Assembly: GCF_963921235.1 (NCBI RefSeq)
Contig: NC_086097.1
Coordinates: 95,420,001 to 95,484,000 of the forward strand
DNA from: Mobula hypostoma
Taxonomy: Eukaryota
Direction: 5' to 3'
DNA length: 64,000 nucleotides
Shown here: positions 1-64,000 of the stretch, piece by piece
How positions within the stretch are numbered: position 1 is the stretch's first letter
Layout of the letters: each line of letters begins with the position of its first letter
Made by a program: the position numbers and the translations under genes
Notes under the pieces: model-generated
Databases searched by the model: none
The model's input: only the letters and a program-made list of their open reading frames with translations
What the model was told of the DNA's origin: nothing

Positions 1-1849
1 CACTTGGTGCTTTGTTAAACTGTGGCCTTGACTTTAAAGCTATGTATAGATATGCAATAACATTTAGCATAAGACGAGGAGCTGTAACTTCATATTATCA
101 CAATGAGGTCATTGAATAAACACAGCTGCCAACATCTATTCAAAGCCATTGGCATTAGAAACCTAGTTAACTTAATACTCTTGGAAACTCAAGCAGAGCA
201 GGACACCTGTCGGCTACATTGAATGCTGAAGAAAGTATGACAGCCTCAATTTTACATCAAGTTTTAAAAAAATACACCCTTCACAGTGCACAGTGTTCAT
301 GATTTTCAGAACACCCCAGTACAAACAGTCTTGGGACATCTGGGAGCACCAAAACACATTTCCATGATCAAACCAATTGAAACTTCTACAAACTTTTTTT
401 TTGTTCAGAAGATATTGAAGGCTATTTAATCCAGGGAAACAAATTAAGTTAAAATACCATTGGGCCATGTTCTACTTGAATAACAGAACAAACCCAAGAG
501 GCCAAAAAGTCTCACTTTTTATCTATTTTTGATTGGGTATTTGTCTTTGGCATGGATACTGAATAAATTTAATAAGGGATATATGCATTTCTCCAGAATT
601 CAGTGATGAAGCTTATATGGTCAGATACATGAAGACTACAAGGCAGTTTAGTCTTACTGCAAATGAATGCGAGGGTCAACAGGACCTGTGGGTCTGACAC
701 GAGACCATGAAGCCCAGATTAGGCATTGTTAATATTCACTCCATATTTTGCACAAAATCATCTAAAAAATACTGAGAACTAAATCCTGCACTGCTAAACC
801 GCTATAAACCAAGAGTGCATTCAGGCATTGCGTATGATGTTGAGCAATGAAACTCAAGTGAATTTTCTTGTCTGAAATGACGTACTGAAGCTACATACCC
901 AAGCACTATATATAGATAAATATAAGGGATAAAATCCAAACGCAATACTTTGAGATTGCCTTTGAAATTTTTTTTATTGAAGCGGGACCAGCAAATGAAC
1001 AACTCTGGAGACTTCATTGTCCCCTCATCCAGAAGACCAATAGTGCAGGCTTTGCACAGAATGGACGAATGCTAGAGAAAATGAAGCCAGGCTGCTGCAG
1101 CAAGAACAAAGGCAGCCAGTCATACACTTAAGTAAATGTGAAAACAATAGAACTGCAAGAGATCAATCATTTCATATCAATAATTCACTCTTACTGAACA
1201 CTGCTTGTAAGGCATTGTAAAATTACCCTCAAAGGCTTTGAGAAGTTGAACTACTGCAATTCTATCAAGTTCAAGCTCAATGTCATCCAACCATACACAT
1301 ATATGCAGCTAAGCAAAACATTTCTCCAGCACCAAGTGCAAAACACGGTTCATATATCACATACAGCAAGCACAAAACATATTTACAGATAAAAAGAGTA
1401 CTCAGTAGACATTCAAGTTGACATAAAGTGCATATACAACATATAAATATTTAACTCTACTACTGCTACTGGCACTGTCATAAATAATGTGCACTCGGTG
1501 GTAGCAAGCTATTTAGAAGTGTCACAGCCTGGGGAAGAAGCTATTACCCAGCCTGATGATGCATCTGCAGTACTGTTTGGTATAATATCGTGATTTTGAT
1601 TTATGGTAATGAAGTGATATATTTCCAAGTCAGATGGTACACAACTTGAAAGGGAACCTGCAAGAACGAGTATCTGCATGCATCTACTGGCTTTGTATTT
1701 TTAAGTGGTAAGGGTTTTGAAGATTCTGTCACAGAAACTTTGATGAGTTGCTGTTCTGCAGTACATTTTATAGATGGTACACCCTCCACAGTCAAACTGT
1801 GTCAGTGATGGAAGGAGTGAATATTCAGGGCAGCAATCCAGCAGGCTAC

Positions 1850-4233
1850 TGTCATGGAGAGCCAACACAACCAATGCCCATTTGTCGGCTGACAACTAAT
1901 CTCAGTCTGACTTTCACTGATTGGTTATTGTTCCTAACGACGTCTCCAATGTTCTTCATAATCCGTTTAAATAGTCATGTTTCGGAAGCACCATCAAGTT
2001 TTTTGGCTGCATGGTTTTATTGAATAAATTTATTTTGTGTTTCGACTTTGTTCTATCTCCTGGCTTTGGGTCTCATCAATAGTTATAAATGAGCAAACAC
2101 AATAAAATGGCGACGATGTGCTTCGTTACATTAACATGACTATTTCAGCAGAACACTTAGGCAATTCTACAATGGCTGCAGCTGAAGTTAGTCAAAACCT
2201 TGACCAGCAAGTTATTATTCAGTCCAATGACATCAATGTCAAACATTGAAAACTTATGTGAGTCACTTGTTGCTTCCATTACCAACTTCCAGTTCAATAC
2301 CACTTTGGGAGTTGCGTTTGAATGTTCATTCAGGTATTACGAAGATATCTTCCAGATGGAGATCACCAGTAGAGATGACACACACAGTGCCCTAAAGATT
2401 ACTGAACGTAAGCATTACTTCAACTTTATCCTGCTTAAGAAGCCACATAAACAGTCATTTGACAAAACTGTCCAACAGCTCACAAGCATTTTTGGACAGC
2501 AGTCATCTTTCTTCAGTGTTCACTACCACTGCCTAAAACTCATCAAACATGATGTCAATGACTTCATGACAAATGCTGCTGTTGTTAATTGTGAATGTGA
2601 AAAGTTCAAGCTGGGTAACATGACTGAATCACAGTTCAAATGTGTGATTTTAAATTTGTGGACTTCAGGCACCTGGTGATGCAGACAATTACAAACAGCT
2701 CTTGGCCAGACTGGAGCAAGACCCTGATATGTTTCTACAAGCTGTCACTCAAGAATGTCAGCAGTTGATCATCTCAAACATGATTCCAACCTGGTCGAAC
2801 AGAACCGTGTAAACACAGTTTTCAACGGCTAGACATCATCATTCAGCAGGTCTCCAAGCGGCCAACCGCAGCTTGTTGGAATTGTGGTGCATGGCATTAC
2901 ACCAGAAACTGCCAATATAAGAACCACATTTGCAGCAAATGACAACGTGTGGTCACAGAGAAGGGTTTTGCCGTGCAAATCTATTAGGAGTTTAATGGCC
3001 ACGTTCAAAGTTGACCACCACCTGGAGGTGGTACATCAATGCATTTATCAAAAATCAATTGGTCAAGCTACAACTCAATACGACATCAGACATCACCATT
3101 ATCTCCAAATGCACATAGTGGGCACCAGTCAAGACAACTCATCATTCAGCCAGTAGTGTATTGGGTAAACTGCACTGAATGATGAAGCTGAATGGTAATT
3201 AAGTCAATAGTGTGTGTTACCCAAACAGACTAGCTAGATCTGAATGTCCTTGGCATTGACTGAACGGACAAGTTAGATCTCTGGAGCATCACTCTGGACG
3301 GGGTGTGTACAAAGACAGCGGCGAGTGGCAGCTCAAATCATGTCAGTCACTGCCGTAACATCATCAATACATGAAAACATACAACAACTGCAACATACAA
3401 CAGCATCAGTGTTTTTAGATGGTTTAGGTCACTGCACCAAACTGCAAGCAAAACACCATCTATGTCCAGAAGCAAAGCCAGTCTCTGTCCCAAAAGACCA
3501 CTGCCATACGCAGCTTTACCAATCACTGAGCAAGAGCTAAATTGCCTACAAGCTGATGTGATCAAAGTTGTGAACTACTCATATTGGGCAGCTCCAATAG
3601 TCACCATCAAGAAAGCCAACTGTACAGTAAGATTGTGTGCACACTTCTCAGTTGGTTTCATTGCAGCTCTGGAGACACACCAGTACCCACTACCGGTACC
3701 TACAGATGTCTTAGCAAAATTGATCAGAGGTCACTACTTTGCAAAATTACACTTGACTGAAGGCCATCTCCAGGTAGAAGTGTTGGAAAATTCACAGGAC
3801 CACATTTTGAACAAACTACGAGACTTTTGGGTTGTGACTTCGAACAGAAAAATGCAGCTTCTTGATATCATCCAGTAAGTATCTGGTGCTCATCATCTCT
3901 GCCATCTTAAAGATACATCCACCATCAAAAATCAGCATCTTACAATCATTTTTCAGCATGATCAATCATTACTCAGGATTCCTCCCAGCAATGCACCAGT
4001 GCCACACAATGCCCTGCTCAACAAAGGTACCACGTTAAAGTGGTCCAAACAATGTCAAAAAACTTTAGACCAGGTGAAGAATACGCTGTTGTCTAATCGT
4101 CTCCTGATGCATTTCAACAAAGGACTGCCAATCATCATTGTGACAAATGCTTCCAATTACAGAGTGGCTGTTGGCATATCCCATAGCTTCCCTGATGGTT
4201 CTGAAAAAGCTGTCATGCATGCAGCCAGATCAC
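1850..4233 (+). mobile_element. Decayed Gypsy/Ty3 (Mag/K02A2.6-like) LTR retrotransposon: putative 5' LTR, PBS, gag, protease, RT, start of RNase H
   Basis: TGTCATG start at 1850 and PBS-like TGGCGACGA at 2108. Gag-like ORF 2200-2679; CWNCGAWHYTRNC zinc knuckle near 2875; LQLNTTSDITIIS protease-like motif near 3068; RT motifs WAAPIVTIKK / VRLCAHF / QYPLP (3462-3878); RNase H-like TNASNY...HAARS (3999-4233). Many stops and frameshifts; no matching 3' LTR seen. Confidence 0.85.
2108..2116 (+). other. Primer-binding site, tRNA-Ser(GCU)-type
   Basis: TGGCGACGA directly after the putative LTR is complementary to the tRNA-Ser(GCU) 3' end (...UCGUCGCCA). Only 9 nt match. Confidence 0.6.
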
Positions 4234-6118
4234 CATAAGACATAGGCGCAGAATTAGGTCATTTAGCCTATCGAGTCTGCTCCCCCAATCGATCATAGCT
4301 GATCCGCTTTACCTCTCCTCAGCCCCTCTCCCTAACCTTTTTCCAATAACCTTTGATGCCGCGACCAATCAGGAACCTATCAATCTCCGCCTTAAATACC
4401 CCCAACAACCTGACCTCCTCTGCTGCCCCTGATAACAAATTCCACAAATTCATCACCCTCTGGTTAAAGGTATTTCTCCATATCTGTGTTTTAAATGGAT
4501 GCCCCTCTATCCAGAGGCTATGCCCTCTTGTCCTAGACTCTCCCACCATGGGAAACATCTTTTTCACATCTACTCTGTCCAGTCCTTTCAACATTCGAAA
4601 GGTTTCAATGAGATCCCTCCTCATCCTTCTGAATTCCAGAGAGTACCAGAGCCATCAAACGTTCCTCGTATGATAACCCTTTCATTCCTGGAATTATCAT
4701 TGTGAACCTCATCTAAACCCTCTCCAATACCAGCACATCTTTTCTAAGATGAGGGGCCTTAAACTGTTCATAGTACTCAAGGTGAGGCCTCACCAATACC
4801 TAGTAAAGCCTCAGCATCATACTCTTGCTCTTGTGTTCTAGACCTCTTGAAATGAATGCTAACATGGCATTTGCCTTCCTCACCACCAACTTAACCTGCA
4901 GGTTAACCTTTAGGGTGTTCTGTACAAGGACTCCCAACTCCCTTTGCATCTCAGATTTTTGGACTTTCTCCCCATTTAGAAAATATTCCACACATTTATT
5001 TCTCCCTACCACCGAAGTGTATGACCATGCACTTTCCAACATTGTATTTCATTTGCCACTCTCTTGCCCATTCTCCTAATCTGTCTAAGTCCTTCTGCAT
5101 CCTGTTTCCTCAACACTAGCTGCCCCTCCACCAATCTTCGTATCATCTGCAAACTTGGCAACAAAGCCACCGATTCCATCATCCAAATCATTTATATACA
5201 GCATAAAAAGAGGTGGTCCCAACACCGACCCCTGCGGAACACCACTAACCACTGGCAGCCAACCAGAAAAGGATCCTCTTATTCCCATTTGCTGCCTCCT
5301 ACCAATCAGCCAATGCTCTAATCATGTTAGTAACTTTCCTGTAATACCACGGGCTCTTGTCTTGGTAAGCAGCCTCATGTGTGGCGCCTTGTCAAAGGCC
5401 TTCTGAAAGTCCAAATATACAACATCCACGGCATCCCCTTCATCTATCCTACTTGCAATCTCCTCAAAGAATTCCAACAGGTTCGTCATGCAGGATTTTC
5501 CCTGAAGGAAACCATGCTGACTTTGTCCTAGCTTGTCCTGTGTTACCAAGTACTTCACCACCTCATTTTTACCAATTGACTCGAACGTCTTCCCAACCAC
5601 TGAGGTCAGGCTAACTGGTCTATAATTTCCTTTCTGCTGCCTTCCTCCTTTCTTAAAGAGTGAAGTGACATTTGCAATTTTCCAGTCCTCTGGCACCATG
5701 CCAGAGTTCAATGATCTTTGAAAGATCATTTCGCCACAATCTCTAAAGCTACCTCTTTCAGAACCCTCGGGTGCAGTTCATGTGGCGTGGGTGAGTTATG
5801 TACCTTTAGGTCTTTGAGCTTTTTGAGTACCTTCTTCTCTTGTAATAGTAACTGCACCCACTTCTCTTCCTTCACTACAACATCAGGCACACTGCTAGTG
5901 TCTTCCACAGTGAAGACTGATGCAATATACTCATTTAGTTCATTAGCCATCGCCTTGTCCCCCATTGTTATTTCTCCTGCCTTATTTTCTAGCAGTCCTA
6001 TGTCCACTATCATTTCTCTTTTATTTTTAACATACTTGAAAAAACTTCTACTATTCACTCTGATATCATTCGCCAGCCTGCTTTCATATTTCATATTTTC
6101 CCTTATAATGATTTTTAG
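4234..6118 (-). mobile_element. CR1 LINE, 3' part (RT to 3' tail)
   Basis: NYRPVSLTSVVGK, YLDFQKAFDK, GVPQGSVLGP, FADDTK and RGHSL motifs; TCTTATG-type tail at 4234-4245. Inserted into the Gypsy RNase H region. Confidence 0.95.
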
Positions 6119-9100
6119 CGCATTGGCTTGGCCCAGCTGATGTGCATACTACGAAAGAAGATCAGGGTTCTCCGCCGGGCAGAGTGGCATCGGAGGCAGC
6201 GGCGTGAAAGGGCCCGAAAACATGCTGCCTTTATCGCCAACCCCTTCAAGTTCACCAAGGAGTTGCTGGGGGAGAAGCGCAGTGGGAAACTGGCCTGTTC
6301 GCAGGAAGACATAGACCAACATCTGAAAAAGATATATAATGATCCTGAAAGAGAGCAGGAGTTGGGAGAGTGCAACATCATAAAAGAACCCCCTGAACCG
6401 GATGTGCAGTTCGACATGTCAAAGCTGCAACTAAAGGAAGTCAGAGAAGTCATCCGCAAAGCAAGGGCAAGCTCGGCTCCAGGACCAAGCAACACCTCGC
6501 ACAAAGTGTACAAGAACTGCCCCAAACTCCTGCTACGTCTGTGGAAGATCCTGAGAATCTTCTGGAGAAGGGGGAAGATCCCAGAACAGTGGAGAGTGGC
6601 TGAAGGGGTGTGGATCCCAAAGGGAGAAAATGCCACCCAGATAGATCTGCATCATATAATCTCCCTGCTCAGTGTCGAGGCAAAGATCTTCTTCAGTGTC
6701 GTTAGAAACGGGCTGTGCACCTACTTAGCAAAGAACACCTATATTGATACAGGTGTCCCCCGCTTTTCGAACGTTCGCTTTACGAAACCTCGCTGTTACG
6801 AAAGTCCTACATTAGTACCCTGTTTTCACTGTTACGAAGAAAGGCAGCGCGCGATAAAAGTTAGCGCGCGCACCGAGCAGCCGCTCTCCCCCGGATTCGG
6901 AACAGCATTGCTTAAACACGTTGCATTGAGCAGCCGTTAGCAAGATGAGTTCTAAGGTGTCGGAAAAGCCTGAAAGAGCTCGTAAGGGTGTTACACTTAG
7001 CGTAAAACTAGACATAATTAAGCGTTTCGATCATGGTGAACGAAGCAAGGACAAAGTGTGTTTGGCTTGTGGAAGCTGACAAAGATGATGTTGAAGAGGT
7101 TTTGGCATCCCATGACCAAGAACTGATAGATGAAGAGCTGATGCAAGTGGAAGAGGAAAAGATAACAATCGAAACCAAATGCAGTAGCGAAAGTGGAGCA
7201 ACTGCGTGAGATTTTCACTGCAATGATAAAGTACAACTTTAATTTTGAAAGGGTACGTGGGTTTAGGGGATATTTGCAGGATGGTTTGATTACTTACAAA
7301 GAACTGTATGATAGAAAAATGTGCGAGGCTCAGCAGTCAAGCAAGCCTTCCACATCAGCCACAGCAGACGACGAACCTCGACTTTCGACATCGAGGCAGG
7401 CAGTCATAGGAGAAGATGAGCTGCCTGCCCTGATCGATGATGAGATGACACCTCCATGTCCCACCACCCCAACCCTCGGGCCCCGGACAGATACTGTACT
7501 GATTTGCAGAGAATGCAGCGGCTACCGCTGCATTCTTCACGGCAATGTATCGGGTCGGCGGCCCGGAGGGTGGGGGTCACTGCAACACCCCAACCTGCGA
7601 CGACTCAGTCTAACACACCATCATCAGTGTGCTGGGCGCGGTCTTCCCAATTCCAGTAAGTGATATTACACTGTACATACATTATTTCTACTTTATATAG
7701 GCTCTGTATTTTTACATGTTATTTGGTAGATTTGGCAGCTTCATAATTTAAAGGTTACTGGAGAGAGTGTTTTTGCCAAGAGCGCTTGCGTGAGATTTTC
7801 TGCCGAGAGCACTTGCGTGAGACTTTCGCTACGGAGATCTGTGCAGGCAATCGTTGTAGAGAAGTATTTCTACTTTATATAGGCTGTATATTTATCATAT
7901 CATTCCTGCTTTTACTATATGTTACTGTTATTTTAGGTTTTATGTGTTATTTGGCATGATTTGGTAGGTTATTTTTGGGTCTGCGAACGCTCACAAAATT
8001 TTCCCATATAAATAAATGGTAATTGCTTCTTCGCTTTACGACATTTACGCTTACGAACCGTTTCATAGGAACGCTCTACCTTTGGATGGCGGGGGAAACC
8101 TGTACATCAGTCCAGAAAGGTGGCATTTCAAGGATACCAAGCTGTCTAGAGCATACCGGTGTGGTGACACAGTTCATCAGGGAGGCCAGAGAGAACAAGG
8201 GCAACCTGTCAGTGTTGTGACTTGACCTGGCAAATGCGTATGACTCCATTCTGCACAAGCTGGTGCAGCTCACACTGACAAAATATCACGTCCCCAGCAG
8301 AATCAGAGACCTTATCGCTGATTATTACAGCAACTTCAGGATGAGGGTCTCTTCAGGAGCAATTACATCAACCTGGCACAAGGTGGAGATCAGCATCATC
8401 ACAGGGTGCACTATCTCAGTGACACTGTTCTCCCTAGCCATGAACATGCTCACCAAGTCTGCTGAACCAGAGTCCAGAGGGCCCAGAATGAATTCTGCTC
8501 AACAACAACCACCTATCAGGGCATTCATGGATGACCTCACAGTCACCACAGAATCAGTCCCAGGCTGCCGGTGGATTCTGCAAGGGCTCGAAAAGCTGGT
8601 GGAGTGGGCCCAGATGCGTTTTAAACCAGCCAAATCAAGATCGTTGGTGCTGAGGAAAGGGAAGGTGGAGAACAAGTTCCGGTTCAGCATTGCAGGCACA
8701 GCCATGCCAACCATCACAGAAAAGCCAGTCAAGAGCTAAGGCAAGGTTTCTGACAGCTCTTTAAGGGACACAACATCCATTCAGGCGACCTACACGGAGT
8801 TGGAAAGCTGGCTGAAATCTGTGGACAAGTCTGGCCTACCTGGGAAGTTTAAAGCCTGGGTGTATCAGCATGGCATTCTTCCCAGGATCCTGTGGCCCCT
8901 CCTCGTCTACGCAGTTCCGATCTCGACATTCGAAACCTAAAGAGAGGAGGGTTAGCAACCACCTCAGGAGATGGCTGGGGCTGCCAAAGAGCCTGAGCAG
9001 CATCGCACTCTATGGACACCACAACAAACTGCAACTGCCCTTCAAATCCTTGGAGGAAGAATTCAAGGTAACTGGAGCCAGAGAAGTGCTACGGTACAGG

Positions 9101-10337
9101 GACTCAAGTGATCCGAAAGTGGCTAGAGCAGGGATCCAAGTAAGTACTGGCAGGAAGTGGAGGGCAGAGGAAGCTGTTTAGGAAGCAGAGGCAAGGCTGC
9201 ATTACAGGAGGCTGGTGAAAGTGGTCACACGAGGCCGAGCTGGGCTAGGATCCTTTCCAACTCCTCAAATGGACACCAGAGGGAAGGAAAGGCGTCGTCT
9301 AGTTCAGGAGGAGGTGAGCGCAGTAGTGGAGGAGATGAGAGCCTGCAAGGCGGTGGGAGTGAAGCAACAGGGAGCTTGGACAAGATGGGAGAATGCGGTT
9401 GAGAGGAAAGTGACCTGGGCTGATCTTCGGAAAGCCAAACCACACCGCATCCAATTTCTCATCCAGGCTGTGTACGATGTGCTTCCAAGCCCATCAAACC
9501 TGCACACATGGGGCAAGGCAGAGTCATCTGCGTGCCCACTGTGCTCCAAGCGAGGAACCTTGGAGCACATCCTCAGCGGCTGCGCAAGGGCACTTGGTGA
9601 GGGACGGTACAGGTGGAGGCATGATCAGGTCCTGAAGACCATCGCTGAAGCCATCAGCGCAAGAGTTGAGTGGGTGAAGCAGTCCCGATCCTCCAAGCAG
9701 ACCATTACCTTTGTCAGAGCTGGGGAGCAGCCAATACCCGCCAAAAGAACACCTGCAGGCATCCTGACCTCTGCAATGGACTGGCAGCTGTTGGTGGACC
9801 TCAAATGGCAGCTGAAGTTCCCCAACTGTATCGCAGCCACCACCCTGCGACCAGACATTATCCTTGTGTCTGAGTCTACTAAGTGAGTGGTGCTGCTGGA
9901 GCTGACAGTCCCATGGGAAGATAGCTTGGAGGAGGCCTTTGAAAGGAAGCTCTCCAACTACACAGGACTAGTCAGCAACTGTCAGCAGGCTGGTTGGACA
10001 GCAAGGTGTCTCCCAGAGAAGGCTGGATGTACGGGATTCGCAGCCCGTTCCTTAGCTAGAGCCTTCAGCAATTTAGGCACCGAGGGAGAGAGGAAGAGGA
10101 GAGCCATCCGCAGTACCACCGATGCAGCACAGAGGGCCTCAAGATAGCTGTGGCTCAAGAGAGGGGAGCCATGGAGTCATAAGTAGCTAGCCATCTGGAC
10201 ACAAGCTGGGATCTGATCAGCCCCGGCTGGGTCACCTGGAGGAGGTTGTATGATATTGAAAGACCCGAAACACCTGATGATTCCAGGAGTATCACTGAAG
10301 ATGTGTCCAGAAGCATCAGTAAATGTATGTACACAGC
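6119..10337 (+). mobile_element. HERO-clade (R2 group, restriction-like endonuclease) non-LTR retrotransposon, 5'-truncated and pseudogenised
   Basis: RT motifs QKGG..CLEH, DLANAY, ITGCTIS, AFMDDL; CPLCSKRGTLEHILSGC knuckle; RWRHDQVL; RLE motif RPDII..LLELTVPWE..K..Y. TAG is present on both sides (6116-6118, 10338-10340). Several in-frame stops. Confidence 0.9.
6750..8102 (+). mobile_element. Tigger/pogo-type non-autonomous DNA transposon (internal deletion)
   Basis: TIRs CAGGT[G/T]TCCCCCGC; TA duplicated (6748-6749, 8103-8104). Removing it restores HERO YIDTSVQKGG. Remnant N-terminus MSSKVSEK..KLDIIKRF and acidic C-terminal remnant. Confidence 0.93.
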
Positions 10338-10930
10338 TAGTTGCTGTCTGTAAGTTTTTAAAAACCTTCCAATCTTCTATCTTCCCATTAATTTTTGCTT
10401 TGTTGTATGCCCTTTCTTTTGCTTTTACAATAGCTTTGACTTCCCTTGTCAGCCATGGTTGTACTATTTTACCATTTGAGTATTTCTTCATTTTTGAAAT
10501 ACATATGTCCTGCACCTTCCTCATTTTTCCCAGAAATGCACACCATTGCTGCTCTGCTGACATCCCTGCCAGGAGCTCCTTCCAATTTACTTTGGCCAAC
10601 TCCTCACTCATACCACTGTAAATTCCCTTACTCCACTGAAATACTGCTACATTAGACTTTACATTCTCCCTGTCAAATTTCAAGTTGAACTCAATCATAT
10701 CGTGATCACTGGTTCCTAAGGGTTCTTTTACCTTAAGTTCCCTAATCGCCTCTGGTTCATTACATAACACCCAATCCTAAAAATCTGATCCCCTAGTATG
10801 CTCAACAACAAACTGGTCTAAAAAGCCATCTCTTAGGCATTCAACAAACTCACTCTCTTAAGATCCATTACCAACCTGATTTTCCCAATCTTCCTGCATG
10901 TTAAACTCTCCCGTGACTATCATAACATAA
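10338..10930 (-). mobile_element. CR1 LINE, upstream part of the same copy (endonuclease C-terminus and linker)
   Basis: EPLGTSDHDMIEF and PWLTREVK...KNLQTAT, which continue into ...MKYESRLAN (ORF 5726-6094) once the HERO insertion is removed. Confidence 0.92.
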
Positions 10931-11156
10931 TAATGGCAGGAGACTGATCATGTAGCTAGAAATAACTGGGTCCCAGCCTCTGCCTTGAGGAAGAACTATT
11001 GTATCAGCATGCTTAAGGTGAATAAACTCCAACAATCACAATCATTTTCCTTTGTAATTACAGTGTTGTTTTCCTTGATCCCCAATAACTTCAGTTCTAT
11101 TAATGCTTCTTGAAGTCAAGGGTAATGACTCTTATGCCATTTGAGAATTCACCCGA

Positions 11157-13812
11157 ACAACACACACGAAATGTTGGAAGAACTCAGCAGGCCAACCAGC
11201 ATCTATGGAAAAGAGTACAGTCGACGTTTTGGGGCGAGACCCTTCGGCAGGACTGGAGAAAAAAAGCTGAGGAGTAGATTTAAAAGTGGGGGAAAATAGA
11301 GAGTAACACAAGGTGATAGGTGAAACTGGGAGGAGGAGGGATGAAGTAAAAAGCTGGGAAGGTGATTGATGAAAGAGATACAGGGCTGGAGAAGGCAGAT
11401 TCTGATAGGAAAGGACAGAAGGCCATGGAGGAAAGAAAGGCGGAGAGGAGCACCAGAGGGAAGCGATGGACAGGCAAGGAGATAGGGTGAGAGAGGAAAA
11501 AGGGGATGGGGAATGGTGAAGAAGGGTGGGGGAAGTATTACTAGAAGCTCAAGAAATTGATATTTATGCCATCAGGTTGGAGGCTACCCAGACAGAATAT
11601 AAGATGCTGTTCCCCCAACCTGAGTATGGCCTCATCACGACTGTAGAGGAGGCCGTGGATTGACATATCTGAATGGAAATGGGAAGTGGAATTAAAACTG
11701 GTGGCCACTGGCAGATCCTGCTTGTTCTGGCAGACGGAGCGTAGGTGCTTGGTGAAGCGGTCTCCCAATCTATGTTAGGTCTCACTAATACACAAGAGGC
11801 CACACCAGGAGCACCGGACACAGTATATGACCCGAACAGGCTCACAAGAAAAGTGTTGCCTCACCTGGAAGGACTGCTTGGGTCCCTGAATGGTAGTGAG
11901 CGAGGAGGTGTAGGGGCAGGTGTAGCACTTATTCTGCTTGCAAGGATAAGTGCCAGGAGGGATATCAGTGGGGAGGGATCAATGGAAAGGGAGTCACGTA
12001 GGGAGCAATCCCTGTGAAAAATAGAAAGTGGGGAGTGGGGGTGGAGGGGAGGGAAAAATGTGCTTGGTGAGATCCCGCTGGAGATGATTGAAGTTACAGA
12101 GAATTATGTGATGGACGCGGAGCTGGTGGAATGGTAGGTGAGGTCAAGAGGAACCCTATCTCTGAGAGGATGGTAGGAGGAAGGATAAGAGCAGATGTGC
12201 GTAAAATGGAAGAGATGCGGTTGAGGACAGCGTTGATGGTGCAGGAAGGGAAGCCCCCTTTTTTTTTTAAGGAAGACTTGTTCTTCGTTCTAGGTTGAAA
12301 AGCTTCACCCTGAGAGCAGATGTGGCGGAAACTGAAAAGTTTGAGAGAAGGCTATGGCATTTTCACAAGTAACAGGGTGGGAAGAGGTATAGTACAGGTA
12401 GCTGTGAGAGTTTGTAGGTTCATAATAGAAATCAGTAGCTGAGCCATCTCCAGAGATAGGGACAATGAGATCGAGAAAGGGGAAGAGAAGTGTCGGAAAT
12501 AGACTAGGTAAATTTGAGGGCAGGGTGGAATTTGGAAGCAGAGTTGATTAAGTCAACGAGCTTTGCATAGGTTTAGGAAGCAGCACCAATGCAGTCGTCA
12601 TGTAGTGTCGGAAAAGTGGGGGAGTGACACTAGTGTAGGCTTGGAACATAGACTGGCCCATGTAGTCGACAAAAAAGCAGACATAGCTGGGACCCATGCA
12701 AGTGCCCATGGCTACATCTTTTGTTTGAAGGAAGAGGGTGGACCCAAAGGAGAAATAATATTAAGAGTGAGGACAAGTTCCGCTGGACAGAGAGAGTGGT
12801 GGTGGAAGGGAACTAGTTGGGTCTGGTGTCCAGAACGAAATGGACAGCTTTGACGTCTTCCTAGTGGGGGATAGATGTGTATAGGGACTAGATATCCATC
12901 GTGAAAAAAAGATGATGGGGACCAGGGAACTTGAAATTATTGAAAAAATCCAGAGCGTGTGAAGTGTCATGGATGTGGGTAGGAAGGGACTGAAGAGATG
13001 GGATAAAACAGAGTTGAGGTATGCAGTTATGAGTTCAGTGGGGCAGGAACAAGCTGAAACAATGGGTCTACCTGGACAATAGGGTTTATGGATCTTGGGT
13101 AGGAGGTAGAAATGGGAGGTATGGGGTGCGGGAACTATGACGTTGGTGGCAGTGGATGGGAGACCCCCAGAGCTAATAAGGTCAGTGATGGTGTGGTGCT
13201 CCTTAGTGGGATCCTGTTGGTCCTGCCCCCACTGAATTCGTATTTGCATACCTCGAAGCAGGATCTCCCAATGGCCACCCAATTTAATTCCACTTCCCAT
13301 TCCCATTGTATTATGTCAATCCATGGCCTCCTCTACTGTTGTGATGAAGTCACACTCAGGTTGGAGGAACAACACTTTATATTCCGGCTGGGTAGCCTCC
13401 AACCTGATGGCATGATTGTTGATTTCTCCAACTTCTGATAATGCCCCCCTCTCCATTTCCCATCCCCTTTTCCCCCCTCACCTTATCTCCTTGCCTGCCC
13501 CCTTTTCTTTCTTCCATGCCCTTCTGTCCTCTCCTATCAGACTCCCTCTTCTCCAGCCCTGTATCTCTTTCGCTAATCAACTTTCCAGCTCTTTACTTCA
13601 TCCCTCCCCCTCCCTTCACCTGTCACCTAGTGTTTCTCTCTCCTCCATCTTTTAAGTCTACTCCTCATCTGTTTTTCTCCAGTACTGCCTAAGGGTCTCG
13701 GCATGAAATGTCAACAGTACTTTTTTCCATAGATGCTGCCTGGCCTGCTGAATTCCTCCAGCAACAGTGTGTTGCTTGAATTTCCAGCGACTGCAGATTT
13801 TCTCTTGTTTAT
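11157..13812. mobile_element. Penelope-like element, older subfamily, two inverted arms (minus about 11157-13220; plus about 13257-13812)
   Basis: FYLLPKIHKP..PGRPIVS RT motif. GIY-YIG C-terminus (LRLEEQH.IF.LGSLQPDG) appears in both orientations, and family 3' termini are at both outer ends. TSD not resolvable. Confidence 0.9.
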
Positions 13813-14169
13813 GGCGATTCATCTCTTTTGTCTATGTTTGGGTCAAAACTGCATGCCTACAGAACTGGCAGCTAGCACAGGGAAATTTAAGGGGAACTCT
13901 AATGGATATATATATATAAATATATGCAGTGTTTAGACAGAACAAAACATGAAACCATTTCCAATACCAAATCAGTTGCAGAGCATTTTTAATACATGCA
14001 CACATGCCAATTTCAAATGTGCAGAAGGAAGGAAGTTAAATAATAACTCAGAAAAAAATGGTTGAATACCTCTAAAGATTTGTGACATGAATGGATAATT
14101 CTTTCCAAGAACTATCATAGATACAATAGTACCAATGCTGCACTCTGTGACTTCCACATCTCAGCTGAG

Positions 14170-14830
14170 ACTGAGAGGAGACACGATAAAAGTTTAAAAG
14201 ATTGTCAGAGGCATGGATAAACAGATAATAGAGATTTCTGATTCAAGTGGGCTTGCACAGGGTGAGAAGGGCAAGTTCAAAGAAGATATGCAGAGCAAAT
14301 TTTTATTACACAGAGCACAGAGTGTCTGGAATGGGCAGTCAGGCATGGCAGTGGGAGCAAATAGAACAAAGTGTTTAATAGGTTCTTAAATAAGCACATG
14401 AACGTGTAGGGAATGGAGGGATGTGAACATTATGTCAGCAGAAGGAATTATTTTAGCGAGGCATTTAATTACCAGTTTTAGTGATTCAAAACAACACTGT
14501 GGGCCAAAAAGCCTGCTACTGTGCTGTGATGTGCAATGCTCTATAGCTGACCTATGCTGGTGATCAAACACTCTTCTGTGCCTGCTCCCACTAGCCTTCA
14601 ATTCCTCGATCTTTCAAATATTTATTTAACTTCATCTTAAATATTTCTAATGACTTGGTCTCTGTAACCTTTCAGGGGTGGACTTCCAGAGATTCACTGC
14701 TGTCTGCCAGAAGAAATTTTCAGACTTCAGTTCAATATGGCCAACCTTTATCCTGTAACTTTGCCCCTTTGTTTGAGACTCTCCTACAACTGAAATCCTC
14801 ATTTTCTGCATCATACTTCATGATCACATC
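14170..14830. mobile_element. Old CR1 3'-end fragments (plus, then minus)
   Basis: AGACTGAGAGGAGAC...GGGCC..AAGCCTG..CTGTGCTGT CR1-type 3' end, followed by an opposite-strand fragment. Confidence 0.6.
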
Positions 14831-14854
14831 GAAAATTGTTAATTGGGTTAATTG

Positions 14855-15200
14855 GGATGGATTCAGGGTCGGCTGGGGTTGGCTGCTTCCAAGGTATCGG
14901 CAAGCTGACGGTGCTTGGAGGTTTATGGCAAGGAGTTTCTCCCTTTTGCCGCCTGCTATTGGGGACTCGGGAGTCGATCGACTCGGGGACTTTGAGACTT
15001 TTTTTTACTGTGCCTATGGACTGTTCTTCATCAAATTATGGTATTGCTTTGCACTGCTGTAACTATATGTTATAATTATGTGGTTTTGTCAGTGTTAGTC
15101 TTTGGCCTGTTTTGTTTTCTGTGATATCACGCCGGAGAGACATTGTATGCATTTCTAAATGACAATAAAAGAGGACTGAGTGTTCTCATAATCTAATCAT
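14855..15200 (+). mobile_element. 5'-truncated copy of an unclassified non-coding retroposon
   Basis: Aligns by eye to 17585-17950 and ends in AATAAAAGAGG...ATAATCTAATC. Confidence 0.8.
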
Positions 15201-16914
15201 CCTGGAATGTCCTGAAGTCAGGCATGTGACTATGGCAAGATCAAACACAATGTGTTACATCTATCCTTCTCTGCCAGAAATCCCACAGCTAATTGTGCTG
15301 CCTTGGTCACTTGTGCCTTGTAGAGGAGAACAACCACCAGTCACCCACAGTACAGCAGAGGTCTCATACTGATAATGGTAAGGTAGGTGAGGGGTGAGTG
15401 ACAATCTTGTTTTGAGTCAGTTAATGGAAGAGGAACTAAATATCAACACTTGTGCTGTTCCCTACTCTACGTTAACCAAACGCGCTAAGCTTGTGATAGA
15501 CCACAGGGGAAGGTTGGCACCATCAATGGAAAATATGAATTATGCCAGCAGAAAATAGATTTGTACTTCAAAGTACTCAATTTGAAATGACTGAAACATA
15601 ACTCAGAGCACAAGGAGCTGGCAATCAATGCCATACACTCACCGTTATGAATTACTCACTAGAAGAAGAAAAATATTTCATATAGTAGCTTTCACAAACT
15701 CAGTTTGTTTCAAAATGAAGAACATATTTACTTAAATCCCACTAGTAATACGATTGCAGGTAACGCAACAGTCAAATGTGTACACAACAAGTTCCTGAAA
15801 ACATCAATGGCATGCTCAGCACAGCACTGAACCATTCACTTAGATTATGTGCTTAAGCCTCATGAGATGGTCTTGAACCCATAAACCTGACTCAGATGTG
15901 AGTCACTGAGCCACAACTGAATTCTCCAGCTTGTGCCAAACCAGAGCTTTAACTGGCTGGAAGTTGCACCGGAAAGTCTCTCAGCCTCTTCAGCTTCTCT
16001 AGTCACTAATTACTCTATCCAACGTGTTCCTGCATTGCGGTTCATGTGGCTTGGCACAGTAATAGCATTCTCCTTGGAAACAGAAGGTCGTGAGATTAAA
16101 GCCCACTGCAGGACGTGAGTATGCAATGCAGGTTAATGTTCTGTCAAAAAAAAGAATACACTGTCCGTGCTGAATCTGACCCATACATAACTCCAGCTCC
16201 ACTGCTGTGGTTGACTTAACTACCCACAGAAGTGACTGAGCAAGGCCTTCAGTCCAGAGGTATCTGGGGATTATGTAAAACAGTACCCTAGTCATGAGAT
16301 ATTAACCAAGAATAAGTAAGGAAACTCTAGTTCAGTAGGAAGATACTGCTGTACTTTTAGGGTGCTGTATGCTACAATGCTACGTAAGGCATTTATGATG
16401 CCATTTCAACTGCATCTCTCCCAGTAATCTCTCATCCCATCCTCTCTCTGATGAAAGAAGTTACACAATTGCCTTCTCAATGTTAGATATCCTATCAGGC
16501 CTTTGATTAAAATGTAGAGTCACCACCTACAGGAGAGAACAGCAGAGCAAATTGTAAACAAACCAAATTATCTGGGGCTATCTCACACCTCTCATTTATT
16601 TCAAAGTTTTATTTTAAAAAGAGCTATAACTTATCTCTTCAATGGCTCAGAACATAGTCTCAAAGATGTATTTGTCTTATTCCAGGAGGAGGGGGTGGCA
16701 CAGTGCAAATCTTTTGGCAACACTATAAACTCCAGACAAACCCGAGAAATACAATTCTTAAAACTAAAGTGTCTCAAACCACCTCTTTACTGTTCTACTC
16801 TTTGCTGCCTCAATTAAAGAATGCCTTAAATTTTGAGATGATTAAAGAATTTTATAAATAAGTTGCAGAATTCAGGTGCTCTGTGTGTGAGACAGAACAC
16901 ACACACACACACAC

Positions 16915-18150
16915 CCCATGACTATGTGGGCTTCTTCTGAGTGCTTTGTTTTCCTCCCACATTCCAAAGGCATGCGGGTGATTACATTAATTGGCTTCTG
17001 CAAATTGCAGCTAGTGTGCAGGGAAGTGGTAGAACCTGAGAGGTGGGGAGATTGGGTTGTTGATTAGAATTTATTTAATTAATTTATTTATTTCAAGATA
17101 CAGCACAGTAACCAGGCCCCTTCAGCCCAACAAGCCCCTGTTGCCTAATTGCACCCATGTAACCAACTAACCAACTACTCTGTACATCTTTGGACTATGA
17201 AAGAAAAGCAGAGAACCCACAGGAAACCCAAGTGCTCATGAGGAGAATGTACAAATCCTCCCGGGAGGGGGGAGAAGATGGCAGCGTGACGGCAGCACGC
17301 ACGGCCACTTCGGTGAATGATATCTGTTATCTGTCAAGTAGGGGACTGTGCATAACTCTGATTTGATGGAGATAGACGTGAGAGCACAGAGGAACATCTG
17401 GAAAATTTCTGAAATTTGCTGCCGCTGCTACTGTGTGGTAACCGGAATCTCCGGAGCTGAAGACCCTGAAACCCTCGGCTTTGCATGTTTCAGTGGCCGG
17501 GGAGAGGTCGAAGGCGCTCAGCAGAGGATGGCGCTCGGGAGGCTGTATCAGAGCAGCTGGTCAGAAGCTCGAAGTTTTCAGACGGATGGACTCAGTGTCG
17601 GCTGTGGTCGGCTGCTTCCAAGGTATCGGCAAGTTGACGGTCCCTGGAGGTTTATGGCAGGGAGCTTCTCCCTTTTGCCGCCTGCTATCAGGGATTCAGG
17701 AGTCCATCGACTCGGGACTTTGAGACTTTTTTTTTACTGTGCCCATGGTCTGTTCTTCATCAAATTATGGTATTGTTTTGCACTGCTGTAACTATATGTT
17801 ATAATTATGTGGTTCTGTCAGTGTTAGTCTTTGCTGTGTCCTGTTTTCTGTGATATCACTCCAAAGAAACATTGTATCATTTCTTAATGCATGTATGCAT
17901 TTCTAAATGACAGTAAAAGAGGACTGAGTGTTCTCATAATCTAATCTAATCCTTACAGACAGCAGCGGAATAGAACGCAGATCACTGGCACTGTAGTAGC
18001 ATTACTCTAACCACTACACTACCATGCCAGCCCCTGAGAATGTGGAGAAAATAAAATGGGATTAGCTCAAGATTATTGTAAATGAGTGACTCGTAGTTAG
18101 CACAGACTCTGGGGGTTAAAGGGCCTGTTTCCATTCTCTGTGACTCTATG
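16915..18150. mobile_element. Nested V-SINE-like elements (plus copy interrupted by a minus copy)
   Basis: GGG..T...G.GTGCT...TTTCCTCCCACA.TCCAAA V-domain-like sequence in both orientations; related copies at about 43230-43400 and 50440-50670. Confidence 0.6.
17260..17947 (+). mobile_element. Unclassified non-coding retroposon, about 690 bp, (TAATC)n tail
   Basis: Starts near GGGAGAAGATGGCAGCG; AATCCT on both sides (17254-17259, 17948-17953). Interrupts a SINE; second copy at 14855. Confidence 0.75.
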
Positions 18151-18329
18151 GTTTCTCCCCAAGATGAAATTGAGTTAGGGATTTAAATGAAAACTAGTTT
18201 AACTGTAAACTTAAGTAGAAATTGAATTCATTGTGTTAAGCATCAACATGCAATCATAATTAGGTAGAGGCATGCAGATCAGACAGAACTCATTTCAACA
18301 GGGAAGATACTGATGGGCTGAATTCTGCA

Positions 18330-18770
18330 TGTTATTTTGGTGAACAGATCTATGAGGGGAGATGAGCGGCTGAGTCTGTTCTCTCTGGGGCAAAAGAGAG
18401 TAAGAGTCATGCTGCAAGAAATAAAATGAGGGGCAGAGATAGCATAGACTGCAGGAAAAATTTCCCCATATTAGATGAAGATAAAACTAGAGGACATTGA
18501 GTTAAGGTAAGAGGGAAGAGATTCAAAGGAGATATAAGGAGATTTCCTTCCCGGAGGAACTGGTAAGTCTCTGGAATGCACTGCCCAAGAGAGTGGTTGA
18601 AGCAGGCTTATAGGCAGGTGGTTTAAGAAGTATCTATATGAGCAACTGAATGGCCCAGGAATAGAGGCCATGGACCAAATGGAAGACAGAATTAATACTG
18701 AAGGATGCTCTCTAGTAGGCATGGATGAGTTGGGCCAACGGGCCTGTTTCCTTGCCGAATAATGCTATGA
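18330..18770 (+). mobile_element. Old CR1 3'-end fragment
   Basis: ACTAGAGGACAT..TTAAGGT, TGGAATGCACTGCC and GGGCC..CGGGCCTGTTTCC tail. Confidence 0.65.
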
Positions 18771-19369
18771 CATCAGTAACTCGAAGTTAGGCAAATCAAA
18801 GGGGAATCAGACATCATGGATAAGGATACCAGAGGCATTAGATACATAACAGGAATTATCATCATATGCCTCTGCCCAGATGCCTGAAACCAGCAGCACT
18901 GGCTCACATCACAGTGGTGCGCAGAATTTATTTCCAGATGTGGGGAAAAAAAGCCTTCAACCTGCAAAAAAGCAATCAATTTGCCTCTGTGTAGAGCACC
19001 AAGGATTATGTGAAAATAACATATCAGATCTGCATTTAATAAATAACTGTTGCTAATTGAAAACTGAAATATTCTAACTTTTAGCCTTGGTTTTGAATTA
19101 TCAGCTCCGATCCCTGGTGAGTACCTTCTCAGCCAGAACATTTCAAGGTTTAAGGACCCCAAAGGCCTGAATTTTAATCATTTAAACAACTTGCACTTAT
19201 ACACTAACTTTACCAGTGCAAGGTATTACAAAACACTTAGTAAAACAGAATGGCGAAAAGCTTTGAAGGAAATTAACACAGGATTTGTAAACAAGGATTT
19301 AATCTGAACCTTTGCTATACAGGGAATCAGTCAGTGAGGCAGGCAGAGGAATGTCTGTGGCCTCAGTGA

Positions 19370-19750
19370 GAGGACAGAAACAGGTCCTTGGTCCCAACTA
19401 GTCCATGCTGACCAAGGAGTCCATCTAAGCTAGTCCCAATTACCTGCATTTGGTTTATATCTCTCTCAACCTTCCCTAAACATGTAGCTGCCCAAGTACT
19501 TTTTAAATGTTGTTAGTGTACCTGCCCCAACCACTTCTTCTGGCAGCTCATTCTACATACAGACCATTCTTGTGTGTGAAGATATTGCCGCCCCCCCCAC
19601 CCCCGGGGTTCCTTTTAAGGCTCTCCCTTCTCAACTTAAACCTATGCCCTTTTGTTCTTTATTTCCCCAACCTGAGAAAGAGACTGCACATTTCCCCTAT
19701 CTATGGCCCTGATGATTTTATACATGTATATAAGATCACTCCTTATTCTC
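19370..19750 (-). mobile_element. Old CR1 3'-end fragment
   Basis: GAAACAGGTCCTT..CCCAAC start on plus, i.e. reverse-complemented CR1 3' end. Confidence 0.6.
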
Positions 19751-20589
19751 ACACTGTATGTTCAAATATTTTAAATTTACAGGTGAGATCCAAATCAGAA
19801 ATAATAGTTTTGTGTTCTGTGCCTGTACAAATTTAAGCTGTTCAGCTGATGCTATCTATTCTTTCCTCAACTCTCCCAAGCAGGAAGATTACTTTCTGGG
19901 AAGAGGTGACCCACCACTACGTGTGAATGAGGTGATTTAACTGGGCAGCTATAAATAGCATCCTAACAAGCGGGCTGGCTCAGTAAATTTGCATTTCGAT
20001 TAGGAAGAAGGTCTACCTGGTAACAAACCTCCTACTGCAAGGCATAGCACACCTTTAGTACTTGACTGAAACATCAAACTTGATGTTGAACTCACGCCTC
20101 TGGAATCAGCCACTTGCAATACAGTAAACTGCAGCCAACATGGGCAGCATTACCTCACTTCTCAGAATAGATCAGGACAGAAGAGTGTGATAAGGGAAAT
20201 AGAGCAGGTGTGGAGCAGATAGGGAGGCTAGAAGCAAGAGGGGCCAGAGCAAAACCTACCTTGGCATCTATGAACTTTAAACTCAAAGTTATGAAATTAA
20301 AATGGAATAAAATGCTAGTGTCAGTAGAAGTGAACACGAAGCTACTAGGTGCTGTGAGAGCCCACCTGTTTCACTAAAGGCAAGGAAACTCCCAATCCTT
20401 ACCTGGTCTGGCCTGTACATGAATCTGAACCCTGACATCAATGACTATAAGTTAACCTCCGTAGTGTTCAAACAAGACCCAGGTTCAAAGGAATGGATAA
20501 CAAAATATTAATCTTTCCAGTGATGTGTAAATCATCTAATAGAGATCATAGGGGCAAAATTCCACAGCATTTTTCCACTGGCGGGAGTA

Positions 20590-22022
20590 TTCAGACATTT
20601 TCAATCTCTCATTGCTTTGGTCACAAGTTCCTACCTGCTTCAAAAGGGCAACAATTATACCAGTGCCCATGAAGAACAGCCTGAGCTGCCTTAACAACTA
20701 TCATCCAGTAGCACTCACATCTGTTGTGATGAAATGCTTTGAGAGGTTAGAATCAACTCCCATCTCAGTAAGTACCTGGACCCACTGCAATTTGTCTATC
20801 ACCACAATACCTCTACGGCAGATGCAATCTCAATGGCTTCCCTTGGATCACCTGGACAATACAGAGACCTATGTCAGTATGCTGTTCATTGACTATAGTT
20901 CAGCATTCAACACCATCGTTTCTACAATCCTAATTGAAAAGCTACAGAATCTGGGTCTCCGTACTTTCCTCTGCAACTGGATCCTTGACTTCCTAACCAG
21001 AAGACCACAGTCTGTGCAGACTGGAAAAAAAACCTCCACCTCACTGACAATCAACACAGGTGCACCACAGTAAAGTGTGCTTAACCCACTGCTCTACTCT
21101 CTCCACACCCATGACTGTGTGGCTAGGTAGAGCTCAAATGCCATCTATAAATTTGCTCATAATACAACCATTGCTGGCAGCATCACAGATGGTGACAAGA
21201 GGGCGTACTGGCACAAGATATACCAGCTAGTTGAGTGGGGTCATAGCAACAACCTTGCACTCAACATTAGTAAAACCGAAGAGCTGATTGTGGACTTCAG
21301 GAAGGGTAAGATGAGGGAACACAAACTAATCCACATAGAGGCATCAGAAGTGTAGAGAGTGAGCAATTTCAAGTTCTTGGGTGTCAATATCTCTGAGGAC
21401 CTAACCTCGATGCAACTTATCGAAGCAGCTATAAAGAAGACCAAGACCACAGCTATATTTCATTAGAAGTTTGAAGAGATTTGGTTTGTCACCTAAAACA
21501 CTCGAAAACTTCTACAGATGTACTGTGGAGAGCATTCTGACTGGCTATATCACCATCTGGTAAAGGGGGAAGGCTATCACACAGGATCAAAGTAAGTTGC
21601 AATAAGTTGCAAAATTAGTCAGCTCCATCACGGGTACTTACCTCCGTAGTTTCCATGACATCTTCAAGAAGCGGTACCTCAGGAAGGCAGTGTCCATCAT
21701 TAAGGACCTCTACCACCCAGGACATGCCCTCTTGTTACCATTAAGAAGGTGGTACAGAAGCCTGAAGGCACACACTCAGAGATTCAGGAACAGCTTCTTC
21801 CCCTTTGCCATCCTATTTTTAAATGGACACTGAACCCACGGACACTACTTTATTATGATTTTTAATTTATTTCTGTTTTTGCACTACTTATTTTAACTAA
21901 ATTATTTAATATACATAGATATACTTACTGTAATTCAGGTTTTATTTTCTATATTTGTCACGAAATGCCGCAAAGTTGACAGATTTAACGACATATGCCA
22001 GTGATATGAAACATGATTCTGA
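20590..22022 (+). mobile_element. Rex1/Babar LINE, 5'-truncated and decayed
   Basis: VPTCFKRATIIPVP..YHPVALTSVVMKCFERL, MLFIDYSSAFNTI, NTGAPQ, NSFFP; AT-rich 3' UTR ending in GATTCTGA. Confidence 0.92.
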
Positions 22023-24029
22023 GTAAGGTCCTGGACAGCTGAACAGAACTGTAGGATGATTAAACCGACAATGATACAAGGGCAGAATTTGTGGAGGAAT
22101 GTCAAGCTGAAGAAGATTAAAGAGGCCATGGAAAGATTTGAAAACAATGTGAAGGATTTTAAATCCAAGTTATTGTCAGTCCAGAGGTTAAACGTGGCCA
22201 TTGTGTGAGAAGGTGATGAATAAAAGGAACTTAGTATACATTAGACATGAGCAGACTTTTATTTAAGCTTAAATACCACGGTAGTCTCACAGTTAGTGCA
22301 ACATTATTACAGCTTGGGACATCAGAAAATTTACAGAACGCACTGGATATGAGGACAGTCAGAAGTGTGATGACCCATGAAACAGAATGTTTAGCTGGGC
22401 TGACAAAGGATAAATTGCAACTCATCTGATGTATTAGAAGTCAAGCAAGGATGTATTTTTCACTAGATACAATAGACTAAAGCACCTGAAAAACAAACAG
22501 GAGCTATGTCCAGTTAAACTACAAAATTATTTACAGGAATGGTTACAGGAACCTGTTATGGGGGGAAAAAAGTCCAGAATTCACATAATACTTGCATCAA
22601 CTTCATTTTGTATTGGAAACATGCAAAGATATTTTCCAGCTTTAGCTGTAGCTCAATGGCAAGAGACTAGGGTTGAAATACCAGACCAGTGATAGGGACA
22701 CAATTTAAGCAGTGCCATCAGATCTCTTCCATTGGGTGAGATTTATACTGAGCCTACTTAGTCCCTCTGAGTGAGACAGGGAGTTTCTATGAAATGTTAA
22801 AAGAAGAGCACACAACTTTTTTCCAATGTCCTAACCCATAGTTATCCCTCAAATGACATCACTGAAGATTATCTAACATTTTCTATATTGTGACAATAGA
22901 GGCAGTTATGGAGTGTCAGCATTCCTAGAAAACTCTACACATTGTGATTTACTATAACACACGAATCTCTTCCCATTGAGCCCTTTGTTATAAACAGTGA
23001 TTGTGTTCCTACAGGATGTTCTTTAACCAAGTATATTGGCAATGACAAAGTGACCCACTGCCATTACTTAACAGCTGAGGGCAACATTGAACTCAGAGGA
23101 TGGACAAGAAATTTTGTCAAGTTTTATTTTTAATTATTCAATATTATAAGCATTAAGATTTGAATATGATGTCACTGCAAGGATTGGGTTGGATTGGATC
23201 CACTTCTTGGACTAGAGAAAGTGTGGCAAGGGCTCCCTTACCACACACCATCTCCAGTCCAAGAAAATCAGAATGTCAGTGATGATCAGTTACAAGTCTG
23301 ATTAATTTTCCCTTTTCCTAATTCAGAGTGTGACTGGAGAAATTGGTAAATTGGTTTCTTATTGTCACATCCACCGAGGTAAAGGAAAATACTTTGTTCT
23401 GCTGCCATCCATACAGATGATTTCACCATATCAGTGCTTTGAGGGAAAAGAATATAGTGTAGAGTTAGAGTGTGCAGTTTAGGCAGAAAAGGTGCAAGGC
23501 CATATTGAGGTCTGAAACACGAATCTCCCAGCTCTGTGGAGAATTTTATATTATACATAAATATACACTCCATGGGAGTTTATAAAACAAAATTATAGCC
23601 ATGCCAGCCTTTAGGTAAGATATACTGTAAAGCTAACACATACAGGGAATAGCAAAGCTGATCCTATCCTCACCTATGTCCCTCTACAAGCCCCGACTAA
23701 TGAAGGGCCATTGGATGATAATCAAGGGAAGTACAGCTGGAAACCAAAGGTTCACTCAATACGCAGCAGATATCCAAGTGTGGATGTATATCAAATACTG
23801 CATCCACTGGCAAATCCTTCAAGAGGAACGTGGATTACAGATGCAGCTTGATTCAGGAACCATATAATCATACAGCACAAGAACAAGTCATATGGCTTAT
23901 TATTTGTTGAAGACTTTTGAATGGATTTGCTCATTTGCTGCATTTCTTCCCCTTAGCAATGTTTTCTTTTTTTGAAAAGACTTGGTCCACTCATTTGTGA
24001 ATATAGGAGTGAATCACGGAAAATTCACA

Positions 24030-25590
24030 AAACAAGTGGAGTTTCTTTGGCCTAATGTGTTGAAGCTGGTCAAAGACAGCAACCCAATTTAATTTCATCT
24101 TCTAGTTATGACACTTCATTAATCATCCTTGAATGCTTAAATATTATGAAGGTTTCTATCTCAACCAACCTTGCAGACTGTGTGTTCCAGACCTCTACTA
24201 CTCTTCAGGTGATTTGTTTGCCTTATTTGCCCTGTAATACTTCTAACAGTTACTTTAAATCTATATCCCTTCTGCGAAGGGAAATAGATCTCCTTATTTG
24301 CGTTAAGCCCCTCTGTTTTCTATATCTCTTTCAGGTCCTTTCTCAACCTGCTCTATTTCAAAGGAAAAACTTGAGCTTATCCGGTCTTCCCTCATAGCTA
24401 CAAAACTCCAGTTATTGCAATACTTTCATTGATCTCCTTTGTACTTGCTCCAGTACAATCACATCTCTCCTATAGTCTGCTGACCAGAACAGTAAGCAAT
24501 AGTCAAGCTGATGCCTACCTAGTGTGGTGTACTGTTCCACCATAACCTTCTTGCTTATATATCTTATGTTTTGTCTAACAGAGGAAAATAATCCATATAT
24601 ATCATTAACCATCTTGTTGACTTACTTTGCTACCTTTCACAGTCCATGATTCTTTGTTCCACCACACCACTCAAGTTTATCCCATTTATTGTATATTCTT
24701 TTGACCTTGTTGCACTTCTCTACCTGGATTATTTCAAGTCTATAAATTAAATTCTATTTGAAATTCTTCGGCACAAATGACCTATATCTTCTTATCACAA
24801 ACAAGAAAAAATCTGCAGATGCTGGACATCCAAGCAACACATACAAAATGCTGAAGGAACTCAGCAGGCCAGGCAGCATCTGTGAGAGTCCAGATGATGT
24901 TTCAGGCTGAGACCCTTCTGCAGGACCATAGATCTGGCCTGCTGAGTTCCTCCGGCATTTGGTGTGTGTTACCTATATCTTCCTAGTGTTTGAAGTTTTC
25001 CCCCTCACTGTAAACTACAAGTGTTGATTATCTCTAAACTTCTTCATCACATCTCCTACATTTAGATCATGGCATTTTAATTACTCATCTTAGAAATTCT
25101 TAAACGTAATGAAAATTTCTGCATTGTTTCTGCAGTCAACATTGTTGGCTGTGAACTTCTGAACCCTGCACTCATATCATAGATACTACTTTACTACTTA
25201 TCAATAAATTATTACTACTTATTAATAAATCACAACTGTATTTTATGTAAAACAAGGACTAAGTTTAGAGTTCTATGGATTCCCACTGGGACTGCCTTGC
25301 AGTTTCAAAAAAAATGTCCTCAGCAACACCACTGAGCCAATTTTGGATCCAACTTGCCACTTGCTGACCAGCTTGCCAACATGAAGCCTTTCTAAACACC
25401 ACACTACTCTCACCAAACCTCCACAAAGAATTAAATCAAGTTATTCAGACTTGACCTTCCCATAGCAAATCCAGGCTGGTTGTACCCAATTAATCTACTA
25501 CTTTCTCTATGAAGGCTCATATTTTTCCTTAGAATCAACTCCAATAATTTGCCCATCACCAAAGTTAACCCAACGGGCCTATAATTACTT
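24030..25590 (-). mobile_element. Highly decayed CR1 LINE
   Basis: NYRPVGLTLVMGKLLE (25431-25628) and YRRDVIVLEQVQRR (24412-24612) remnants. Confidence 0.8.
24795..24970. mobile_element. Mini Penelope-like insertion, inverted 3' termini
   Basis: Family 3' end in both orientations; TSD ACCTATATCTTC[T/C]TA at 24780-24794 and 24971-24985. Confidence 0.88.
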
Positions 25591-27326
25591 AGTTTATTAT
25601 TGTGGTCAGTCTTTCGTTCTGAATGCACTTTGTAACCTTCAGAGCACTCAGTCTAAGCTGCGAGCCACTAAGAACAAACAACTGCTTTTTGAAGAGTTTG
25701 AAGCCTTTAACAGATGTCAGTATTGACACACCAAGCCAGCCGTAGAAACACTTTATTTTTTGATGGAGCTGAAGCATTACACGGGTCAGTACCGAACAGA
25801 GTACTACACGACCACAGCCCAGCAGGAGAACTCGCAGGGACTGCGTGTGGAATTCCAGCTTGCAGCTCAGCCCCTTGGGTACAAATGCACTCATTTGTTT
25901 GTGTCACCTTTACTCGCTCTCTAAATGGCTTCAGAGAGAGCAATGGGTCAGTTTCTTATACTCTTGCAGGATTAAGAGCATGTTTTCTTTCTCTTATACG
26001 CTTGTTTGGCAAATTATAGAATCATGCAGTTCAGGATAAAAGGCTCTTTGTGCTTCTGCTGGTTCTTTGAATTGATCCAATCAATCCCCATCTCCTGTTC
26101 TCTTTCCTCAGTCCTGCATTTTCAAGTTTGTTGTTTATAAATCTACTACAGAATCAGTTTCCACCATCCTTAAAGGCATTGCATATCAGAACACTTCATC
26201 TTTTCTGAATTTTAAATCTTTGCCATCCATTTGCCACAATGCTAACTGCTGCAAGGTCATATCCTTCCAGATGTATGAGACTCTCTTGATTTTGAGCACC
26301 AGTATTCCACATCTTTTTTAGCATTCTGTTCTAATGTAAGTAAACAGTTTCTCCAAACTAAATCAGACTAAGTCCCTCATGGCTGGATCAGCCAAAACTC
26401 ATATTTATGTAAGGCCTGACAATTGATAGCAAATCCAAAAGTTTCAAGGAATAAGAAAAAAATGTCCCACTAAAGTTTGGACAAGTTCAGTTTATGCACT
26501 GACCTCTTGAATGACCGAATGTTGTTGCTGACAGGCTGGAAGTTTTAGTCAACATTCATACTTTAAGAGAATTGATATAAAAACTAGGAGACTTTAAACA
26601 GGTTCAAAATACATATGGTTATTGTTAAGGTCAGTGTGTTCAGTCCACGCAGGCAAAGTTTGAAGATTAGTGTATCTGCAATATTACAAGCTGTGTGCTC
26701 TAAGAGTCCAATGGAGCTATACAGCCTTCTGAACAGCAGCACCGCTAGGTAATTGATATGCCTTGTAAGTTTAACTATTACAACTTCTAGAGTATTTAAA
26801 TCACAAAATTCCCTGCAAAACGAAGTTGGCCATTTGTCTTAACTCACTGGCATTCATGCTCAAATTGCTCTAACTCATATTATCCTATCAGCATTATCTT
26901 CTACCCAGGTCTCCCCCGCTATCCGAAGGTAGAGCGTTCCTATGAAATGGTTCGTAAGCCGGAATGTCGTAAAGTGAACAAGCAATTACCATCTATTAAT
27001 ATGGGAAAAATTTTTGAGCTTTCCCAGACCCAAAAAATAACTTACAAAATCATGCTAAATAACACATAAAACCTAAAATAACAGTAACATATAGTAAAAG
27101 CAGGAATGATATGATAAATACACAGCCTATATAAAGTAGAAATACTTTTCTGCAGCACTGTCTAGCGCAGCAAAAATCTCACGGCAGCACTCTTGGCGGA
27201 AACACGGCGCAAGCGCTCTCGGCAGAAACACTCTCTCCAGTAACCTTTAAGCTATGAAGCTGCCAAATCATACCAAATAACACAAAAATACACAGCCTAT
27301 ATAAAGTAGAAATAATGTATGTACAG

Positions 27327-27484
27327 AACAACAGGAATTCTGCAGATGCTGGAAATTCAAGCAACACACATCAAAGTTGCTGGTGAACGCAGCAGGCCAG
27401 GCAGCATCTCTAGGAAGAGGTGCAGTCGACGTAGCCCTGACGAAGGGTCTCGGCCTGAAACGTCGACTGCACCTCTTCCTACAG
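27327..27484. mobile_element. Mini Penelope-like insertion, inverted 3' termini, inside Tigger
   Basis: Inverted AGGAAGAGGTGCAGTCGACGT arms; TSD ATAATGTATGTAC[A/T]G at 27312-27326 and 27485-27499. The empty site is visible in the other Tigger copy near 7670-7690. Confidence 0.93.
27433..27468 (+). ncRNA. Minimal type I hammerhead ribozyme motif
   Basis: CTGACGA (27437-27443), short stem II, GAAACGTC, then GACT. One mismatch in stem I. Confidence 0.7.
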
Positions 27485-28367
27485 ATAATGTATGTACTGT
27501 GTAGTTTCACTTACTGGAATCGGGAAGACTCCAGTAAATTGCAGTTTCGTCACAGTTAAACACTTGCTTATACAAATAACCACCTTCTGTAATTATTTTC
27601 TTCAGTTCTGCTGGGAACTTTTCGGCAGATTCAGTATCAGCCCAAGCACTCTCTCCAGTAAACGTTAAACTATGAAGCTGCCCTCGCCTCAGAAACCAAT
27701 CAAACCACCCTTGACTGCCTTTAAATTCCACTTTCGCAACACTTTCATCACCATCATCCAGTGCTTTCTGTTTCAGTTTATTAAACAGACTGACTGATTT
27801 CTCTTTAAATATAAGAAAACTTAACGGAACACCACGCTTTGTACACCCATCAATCCACTCAAGCAATAGACTTTCCATTTTATCCATTATTGAATGCCGA
27901 CTAAGAGAGACCACTTTGCTACGAGCAGAACCAACAGTAACATTGGCAGCTTTCAAAATTCTTTCCCTCTACGTATAAATAGTGCGAATGGTGGACGCAG
28001 GCAAGTTCAATGCGCGGACCATGTCCTTACTTCGTTCACCACGATCAAACGCTTAATTATGTCTAGTTTTATGCTAAATGTAACACGCTTACTAGCTCTT
28101 TTAGGCTCTTCCAATACCTTAGAACTCATCTTGCTAACAGATCACAAAATAAATGGAGATAAAGCACGTGTTTAAGCAATGGCGGCTAGAATGCACTTCC
28201 GGGGGAGCAGCTTGGCTGCTCGGGGTACGTGCTGCCTTTTTTCGTTAACAGTGAAAACACTTCCTGTTAGCGAAAACAGGTAACTAATGTAGGTCTTTTG
28301 TAACAGTGAGGTGTTCGGAAAAAGGGGGCCACCTGTATTCATTTCTCCCTCATGCATTTATCTTGCT

Positions 28368-30600
28368 CAAGTTCAAGTTTATTGTCTTTCAACTGTATAG
28401 TGGTGAGATAAGTTCCTAGGATGAGCTGGGACACATCACCCACAATGTAACCTGGATCACTGGGTGGTTTGGGTCTTTCAGCATCAAACACACTCGCCCA
28501 AGTGACCCAGCCAAGGTTGATCAGGCCTCTTCATGTGACCCAACAGCATTGGTCCATGGGTCACACCTCTTGATCCATAGCCACCTGGAGGCTCCCTCAG
28601 CAGCCTCTGTGATGGCCTGATGGTTTTTCTCTTTGCAGCTCTTGTAATGCTGAGGAGAGAGTAGGTTCTGCAAAGTGAGTAGCCAGCAAAACCTCTACCT
28701 CCCACCTGGTTTGCACTGTACATGCATACCACCAAACGAAACAAAGTTCCTCTGGACCAAGGTGAACATATAACTCACGCACAGCACATAAAGTAATATT
28801 ACCTCAAATAAATTATATATATTCCAGAAGATGGGCATTTAGCATAAGATGCATTTATGATACAAGTAAAAAAAGTAAATACCATAACGTTACTGGCACC
28901 TCATACACGAGACCTGGGTAGCGACAGGGAGTTCAGTAGTCTCACAGCCTGAGGGAAGAAGCTAATTCCCATCCTAATAGTCCTTGTCTAATGCTATCAT
29001 ACCTTCTGCCTGATAGGAGGGGGAGAGGTCCTGCATACACAGGTTTCTGATAAATACTTTGGGATGGGTGCTAGGGAGACCCCAATGATCCTCTCAGCAG
29101 TCCTCGCAATCCTTCGTAGGGTCTTGCAATCAGATGCCTTCCAATTCCTGTACCAGAGAGTGATGCAACTGGTCAGGACACTCTCAATAAAAACAGTATT
29201 GTAAAAATTGGTTAGATTGCACAGGTTGGAGGTGGGCGAGGCCTCGCTCACCTCAATCTCCTCAGGAAATGGGGACACTGCTGTGTTTTCTTGATTAAAA
29301 AAGTGGTGCTGAGAGACCAGGTGAGATTGTCCTTTATATGCACTCCCAGAAATTTGGTGCTCCAAATTCCCTCAGAGGAGGAGCTGCTTACGTGCTGTGA
29401 GGAATGGTCAGTCCGCACCTTCCTAATAAGACGCAAGACCATAGTGAGGTAGATTATGAAGTCAATAGTCCACCTTATCATACTAGAGAACTATTTAGCA
29501 GTCTTAAAACTGCAGGCTAGAAGCTGGCCTTGAGCCTGGTGGAACGTTCTTTCAGACTTTTCCATCTGATAGAAAATAGGAGGAGAGAGATTATCTGGGG
29601 TGGGTGGGATTTTTTATTATACTAGCTAATTTATTGAAGCAACAAGAATAACTAGAGTCCATTAAGAGGAGGCCAGTTTCCATGATGTGCTGAACTGTGT
29701 CCACAAATCTGTAGTTTCTTATGGTCATGTGCAGACCAGTCGCCATAGCAAGCTGTTATGTATCCAAATAGATTGCTTTCTACAATGCATCAATATAAAT
29801 CTCAACAGAAACACATCAAATTTCTTCAGCCTCCCGAGGAAATAGAGGCATTGGTGAGCTCTTTTGGCCATGACGTCTATGTGGTTAGACTAGGACATGC
29901 TGTTGGTGATGTTCATTCCTAAGAACCTGAAGCTCTCAGCCCTGTCAACCTCAACATCAATGATGTGAACAGGAGTAAGTACTCTGCCATCCTTCCTGAA
30001 GTCAACGACCAGGTCTTCTGCTCTGATGACATTGAGAGAAATGTTCCTGTCACGGCACCATGCTACTAAGCTCTCTATCTCCTTCCTGTACTCGGACTCA
30101 TTAATATTTGAGATATGGCCGAATACAGCGGTAACATCTGCAAACTTGTAGATTGCCGTGCAGTCACTAGTACTTTGGGAGTAGAGTGAGGGCTGAGGAT
30201 GCAACCTTGTGGAGTACCAGCGTTTCGAATAATTGTGGCAGGGATGTTGTTGCCTATCATTATTGAGTGCAGTCTGTTGGCCAGGAAGTCAAGGATCCAA
30301 TTGTAGAGCAAAGAATTGACTCCTAGGGTCTGGAGTTTGATGATGAGTTTTCTTGGAAATATAGTATTGAAAGCTGAGCTGTAGTCAATAAACTATAGTT
30401 TGACATAGGTGTCTTTACTGTGCAGATGCTCCAGAGATGAGAGTCAGGCCTGGGAGATTGTAGACCTGTTTTGGCGGTAGGCAAATTGCAGTGAGTCAAG
30501 GTTGTTTGAGAGGCAAGAGCTAATGCATGCCATAACCAGCCTCCCAAAGCACTTCAATGATGGTAGATGTCAGAGCCATTGGGCTGCAGTAACTTAAGCA
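28368..30600 (-). mobile_element. Rex1/Babar fragments, at least two copies
   Basis: IESVLTSCITLWY, KFLGVHI, YKFADVTA and LYNWILDFL motifs; (TGAACT)n-type tail at 28368. Confidence 0.85.
28398..28714 (-). mobile_element. 3' fragment of a second, divergent HERO-type family
   Basis: EVGGRGFAGYSL..AEGASRWLWIKR-like C-terminus; 3' UTR similar to 10200-10320; ACTGTA on both sides (28392-28397, 28715-28720). Confidence 0.8.
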
Positions 30601-31639
30601 CATGTCTAGGAATGTGAATGTCAGTCTCACCTGGAAGGACTGTTCAAGACCTTGGCATCCCTCTAGTTCACTTATTAGCTCACTTCTCAATTACACTTAA
30701 GAAAAAGGATAATTGTTCACAGGAATATAAGGATGTTTTACTGAAAAATTGATCACACAAAGTTAAATTTTAAAAGATAGCCATGCTGACCTTATAAAAG
30801 AGAGACGTGGAAAAATATTACCAAAAAACAGAACTTAAAGTAGCATCTTTGGTTGTTTTTAAAAGGAAGCATGATGCAAAATTATAAAACAGGAAACCAT
30901 TTAATCAGAAATGGGGGAAGAACAGGGAAAAAATGTGATAGTGACATCTGTGGACAAGCAGTAGTAAAATCTGATCATTCTGCTTTGGTACAGAAAGGGT
31001 TAAGCCTAGTGTATTCACAAACACCACTTTCAGCTTTTAAGTTTACTTCAGATTTTCACCCCAAATCTCACAGAAAATGAGGACACTACTTCTTTGGAAC
31101 TGTTCTATGTATTTGAGCGCATTTTGGAGGTGGTTTGTGAGAGCAGGATAAGACAGAGGGGAATGAGAGGATGTTGTGTGCATAAGATTGTTCGGGGCCT
31201 ACAAAAGGAGCAGTGTCTCTCTAAACTGGCTTTGGGAAACTTCCTGGCTCTTTTTGGCTGTTATAATACAGTGTCTCAGACAGAACATCTGTTCGTTCTC
31301 CATTCACAGCATAGGGGGAGGGGAAACGATTCCACTTTAACACCTTCATGCCCAAGGGAATCTTTCTGCACCCTACCTAAAACATTAACCACAGCAAGGA
31401 GCTGCCTTTGTATCATAGCACAAAGGAGTCATTTCTACAGAATGGTCTTCCTGGAGTGGCAAGAAAAGTTGTATGGAGTGTATTATGAGGGCTGAGGTGG
31501 TCACCACATAGTCTCCTAAGGACCTCCTCCGCTTTATGGATCCAGAGTGAGCCCAAGCCACAGTCATATATCAATATGCTGGTATAACTTAATCTTAAAT
31601 CACATTAAAGGGCATGACAATGGTACTTTGTACTTTGTA

Positions 31640-31910
31640 AAAAAAAGCCATGCTTGCTTCTATATTCCTCACAACTTCCAGGATACACACAATCCTTTAC
31701 AGCCAAACATACTTTACAGTTGTAGATATGATTGAAACGTGGAACACCTGGCTGCCAATTTGTGCACAGCAAGCTCCCACAAACAGAAAAGTCACAATTT
31801 TCCAGATGAATATTAACTGGACGCTGGGAGAGTGTTTCCTTTTCCAACATAGCCCTGCAGAGTTTGTGGCTTAACGTCTCATCTGAAAGACAAGATGTCT
31901 GATGTAAGCA
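31640..31910 (-). mobile_element. Deu-domain SINE-like fragment
   Basis: Reverse complement GTCTTTCAGATGAGACGTTAAGCC matches the Deu-domain core. Related pieces at about 15700-15920, 22640-22960 and 39040-39340. Confidence 0.55.
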
Positions 31911-32683
31911 GCTTTAGGCAAAATCTCTCATAAAACACCCATATGTTCTTGATCATACATTTAGTTTGTATCAAACCTAGTATCATTGGCTCCTTTCCAG
32001 AATTTCCTGCTATGCTGTCGTCTTCATTCATGTTTCACTATCCTCAAATGACTTCTAAGTCCCAGTACTCCGATTACCAGGACCTTAATTTTAACTTTAT
32101 CCTGCCTTCAGGCTGATTCTGAGCTGCTTACTTATTCTCTGTAATTTTAGCAATATTGTTTCTGCTCTGAGCATATCCCTGAATGTGTATTTAGTTTCCC
32201 ACTTGTACTGCTTCCCATTTAATCCCCACACCCACAACTCTTCAGCTCAAACATTTTTCTGAAGCACTGCACATCTGTTTCACTTGGCCTTTAATACACC
32301 ATTAAATCTAACTCTATATCATCAGTGGAATCCAAGGCTAACAGTACTCCTTTAGTAATCACTGCTGGTGAATTTCTAACAGAATGCCAGTGGTCCAAAT
32401 CGCTTGCTGTTTAGTTCTGTTTGAATCTTATAACTTTCTCCTCTGAGTCTTACTGATCCATACATTTTGCCTTTAGGACTAGTAGTGATTTCACAATCTG
32501 GTGGGATTCTAGTCAAGCATTCCCTAGAGTATGCTGAACTACTCACAAGCATGAGGCCATACTGGCGTCACCATGCTCTGCATGCATGCAAGTGTGTAAC
32601 ATGTGCAAACAGAGCTACAAGTGAGTGTTTATTGTGCATGCCTGAGCAATAAGGCAATTGTGAACCAGCAAGTATAACAGAAT

Positions 32684-33582
32684 CACAAACAAAAGAAAAT
32701 CTGCAGATGCTAGAAATCCAAACAACACACACAAAATGCTGGAGGAATTCAACAGGCCAGACAACATCTATGGAAAAGTGTAAACAGCCAATGTTTCGGA
32801 TCGAAACCCTTCTTCAGGACTGGAGAAAAAGGATGAGAAGTCAGAGGAAGAAGGCCGGAGGAGGAGAGGAAGAACTACAACGTAGTAGGTGATACGTGAA
32901 ACCAGGAGGGGGTAGTGAAGTGAAGAGCTGGGAAGGTGATTAGTGAAAAAGATAAAGGGTTGGAGAAGGGGGAATCTGATAGGAGAGGGAGAAGGGGGAG
33001 GAGCACCAGAGGAAGATGATGGGCAGGTAAGGAGATAAGGTGAGATAGGGAAACGGGAATGGGGAATGAAGAGGGGAGGGGTGGGCAATTACCGTAAGTT
33101 CAAGAAATCAATGTTTGTTCCATCAGGTTGGAGGATACCCAGATGGAATACAAGGTGTTGCTCCTCCAACCTCAGTGTGGTATCATCGCGACAGTAGAGG
33201 AGGCCATGGACTGACATGTCAGAGTGGGAATGGGAAACAGAATTAAAATGGGTGTCCACCGAGAGATTCCACTTTGTCTGGCAGACTGAGCATAGGTGCT
33301 CAGCAAAGTAGTCTCCCAATCTTTGTCAGGTCTCACTGCTATACAGGAGGCCACACTGGGAGCACCAGGTACAGAAAGTGACCCCAACAAACTCACAGGT
33401 GAAGTGTTGCCTCTCCTGGAAGGACTGTTTAGGCCTGAATGGTAGTGAGGGAGAAGGTATGGCACTTGTTCCGCTTGCCAGGAGGGAGATCGGTGGGGAG
33501 AGATGATTGGACAAGGGAGTCCCTGTGGAAAGTGGGTGGTTGGGGCGGAGGGAAAGATGTGCTTGGTGGTGAGATCTTGTTG
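32684..33582 (-). mobile_element. Penelope-like element, single arm, 5'-truncated
   Basis: GIY-YIG remnant (CSQCGLLYSSET, LRLEEQHLVF) and 3' terminus; CTGAAGA..GAAAC hammerhead-like core near 32785-32822; possible degenerate TSD at 32671-32683 and 33583-33595 (10/13 match). Confidence 0.9.
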
Positions 33583-34169
33583 AGTACAAAATAATGATTG
33601 TGAGCAGAAGAATATCTCCATAAGCCTGTGAGTTTGCCTCTGGCTGTCTACCCAAGTTAATGTACATGCAAGAGAGTAATTACATGTGTAAGCACATCAC
33701 ATCTAGAATAAACCATCAGTCCTGTCAGCAATCTGTCGACCAACATGGATATTCTCTCCCTTCACTTCCAGCATAACGTGGCTGCAATACACATCATCTA
33801 CACAATGCAAAGCAATGAATGCCAAAGTTTTTCCCACAGCATCTCCCACAACTCTGAAGCCTTCTATCTTCCCAAGTCACACACCATCCTGAGAAGAAGA
33901 AATTACTATTTTTCCCATCGATACTAGTTTATGCCCTAACTGAATAACATTATGGAAGCATCTTCTTCAGAAGGGCTAAAACAGTTTAAGGAGGCAATCC
34001 TTCACCATCTTCAAGGACAAAGTACAATAGTGATGTTCACCACATTTGAAGAAACTGACATCAAATACCCCAATATGAAGATTGCATCTCCTTAGATCCT
34101 GCACAGATCAGCTAGCAAGGGTACTTGTAGACATTTCTCACCTCTGCCTGTTTTAATTTGCTTTAAGAA

Positions 34170-34640
34170 AACTATTATCAACCCAGTGCCTAAGATAAAG
34201 TGCTTTAATTACTGCTGCCTCATGGCTCTAACATCCACCATCATGAAGTGCTTGAACAAGCCGGTCAGGATCAGGTTTCTTGTCGTTGCCATGAGTCGTG
34301 AAATGTGTTGTTTGTTTTGTGTCAGCAATACGGTGCAGGCATAACAGATGACCGTAAATTGTAATTTAGTAAATAAATAGCGCAAAAGGGGAATAGCAAG
34401 GTACTGCTCATAGATGGTTCCCTTCTAATGGCAGAAGGGAAGAAGCCACGCTTGAAACATTGAGTATGGGTCTTCAGCTCCTGTACCTCCTCCCTGATGC
34501 AGTAATGAGAAGAGGACCATCCCAGATGGCCATGGCAGGCATTAACTCCAGCCTTCCAGACAACCTCGACCCTCTGCAATTCACCTACCACTGAAAGAGG
34601 TCTACAGTGGACACCATCTCCTTGGCCATACACTCATCTG
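34170..34640. mobile_element. Rex1/Babar fragments (plus RT piece interrupted by a minus 3' end)
   Basis: ALTSTIMKC and LDPLQF on plus; THTQCFKRGFFPSAIR on minus. Confidence 0.7.
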
Positions 34641-34856
34641 GCAGAATGCTGATTTCATATAGACCTTATCAGCCATCTAACAGCCTAAAGAATAAATGGA
34701 AAGAAGTCATCCTTGATCTTGAAGGACTTGTCACCAGATCAACTTAAGAAGTTTGGCTGGACATTTGAATCATTCAGCTTGGATTTTTCATTAATTGCTT
34801 TTCTCCATCAACATACTCTACATTACAATAACAGAAAAGCTTTTCAAAGATAAGGA

Positions 34857-35049
34857 ACAAGAGCAAATCTGCAGATGCTGGAAATCCAAGCAACACACAC
34901 AAAATGCTGGAAGAACTCAGCAGGCCAGGCAGCATCTATGAAAAAGAGTATAGTCAACATTTCAGGCTGAGACCCTTCAAAAGACTATGCTCTTTTTTAC
35001 AGATGCTGCCTGGCCTGCTGAGTTCCTCCAATTTTTTTTGTGTGTGTTG
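34857..35049. mobile_element. Mini Penelope-like insertion, inverted 3' termini
   Basis: Inverted arms; TSD TTCA[A/G]AGATAAGGA at 34843-34856 and 35050-35063. Confidence 0.9.
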
Positions 35050-35836
35050 TTCAGAGATAAGGACTTCAGTGCCTAAAGAAAATTTTAAACTAAGGCTAGT
35101 TCACTCTACACATGGTAGTGTTTGGATAGATCATGTAGGACTACTTTTCTTTTTGTTCCGGTAAGACAGGGTAGAGTGGCCTCTACTGTAAATTTAACCT
35201 ATGCTACACATAACTCAAGAATATCTGATAGATCAATTGGGAGGGTGTTTTATCCTGTATACACCTTGTGTGTTAAGAGTGGAGTTTATTTCACATTTTA
35301 CTCTTGCCATATTTGCTCTGAAATTAGTGCTATGCTGTACATACTAGTCTGATATATCCCAGCAAAAAGTATGAAATTAATTCTATATTACCTTGCAAGT
35401 TTTAAATGTGGCATTGTGTAGAAAGTTTCATATATAAACATATTTACATACAACTGAAACAGTATATGTTTAATGAGGCAGACTCCTTCTGTGCTCAACT
35501 GGGAGAATTTGCTGCTCGCACTGATCACTTTCTGTTATATCCGAATAAAGCACAAACTCAATTCCAAAAACATTAAATAAAACAAATTCAGATGTGAACG
35601 AAGCATTGATTTTGAAACTAGCAAACCACTGACATCTATGGATAAATAATTAGTACTACAAGCAGGTAAATGAATGCCATGTTTATTTAGTGAAACATAA
35701 AAAATGGTGAGAAAATTTGTCCCTGAACTTAACTATAGATTACTCCTTGCATATCAAATGACCGAGCAGAAGAGCTCAGCCGTTTTATCAAGAAAATGAT
35801 TATTCTCTAAAAATCCATTCAATTTGTTGTGTTTTT

Positions 35837-35949
35837 AAAAACGCAAACACGAGGAATTCTGCAGATGCTGGAAATTAGGGTCTTGGCCTGAAACGTCGGC
35901 TCTACGTCTTCCTAGAGATGCTGCCTGGTCTGCTGTGTTCACCAGCAAC
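35837..35949. mobile_element. Mini Penelope-like insertion, inverted 3' termini
   Basis: About 40 bp minus arm and 70 bp plus arm; exact 16-bp TSD TTCAATTTGTTGTGTT at 35818-35833 and 35950-35965. Confidence 0.9.
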
Positions 35950-38900
35950 TTCAATTTGTTGTGTTCTATTTCTAATTGGAACTATTTCTAATATCCATAT
36001 CTTTTTATTTTTCAAGTAATATCAGGCAATGTCAAGTAATTTCCCCTTTCTATACCAATTTCAGATCTGATTCCATTGCCTCAGCAAAATTTCTCCAAAA
36101 GTACTCCTTGATTCATTTATTAGTATCTTCAATCTCTGTCCTCTGGTTATTGATTTGCCGGCTTTTCTCTATCATTATTATTCCTATTATAACGTATTAT
36201 TAACAATTGGTTGTCCTTCAGCTCTGATGATGACAGTTAGATTTGTGCAGTTTGACTGTAGATGATGTGAACTGCATTGGGGCGGTTCTACTCTCTCAAT
36301 CTCAGACGTCCGGGTGCAGTGGTATGAGTAGTCCTCACAGCTGGGGTCTTGCTTGGTTGTAGTAGATGACCATGACTACTTCACTCCCTTCTCATGCCCT
36401 TCACTCTCCGTGATGTGCTGCAGAACTACCTTCCTGGCCATTGGATCTCACTGTTGATTTCATCCACCCAGTCTGCCAGGGCTGACTTTACATCTAAGTC
36501 AGGCATGTCCCTGTCTCACTGGAGTATAGGCCACGCTGGCTAACCTCACCTCTGCTGGAGTGTGGACACTGTCACATGAAAACAGCTACTTGGAGCTACA
36601 GGTGAGTGTCTGGTGCCAAAAGGTGAGTGAGCTACATCACAATGGACACAAGAAGCCTCTTCGTCAGAGATAATGCAGCATAGCATTCATGGGGGTGAAT
36701 CGATAAGTAAATCCACAATAATTTGGGCTATAATGGATCCTCGAGAAGATCAATGAAATAACATCTCCGTTGAGGTGTGATTACAGACTGTGTGACTAGC
36801 TGATATAAACATTATTCCCTGAAAGATATGAACTTGCATATGTTCTGGGAATCCTCTCACATCATAAAGATCTAAGTTTAATGGAATACTTTATCAACAA
36901 ATCTCACTTGAGTGCACAGTTACAATTTTAATATTAGAACTCAGGATTAAAAAGATATACACATGTTCATGGAGCACCTTCCATTACCAATAGTTAAGTG
37001 AAAAGAGACACAAGCCCTTATATTAATAATCACTTACATTGCAGAGTGCATGATTAAATGATGGTGAAATCTAAAGCTAAGATTAAACTTTGACGTTGTT
37101 GGACAGACAACTAAGATAATGCCTCTGCTCACATAAAGCAACATGCAAGCTGCAGAATACGCTCTGGAATCATCATTGACCCAGGAAGTTGGTGCACTCA
37201 GGGCAGCAGAATAAGTAGAAAGCATAAAGGAAAGTGACTCAACAGCAGAGGCAAAAGAGAGTTTTTTGAACCCTTCAATGTGATGAACCTCCCAGATTCA
37301 GAATAAATTCTCATCCTATGAAAGATTCACATCCAGCACAAAGTCTCAGCCTTTAATTTGTAACAAGGAATGGAGACACGGCAAGGGGCAGCCTGTCCTC
37401 AAATGGCAAGCATGGCAAGGGTACCGGTTGCTTGTGAACTCTCAGTTGCAACTGAATCTCACTCCATAATTGTAATTCTCTCATGAACTTGCACTGTAAA
37501 GCATTACTCCATACTAATGGAAGGAGGTTTCAAAGAAAATACCACAAAATATCACATCAGGTGAAGGGTCACATTAACAAGCAGTGGAGCAGGAGATAGA
37601 GGGGTGGAAATATTTATGAAGAGAATTCCAAAGATTGGGGCAGCTAATACGCAGCTATCAATGGCTGAGTGAGTACAATTACAGATGTGCAAAATAACAA
37701 TTCACAACAGAAAGATTTTGCTGGACTGAATTAGGATGTGGCAGTCTTGTGTTTCAAATAAGAAGGAAAAGTGTGTGGGGCAAATGACCTCAGAGAATTT
37801 AGGTAACACCTTGAAGTGAAAAACTTAATACGGGCTGTTTTTGGCTAAGGATGTGGAAACAATTCCATGCTTCACTGAGAGCCCCTGAATGGTCAAATCG
37901 TGAAACTACAGCTTTGAAATAACTGCCTGAGCCTTGAAGGTCAAAATAAATCTGAGTGTTTTAGAATGGCTGTGTGCCAAGAATAGAGAACTAAACACAA
38001 CTACTTCTGGTCACAATGCCAATATTGCAATGCTGCAGCACACAAGGCGAGCTGTGACCTCCTCTGCTTATCTTTCAGATCTGAGCTCAGTATATGTTTA
38101 CAGTACACCCTCCCAACCAGGTATTGTTTCTGAACCAGTTCTCCTGGCTCTGAGAGAGCTGGAACGCCCTCAAGCCAAATATGAGGAAAATTACTTAAAC
38201 ATTCAGAGAGCAGCTGGTATTTCTTTCAAATCCCAAGAGATCCCAAGAGATAACAAATAAGCATTTGTTTGTGAGCCTGAATCAGTAATATAATGCAGGG
38301 CCCGGGCAATAAAATAACATGGATAACCATGCAAGTGGACCATACAAGGCTGTATTCATAGCACAAATTCTCCAATTAAAAACATTACCTAAAGAGTAGA
38401 AAGATATATAAATTTGATCAAGTATAACATTTCAACAACAATTGAGAACTCTTAGCATAAGACAGGCCACACAATTTCCTGGAATGGCTCCAATTTCCCG
38501 CAGAAATGAAGAATTGGCCCTTTTCTATTAACCATTTTGTTTGTTTTTTCAAACAGATTTCTGCCCATGTCTCGTCTTCCTTCTCTCTTTTGATGTTGCG
38601 TCAGCAGATTAACTAACCACAGTGCACAGAAAGAATCCACATCTTTCATCAGGCAATACTCATGCCATAGAACCATACAAGCATCAGCACTAGGGAGTTA
38701 CCAGTGGGCTGATAAGGAAAACGTACACATGGAAGGACACAGACTGAGCAACACAAGCTTAAGTCATGGGGAAGGAACCAACAAGTACGCCAGCAGCCCC
38801 CAAAGCAGAAATGCACTTTAGATGGAGACACAAGAGAATGTAGATGCATGAATCTGGAGCAACACAAAAGGCACTGGAAGAACTCAATAGGTCAATGGCA

Positions 38901-39369
38901 TTTATGGAAGGAAATGGACAATTGACATTTTGGGTCAAGACCGTCCAACTGGATCTTTGCAAGGATTTAGCACCTTTTGAGTTGATGTGTATTTTACTTT
39001 CTACCTTTCCCCCACCATAGGTCTCAGCTATAGCAAAGCAATAGCTGTGGTTTGGATAATAGCAGTCATACCTTTACCTCAGAATGACATGGGTTAAAAA
39101 CTCTATTCCAGAGCCTTGCACATCACATCGCTGCACGGGCCAGGCACAAAGGGGTGCAGGATGCCTTCTTGCAGATGAAATGCTGAAATGAGGCATCCTG
39201 TGCCCGCTGAGTAAAGACCCATAATAAGGCTCTCTGGCTCCTTAAGCAATATTTATTCAATGAAACAGAACCTGTTAAGCACTAATGGGCTGTCACATTT
39301 GCTGCCACACTTCAAAAGTGCTTGGAATCACAACTATATTGCACATTCTGCCCGTGTCAGTTCTGTGAA

Positions 39370-40085
39370 GGAGGTTATCAAACACTACTGGGGGATCTTG
39401 ATCAACTGAAGAATGGCAACTGGAGTTTAATTCAAATAAGTGTGAGTTGTTGCACTTCAGAAAGTCAAATCAAGCTGAGACTTTCACAGTAAATGGTAGG
39501 TCTTCAGGAGTCTTGTAGAAAAGAGGGGCAGGTGCACGGTTTACTGAAAGTGGAGGCACAGAAAGACAGAGTGGGGAAGAAGGAATTGGCATGCTGGGCT
39601 TCATCGGCCAGGACAGTGAGTGTCGGAGTTGGAACATTATATTGTAGTTAGAGTATTGGGTACAGTTTTGGTCACTGTTCTATAGGAAAGATGTTATTAA
39701 ATTGGAAAGAGTACAGAAAAAGTTCACTGGGACTTGAGGTATGGAGTTATAGGGAGAGGATGGACGGGGTAAGACTTCTCTTCTAAAACATTTGAGAGTT
39801 GAGGGTAGGAGATTGAGAGGGTTGGGGAATTGAGAGCTGGAGGTCATAGGTTTAAGATGAGAAGGGTAAAATTTAATAGGAATTTGAGGGGCAATTTTTT
39901 TTACACTGAATAAGGAATGAGCTCCTGGGGAAGTGGTTGAGGTAGGTACAACAACTTTTGAAAGCCAGTTGGTACATGGAGAGGAAAAGTTCAGAAGGAT
40001 TTAGGCCAAAAGCAAATGGAAATAACAGAAATATGTACTTTCATTAGCACGAACCAAAAGGTGTGTTTCCATGCTGTATGACTCT
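39370..40085 (+). mobile_element. Decayed CR1 3' fragment
   Basis: FN.NKCELLHF, YRKDVIKLERVQK and GHRFK remnants; TATGACTCT tail. Confidence 0.8.
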
Positions 40086-40299
40086 AATAGTATATACTAT
40101 TCAAGATAAGCTTATGCTGTAACTGTTACATAAACCAGGGCATCAGTTATAAAGCTATTGCTTGCATCTATCAATATACTGTATGCTTTTCAGTAACAGC
40201 ACTGTTCCATACATCCTTCAGTATGTTCATCTCCTTTATGGGAGAGGACTAGGCTCCTCTCTGGATAAACCTTAATTACAACATCCTGCTCCAGGATAG

Positions 40300-41190
40300 A
40301 CGCAGAACACTTTTGTTCAGATTACAAAGGTGACCCAAGTTTCCAGTTGTCTGTGACTTGAATTTTCCACACTGTTCCCACTCTGGCCTCCTACACTGTT
40401 GCAATAAAGCTCCGGGAAAAGGACACATTACAGCCTTCCGCTCTCAATGCTGAATTCAACAATTTTAGATATTCAACCTCTTCAATTTTAAAATCACAAT
40501 TCCAGCTTTTTTGTTTTGTCTCTTCTCCTCTAGTAATTTTATACGTCTGGGAAAGGATAGGCAGAGGCAAAGACAGAGAAGCAGGACCTTCATTGCTCCC
40601 CTAAACACCAGTGGCGTAATGGGCACTCTAACACCACTACAGGAGATGAACCAGATCTCAGGAAGTGAAGCAGCAGTGAATGATCATCCTTGGCTGGGGA
40701 CCCTGCAGCTGACCTAAGGGCACTTCTGAAGATGCGGCAGACAGCAACGCCAAGCATTAAACAACATCTTCTGGTAAATCTCATTGGAGTCAAAAGAGAC
40801 TACAGAAGCTGGAATATAAAGCAAAAAAAAAACAAAGTTGGAGGAACTCATCGAGTTAGACAGCATTTATAGAAGGAAAGGGACAGTCAATATTTTGGGT
40901 TGAAACAAATCTTTTGTTATTCACTAGTATTTCCCACCCTCTCTCAACCAATATCACAGCTTTGGAGACCAGGAGAAACTGAATGACCTAACACAGTCCT
41001 TCCTCATTTTTCTTTATAAATCTGACCATTCTACCTTTGGCTCTCCTCTCAGTTCCAAGGAAGACCTTTCTCTGTAACTTTTCTCTGACTTCTCCCAGTT
41101 CCAATAAGAGATTATCAACCCATTTTTTGTTCTCCACAGACACTGTCTGAATTTCTTCAGTTACTTTGTACTCATTCAATTTTCCAGCAG
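40300..41190. mobile_element. Very old Penelope-like remnants
   Basis: Degenerate GIY-YIG C-terminus at 40300-40480 and family termini near 40800-40905 and 41120-41190. Similar relics at about 38840-38960, 43650-43755, 44170-44335, 44680-44880 and 45470-45600. Confidence 0.5.
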
Positions 41191-41690
41191 TTGATTAATT
41201 TGCTTTGTATTCTCTTGGTCTACGCTTTTCTATTCAAAGTTCAAAGTACATTTATTATCAAAGTATGTATACGTTATACAACCTTGAGATTCGTCTCCTT
41301 ACAGGCAGCCACAAAACAAAAAACCCAAAGAACTCATTAAAAAAAAAGACCGACGAACACCCAATACACAGATTGAGAAAAAAACATAAATTGTGCCAAC
41401 GATAAAAACAAGCAACAGCATCCACAACAAAAGCGAGTCCATAGACACAGAGCCTGGAACAGCCAGGACAGGCCCACAGCCTCAGCCTTAGTGCAGCAAA
41501 GAGTGAAGTAAACATCGCAGAGCAGCAAGCAGATCCTCACACCTCTTGTTCCAACACCCTGCCTTTTCAATCCCTCCGTCATATGGCATTTAAATTGTCC
41601 AAACATCAGGTTGTTACTTGCTCTAAGAACCAGGCCACATTGCAGCAACATGCTCTGGGCCTGGACCTCCCGTCACATTCTGGTCTGTAC

Positions 41691-42305
41691 CAGAGAAAAC
41701 TAAAGAAATTTGGCCTGTCCCCTAAAACCCTCACTAATTTTTATAGATGCACCGTAGAAAGCATTCTTCTAGGGTGCATCACAACCTGGTATGGAAGTTG
41801 TCCTGTCCAAGACCGAAAGAAGCTCCAGAAGATCGTGAACACGGTGCAGCACATCACACAAACCAATCTTCCGTCCGTGGACTCACTTTACACCGCATGC
41901 TGTCAAAGCAGTGCTGCCAGGATAATTAAGGAGAGGACCCACCCAGCCAACACACTTTTCATCCCTCTTCCCTCCGGGAGAAGGTTCAGGAGCTTGAAGA
42001 CTTGTACGGCCAGATTTGGGAACAGCTTCTTTCCAACTGTGATAAGACTGCTGAACGGATCCTGACCTGGATCTGGGCCGTACCCTCCAAATATCTGGAC
42101 CTGCCTCTCGGTTTTTTTGCACTACCTTACTTCCCATTTTTCTATTTTCTATTTATGATTTATAATTTAAATTTTTAATATTTTTAATATTTAATATTTG
42201 TAATCCAGGGAGTGTGAAGCGCAGAATCAAATATCGCTGTGATGATTGTACGTTCTAGTACCAATTGTTTGGCGACAATAAAGTATAAAGTAAGTATAAA
42301 AAGTA
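41691..42305 (+). mobile_element. Rex1/Babar 3' fragment, open reading frame, (AAAGTA)n-like tail
   Basis: LKKFGLSPKTLTNFYRCTVESILLGCITTWY...NSFFPTVIRLLN. Inserted into a minus-strand Rex1-type 3' UTR starting near 41215. Confidence 0.9.
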
Positions 42306-45300
42306 CCTTTCCAAATCAGCCTGGTGCTAAGATCAATCAGACCTCGCTCTCGGTTTAGATGGACGGGCATGGAAACTCCTCCACTCTGACTTTTCTCCAC
42401 TTCACGCACCCCAACTCTGACTCAACCTCGCTCCAACAACTTCTCCTCAAAAATGCCTCAACCTCGCTCCAACTTTGCATCACACCCACACGTCTCAATG
42501 CTCAAGTCAGCCTCACGTTTGCTCGCCTCTTCAATGTTTGCAGTGATCATTTACCATAATATTTTTACAGAAAAAGTGTTATTAATAAAGTATTTAGTTG
42601 AATTTCTTGCTTTGGGAACCACCAGTAAGTTGTCGCTCGTCTTAAACCGAAAGTATTCATTCACCATCAACATTTATTGCCCTACCTTTCTTTGAACTTA
42701 GCTGCTTTCTAGATTATTTCAGAGAGTAATTAAAAGCCACCATTGAATTGGGGATCCACATCAGCTAAGTTGCTAAGATTTCTCTTCCTGAAAGAGAGCC
42801 GAGTAGGTATTTGTGGCAGTGTAGTAGCTATCTTATCAGTACTACTTTAAAAAATCTTTTTTTATTATTACCCATTTAAATTCTTTAGCTTCCATGAGGC
42901 ATTTAGAACTATCTTTGGACAGAACCTCAATACTACTCCACATGACACTCAAATTATGTGGCGGTTTCATGATGTGAGCTGAGTGTCATCTACAGGTCGG
43001 ATGAGGAACAGCACCAAATCGTGAAGTTACTTGAAACGCTGGGGACATACAATGTTGTGGGCTGTCTACTGTGCCTGAAAACCTGTGCCTAATTAAGCCT
43101 GTCTACAAAACAATGAATTATACATATAAAAATAATTAAATTTAATTATTGTAAAGCAAAGGGAAATTAAAGCATATGTTGTGACAACTGGCTATCACAT
43201 CTCCAACTACAGCCATTACTACATTTCAAGACTGTGTAGTAGATAGTGCTGCTGCCTCATAGTTCCCGTAACTTGAACTCCAACGAAGTTTACATGTTCT
43301 CACTACAACTACATGAGTTTCCACTGGGTGCTTTGGTTTCCTCACACATCTCCAAAAATGTGCTGGTTGCCTTCTGTAAATATCTCCTAGTGGAGGTGGA
43401 GGTGACTGACAGAAGAATCAAGGTTAGAGTAAGGAGAGGAGGGTGAGCTGTGGGAAAAGTTGATGGACATGTGAGAGCTAAGCAGAGGTATGGAATTTGC
43501 ATGGATTCAACAGGCCAATTTCTCTGTCAGAAGAAATCTGGAGCAAAAGGTACTTCACAGTGTGTAAAAGCATTTTTGACTATATCAAAGTTGCAAAAGT
43601 TTTATGAACATTTAACATTTATTTCAAGAGGCTTTCTTTCTGGACTTTATTTCAGCAGTTCGGATGAAGGCTGTCAACCCAAAAATACCCTCTGTTCATT
43701 TCCCTCCGCAGATGCTACCTGATCCATTGAGTTCCTCCAAAAAGTTGTTTGTTGTCTGAGATAGTCTTTTGATGAATTTAAGAATGTGAGGATTCCAGAT
43801 AATATCCACACGCTGGAAAGGAATACAGATAAAGGGGTCTAGCTCAGTTAGTCAACTTGTTCTGAATAGACCAGTTAGCTGAAAAGCCTGTTTCTGTGCT
43901 ATATCTCTCTATGACTTGAACTAGAAGGGATTGCAGACAGGGAGATTTACAAACAACAATTTAGGAATTATTATGTTAAGAGATAGTTGCCAACATAGTT
44001 CAGTTGTGATTTTGAATGAGCTTCTGTTTGCAAAGGGCTGAATATGAAAGACTGACTAGATAAGCACTGCAGTAAAAAACACATTGGTGAGTATCAGGTC
44101 CTTTCAGGTATCTGATTACATGATTCAATTCTGCCAAGTCATATATAGTACTGTACAATGGCAACAACATAACATGTAGCAGAAGCTGAAAACCTGAAAT
44201 AAAAACAACACAGCAGTGTATAAGTACTTCCAGCATTTTTGAACATTTCAGATTTGAGACCTCTCACCAGTACCCAATTTTCCTTTTGTGTACAGAAGCT
44301 GCCTACCTGTTGAGCATTTCCAGAATTATATTTTAAAAGTAAAACATTAGGCTTGTAAGCCTGTGGATAGGTTTGGGAGCAATGGGAAATTGCTTGGTCT
44401 GAGGATTCTTACCTTTGCTAACACCCATACAGAGTACAAAAGTGTGTCTAGTTTGCCTACAGGTGGATGAAACTTCAAGTTGCCTTTGCACACTAGGTAG
44501 ATATGTAAATAAGATTCCCTCATAACATCAGGAATTGGGTCTGTTGTGAAGAAGCCACAAGTGCAAAAATAATTTCAAAAACTCCCACATCATCTTGCAT
44601 TTAATTAATTCTAAAAATTGTATCAAGGCACATCTCAGTTCAACATAATCCTCACTGGATGGAATGCTGTATTTGCTGAAATTCCAAAACGCATTCCAAA
44701 TGTTGCAACACTCAACATATCAGGCAGCAAGAGATGAAAGAGAAATACTTACCTGCAATTTTTCGTTTTTCAATTTTTACACCAACCTGAACATTAACTG
44801 CTCTTTTCTCCATAGATACTGCTGACCTCCTGAATACTTACAGTATTTGCAGTTCTTTGATTTGCAGATATTTCCAGCTCAATGAACTTGCATTATAATT
44901 GCCTAACTAACCTTTAAGATTCTTCAGAGGACAAGGAGGAATTTGAGAGATTCAGGCTTCAAAAGTCAAGATCCAGCAATACTGGTGGGACAATGGGGAT
45001 GTATAAGCAGCTGGTGCTATAGATACAGAAGAGATGTTGCATTTAGTTACAGAAAATAACTTCATAAAATACTCTTGCTACATAAAGAATGGACAAAGAT
45101 AAGCTGAAAGGAGGAGCGTAATGTCTAGGTCTGGACTCCCCAAAGGAAGGATAAACCTGGAATCGTCAAAATTAAGCTTATTGTCATATGCACAAGAGTA
45201 TGCATGCAAAAATGCAATAGAAAAACTTGCAGTGGCATCATAGGCACATACAGTAGTATCATATAAACAGAAGAAAAACAGATTTTATAAATATTTTACA

Positions 45301-46806
45301 AGAAAGATCACAATTAGAACCCAAAAAAAGACAAAAATCCATGCTATACTATATAGACTGCAGCAACATTTCATTAAATCAATTCTTGGGATGGGAGGTT
45401 TTGCCAAGCAAGGGAGACTGAACAGACCAGAGGTGTATTAGGTGACTTCACTGAAACATACAAGAATAAAAACACAAAATGCTGGCAAAACCTCAGCAAG
45501 TGAAGCAGCAGCTATGGAAAGAGAAACCAATCTTCGACTCAAGAAATTAACCATTTCTTTTTCCATAGCTGATTTCCAGTAGTTATTGTTTTATTGCAGA
45601 TCTTTTGTTTGGAATTTTCAGAATTCTTACAGGCTTGACACAGATACTAGGAGTCATAATCTTAAAATAAAGGACAATTCAAGTCCTTTATTTGTTTTAT
45701 GAACCTTTGGAATACTTAACCAAGAGAGCTGTGCAGGTCTAATAACTAAACATGCTGAAGATAGATTATTAGATATTAAATGAACAAAGGCTAATGGGGT
45801 AAGCGCTGGAAAGTCTTACTGAGATAAAAGTGCACCTACTGTTTTACTGAATGCAGAACAGACAGAAAGACCTACTCATATTTATATTTCTTATGTAAAA
45901 GGAGGAGACAATTCCCAAATGAAATGGTAAACAGTGGAAAATGGAACATTCAGGCCATGTTCATAATAAGGACACTTTCATTCAGGTTAATTTGTGACCA
46001 CTCACTCCTGGAGCACATTTCCCATTATACCATAACCCTCATCTTTGTGATGTAGAAATTTCAGTTCAGTGTTGCTCCCCTTCAGAAGTTTCCCCAAAAC
46101 TAACAATTACAAAACTGACAAGGTTCATCCTGACCATCTACACCCAGTCTTGTACAAACAGAACACACGTGAAAATTGAGCATTTGTCCTATTGAAGTGA
46201 GTTTGGGAAATCAATCATACAAACCAATGAGATGGCAGAAGAAAGAGATATTTTGCACCAAACTTCAATACAGAAAATAGAAGTAACATCCCACAATTAA
46301 TTGCAAGTCATAAAGTTACAAGTCACTTAACAAAGACAGGAACACGTTTCAAAGCAAAAATTTGGCACCAAACTATTTACAGGGATGCCTTAGCCAATGT
46401 ACAAACTTTTAGATATTTCAAGGGAGCCAGGGAAAATTAAAAAAAAATAAAATCATCATGTTTCTTAAAAAACACCAGACCACCAAGCAGAACTAGAAAC
46501 TCCCAAAAAAAGATGAACAATATTGAAGTAACATGAATCCTACATATTTCATATGTTGATGGAAGCTAGGGAAAGACTGACATTCAATACACAATTTTGA
46601 TTCTGTTTCCTGTTCTCCACAAAACTACATACCTTGGTTCATTTACAGGGTTAATTATTATTGTATCCATGGCCCTGCTGCTAAATGGATACCTATGGAA
46701 CAAATGTCTCCTCTATCTGGGGCCTGGGGGAATTACATTTGAGGCAACACACATAAAAGTTGCTGGTGAACGCAGCAGGCCAGGCAGCATCTCTAGGAAG
46801 AGATAC

Positions 46807-46842
46807 AGTCGATGTTTCGGGCCGAGACCCTTCGTCAGGACT
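46807..46842 (-). ncRNA. Minimal hammerhead ribozyme motif
   Basis: Reverse complement AGTC CTGACGA A GGGT-CTCG-GCCC GAAACATC GACT. Core intact, but the ACGT palindrome is mutated to ACAT. Confidence 0.7.
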
Positions 46843-47142
46843 AACTGAAAGAAGAGATAGTAAGAGATTTGAAAGTGTGAGGAGGAGGGGGAGATCCAAA
46901 ATGATAGGAGAAGACAGGAGGGGGAGGGATGGAGCCAAGAGCTCGACAGTTGATTGGCAAAAGGGATATGACAGGATAATGGGACAGGAGGCCTAGGGAG
47001 AAAGAGAAGCTGCGGGGGGGGGGGAGCCCAGAGGATGGGCAAGGGGTATAGTGAGAGGGACAGAGGGAGAAAAAGGAGAGAGAGAAAAAGAATGTGTGTA
47101 TATAAATAAATAACGAATGGGGTATGAGGGGGAGGTGGGGCA

Positions 47143-48507
47143 TTAGCGGAAGTTTGAGAAGTCAATGTTCATGCCATCAGGTTGGAGGCTACCCAGACGG
47201 AATATAAGGTGTTGTTCCTCCAACCTGAGTGTGGCTTCATCTTCACAGTATAGGAGGTCGTGGATAGATATATCAGAATGGGAATAGGACGAGGAATTAA
47301 AATATGTGGCCACTGGGAGATCCTGCTTTCTCTGGCGGACAGAGCATGGGTGTGAGGCGAAATGATATCCCAGTCTGCGTCAGGTCTCGCCAATATATAG
47401 AAGGCCACATCGGGAGCACCGGACGCAGTATATCACACCAGCCGACTCACAGGTGAAGTGTCGCCTCACCTGGAAGGACTGTCTGGGGCCCTGAATGGTG
47501 GTAAGGGAGGAAGTGTAAGGGCATGTGTAGCACTTGTTCCGCTTACAAGGATAAGTGCCAGGAGGGAGAATGGTGGGGAGGGAGGGGGGGAACGAATGGA
47601 CAAGGGAGTCGCGTAGGGAGCGATCCCTGCGGAAAGCAGAGAGACGGGGGAAGGGAAAGATGTGCTTAGTGGTGGGATCCCGTTGGAGGTGGCGGAAGTT
47701 ACGGAAAATAATATGTTGGACCCGGAGGCTGGTGGGGTGGTAGGTGAGGATGGAGTGAGGGACAAGGGGAACCCTATTCGTAGTGGGGTGGCGGGAGGAT
47801 GGAGTGAGAGCAGATGTGCGTGAAATGGGGGAGATGTGTTTGAGAGCAAAGTTGATGGTGGAGGAAGGGAAGCCCCTTTCTTTAAAAAAGGAGTACATCT
47901 CCCTCGTCCTGGAATGAAAAGCCTCATCCTGAGAGCAGATGCGGCAGAGACGGAGAAATTGTGAGAAGGGGATGGCATTTTTGCAAGAGACAGGGTGAGA
48001 AGAGGAATAGTCCAGATAGCTGTGAGAGTCAGTAGGCTTATAGTACACATCAGTAGATAAGCTGTCTCCAGAGATAGAGACAGAAAGATCTAGAAAGGGG
48101 AGGGAGGTGTTGGAAATGGACCAGGTAAACTTGAGGGCAGGGTGAAAGTTGGAGGCAAAGTTAATGAAGTCAACGAGCTCAGCATGTGTGCAGGAAGCAG
48201 CGCCAATGCAGTCGTCGATGTAGCGAAGGAAAAGTGGGGGACAGATATCAGTATAGGTTTGGAACATGGATTGTTCCACAAAGGCAACAAAAAGGCAGGC
48301 ATAGCTAGGACCCATACGGGTGCCCACAGCTACACCTTTAGTTTGGAGGAAGTAGGAGGAGACAAAGGAGAAATTATTAAGAGGAAGGACTAATTCCGCT
48401 AAATGGAGCAGAGTGGTGGTAAAGGGGAACCTGTTAGGTCTGGAATCCAAAAAGAAGCGGAGAGCAATGAGACCTTCCTGATGGGGGATGGAAGTATATA
48501 GGGACTG
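47143..48507 (-). pseudogene. Penelope-like RT + GIY-YIG endonuclease, 5'-truncated
   Basis: Open from QSLYT to YIGET, then TGA where the other arm has CGA; natural end ..DFSNFR* at 47143. Confidence 0.9.
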
Positions 48508-49675
48508 ACTCTCACAGCTATCTCGACTATTCCTCTTCTCACCCTGTCTCTTGCAAAAATGCCATCCCCTTCTCGCAATTCCTCCATCTCCACCGCATCT
48601 GCTCTCAGGATGAGGCTTTTCATTCCAGGACAAGGGAGTTGTCCTCCTTTTTTAAAGAAAGGGGCTTCCCTTCCTCCACCAACAACTCTGCTCTCAAACG
48701 CATCTCCCCCATTTCACGCACATCTGCTCTCACTCCATCCTCCCGCCACCCCACTAGGAATAGGGTTCCCCTTGTCCTCACCTACCACCCCACCAGCCTC
48801 CGGGACCAACATATTTTTCTCCGTAACTTCCGCCACCTCCAACGGGATCCCACCACTGAGCACATCTTTCCCTCCACCCCCCCCACTTTCCGCAGGGTTC
48901 GCTCCCTATGCGACTCCCTTGTCCATTTGTCCCCCCACATCCCTCCCTACCGATCTCCCTCCTGGGACTTATCCTTGTAGGCGGAACAAGTACTGCACAT
49001 GCCCTTACACTTCCTCCCTTACCACCATTCAGGGCCCCAGACAGTCCTTCCAGGTGAGGCGACAGTTCACCTGTGAGTCGGCTGGGGTGATATACTGTGT
49101 CCGGTGCTCCCGATGTGGCCTTCTATATATTGGCGAGACCCGACGCAGACTGGGAGATCGTTTCGCTGAACACCTACGCTCTGTCTGCCAGAGAAAGCAG
49201 GATCTCCCAGTGGCCACACGTTTTAATTCCATGTCCCATTCCCATTCTGATATGTCTATCCACGGCCTCCTCTACTGTGAAGATGAAGCCACACTCAGGT
49301 TGGAGGAACAACACCTTATATTCCATCTAGGTAGCCTCCAACCTGATGGCATGAACATTGACTTCTCAAACTTCCGCTAATGCCCCACCTCCCCCTCGTA
49401 CCCCATCCGTTATTTATTTATATATACACATTCTTTTTCTCTCTCTCCTTTTTCTCCCTCTGTCCCTCTCACAGTACCCCTTGCTCATCCTCTGGGTTTT
49501 TCCCCCCTCCCTCTTTTCTTTCTCCCTAAGCTTCCTTTCCCATGATCCTCTCATATCCCTTTTGCCAATCACCTGTCCAGCTCTTGACTCCAACCCTCCC
49601 CCTCCTGTCTTCTCCTATCATTTTGGATCTCCCCCTCCCCCTCCCACTTTCAAATCTCTTACTAGTTCTTCTTTT

Positions 49676-49711
49676 AGTCCTGCCGAAGGGTCTCAGCCCG
49701 AAACGTCGACT
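49676..49711 (+). ncRNA. Hammerhead motif with core substitution
   Basis: AGTC CTGCCGA A GGGT-CTCA-GCCC GAAACGTC GACT. CUGA is changed to CUGC, so probably inactive. Confidence 0.55.
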
Positions 49712-50875
49712 GTACCTCTTCCTAGAGATGCTGCCTGGCCTGCTGCGTTCACCAGCAACTTTTATGTGTGTTGCTTGAATTTCCAGCATCTGCAGATTTC
49801 CTCGTGTTTACATTTGAGGCAGTATCTTTTACCCAAATCATGATTGATACAAGTTTGATACAAGTTGTTGAATCATGCACCAAGCATCAACACTGTACAA
49901 GAGACCAAACCAGTAAGGAAGAAGTGTTAGACTCTATGAGAAGCAGCCAGTAACGCAAGAAGGTCTGGAACTATTTCATCATTGCTGAAAGGTGTTGGAC
50001 TTTGACGTTGGAGGTGTTTGGTGTTTGTTCTCCGACAGTGTTTGCAGCCTCTTAGTACATGACACTAGTCTCTGCTGTAGCAGTGACCCTACACCTTGTT
50101 GTGACATCAAGTCACTCTCAGCACAGAGCTCCATCATTTTGTGCATGTAGACCCGTTGTTGCCATGGGGTTGGAGAATGGCCATCATCTCAGTGGATAGC
50201 ATGGCAAATATATGGTTATCTGCCTTTCTTCTTGAGAAATATATTTTGGATCTTTATGCTATTTTTGTGGCAATAATAATGTCCTTCAGACCAATTCTGT
50301 TATTTTTCAGAGGACCTGACCTGAAGCTTGCATTCAATGCAGCAGCTGGAGTGGGTCAAATTCCAGCCCAGATTCTGTGCCAAAGGTTGAGTGGTGCTGC
50401 TAGTATATTTGCTACTTCAGTGCTCCAGTGAACTCCAATGTTCTGTTGTGGACTGGTATGGTAACTAATTTCTCTGTGACCCTGTGGGTTTCCTCCCACA
50501 TCCCAGACATGCACAGGTTAGTAGGCTAATTGGTCATTGCAAATTTACCCTCGTGAAGAAGAGTGGTAGAATCTGGGGGAGTTGATTGAGATAATAAAAT
50601 GGAATTAGTATAAGATTCGGCATGGACTCTGTCGAAAGACCTATTTTTGTGCTATACAGTCCTATGATTTGCCTTGTCACTGGTTCTCTCCCATTCACTT
50701 GCTTGTTAGACAGCATGTGCCAGTGTGCCCTTTTCATAATCATTCTTTTAATTGGCCAAGGTTTATTGCCCACCCCTAATTACCTTCAGTAAGGAATCAC
50801 TCAGTAGACTGTGGCAAACCTTCTGATAAAGATGCTCCCACAGTTGTTATTGGGTCGAAAATGGCAGGATTTCTA

Positions 50876-51500
50876 TATAGTCATAGTCATACTTCATTGA
50901 TCCTGGGGGAAATTGGTTTTTGTTACAATTGCACCATAAATAATAAATAGTAATAGAACCATAAATAGTTAAATAGTAATATGTAAGTTATGCCAGTAAA
51001 TTATGAAGTAAGTCCAGGAGCAGCCTATCGTCTCAGGGTGTCTGACCCTCCAAGGGAGGAGTTGTAAAGTTTGATGGCCACAGGCAGGAATTACTTCCTA
51101 TGATGCTCTGTGCTGCATCTCGGAGGAATGAGTCTCTGGCTGAATGTACTCCTGTGCCCAACCAGTAAATTATGTAGTGGATGGGAGACATTGACCAAGA
51201 TGGCATGCAACTTGGACAGCATCCTCTTTTCAGACACCACCGTCAGAGAGTCCAGTTCCATCCCCACAACATCACTGGCCTTACGAATGAGTTTGTTGAT
51301 TCTGTTGGTGTCTGCTACCCTCAGCCTGCTGCCCCAGCACACAACAGCAAACATGATAGCACTGGCCACCACAGACTCGTAGAACATCCTCAGCATCGTC
51401 CGGCAGATATTAAAGGACCTCAGTACCTCCTCAGGAAATAGAGACGGCTCTGACCCTTCTTGTAGACAGCCTTAGCGTTCTTTGACCAGTCCAGTTTAGT
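50876..51500 (-). mobile_element. Rex1/Babar 3' fragment, (GACTAT)n tail
   Basis: MLRMFYESVVASAIMFAVVCWG..INKLIRKA..SHPLH. Confidence 0.88.
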
Positions 51501-53189
51501 TTCATATCAATGAAAGAAAGTCAGGATAGTGTGACACAGATGATACAATACAAAATGCGGTATTTTCCTGGCCCTACTTCTCTTGTATCTCTCGATAATC
51601 GAGTTTATGGGTGTGGAGGTGCTGTCAGAGAAAGTTAAGTAAGTAGTGCATTTTGTAAATGGTACCCATTCCAGCTATATTTGGAGGTTAAGAGAAGAGG
51701 AAAGTCTAGCCCTGAATAGTACACAGCTTCTTCACAATTGTTCATATTGCACTCATTCAAGCAAGAGAAAGTACTCGTGATATACGGTGGAAAAATGTAT
51801 GTTGTCTCACGTGAACATGCACTGCCTTAGAAAATATGCTTTTCACCACCACATAGCTGTATTCTATATCCTATGACTTCATTCTGAAGTGCAATTACTA
51901 CGGTAATCATGGAAGTGCAAAAATCTAACCCCTGCATAACAAGATCCCACAAAGAGCAGCCAAAACTAATTTATCAGTGCCTTTTTTTAAAAGTGAGTCA
52001 CTTGAGGGATGTTTATTGTTCTTAAATGAAAGAGTTGCATGTACAAGATTACAAGATGTGGGGAGAGTACAGGAAGGTAAAGTTGAATAGAGCAACCTTG
52101 TTCTTTGTTAATTCAAGCAATATGGACTTCACAGGCAGTACCCGTGCCAATCCTTAATTGCCCTTCGGAAGCTGGTGTTGAGCTGCCTTGATCCACTATA
52201 GTCCTTGAGGTGTTGGTATACCCCTGTGATTTTGATACAGCCAGAGAAGGAATGGTAATATTTGTCAAAGTCAGGATGGTGAGTGGCTTGGAGAGTAACT
52301 TCCCTGTCGCTGCTAAACCCAGGATATTGATAGTGACATTATTTATTTGTGGAGCATAATCAGATTCATAATTATTTATCACATGTATATCAAAATATAC
52401 TGTAGGAGCTATGCATCTATCTTTATGTGCATTGTATTCTGTGCTGCACTTTTATTACAGCAACTAGTCACATGAGTAGGGGCGTAGTAAAAGCAAAGGG
52501 AGTAAGTTATACATTCATGCTTTGTTCATGGCAGTCTTCGGTTGGGGATCAACGAATGGCATATCTTTTGTTGACCGCTCAATTATGCTTAATTTCACTT
52601 AGTTTCATTGCCTCAAGATTGTACGTTGGCTAACTGCTAATGAAGGATCAAATACATTTCTTCGACTTTAGGAGCAATCATTATTGGAGCTGAGGGCGCA
52701 CCATACAAGTATAATAAATCTGTGGGGGCCGCAGCACGGCAATTTGGTTTGGTTAGAATTGGCCGCTACCCATATAGTACAGTGAAATGCGCCATTCTGT
52801 TAACAACCAAAACACCCAAGGATGTGCTGGGGGCAGCCCACAATTGTCACTACACATTTCACCAGTGATGTAGGATGCCCACAGTGTTTCACAGAACAAC
52901 ACAAACAGCAGCAACAACAACAACAAAACAAGCCCCTTTCCCACACTGCCATCCACCTACTCACATACACAGACAGACCTTCACCCCCAGGACGGGCCGC
53001 CTTTGTGCCTCCACTCAATGGCCCCAGACTCTCAGTTGCACAGGCATCAGGCCTCCAAACTCTATTCCTTGGCCCGGACTTGCAGACTGGGAGACACTGG
53101 GACTCTGACCTCCAGTCTTAGGAGTTTTCACCCACAGGATTCCCAATTAGTAGATTAGCTTTTTTGTTTTCTTTGCACCATTCTCTGTA

Positions 53190-53447
53190 AGCTCTAGAGA
53201 CAGCAGTGCATGAAAATCCCAGGAGATTCGCAGTTCCTGAGATAGTCAAACCACCCAGTCTTGGCACCAACAATCATTCCACAGTCAAAGTCACTTAGGT
53301 CACATTTTTCCCTATTCTGATGTTTGGTCTGAAAATCAACTGCATCTCTTAAACATGTATGCATGCTTTTAGGCATTGAGTTGCTGCCTTGTGATTGGCT
53401 GAATAGATATTTGCATTAACGAACAGGCGTACCTAATAAAGTGGCCT
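53190..53447 (-). mobile_element. Tc1/mariner left-end fragment
   Basis: GGCCACTTTATTAGGTAC terminal sequence and DLSDFDCGMIVGA transposase N-terminus. Confidence 0.75.
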
Positions 53448-53957
53448 AAGTTTAATGAGCTATATTAAATGTTATACCTCTTTCAGTAGGTGCATTCATG
53501 CAATACAGGAGTTGAACATAAACCCACCGTAGAGTTGGAGGAAAGAGCATGAAACTACAGCTGAAGTTTCAGGCTCACATAAAAAATCATTATTTGCAAC
53601 TGAGGACATCAATCCCCAGCAGCCAGACCTTTGTAATTTCTTTTGCAAAGAAAAAAATGGAAAAATAGAATTAAGAACAAAATGATTCCAGTCCATTGGA
53701 AAGTCATTAGTTAGACACAAGGCTCCAATCCTAACTGATATAGTTTGCTTGAGTTATTAATATTGAGTTAATCTGCAGATGGCATCACAGTATACATCCA
53801 AAATAAAAGATTGCTTCAAGTGCATCCAGCAAAACAAATAGACAAGATAGGAGACATGACCTCCACATACAAATCATACTGGAAGAAACTGAATAAATCA
53901 TAACTAGAAGTTTGGTCTTGTTCACAGATGTTTGAGTCAAGGGGTAGTTAGAATGTA

Positions 53958-56175
53958 GTACAGTACAGCACAGGAACAGGCCCTTCAGCCATGATGTTAC
54001 ACTAACTAATTAAATTAGTAATTAAATGTCCAACTAAATTAATCACTTCTGCCAATACAGTGTCCATATCCCATCATCCTCTGCAGGTTCATGTGCTGAA
54101 TTAAGAGTCTCAAATGCCTCTTTCATATTTGCCTCCGCTACCACCTCTATAACCATATAACATATAACCCTATAACAATTACAGCACGGAAACAGGTCAT
54201 CTTGGCCCTTCTAGTCCGTGCCGAACTCTTACTCTCACCTCGTCCCACCGACCTGCACTCAGCCCATAACCCTACATTCCTTTCCTGTCCATACATCTAT
54301 CCAATTTAACTTTAAACAACAACATTGAACCTTCCTCAACCACTTCTGCTGGAAGCTCATTCTACCAGTACGCTCCAAACACTCACTACTCCTTGTATAA
54401 AAAAACTTATTACACACATCTCCTTTGGTCTTACTTTCTCTCATCTTAAATGCATGTCCTCTCGTATTAGGCACTTTGAACCCGGAAGAAAGATGCTGGT
54501 GACTACTCTGTCTGTGCCTCTTATAATCCTGTAAACTTTAGGATTTTGGTCTCCCCCAACCCCCAATCCTCCAGAAAAACAAAACAATTTCTGCCTACAG
54601 CCCTTGCAGTATAATCTAGGCAGCTTTCTGGTAGATCTCTTCTGCAATCTCTCCAAAGCCTCCACTTCTTTCTAATAATGAGGCAACCAGAAATGGATGG
54701 AATACTCCAGATGCTGCCTGACCAAGCTTCTATAAAGCTGCTGAATAACTACCTGACTGTTGAACTCAATACTTCATCTAATAAGTGCAAGCACCCATCA
54801 ACACCTGCAGTCATTTTAACAGTCCTATGGACATGGACTTCACAATCTCTTTGTACTATTAAAGGTCTTGCCACTAACAGCGTACTGTCATTTTACATTT
54901 GACCTCCCAAAGCACAACATCTCACACTTGGATGGATTAATCTCCATCTGCCATTTCTCCAACTATATCTGCAAATAATCTATATTCCAAAGTTCAAAGT
55001 TCAAACTAAATGTATTATCAAAGTACACATATGACACTGTATACAACCTTGAGATTCATTTTCTGGCAGGCATACTTAATAAATCCAAAAAAGAATAATC
55101 ATCAATGAAAGACCGCACCAACTTGGGCATTCAACCAGTGTGCAAATACAAAAAGGAAGGAAAAAATAATAATAATAATATACTAATACAGTAGATAAGT
55201 AAGCAATAAATACTGAGAATGAGATGGAGTTCTTGAAAGTGAGTCCATAAGTTGTGGGAACATATGAATGATGGGGCAAGTGAAGTTGAGTGAAGTTATC
55301 TTCTTTGGTTTAAGAGCCTGATAGTTGACAGGTAGTAACTGTTCCTGAACCTGGTGGTGTGGATCCTGAAGCTCCTGTACCTTCTTCCTGATGGCAACAA
55401 CAAGAAGGGAGCTTGTCCTGGGTGGAGGTAGTCTCTGATGACGGATGCTATTTTCCTGCAACAACATTTCGAGCAAGTGTGCTCAGTGGTGGGGAGGGCT
55501 TTACCTGTGATGAACTGGGTCGCATCCTCAACTTCTTGTGGAATTTTCCATTCAAGGACATTGGTGCTTTCGTACCAGGCTGTGATGCAGCCAGTCAATA
55601 TACTCTCCACTACACATCTATGTTCTTCTAAGTTTTAGATCTCATGCCAAATCTTTGCAAACTCCTTAGCAAGTAGAGGCACTGTTGTGCTTTCTTCGTG
55701 CTGAGCCCAGGACAGGTCCTCCAAAATAACAACACTAAGGAATTTAAAGTTGATGACCCTCTCCACCTCTTCCGATGAGGACTGGCTCATGGGCCTCTGA
55801 TTTCCTTCTCCTGAAGTCCATAATCAGCTCCTTGGTCTTGCTGACATTGAGTAAGAGGTTGTTGTTATGGCACCACTCAGCCAGAGTTTCAATCTCCCTT
55901 CTGCATACTGATTCATCCCACAACAGTGGTGTCATCAGCAAACTTGAATAGTCAGCTATATCCTTTGGCAACCTTCTACACTATTCACAATGCCACCAAT
56001 CTTTGTAATGACTGTGAACTTACTAACGCATCCATTCGCATTTTCATTCAAGTTGTCTACATTTACCACAAATAGCAAAGGTTCCAGTATGAAACTCTGG
56101 AGAATACCACTAGTCATAGACCTCCAGCCTGAATAAACCCCATTGACCCCACCCTCTTTTTTCTATGGGTAAGCT
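53958..56175 (-). mobile_element. Decayed CR1, with a nested younger CR1 3' end (about 54148-54360) and a Rex1 insertion
   Basis: ALERLQKR and TRGHAFK remnants; (TTATATG)n-type tail of the nested copy. Confidence 0.75.
54986..55952 (-). mobile_element. Rex1/Babar 3' fragment, (TGAACTT)n tail
   Basis: EWCHNNNLLLNVSKTKELIMDFR; ESILTGCITAWY..TTRFRNSYY..IRLLN. Confidence 0.9.
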
Positions 56176-56355
56176 AATTCTGAATGTAAACATCCTTCCC
56201 ATTTTAAAAAAAGAACACAATTTCTAACTGATTTGCAGATATCAGAGTATCAGTACCAAACACTCTTAGAGCAGGAACAGCACAGGTTCCCTTTACTGTT
56301 ACGTAGAGTACCAGAACAGTTAGGATAGTGTTCATTGACAGATGTATTTTTAAAA

Positions 56356-58660
56356 ATTTATTCATTCATGGGATGTGAGCATTGCAGCTAAGCCAGCATT
56401 TATTGCCCATCCCTAATTGCCCTTGAGAAGGTGGTGATGAGCTGCCTTCTTGAACCGCTGCAGTCCCTGAGGTGTATGTGTACCTACAGTGCTGTTAGGA
56501 AGGGAATTCCATGATCTTGATCCAGTGACAGTGAAGGAATGGTGATGTTTCCAAGTCAGGATGCTGAGTGACTTGGAGGGAGATTTCCAAGTGGTGGTAT
56601 TCCCAGGTATCGGCTGTTCTCATCCTTCTAGATGGTAGTGTATCTTGTAGATAGTGCACACTGCTGCAACTGTTCGTCAATGGTGGAGAGATTGGATGCT
56701 TGTGGAAGGGGTACCAATCAAGTGGGCTGCCTTGTATTGGATGGCATCAAGCTTCTTGAGTGTCGAGGGAGCTGCACTCATCCAGGCAAGCGGCAAAAAT
56801 TCCATTACACTCCTGACCTGAGCCTTGTAGATGGTGGAGAGGCTTTGGGGAGTGTGGAGGTGAGTTACACACCACAGGATTCCTAGCCTTTGACCTGCTC
56901 TGGTAGCCATGGTGTTTATATGGCTAGACCCGTTCAGTTCCTGTCAATGGTAACCCCCAGGATTTTGACAGTCGGGGATTCAGTGATGGTGAATGTCAAG
57001 GCACAATGGTTAGAGCCTCTCCTGTTGGAGATGGTCATTACCTGGCACTTGTGTGGCTCGAACAAAGGTCTTTGATGAAGCAACTAAAGATGGTTGGTCT
57101 CAGGACACTTCCCTGAGGAACTCCTGCAGTGATGTCCTGAGGATGAGATGATTGACCTGCAACCACCAAAACCATCTTCCTTTGTGTCGGGTATGATTCC
57201 AACCAGTAGAGGGTTTTCCCCCTAATTCCCATCAACTTCATTTTAGCTAGGGCACCTTGATGCCATACTCAGTCAAATGTCACCTTGATGTTGAGGGCTA
57301 TCACTCTCACCTCACCTCTGGTATTTAGCTCTTTGGTCAAGAGCTGAGTGGCCTTGACAGAGCCCAAACTGGGCATCCGTAAGCAGATTATTGCTGAGTA
57401 GGTGCTACATGATAGCACTGTTAATGATCCCTTCCATTACTTTGCTGATGTTTGAGAGTAGGCTGATAAGGTGGTACTTGCTGGGTTGGACTTGTCCTGT
57501 TTCTTGTGTACAGAACATACCTGGGCAATTTTCCACATTGCCGGGTAGATGGCAGTGTTGTAGCTGTACTTGGCTAGTGGAGTGGCAAGTTCTGGAACAC
57601 TTTAGGACTGTTGCCGGGTTTTTGTCTAGGCCCATAGCCCTTGCAGTATGCAGCGCTTTCAGCTGTTTCTTGATATCACATGGAGTGAATCAGATTGGCT
57701 GCATACTGACATCTGGGATGTTGAGGACTTCTGGAGGAGGTCAAGCTGGATCATCTACTCGGCACTTCTGACTGAAGATTGTTGCAAGTGCCTCAGCCTT
57801 AACTTTTGCACAGGTGTGCTGGGCTCCTTTATCATTGAGGATAGGGATATTTGTAGAGCCTCCTCCTTAAGTGAGTTGTTTGATTGTCCACCACCATTCA
57901 CAGTTGGATGTGGCAGGACTACTGTTAGAGTGAATTTTTTTTGGGTAGATGATTTGTTTACACTTAAATGACCTTGGCCACCAGACTTCTATTTGACAAA
58001 GTACTGTGGATTGAGTCCACAACAGTGCGCTTCCTAAAAAGGTGCGAATACCAGATGCTTCTGGCGCCGTAGTTTGACCAGATGCTGTAGTTTCGAAGTC
58101 AGTATTATCTATATTTTATAAATATCAATTGTCTTCTATGTTAGCACGTAAAGTGCCAAATAAATGTATTGTGGATTTAATTGCATTCCTAAAGGCTGTG
58201 GATACCAACCCAGACATGTTCACGGCGGAAGGAAAGGATGAAGTCAGAAGGTGTGATGTTTGTATGTAGCCTCAAAAGGAAGCATTGTCTATGCATTGTC
58301 TATAACTTTTTAAGTAGTGATTGCCTTTGTGTTTAGCATATAAATATTGAGCCCACATTGGGCTAGCAGACCTTTCTACCGAAAGCGTCTCCACCTGTAC
58401 CTTGTTGTGTCGAATAAAGAAGCTGCTTTGTGACTCTGTCTCTCCAGTGATTTCATCCACGCTACATCAACTACAGAGCTTACATCTGATCCGTTGGTTG
58501 TGGGACCACTTTGCTCTGTCTATAACTTGCTGCTCATGGTGTATGGCATGCAAGTCGTCCTGTACTGTGGCCTCACCAGGATGACACCTCATATTGAGGT
58601 ATGCCTGTATACCTGGTGTTGACCTTGGCATAACCTCCCGCACTCCTCATTGAACCAGGG
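56356..58660 (-). mobile_element. CR1/L2-group LINE, distinct from the main CR1 family
   Basis: ISLLSNISKVMEGII, GVPQGSVL.PTIFSCFI, IYKAQVRSVME; 3' end GGGCAATTAGGGATGGGCAATAAATGCTGG. Fragments of the same family near 1590-1840, 50750 and 52110-52320. Confidence 0.85.
57923..58469 (+). mobile_element. Solo LTR, 547 bp
   Basis: TG...CA termini; perfect 5-bp TSD ACTAC (57918-57922, 58470-58474); AATAAA about 55 bp before the end; cleanly interrupts the LINE. Confidence 0.85.
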
Positions 58661-59199
58661 TTGATCCCCTGGCCTAGAGTTTTGGTGATTCTATTGAAAA
58701 TGATGTCTGTGCTCACCAACTGATTTATCAATTTCACGGGAAAGCACTTGATAGATAGCAGGAAATAATATTTCAAAAGCAGGCTTAGATTCAAAGCATA
58801 AATCAAATTACTCTGGTTCTCAAAAACTAGGATCAAAGGAATCAGGAAAGAATCGCCATAAGCCAATTAACTAGTGACAGATAATAATATAGTAGTTCTT
58901 CATCACTGCGAATCAGTTCTTAAACCCATCCCAGGTTCCTAACCCACCACTGGCACCACTCAAAAACCCTACACCATCACAATCAACCAGACTGCCTCCC
59001 ATTCAGACTACAGGTACTGGTTTGCATTGTGCTGATGTTCTACGAATATTACCTGTGCTCCAACTGCCTTTTGACCAAATGCCCTTTCTTAATTTCCTCA
59101 GCTTTCATTTGGGAGGCAGCATCCATGACGGAGTCCAGAACAAGGGAGTATATGTTAAAATTAGAGCTCAGTGTTTCAGGGCTAATAGCACCAGAGAGT

Positions 59200-60410
59200 A
59201 ACACATCACAGAAACAAGCCCTTCAGCCACTTCGCTCATGCCAACCAAGGCAGCCCCATTTGCTCACGCTTGCTCTGTATCTTTCTAAACATTCACTATC
59301 CATATACTTATCCATTTTTTTCTTAAACGTCATTTTATTTGTCTCAACTACTTTCTGTCACAGCTAATTCCAAATGCGTACCACACGTAAAGTTACCTTC
59401 AGGTCCCATTTATATATTCACCTCTTCGCTTAAACCTGTGCCCTCTAATTTTTGATTTCCTTTCCCTGGAAAAAAAGACTGCATTTACCCTTTCTATGCC
59501 CCTCATGATTTTGTATGCCTCTAAAAGGGCCTCCTTCAATTTCTCATGCTCCAAGGTATAAAGACCTAGCCTACCCAAACTCTCTCTTTAACTTAAGCCC
59601 TTGCAACATTTTCATAAATTTTCTTTGCACTTTTTCCAGCTTACTGACACCTTCTCTTTGAGTGGGTTATCAAAACTCAACACAATACTCCAGGTGCAGT
59701 TTCACCAATGCCTTGTAGAACTGCAACACTATGCCTCAGCTCTTATACTCAGTGCCCTTACTGATGAAGGCCAGTGACCCATATGCCTCTTTCACCAGTC
59801 TGCCTGTGACATAATTTTTAGTGAACGCTAAACCTGTACTACATGGTTCCTCTGTTCAGCAACACTCCCCAGGGAACTAACATTCACTGCGTAGGTCCTA
59901 CTCTGGTTCAACTTCCCAAAACGCAATACCTCACAAATATCCGGATTGTTCTCCATTAGCCTACTAGTCTAATTGCTCAAAATCTTCATGAAAATTTTAA
60001 TAACTTTCTTCACTATCCACCATACTACTTAATTTTAGTATCATCCATAAGCTTATTAATCATGCCTTGCACATTCTTATCCAAATTATTTATATAAATA
60101 TCAACAAGCCCCAGCAATGATCCATATTGCATAGCACTAGTCACAAACCTCCAATGCGAAAAACACCCTTCCACCAGCACCCACAGCTCCCTACCACTGA
60201 GCCAACTATGAATCCAGTTAGCAACATTTCACTGTCCTCTCACTTTTCAGACTAGCTTTCCATACAGGTTCTTTATCAAAAGTCTTGCTGAAGTCCATAG
60301 AGACAATATTCACTGTCCTGCCTTCATTTATCCCATTGGTCATCTCTTCCAAAATCTCCACAGATACAATTCCCCATGCTCAAAAGCCATGTTGGCTATT
60401 TCTAATCATG
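59200..60410 (-). mobile_element. Decayed CR1
   Basis: Reverse CR1 3' end (GAAACAAGCCCTTCAGCC) and YMDFSKTFDK-like remnant near 60270-60300. Confidence 0.75.
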
Positions 60411-61327
60411 ACCGGGAACAGTTCTTTACAAAGGCCAACAGAACTGAAGAGCTCTCACTAAAAAGATCACGAAACTAAAACTGATAGATGTTTCTGGGGG
60501 AAGAGGTATAGCAGCAACAAGAGTAGGCAGAGAAGAAAGATAGTTTGACTGTGATCCCATCAAATAGTGGCAGACGCTCAAGCAACAATATGACCAGCGT
60601 TTTGGTCATCTCTGCCTGACATTAATCAAGTTACCAGTTGTCCTAAATTAGAATAATGGCTAATCTTCCTAAGGAATTTAATTATCACTAAGCACTTAGC
60701 AACATCCAAGCTGCTAAAGCAACAATACAATCACCACTTTAATCTTTTTCCTTCAGAGGAAACTAGATCCACTTTAAGATGGTAAAGTAATGTGAAGATC
60801 AGATTTTGTTTCAACATCACTCTCCCAGCACCTTCAGACCCAAAGACAATTAATATCCTTTCCTTGCAAAGGAAGCCAATAAAACTTACATCAGTCAATT
60901 AAGTGCTAGGCTTTCAGGACAACGCAATCCATCCAATTTATGGTAATATTAATTCCCCACATTGTGTATTTTGATACCTGAAGGAAAGGACTAGACACTG
61001 AAGCTTATAAAATGGCTGCAATGTTTTTTGCTGTTTCAAAAAGTCTTGGGTAAGAAAATAATCAAACCCACAATGACACCAGAAATCTGAAGCAAATAAC
61101 TGGAAACCACCTCTTGTCTATTTCAAGCATAAGTGTTTTCTCCAGAACAGAAACTAATTATAGGCAAACAACATTTAGGCAGAATGGAATGGAGTTGAAG
61201 AGGGTTTAGTGTTGAATGGGGAAAGTAAGGAAGTTTGTCTGTTTTGAAACAAGGCAAATTAAACAACCCATTGTCTTATACTGCATCTCTCTAGCAATTA
61301 ACCCTCATGGTATGAACTAGCAAGTCT

Positions 61328-61418
61328 GAAATCTTTTTTTTATTGAAGGAATGACACAATACAGAATATATAATGTATTACATTTTCCTCCATTTTGCTT
61401 TAGTATCGTACCCCCAAA
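61328..61418 (-). mobile_element. 91-bp A-tailed retroposed fragment (L1-like 3' end)
   Basis: Exact 16-bp direct repeat ATGAACTAGCAAGTCT (61312-61327, 61419-61434); AATAAAAAAAA near the minus-strand 3' end. Confidence 0.7.
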
Positions 61419-61446
61419 ATGAACTAGCAAGTCTAAGGTACTAAAC

Positions 61447-61526
61447 CAGGGATTCCCAACCTTCTTTATGCCATGGACGAATACCATTAAGCAAGTGGTC
61501 CATGGAACACAAGTTAGGAACCCCTG
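61447..61526. mobile_element. hAT/Charlie-like MITE, 80 bp
   Basis: TIRs CAGGG[A/G]TTCC[C/T]AAC; internal CCATGGAC/GTCCATGG inverted pair; 8-bp flanks degenerate (TACTAAAC / CTTTAAAG). Confidence 0.7.
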
Positions 61527-61965
61527 CTTTAAAGAGTGCTTGTTTGAAAAGCTGTGCTTTTAACTTAAGCTGATTACTGCTTTCCTTTTACATTTTAAGA
61601 ACTGAAGACTGAATCCCATTTACGACCAGACACTAAACAAAGCATAGTTGGAAGTTTACTTACAGTACATTTGTTTGAACTTACAACCAGCAGCTGCTGT
61701 GTTTAGAAAGTAGATTAGCAAACATGAGCCAGGGTGCAAACATCTATCACAGAGGTATTGCACTTTAGGAGGGCAAACAAGGGTAGAACTTACATAGTGA
61801 GTGGCAGGACTCCAAGGATTGTAGTAGAACAGAGGGATCTCGGAATACAGATCCATAATTCCTTGAAACTGATGTCACAGGTGATAGGGTCACAAAGAAA
61901 GCTTTTGGCACACTAGCCATCATAAGTCAAAGTACAGAGTACAGGAGTTGGGATGTTACATTGAA

Positions 61966-62782
61966 CAACAGGAATTCTGCAGATGCTGGAAATTCAAGCA
62001 ACATACATCAAAGTTGCTGGTGAATGCAGCAGGCCAAGCAGCATCTGTAGGAAGAGGTGCAGTCGACATTTCAGGCCGAGACCCTTCGTCTGGACTAACT
62101 GAAGGAAGAGTGAGTAAGGGATTTGAAAGTTGGAGGGGGAGGGGGAGATCCAAAATGATAGGAGAAGACAGGAGGGGGAGGGATAGAGCCAAGAGCTGGA
62201 CAGGTGATAGGCAAAAGGGAATACGAGAGGATCATGGGACAGGAGGTCCGGGAAGAAAGACAAGGGGGGGTGACCTAGAGGATGGGCAAGGGGTATATTC
62301 AGAGGGACAGAGGGAGAAAAAGGAGAGTGAGAGAAAGAATGTGTGCATAAAAATGAGTAACAGATGGGGTACGAGGGGGAGGTGGGGCCTTAGCGGAAGT
62401 TAGAGAAGTCGATGTTCATGCCATCAGGTTGGAGGCTACCCAGATGGAATATAAGGTGTTGTTCCTCCAACCTGAGTGTGGCTTCATCTTTACAGTAGAG
62501 GAGGCCGTGGATAGACATGTCAGAATGGGAATGGGATGTGGAATTAAAATGTGTGGCCACTGGGAGATCCTGCTTTCTTTGGCGGACAGAGCGTAGATGT
62601 TCAGCAAAGCGGTCTCCCAGTCTGCGTCGGGTCTCGCCAATATATAAAAGGGGCAACGCAGACTGGGAGACCGCTTTGCTGAACATCTAGTCCTGACGAA
62701 GGGTCTCGGCCTGAAACGTCGACTGCACCTCTTCCTACAGATGCTGCTTGGCCTGCTGCGTTCACCATCAACTTTGATGTAT
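61966..62782. mobile_element. Penelope-like element with inverted arms (minus 61966 to about 62650; fold-back 62656-62689; plus 62688-62782)
   Basis: YIGETRRRLGDRFAEH..DFSNFR on minus; exact TSD GATGTTACATTGAA at 61952-61965 and 62783-62796. Confidence 0.95.
62689..62724 (+). ncRNA. Minimal type I hammerhead ribozyme, best-preserved copy
   Basis: Stem I AGTC/GACT; CTGACGA 62693-62699; stem II GGGT-CTCG-GCCT; GAAA 62713-62716; CGTC with predicted cleavage after 62720; ACGT palindrome. Confidence 0.8.
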
Positions 62783-63429
62783 GATGTTACATTGAAGTTG
62801 TTTTAAGGCATTGGTGAGGCCTAAATTGGAGTATTGTTCACCTACCTACAGGAAAGATGTCAATTTTTTTTCACCTGCCTGCAGGATGTCAATAACATTG
62901 AAAGAGGGCAGAGAAAATTTATAAGGATGTTGTCAAGACTTGAGGACCTCGGTTATAGGGAAAGGTTGAATAGGTTAGAACTTTATTCCCCAGAGAGAGG
63001 AGAGATTTGATAGAGGCATACAAAATTATGAGGGATATCGATACAGTAAATGCAAGCTGGATTTTTCCACCGAGTTGGTTGAGGCTAGAACTAAAGATCA
63101 TGGGTTAAGGGTGAAAGGTGAAATATTTAAGAGGAACATGAAGGGGAACATCTTCACTCAGAGTGTGGAATGAGTTGCCACTGGAAGTGGTGGATGTGGA
63201 TCAGATTCTGATTTCAACATTTCAACAAGGGAAATTTGATGGGAGGTGTAAGGAGGGCTACGGTTCAGGCGCAAATCAATGGGACACAGCATTTAATAGT
63301 TTAGCATGGACTAGATAGGCTGAAGGGCCTGTGTCTGTGCTGTGGTGTTCTATGACTCTATGGCATACAATAATAAACTAGGAATAACATAATAGGAAGA
63401 AGTTCTGCAGGTGCATGGAAAGGAGGCAA

Positions 63430-63960
63430 GTAAATGCTTCTACCTTTGAACTTTACACAAGTCCAAGATCCAACTTTCTCACCCTCATACAGAAATGATC
63501 TTTCTAAGGAGAGGTCATCCGGTGAGATAATTATTCCTGCTTCAGTATACAATACTAATTCTAAAATAGCCTGCTCCAGGGTTGGTTTGCAATGTTTTGC
63601 TGAAAAATACATCTTGAACAATGTTTATGAATTTGTCCCCAAAGGTATCATTGTCAAATCTGACTTGTCCAACCTAAATGATTACCGCATGAGCAATTTC
63701 AACCAGGTCTGTGGAGACCCCTCCTCAAATCTGCATAAATTCTTCTCCACCTTGATGATAGCACGTTAAACATGATCCTAACCAACAATTCCAAAAAAAG
63801 CTAACCTCATTGGCAATTGGTATTAAGCAAGGCTACATAATTTCATCAACAATGTTCTCAATGTTTCTCGCTGTGATGCTGCAGTTCATCTCCAACCAGC
63901 CTCCTAGAGAAGTTTACTTAAAGAACACATGAAAAACTGTGCAACCTATTTTACCTCCAC
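63430..63960 (-). mobile_element. Very old CR1 endonuclease remnant
   Basis: KPTLEQAILELVL resembles the CR1 PTR..AILDLVL motif. Confidence 0.55.
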
Positions 63961-64000
63961 TCCAGAACCCTCACCCTAACCTCCATAATCAAGCTTTGGT

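What the first reader, a model, noticed from the sequence alone, without database searches (positions are those of the whole stretch)
24780..62796. Penelope-like family inserts as 'two 3' ends outward' inverted units with uniform 14-16 bp TSDs
Seen: six insertions (24795-24970, 27327-27484, 34857-35049, 35837-35949, 46747-49807, 61966-62782; about 110 bp to 3 kb) each carry the same element 3' region twice, inverted, between direct repeats of 15, 15, 14, 16, 14 and 14 bp. A seventh (11157-13812) has the same layout without a clear TSD. Two sit inside other repeats whose empty site shows the duplication is target-derived. Established: inverted pLTR arrangements occur in Penelope-like elements, and L1 twin priming inverts but does not duplicate sequence. 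Inference: a roughly 15-nt staggered GIY-YIG cut whose two 3'-OH ends both prime reverse transcription on 3' ends (two RNAs, or one tandem RNA), after which the two cDNAs are joined. The short products look like MITEs or SINEs but would be direct retrotransposition products.
Basis: partly seen in the sequence, partly recalled or inferred. Interest (0 to 1): 0.78.

Follow-up and report, generated by a model that had tools for sequence, protein, structure and literature searches.

The report
Head-to-head Penelope retroelement insertions
These back-to-back, two-armed repeats are shortened copies of a Penelope-like jumping gene in a layout already described for this class; their lopsided ends suggest that both cut ends of the target DNA started copying the element's RNA at two fixed points about 35 bases apart.

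Summary
Real, but mostly known. Six head-to-head units sit between 14-16 bp direct repeats (chance 1 of 3000); two have paralogous empty sites. They derive from a Neptune-type Penelope-like element (RT, GIY-YIG, minimal hammerhead). One unit has non-overlapping arms, and two further single-armed copies exist. Inverted PLE units inside one TSD with a one-sided tail are published (PMC3846280, PMC8557442). In vitro, a PLE extends both nicked strands from two start sites that bound the tail (PMC11167929). L1 twin priming does duplicate sequence (17%) and L1 TSDs are ~15 bp. Best model: both nicks prime RT, one at each start site (a fixed twin priming), then the cDNAs join. Fold-back of one cDNA fails for 4 of 7 units. 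One RNA versus two is unresolved; no genome-wide TSD census was possible. The scan noted this pattern before in other windows of this genome. What may be new is the strict end coupling and a gap in arm lengths.

The parts
24780..24985 (.). Unit 1: TSD 24780-94, tail+ arm 24795-24926 (sense on -), tail- arm 24927-24970 (sense on +), TSD 24971-85
   Evidence: contigs run from flank into the unit in runs of organisms B and C
27312..27499 (.). Unit 2: TSD 27312-26, tail+ arm 27327-27432 (-), tail- arm 27432-27484 (+; ends 46 nt short of the usual tail- site, 2-nt match to target), TSD 27485-99; inside a Tc5/Tigger-like DNA transposon
34843..35063 (.). Unit 3: TSD 34843-56, tail+ arm 34857-34979 (-), 3-nt filler, tail- arm 34983-35049 (+; begins at the predicted hammerhead cut), TSD 35050-63
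   Evidence: present in organisms B and C
35818..35965 (.). Unit 4: TSD 35818-33, tail-only arm 35834-35876 (-), body arm 35877-35949 (+), TSD 35950-65; arms do not overlap
   Evidence: present in A and B, probably empty in C (X9 record 32)
46733..49821 (.). Unit 5: TSD 46733-46, tail- arm 46747-48503 (-), tail+ arm 48504-49807 (+), TSD 49808-21; arms about 92% alike; 3-4 nt shared at the junction
61952..62796 (.). Unit 6: TSD 61952-65, tail+ arm 61966-62651 (-), 34-nt snap-back piece 62656-62689, tail- arm 62688-62782 (+), TSD 62783-96; inside a LINE-like repeat
11157..13812 (.). Unit 7 (older subfamily): tail- arm 11157-about 13236 (-), tail+ arm 13256-13812 (+); no significant TSD
32684..33582 (-). 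Single tail+ arm, 5'-truncated, no inverted partner; possible decayed 13-bp TSD
40792..40906 (-). Old single tail+ arm ending in the hammerhead region
47380..48651 (-). 5'-truncated reading frame: RT core (YIDD), thumb, CX4CXXC linker, start of GIY-YIG
48502..49380 (+). 5'-truncated, frame-shifted reading frame ending in the GIY-YIG endonuclease
   Evidence: (PF01541, E 7e-4, below the curated cut-off)
49675..49712 (+). Minimal hammerhead motif (stem I, CUGAnGA-like core, stem II, GAAAC-GUC); predicted cut after 49707; also at 27432 and 62688
   Evidence: pattern scan; no activity test; Rfam gave no hammerhead hit
7641..7745 (-). Paralogous empty site of unit 2, TSD word present once
59682..59786 (-). 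Paralogous empty site of unit 6 (67% identity)

Best explanation
These are 5'-truncated insertions of a high-copy Neptune-type Penelope-like element, each made in one event. The GIY-YIG domain nicks both target strands about 14-16 bp apart, leaving 3' overhangs. Each 3'-OH primes reverse transcription on element RNA: one at the distal start site (tail+ arm), the other about 35 nt upstream or at a nearby spot with 1-3 nt of chance pairing (tail- arm). The two growing cDNAs are joined end to end, with little or no microhomology, and filled in. This gives a head-to-head unit in one TSD. It works like L1 twin priming with a fixed second priming site; because the sites are close, the arms usually duplicate each other. 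Shown: layout, TSDs, empty sites, end asymmetry, independent templating of the arms in 4 of 7 units. Inferred: nick geometry, RT priming at both ends in vivo, the joining step, and whether one or two RNA molecules serve as template.
For: TSD of 14-16 bp around the pair in 6 of 7 units. Empty sites in two paralogues and probably in a relative. One tail+ and one tail- end in 7 of 7 units; P at most 0.008 if each arm chose freely. Tail+ ends at ref 1303-1317, tail- ends at 1266-1271 in 5 of 7. In 4 of 7 units each arm holds sequence that the other lacks, which one folded-back cDNA cannot give (intervals read). The six TSD-bounded tail- ends share 8 nt in all with the RNA continuation (null P 0.008). 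Both arms of a unit belong to the same subfamily, and unit 6 arms share two variants absent from the other young arms. TSDs are AT-rich (63 of 88 bases; P 0.004 against the window, 0.047 against local flanks). PAc cleaves AT-rich DNA, extends top and bottom strands, starts RT at two sites that bound the tail, and is predicted to be a dimer (PMC11167929).
Against: Only 7 units and 6 TSDs from one window; no genome was held. Two of 9 copies are single-armed. Two of 7 tail- ends (ref 1224, 1256) are off the usual site. In vitro, PAc showed no difference in start site between strands, and PAc is Poseidon-clade, not Neptune. Junction microhomology is weak (about 0-4 nt). Target-to-element microhomology also fits end joining after a nuclease cut. 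Unit 5 arms are barely closer to each other (92.3%) than one is to unit 6 (91.2%). Three of 7 units are compatible with fold-back and unit 6 holds a real snap-back piece. Loose-end piles at 34888-89 still read like tail sequence, so the contig data support the tail+ end clearly and the tail- end only weakly.
Confidence: 0.6

Rival explanations
1. The tail- end is made by endonuclease resolution: RT primes once, copies a tandem or folded intermediate, and GIY-YIG cuts the DNA intermediate at the tail boundary before it is joined to the second target end.
For: PMC8557442 (passages) ascribes the tail to EN-mediated resolution; the D. virilis EN needs the tail sequence for cleavage (cited in PMC11167929). 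It explains a fixed tail- end and one-sidedness, and allows microhomology at that end.
Against: PAc RT start sites map to both tail boundaries in vitro. It does not easily give unit 4 (non-overlapping arms) or units in which the tail- arm reaches further 5'.
Confidence: 0.17
2. Self-priming or fold-back: one cDNA (or an antisense transcript) folds on itself and copies back, giving the inverted arm.
For: Proposed for rotifer PLEs from palindromes at junctions (PMC3846280). In units 1, 3 and 6 the tail- arm lies wholly within the tail+ arm. Unit 6 has a perfect 34-nt snap-back.
Against: Fails for units 2, 4, 5, 7. The contained arms end at the same tail- site (ref 1266-1270) as the non-contained arms of units 5 and 7 (1268, 1271), so one mechanism is simpler.
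Confidence: 0.1
3. The short units are a separately amplified MITE or SINE derived from the PLE end.
For: Short, hairpin-like, very abundant. Some contig joints with other junctions have depths of 68-157 in 1-4 contigs against about 8-10 for unique flank, which could mean recurrent or amplified junctions.
Against: All 4 short units, and all 7 units, have different junctions. Ends are asymmetric; TSD is 14-16 bp; sizes run from about 116 bp to 3 kb with the same ends; no tRNA gene was called. Contigs show at least four further junction positions. Contig depth is not a copy number.
Confidence: 0.06
4. Two separate insertions at one site, or repair of a double-strand break by capture of two cDNAs without the element's endonuclease.
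For: Very high copy number; an earlier unchecked note (e1-7808845) reads one pair as two RNA templates; unit 2 arms differ at one subfamily-variable site.
Against: One TSD of narrow size around the pair; same subfamily in both arms; strict tail asymmetry.
Confidence: 0.07

Closest known systems
Inverted-pLTR insertions of EN+ Penelope-like elements: Pen2a_Av and relatives in Adineta vaga (PMC3846280, passages), D. virilis Penelope form C (PMC2377424, passages), general scheme in PMC8557442 (passages)
   Same: Head-to-head arms, one TSD around the whole unit, 5'-truncated inverted copy, 30-40 nt tail often at one end only, hammerhead motif near the end.
   Different: TSDs here are 14-16 bp against 8-10 bp in the three rotifer cases read; the tail is one-sided in 7 of 7; four units are under 200 bp; no tandem pLTR copy in this window.
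PAc, Poseidon of Anolis carolinensis (PMC11167929; parts 1-3 of 4 read: main text, methods, start of references)
   Same: Two RT start sites bounding the tail downstream of a hammerhead; both target strands cut and extended; AT-rich targets.
   Different: Poseidon clade; the parts read give no model for inverted units or TSD size; its start region is AC-rich, here the RNA is GU-rich at both ends.
L1 twin priming (PMC2912911, 10.1101/2024.08.27.596794, PMC4245944; passages)
   Same: Both nicks prime RT, cDNAs join, 5' part inverted, TSD about 15 bp, deletion or duplication at the junction (units 4 and 2 look just like this).
   Different: No poly(A); the second primer lands at a near-fixed site 35 nt from the first, not anywhere inside; duplication is the rule (6 of 7; 25-1268 nt) and inversion is the majority outcome (7 of 9).
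Opposite-strand pairs of minimal hammerheads 100-700 bp apart in Schistosoma PLEs (PMC4209133, parts 1-2 of 4 read)
   Same: Short inverted PLE remnants carrying the ribozyme motif.
   Different: TSDs and tails are not described in the parts read.

Membership tests
EN+ Penelope-like element | [quoted passage not shown] | tested here: met
   Frame 47380-48651 has the RT core through VIYC..YIGET; 82 homologues of 743-1130 aa, best 53-54% identical, most annotated RVT_1 and many GIY-YIG. Only truncated copies in the window; direct Pfam support is weak (E 7e-4).
EN+ Penelope-like element | Two cysteines between GIY and YIG (CCHH motif) | tested here: met
   VIYCVRCSRCGLLYIG in both arms of unit 5; C412 and C415 invariant in alignment A1; feature taken.
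EN+ Penelope-like element | Minimal hammerhead motif in the terminal repeat | tested here: met
   3 pattern hits (27432, 49675, 62688), decayed versions in other arms. Rfam found none; the minimum-energy fold does not show it; cleavage not tested.
EN+ Penelope-like element | 30-40 nt tail at one end; inverted 5'-truncated copy; TSD | tested here: met
   7 of 7 units one-sided; TSD in 6 of 7.
EN+ Penelope-like element | Partial tandem forming direct pLTRs around a full ORF | not testable with these tools
   No full-length copy in the window; no genome held; no related loci in the collections.
Neptune clade | CX2-5CxxC linker between RT and EN | tested here: met
   CKRNKCYTC / CRRNKYCTC; C369, C374, C377 invariant. 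Shared with Nematis.
Neptune clade | RT phylogeny with named Neptune references | not tested
MITE | Symmetric terminal inverted repeats and a shared internal structure across copies | tested here: not met
   Ends asymmetric, seven different junctions; only this window and the top rows of the contig joints were seen.
SINE | tRNA- or 5S-derived Pol III head | tested here: not met
   Short units align wholly to the PLE end; no tRNA call and no such Rfam hit.
L1-type twin priming | Both target ends prime cDNA; TSD retained; 5' inversion | tested here: inconclusive
   Product structure fits; priming itself is inferred.
L1-type twin priming | Both primers on the same RNA molecule | tested here: inconclusive
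   Unit 6 arms share two variants, unit 5 arms share subfamily markers, unit 2 arms differ at one variable site.
L1-type twin priming | First primer on a poly(A) tail, APE endonuclease | tested here: not met
   No poly(A) at the tail+ ends; the endonuclease is GIY-YIG.

The most novel reading that the evidence does not exclude
Penelope-like elements integrate by programmed twin priming. One RNP, probably a dimer, holds a single RNA with its two RT active sites at fixed positions about 35 nt apart, cuts the target with a ~15-bp stagger and primes both strands, so the tail, the inverted arm and the TSD are three marks of one geometry. Short arms, which stop at or inside the hammerhead (9 of 16 arms end 51-98 nt upstream of the tail- site, none between about 100 and 578), would be run-offs from the 5' pLTR copy of the transcript, whose start or splice boundary lies at hammerhead stem I; long arms would come from the 3' copy.
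Probability: 0.3. Interest if true: 0.62.

Novelty: new member of a known kind. Interest (0 to 1): 0.33.

Why it matters
The steps after first-strand priming in PLE transposition are stated to be unvalidated (PMC11167929). A family with a very large number of copies, short two-armed units and clear TSDs is a natural data set for deciding between twin priming, endonuclease resolution and fold-back. It also warns annotators that these 100-200 bp hairpins are neither MITEs, SINEs nor microRNA precursors (Rfam gives sub-threshold MIR hits on unit 3). The layout itself is not new.

Tried and rejected
Own genome not held, so no census. A terminal pattern found 0 loci in viral, genome and metagenome contigs; protein-based locus searches found none. 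Rfam: 10 matches at E up to 1, all below gathering score, none a hammerhead; the MIR8670 hit reflects the unit 3 hairpin. The terminal 143 nt do not fold better than shuffles (z -0.97). The idea that the pyrimidine-rich 3' UTR explains the gap in arm lengths by lack of microhomology: it only halves matches of 2 nt or more (2.9% against about 6%), too weak alone. Hammerhead cleavage as the general 5' limit: only 1 of 9 short arms starts at the cut. TSDs for unit 7 and the copy at 40792: not significant. By eye the six TSDs show no consensus beyond AT richness. 'Opposite strand' joints 27469/34940-50 were read as mapping between subfamilies, not inversions. Run X17 covered too little unique flank to use. 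Literature: eight answered searches; the 'Penelope + twin priming + inverted' search listed two papers (not read; titles concern human TEs and telomerase RNA), and I saw no listing that proposes twin priming for PLEs. [quoted passage not shown] The supplements of PMC11167929 held as text gave no hits (figures not visible); bioRxiv supplements are closed.
Full report
Observation. The six units are at the stated places and are inverted pairs of one repeat family. An unbiased scan around the ends found direct repeats of 15, 15, 14, 16, 14 and 14 bp with 1, 1, 1, 0, 0 and 0 mismatches; 1 of 3000 random pairs reached 13 bp with at most one mismatch. Unit 7 has no significant TSD. Removing the insert and one TSD copy in silico gives a continuous match to paralogous repeats for 2 of 6 units: unit 2 at 7641-7745 (92%) and unit 6 at 59682-59786 (67%). 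The other four gave no spanning paralogue in the window.

What the element is. The long arms encode the RT core, thumb, a CX4CXXC linker and a GIY-YIG domain with two internal cysteines. Pfam support on the window's own fragments is weak (GIY-YIG E 7e-4, below cut-off), but 82 longer homologues were found, the best 53-54% identical, and the two scanned carry RVT_1 plus GIY-YIG. The linker marks Neptune or Nematis and is absent from Penelope/Poseidon (10.1101/2021.04.23.441226, passages); Neptune and Poseidon are the clades reported as widespread in vertebrates (10.64898/2026.07.22.740005, passages). I call it Neptune-type without a tree. A minimal hammerhead motif lies about 65 nt upstream of the short end, as described for PLE repeats (PMC4209133, parts 1-2). 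The family fills 8,196 of 64,000 bases. Earlier scan notes call the host a ray; I did not test that.

With window 48504 as ref 1, one arm of every unit ends at ref 1303-1317 (tail+) and the other at 1266-1271 (5 of 7), 1256 or 1224 (tail-). All 7 units are asymmetric; if arms chose their end independently this has P at most 0.008, or 0.03 for the five with both ends at the usual sites. Unit 4 has a tail-only arm and a body-only arm with an 18-nt gap; unit 2 shares 25 nt. So 'the same region twice' holds well for 5 of 7. Two more copies have a single tail+ arm. Arm 5' limits are bimodal: of 16 arms, 9 end 51-98 nt upstream of the tail- site (8 within the hammerhead, two at the same base at the start of stem I, one at the predicted cut), 1 is tail only, and 6 are 578 nt or longer. 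Under simple exponential truncation with mean 100-500 nt, 9 of 10 in that bin has P at most 0.0015 (a test chosen after seeing the data). Just upstream of stem I is a pyrimidine tract ending in CAG that reads as an initiator or a splice acceptor; in D. virilis the intron ends at helix I and the promoter is internal (PMC2377424, passages). This is a lead only.

Outside evidence. No genome was held and five collection scans were empty. Public runs of three organisms hold 81%, 55% and 13% of the words of 27000-36300 at best; the best may be the source sample. Four runs were laid on 24400-36400; the output showed only 32 of 583,706 pieces, 15 of 9,961 joints and 24 of 16,329 loose-end rows. Contigs run from flank into units 1, 3 and 4 in organism B and into units 1 and 3 in organism C. 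In C the contig from unit 3 stops aligning at 35817, one base before unit 4's TSD, and goes on for 347 letters that were not shown, whereas A and B contigs reach 35856-58 inside the arm. This fits an empty site in C, but the joint itself was not listed. Loose ends pile up before 34856, the tail+ end (1190, 1147, 1439 and 170 records), with A-rich flanks. Piles at 34888-95 mark the tail- position, but the consensus at 34888-89 still resembles tail, so support there is weak. Four further arm-to-arm joints laid on unit 2 (27361, 27377, 27393, 27406 to 27436-48) show other short units with other junctions; their depth exceeds unique flank, so some junctions may recur.

Mechanism. Orientation fits cDNA primed from both nicks: the top-strand 3' end yields the left antisense arm, the bottom-strand 3' end the right arm, and 3' overhangs give the TSD (inference from the standard TPRT model). 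One folded-back cDNA needs one arm to lie within the other; this fails in units 2, 4, 5 and 7 and is allowed in 1, 3 and 6 (intervals entered by hand). The six TSD-bounded tail- ends match the RNA continuation by 0, 2, 0, 2, 3 and 1 nt (P 0.008), as for a primer that anneals internally, though end joining would look the same. Junctions show about 0-4 shared bases, a 3-nt filler, or a snap-back piece. Arms of a unit come from one subfamily; unit 6 arms share two variants not seen in the other young arms; unit 5 arms differ at 88 of 1,266 columns, with the outgroup siding 31 times with one arm and 41 with the other, which does not separate one RNA from two.

Comparison. The typical Penelope structure has an adjacent inverted pLTR, one TSD (9, 10 and 8 bp in three rotifer cases) and an optional 31-bp tail on one end; head-to-head is the most frequent arrangement and was ascribed to self-priming (PMC3846280, passages). 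PMC8557442 (passages) draws the same scheme and ascribes the tail to EN resolution. PMC11167929 (parts 1-3 of 4) shows both strands cut and extended, two start sites bounding the tail and a predicted dimer, and leaves later steps open. L1 twin priming leaves deletions in 66% and duplications in 17% of 1,703 inverted insertions and L1 TSDs are about 15 bp; the model is summarised in PMC2912911 (passages). I did not find that synthesis in the eight searches listed under Tried and rejected, which miss subscription journals and Repbase.

Earlier scan notes (one search found none) report the same kind of unit in other windows of this genome, with 14- and 16-bp TSDs. They are unchecked and are not counted as support; my reading was set before I saw them.

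Verdict. A real, well-marked example of a known PLE insertion pattern. The added value is the strict coupling of one tail+ and one tail- end, the exclusion of simple fold-back in 4 of 7 units, and the arm-length gap. Together these make programmed twin priming a concrete, testable hypothesis. Interest 0.33.

Noticed in passing
window 62594-62689: Inside unit 6, a perfect 34-nt inverted copy with a 28-nt loop: the long cDNA seems to have snapped back on itself before joining the short arm, like a templated insertion of end joining.
   Followed up: partly
window 49375-49677 and equivalents: The element's 3' UTR is 70-86% pyrimidine over about 300 nt and ends in a CAG just before hammerhead stem I (initiator-like or splice-acceptor-like); no arm ends inside this tract.
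   Followed up: partly
window 34983: The tail- arm of unit 3 begins exactly at the predicted hammerhead cut (1 of 9 short arms).
   Followed up: partly
window 26906-28321 and 6779-8102: Two copies of a Tc5/Tigger-like DNA transposon (HTH_Tnp_Tc5 at 27507-27968); the copy at 6779-8102 lies within an RT plus zf-RVT LINE (about 6119-9886).
   Followed up: partly
window 27116-27144 / 27286-27314 and 27226-27264 / 27644-27682: Short direct repeats (29 bp exact; 39 bp, 90%) inside the DNA transposon next to unit 2.
   Followed up: no
window 14855-15203 and 17584-17953: A direct repeat pair of about 350 bp, 86% alike, 2.7 kb apart; could be dispersed copies or LTR-like ends.
   Followed up: no
window 3375-4238, 4319-6148, 10177-10776, 20552-21073, 29890-30533, 41445-42065, 59467-59786, 61888-63069: Decayed fragments of other retroelements; Gypsy-like, CR1-like and RTE/Rex-like labels are by recall from the translations, and only RVT_1 hits at 5322-5777 and 20552-21070 come from a search.
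   Followed up: no
window 34895-35043: Unit 3's hairpin scores E 1.5e-10 against a plant microRNA model but far below its gathering score; such units could be mis-annotated as microRNA precursors or give hairpin RNAs.
   Followed up: no
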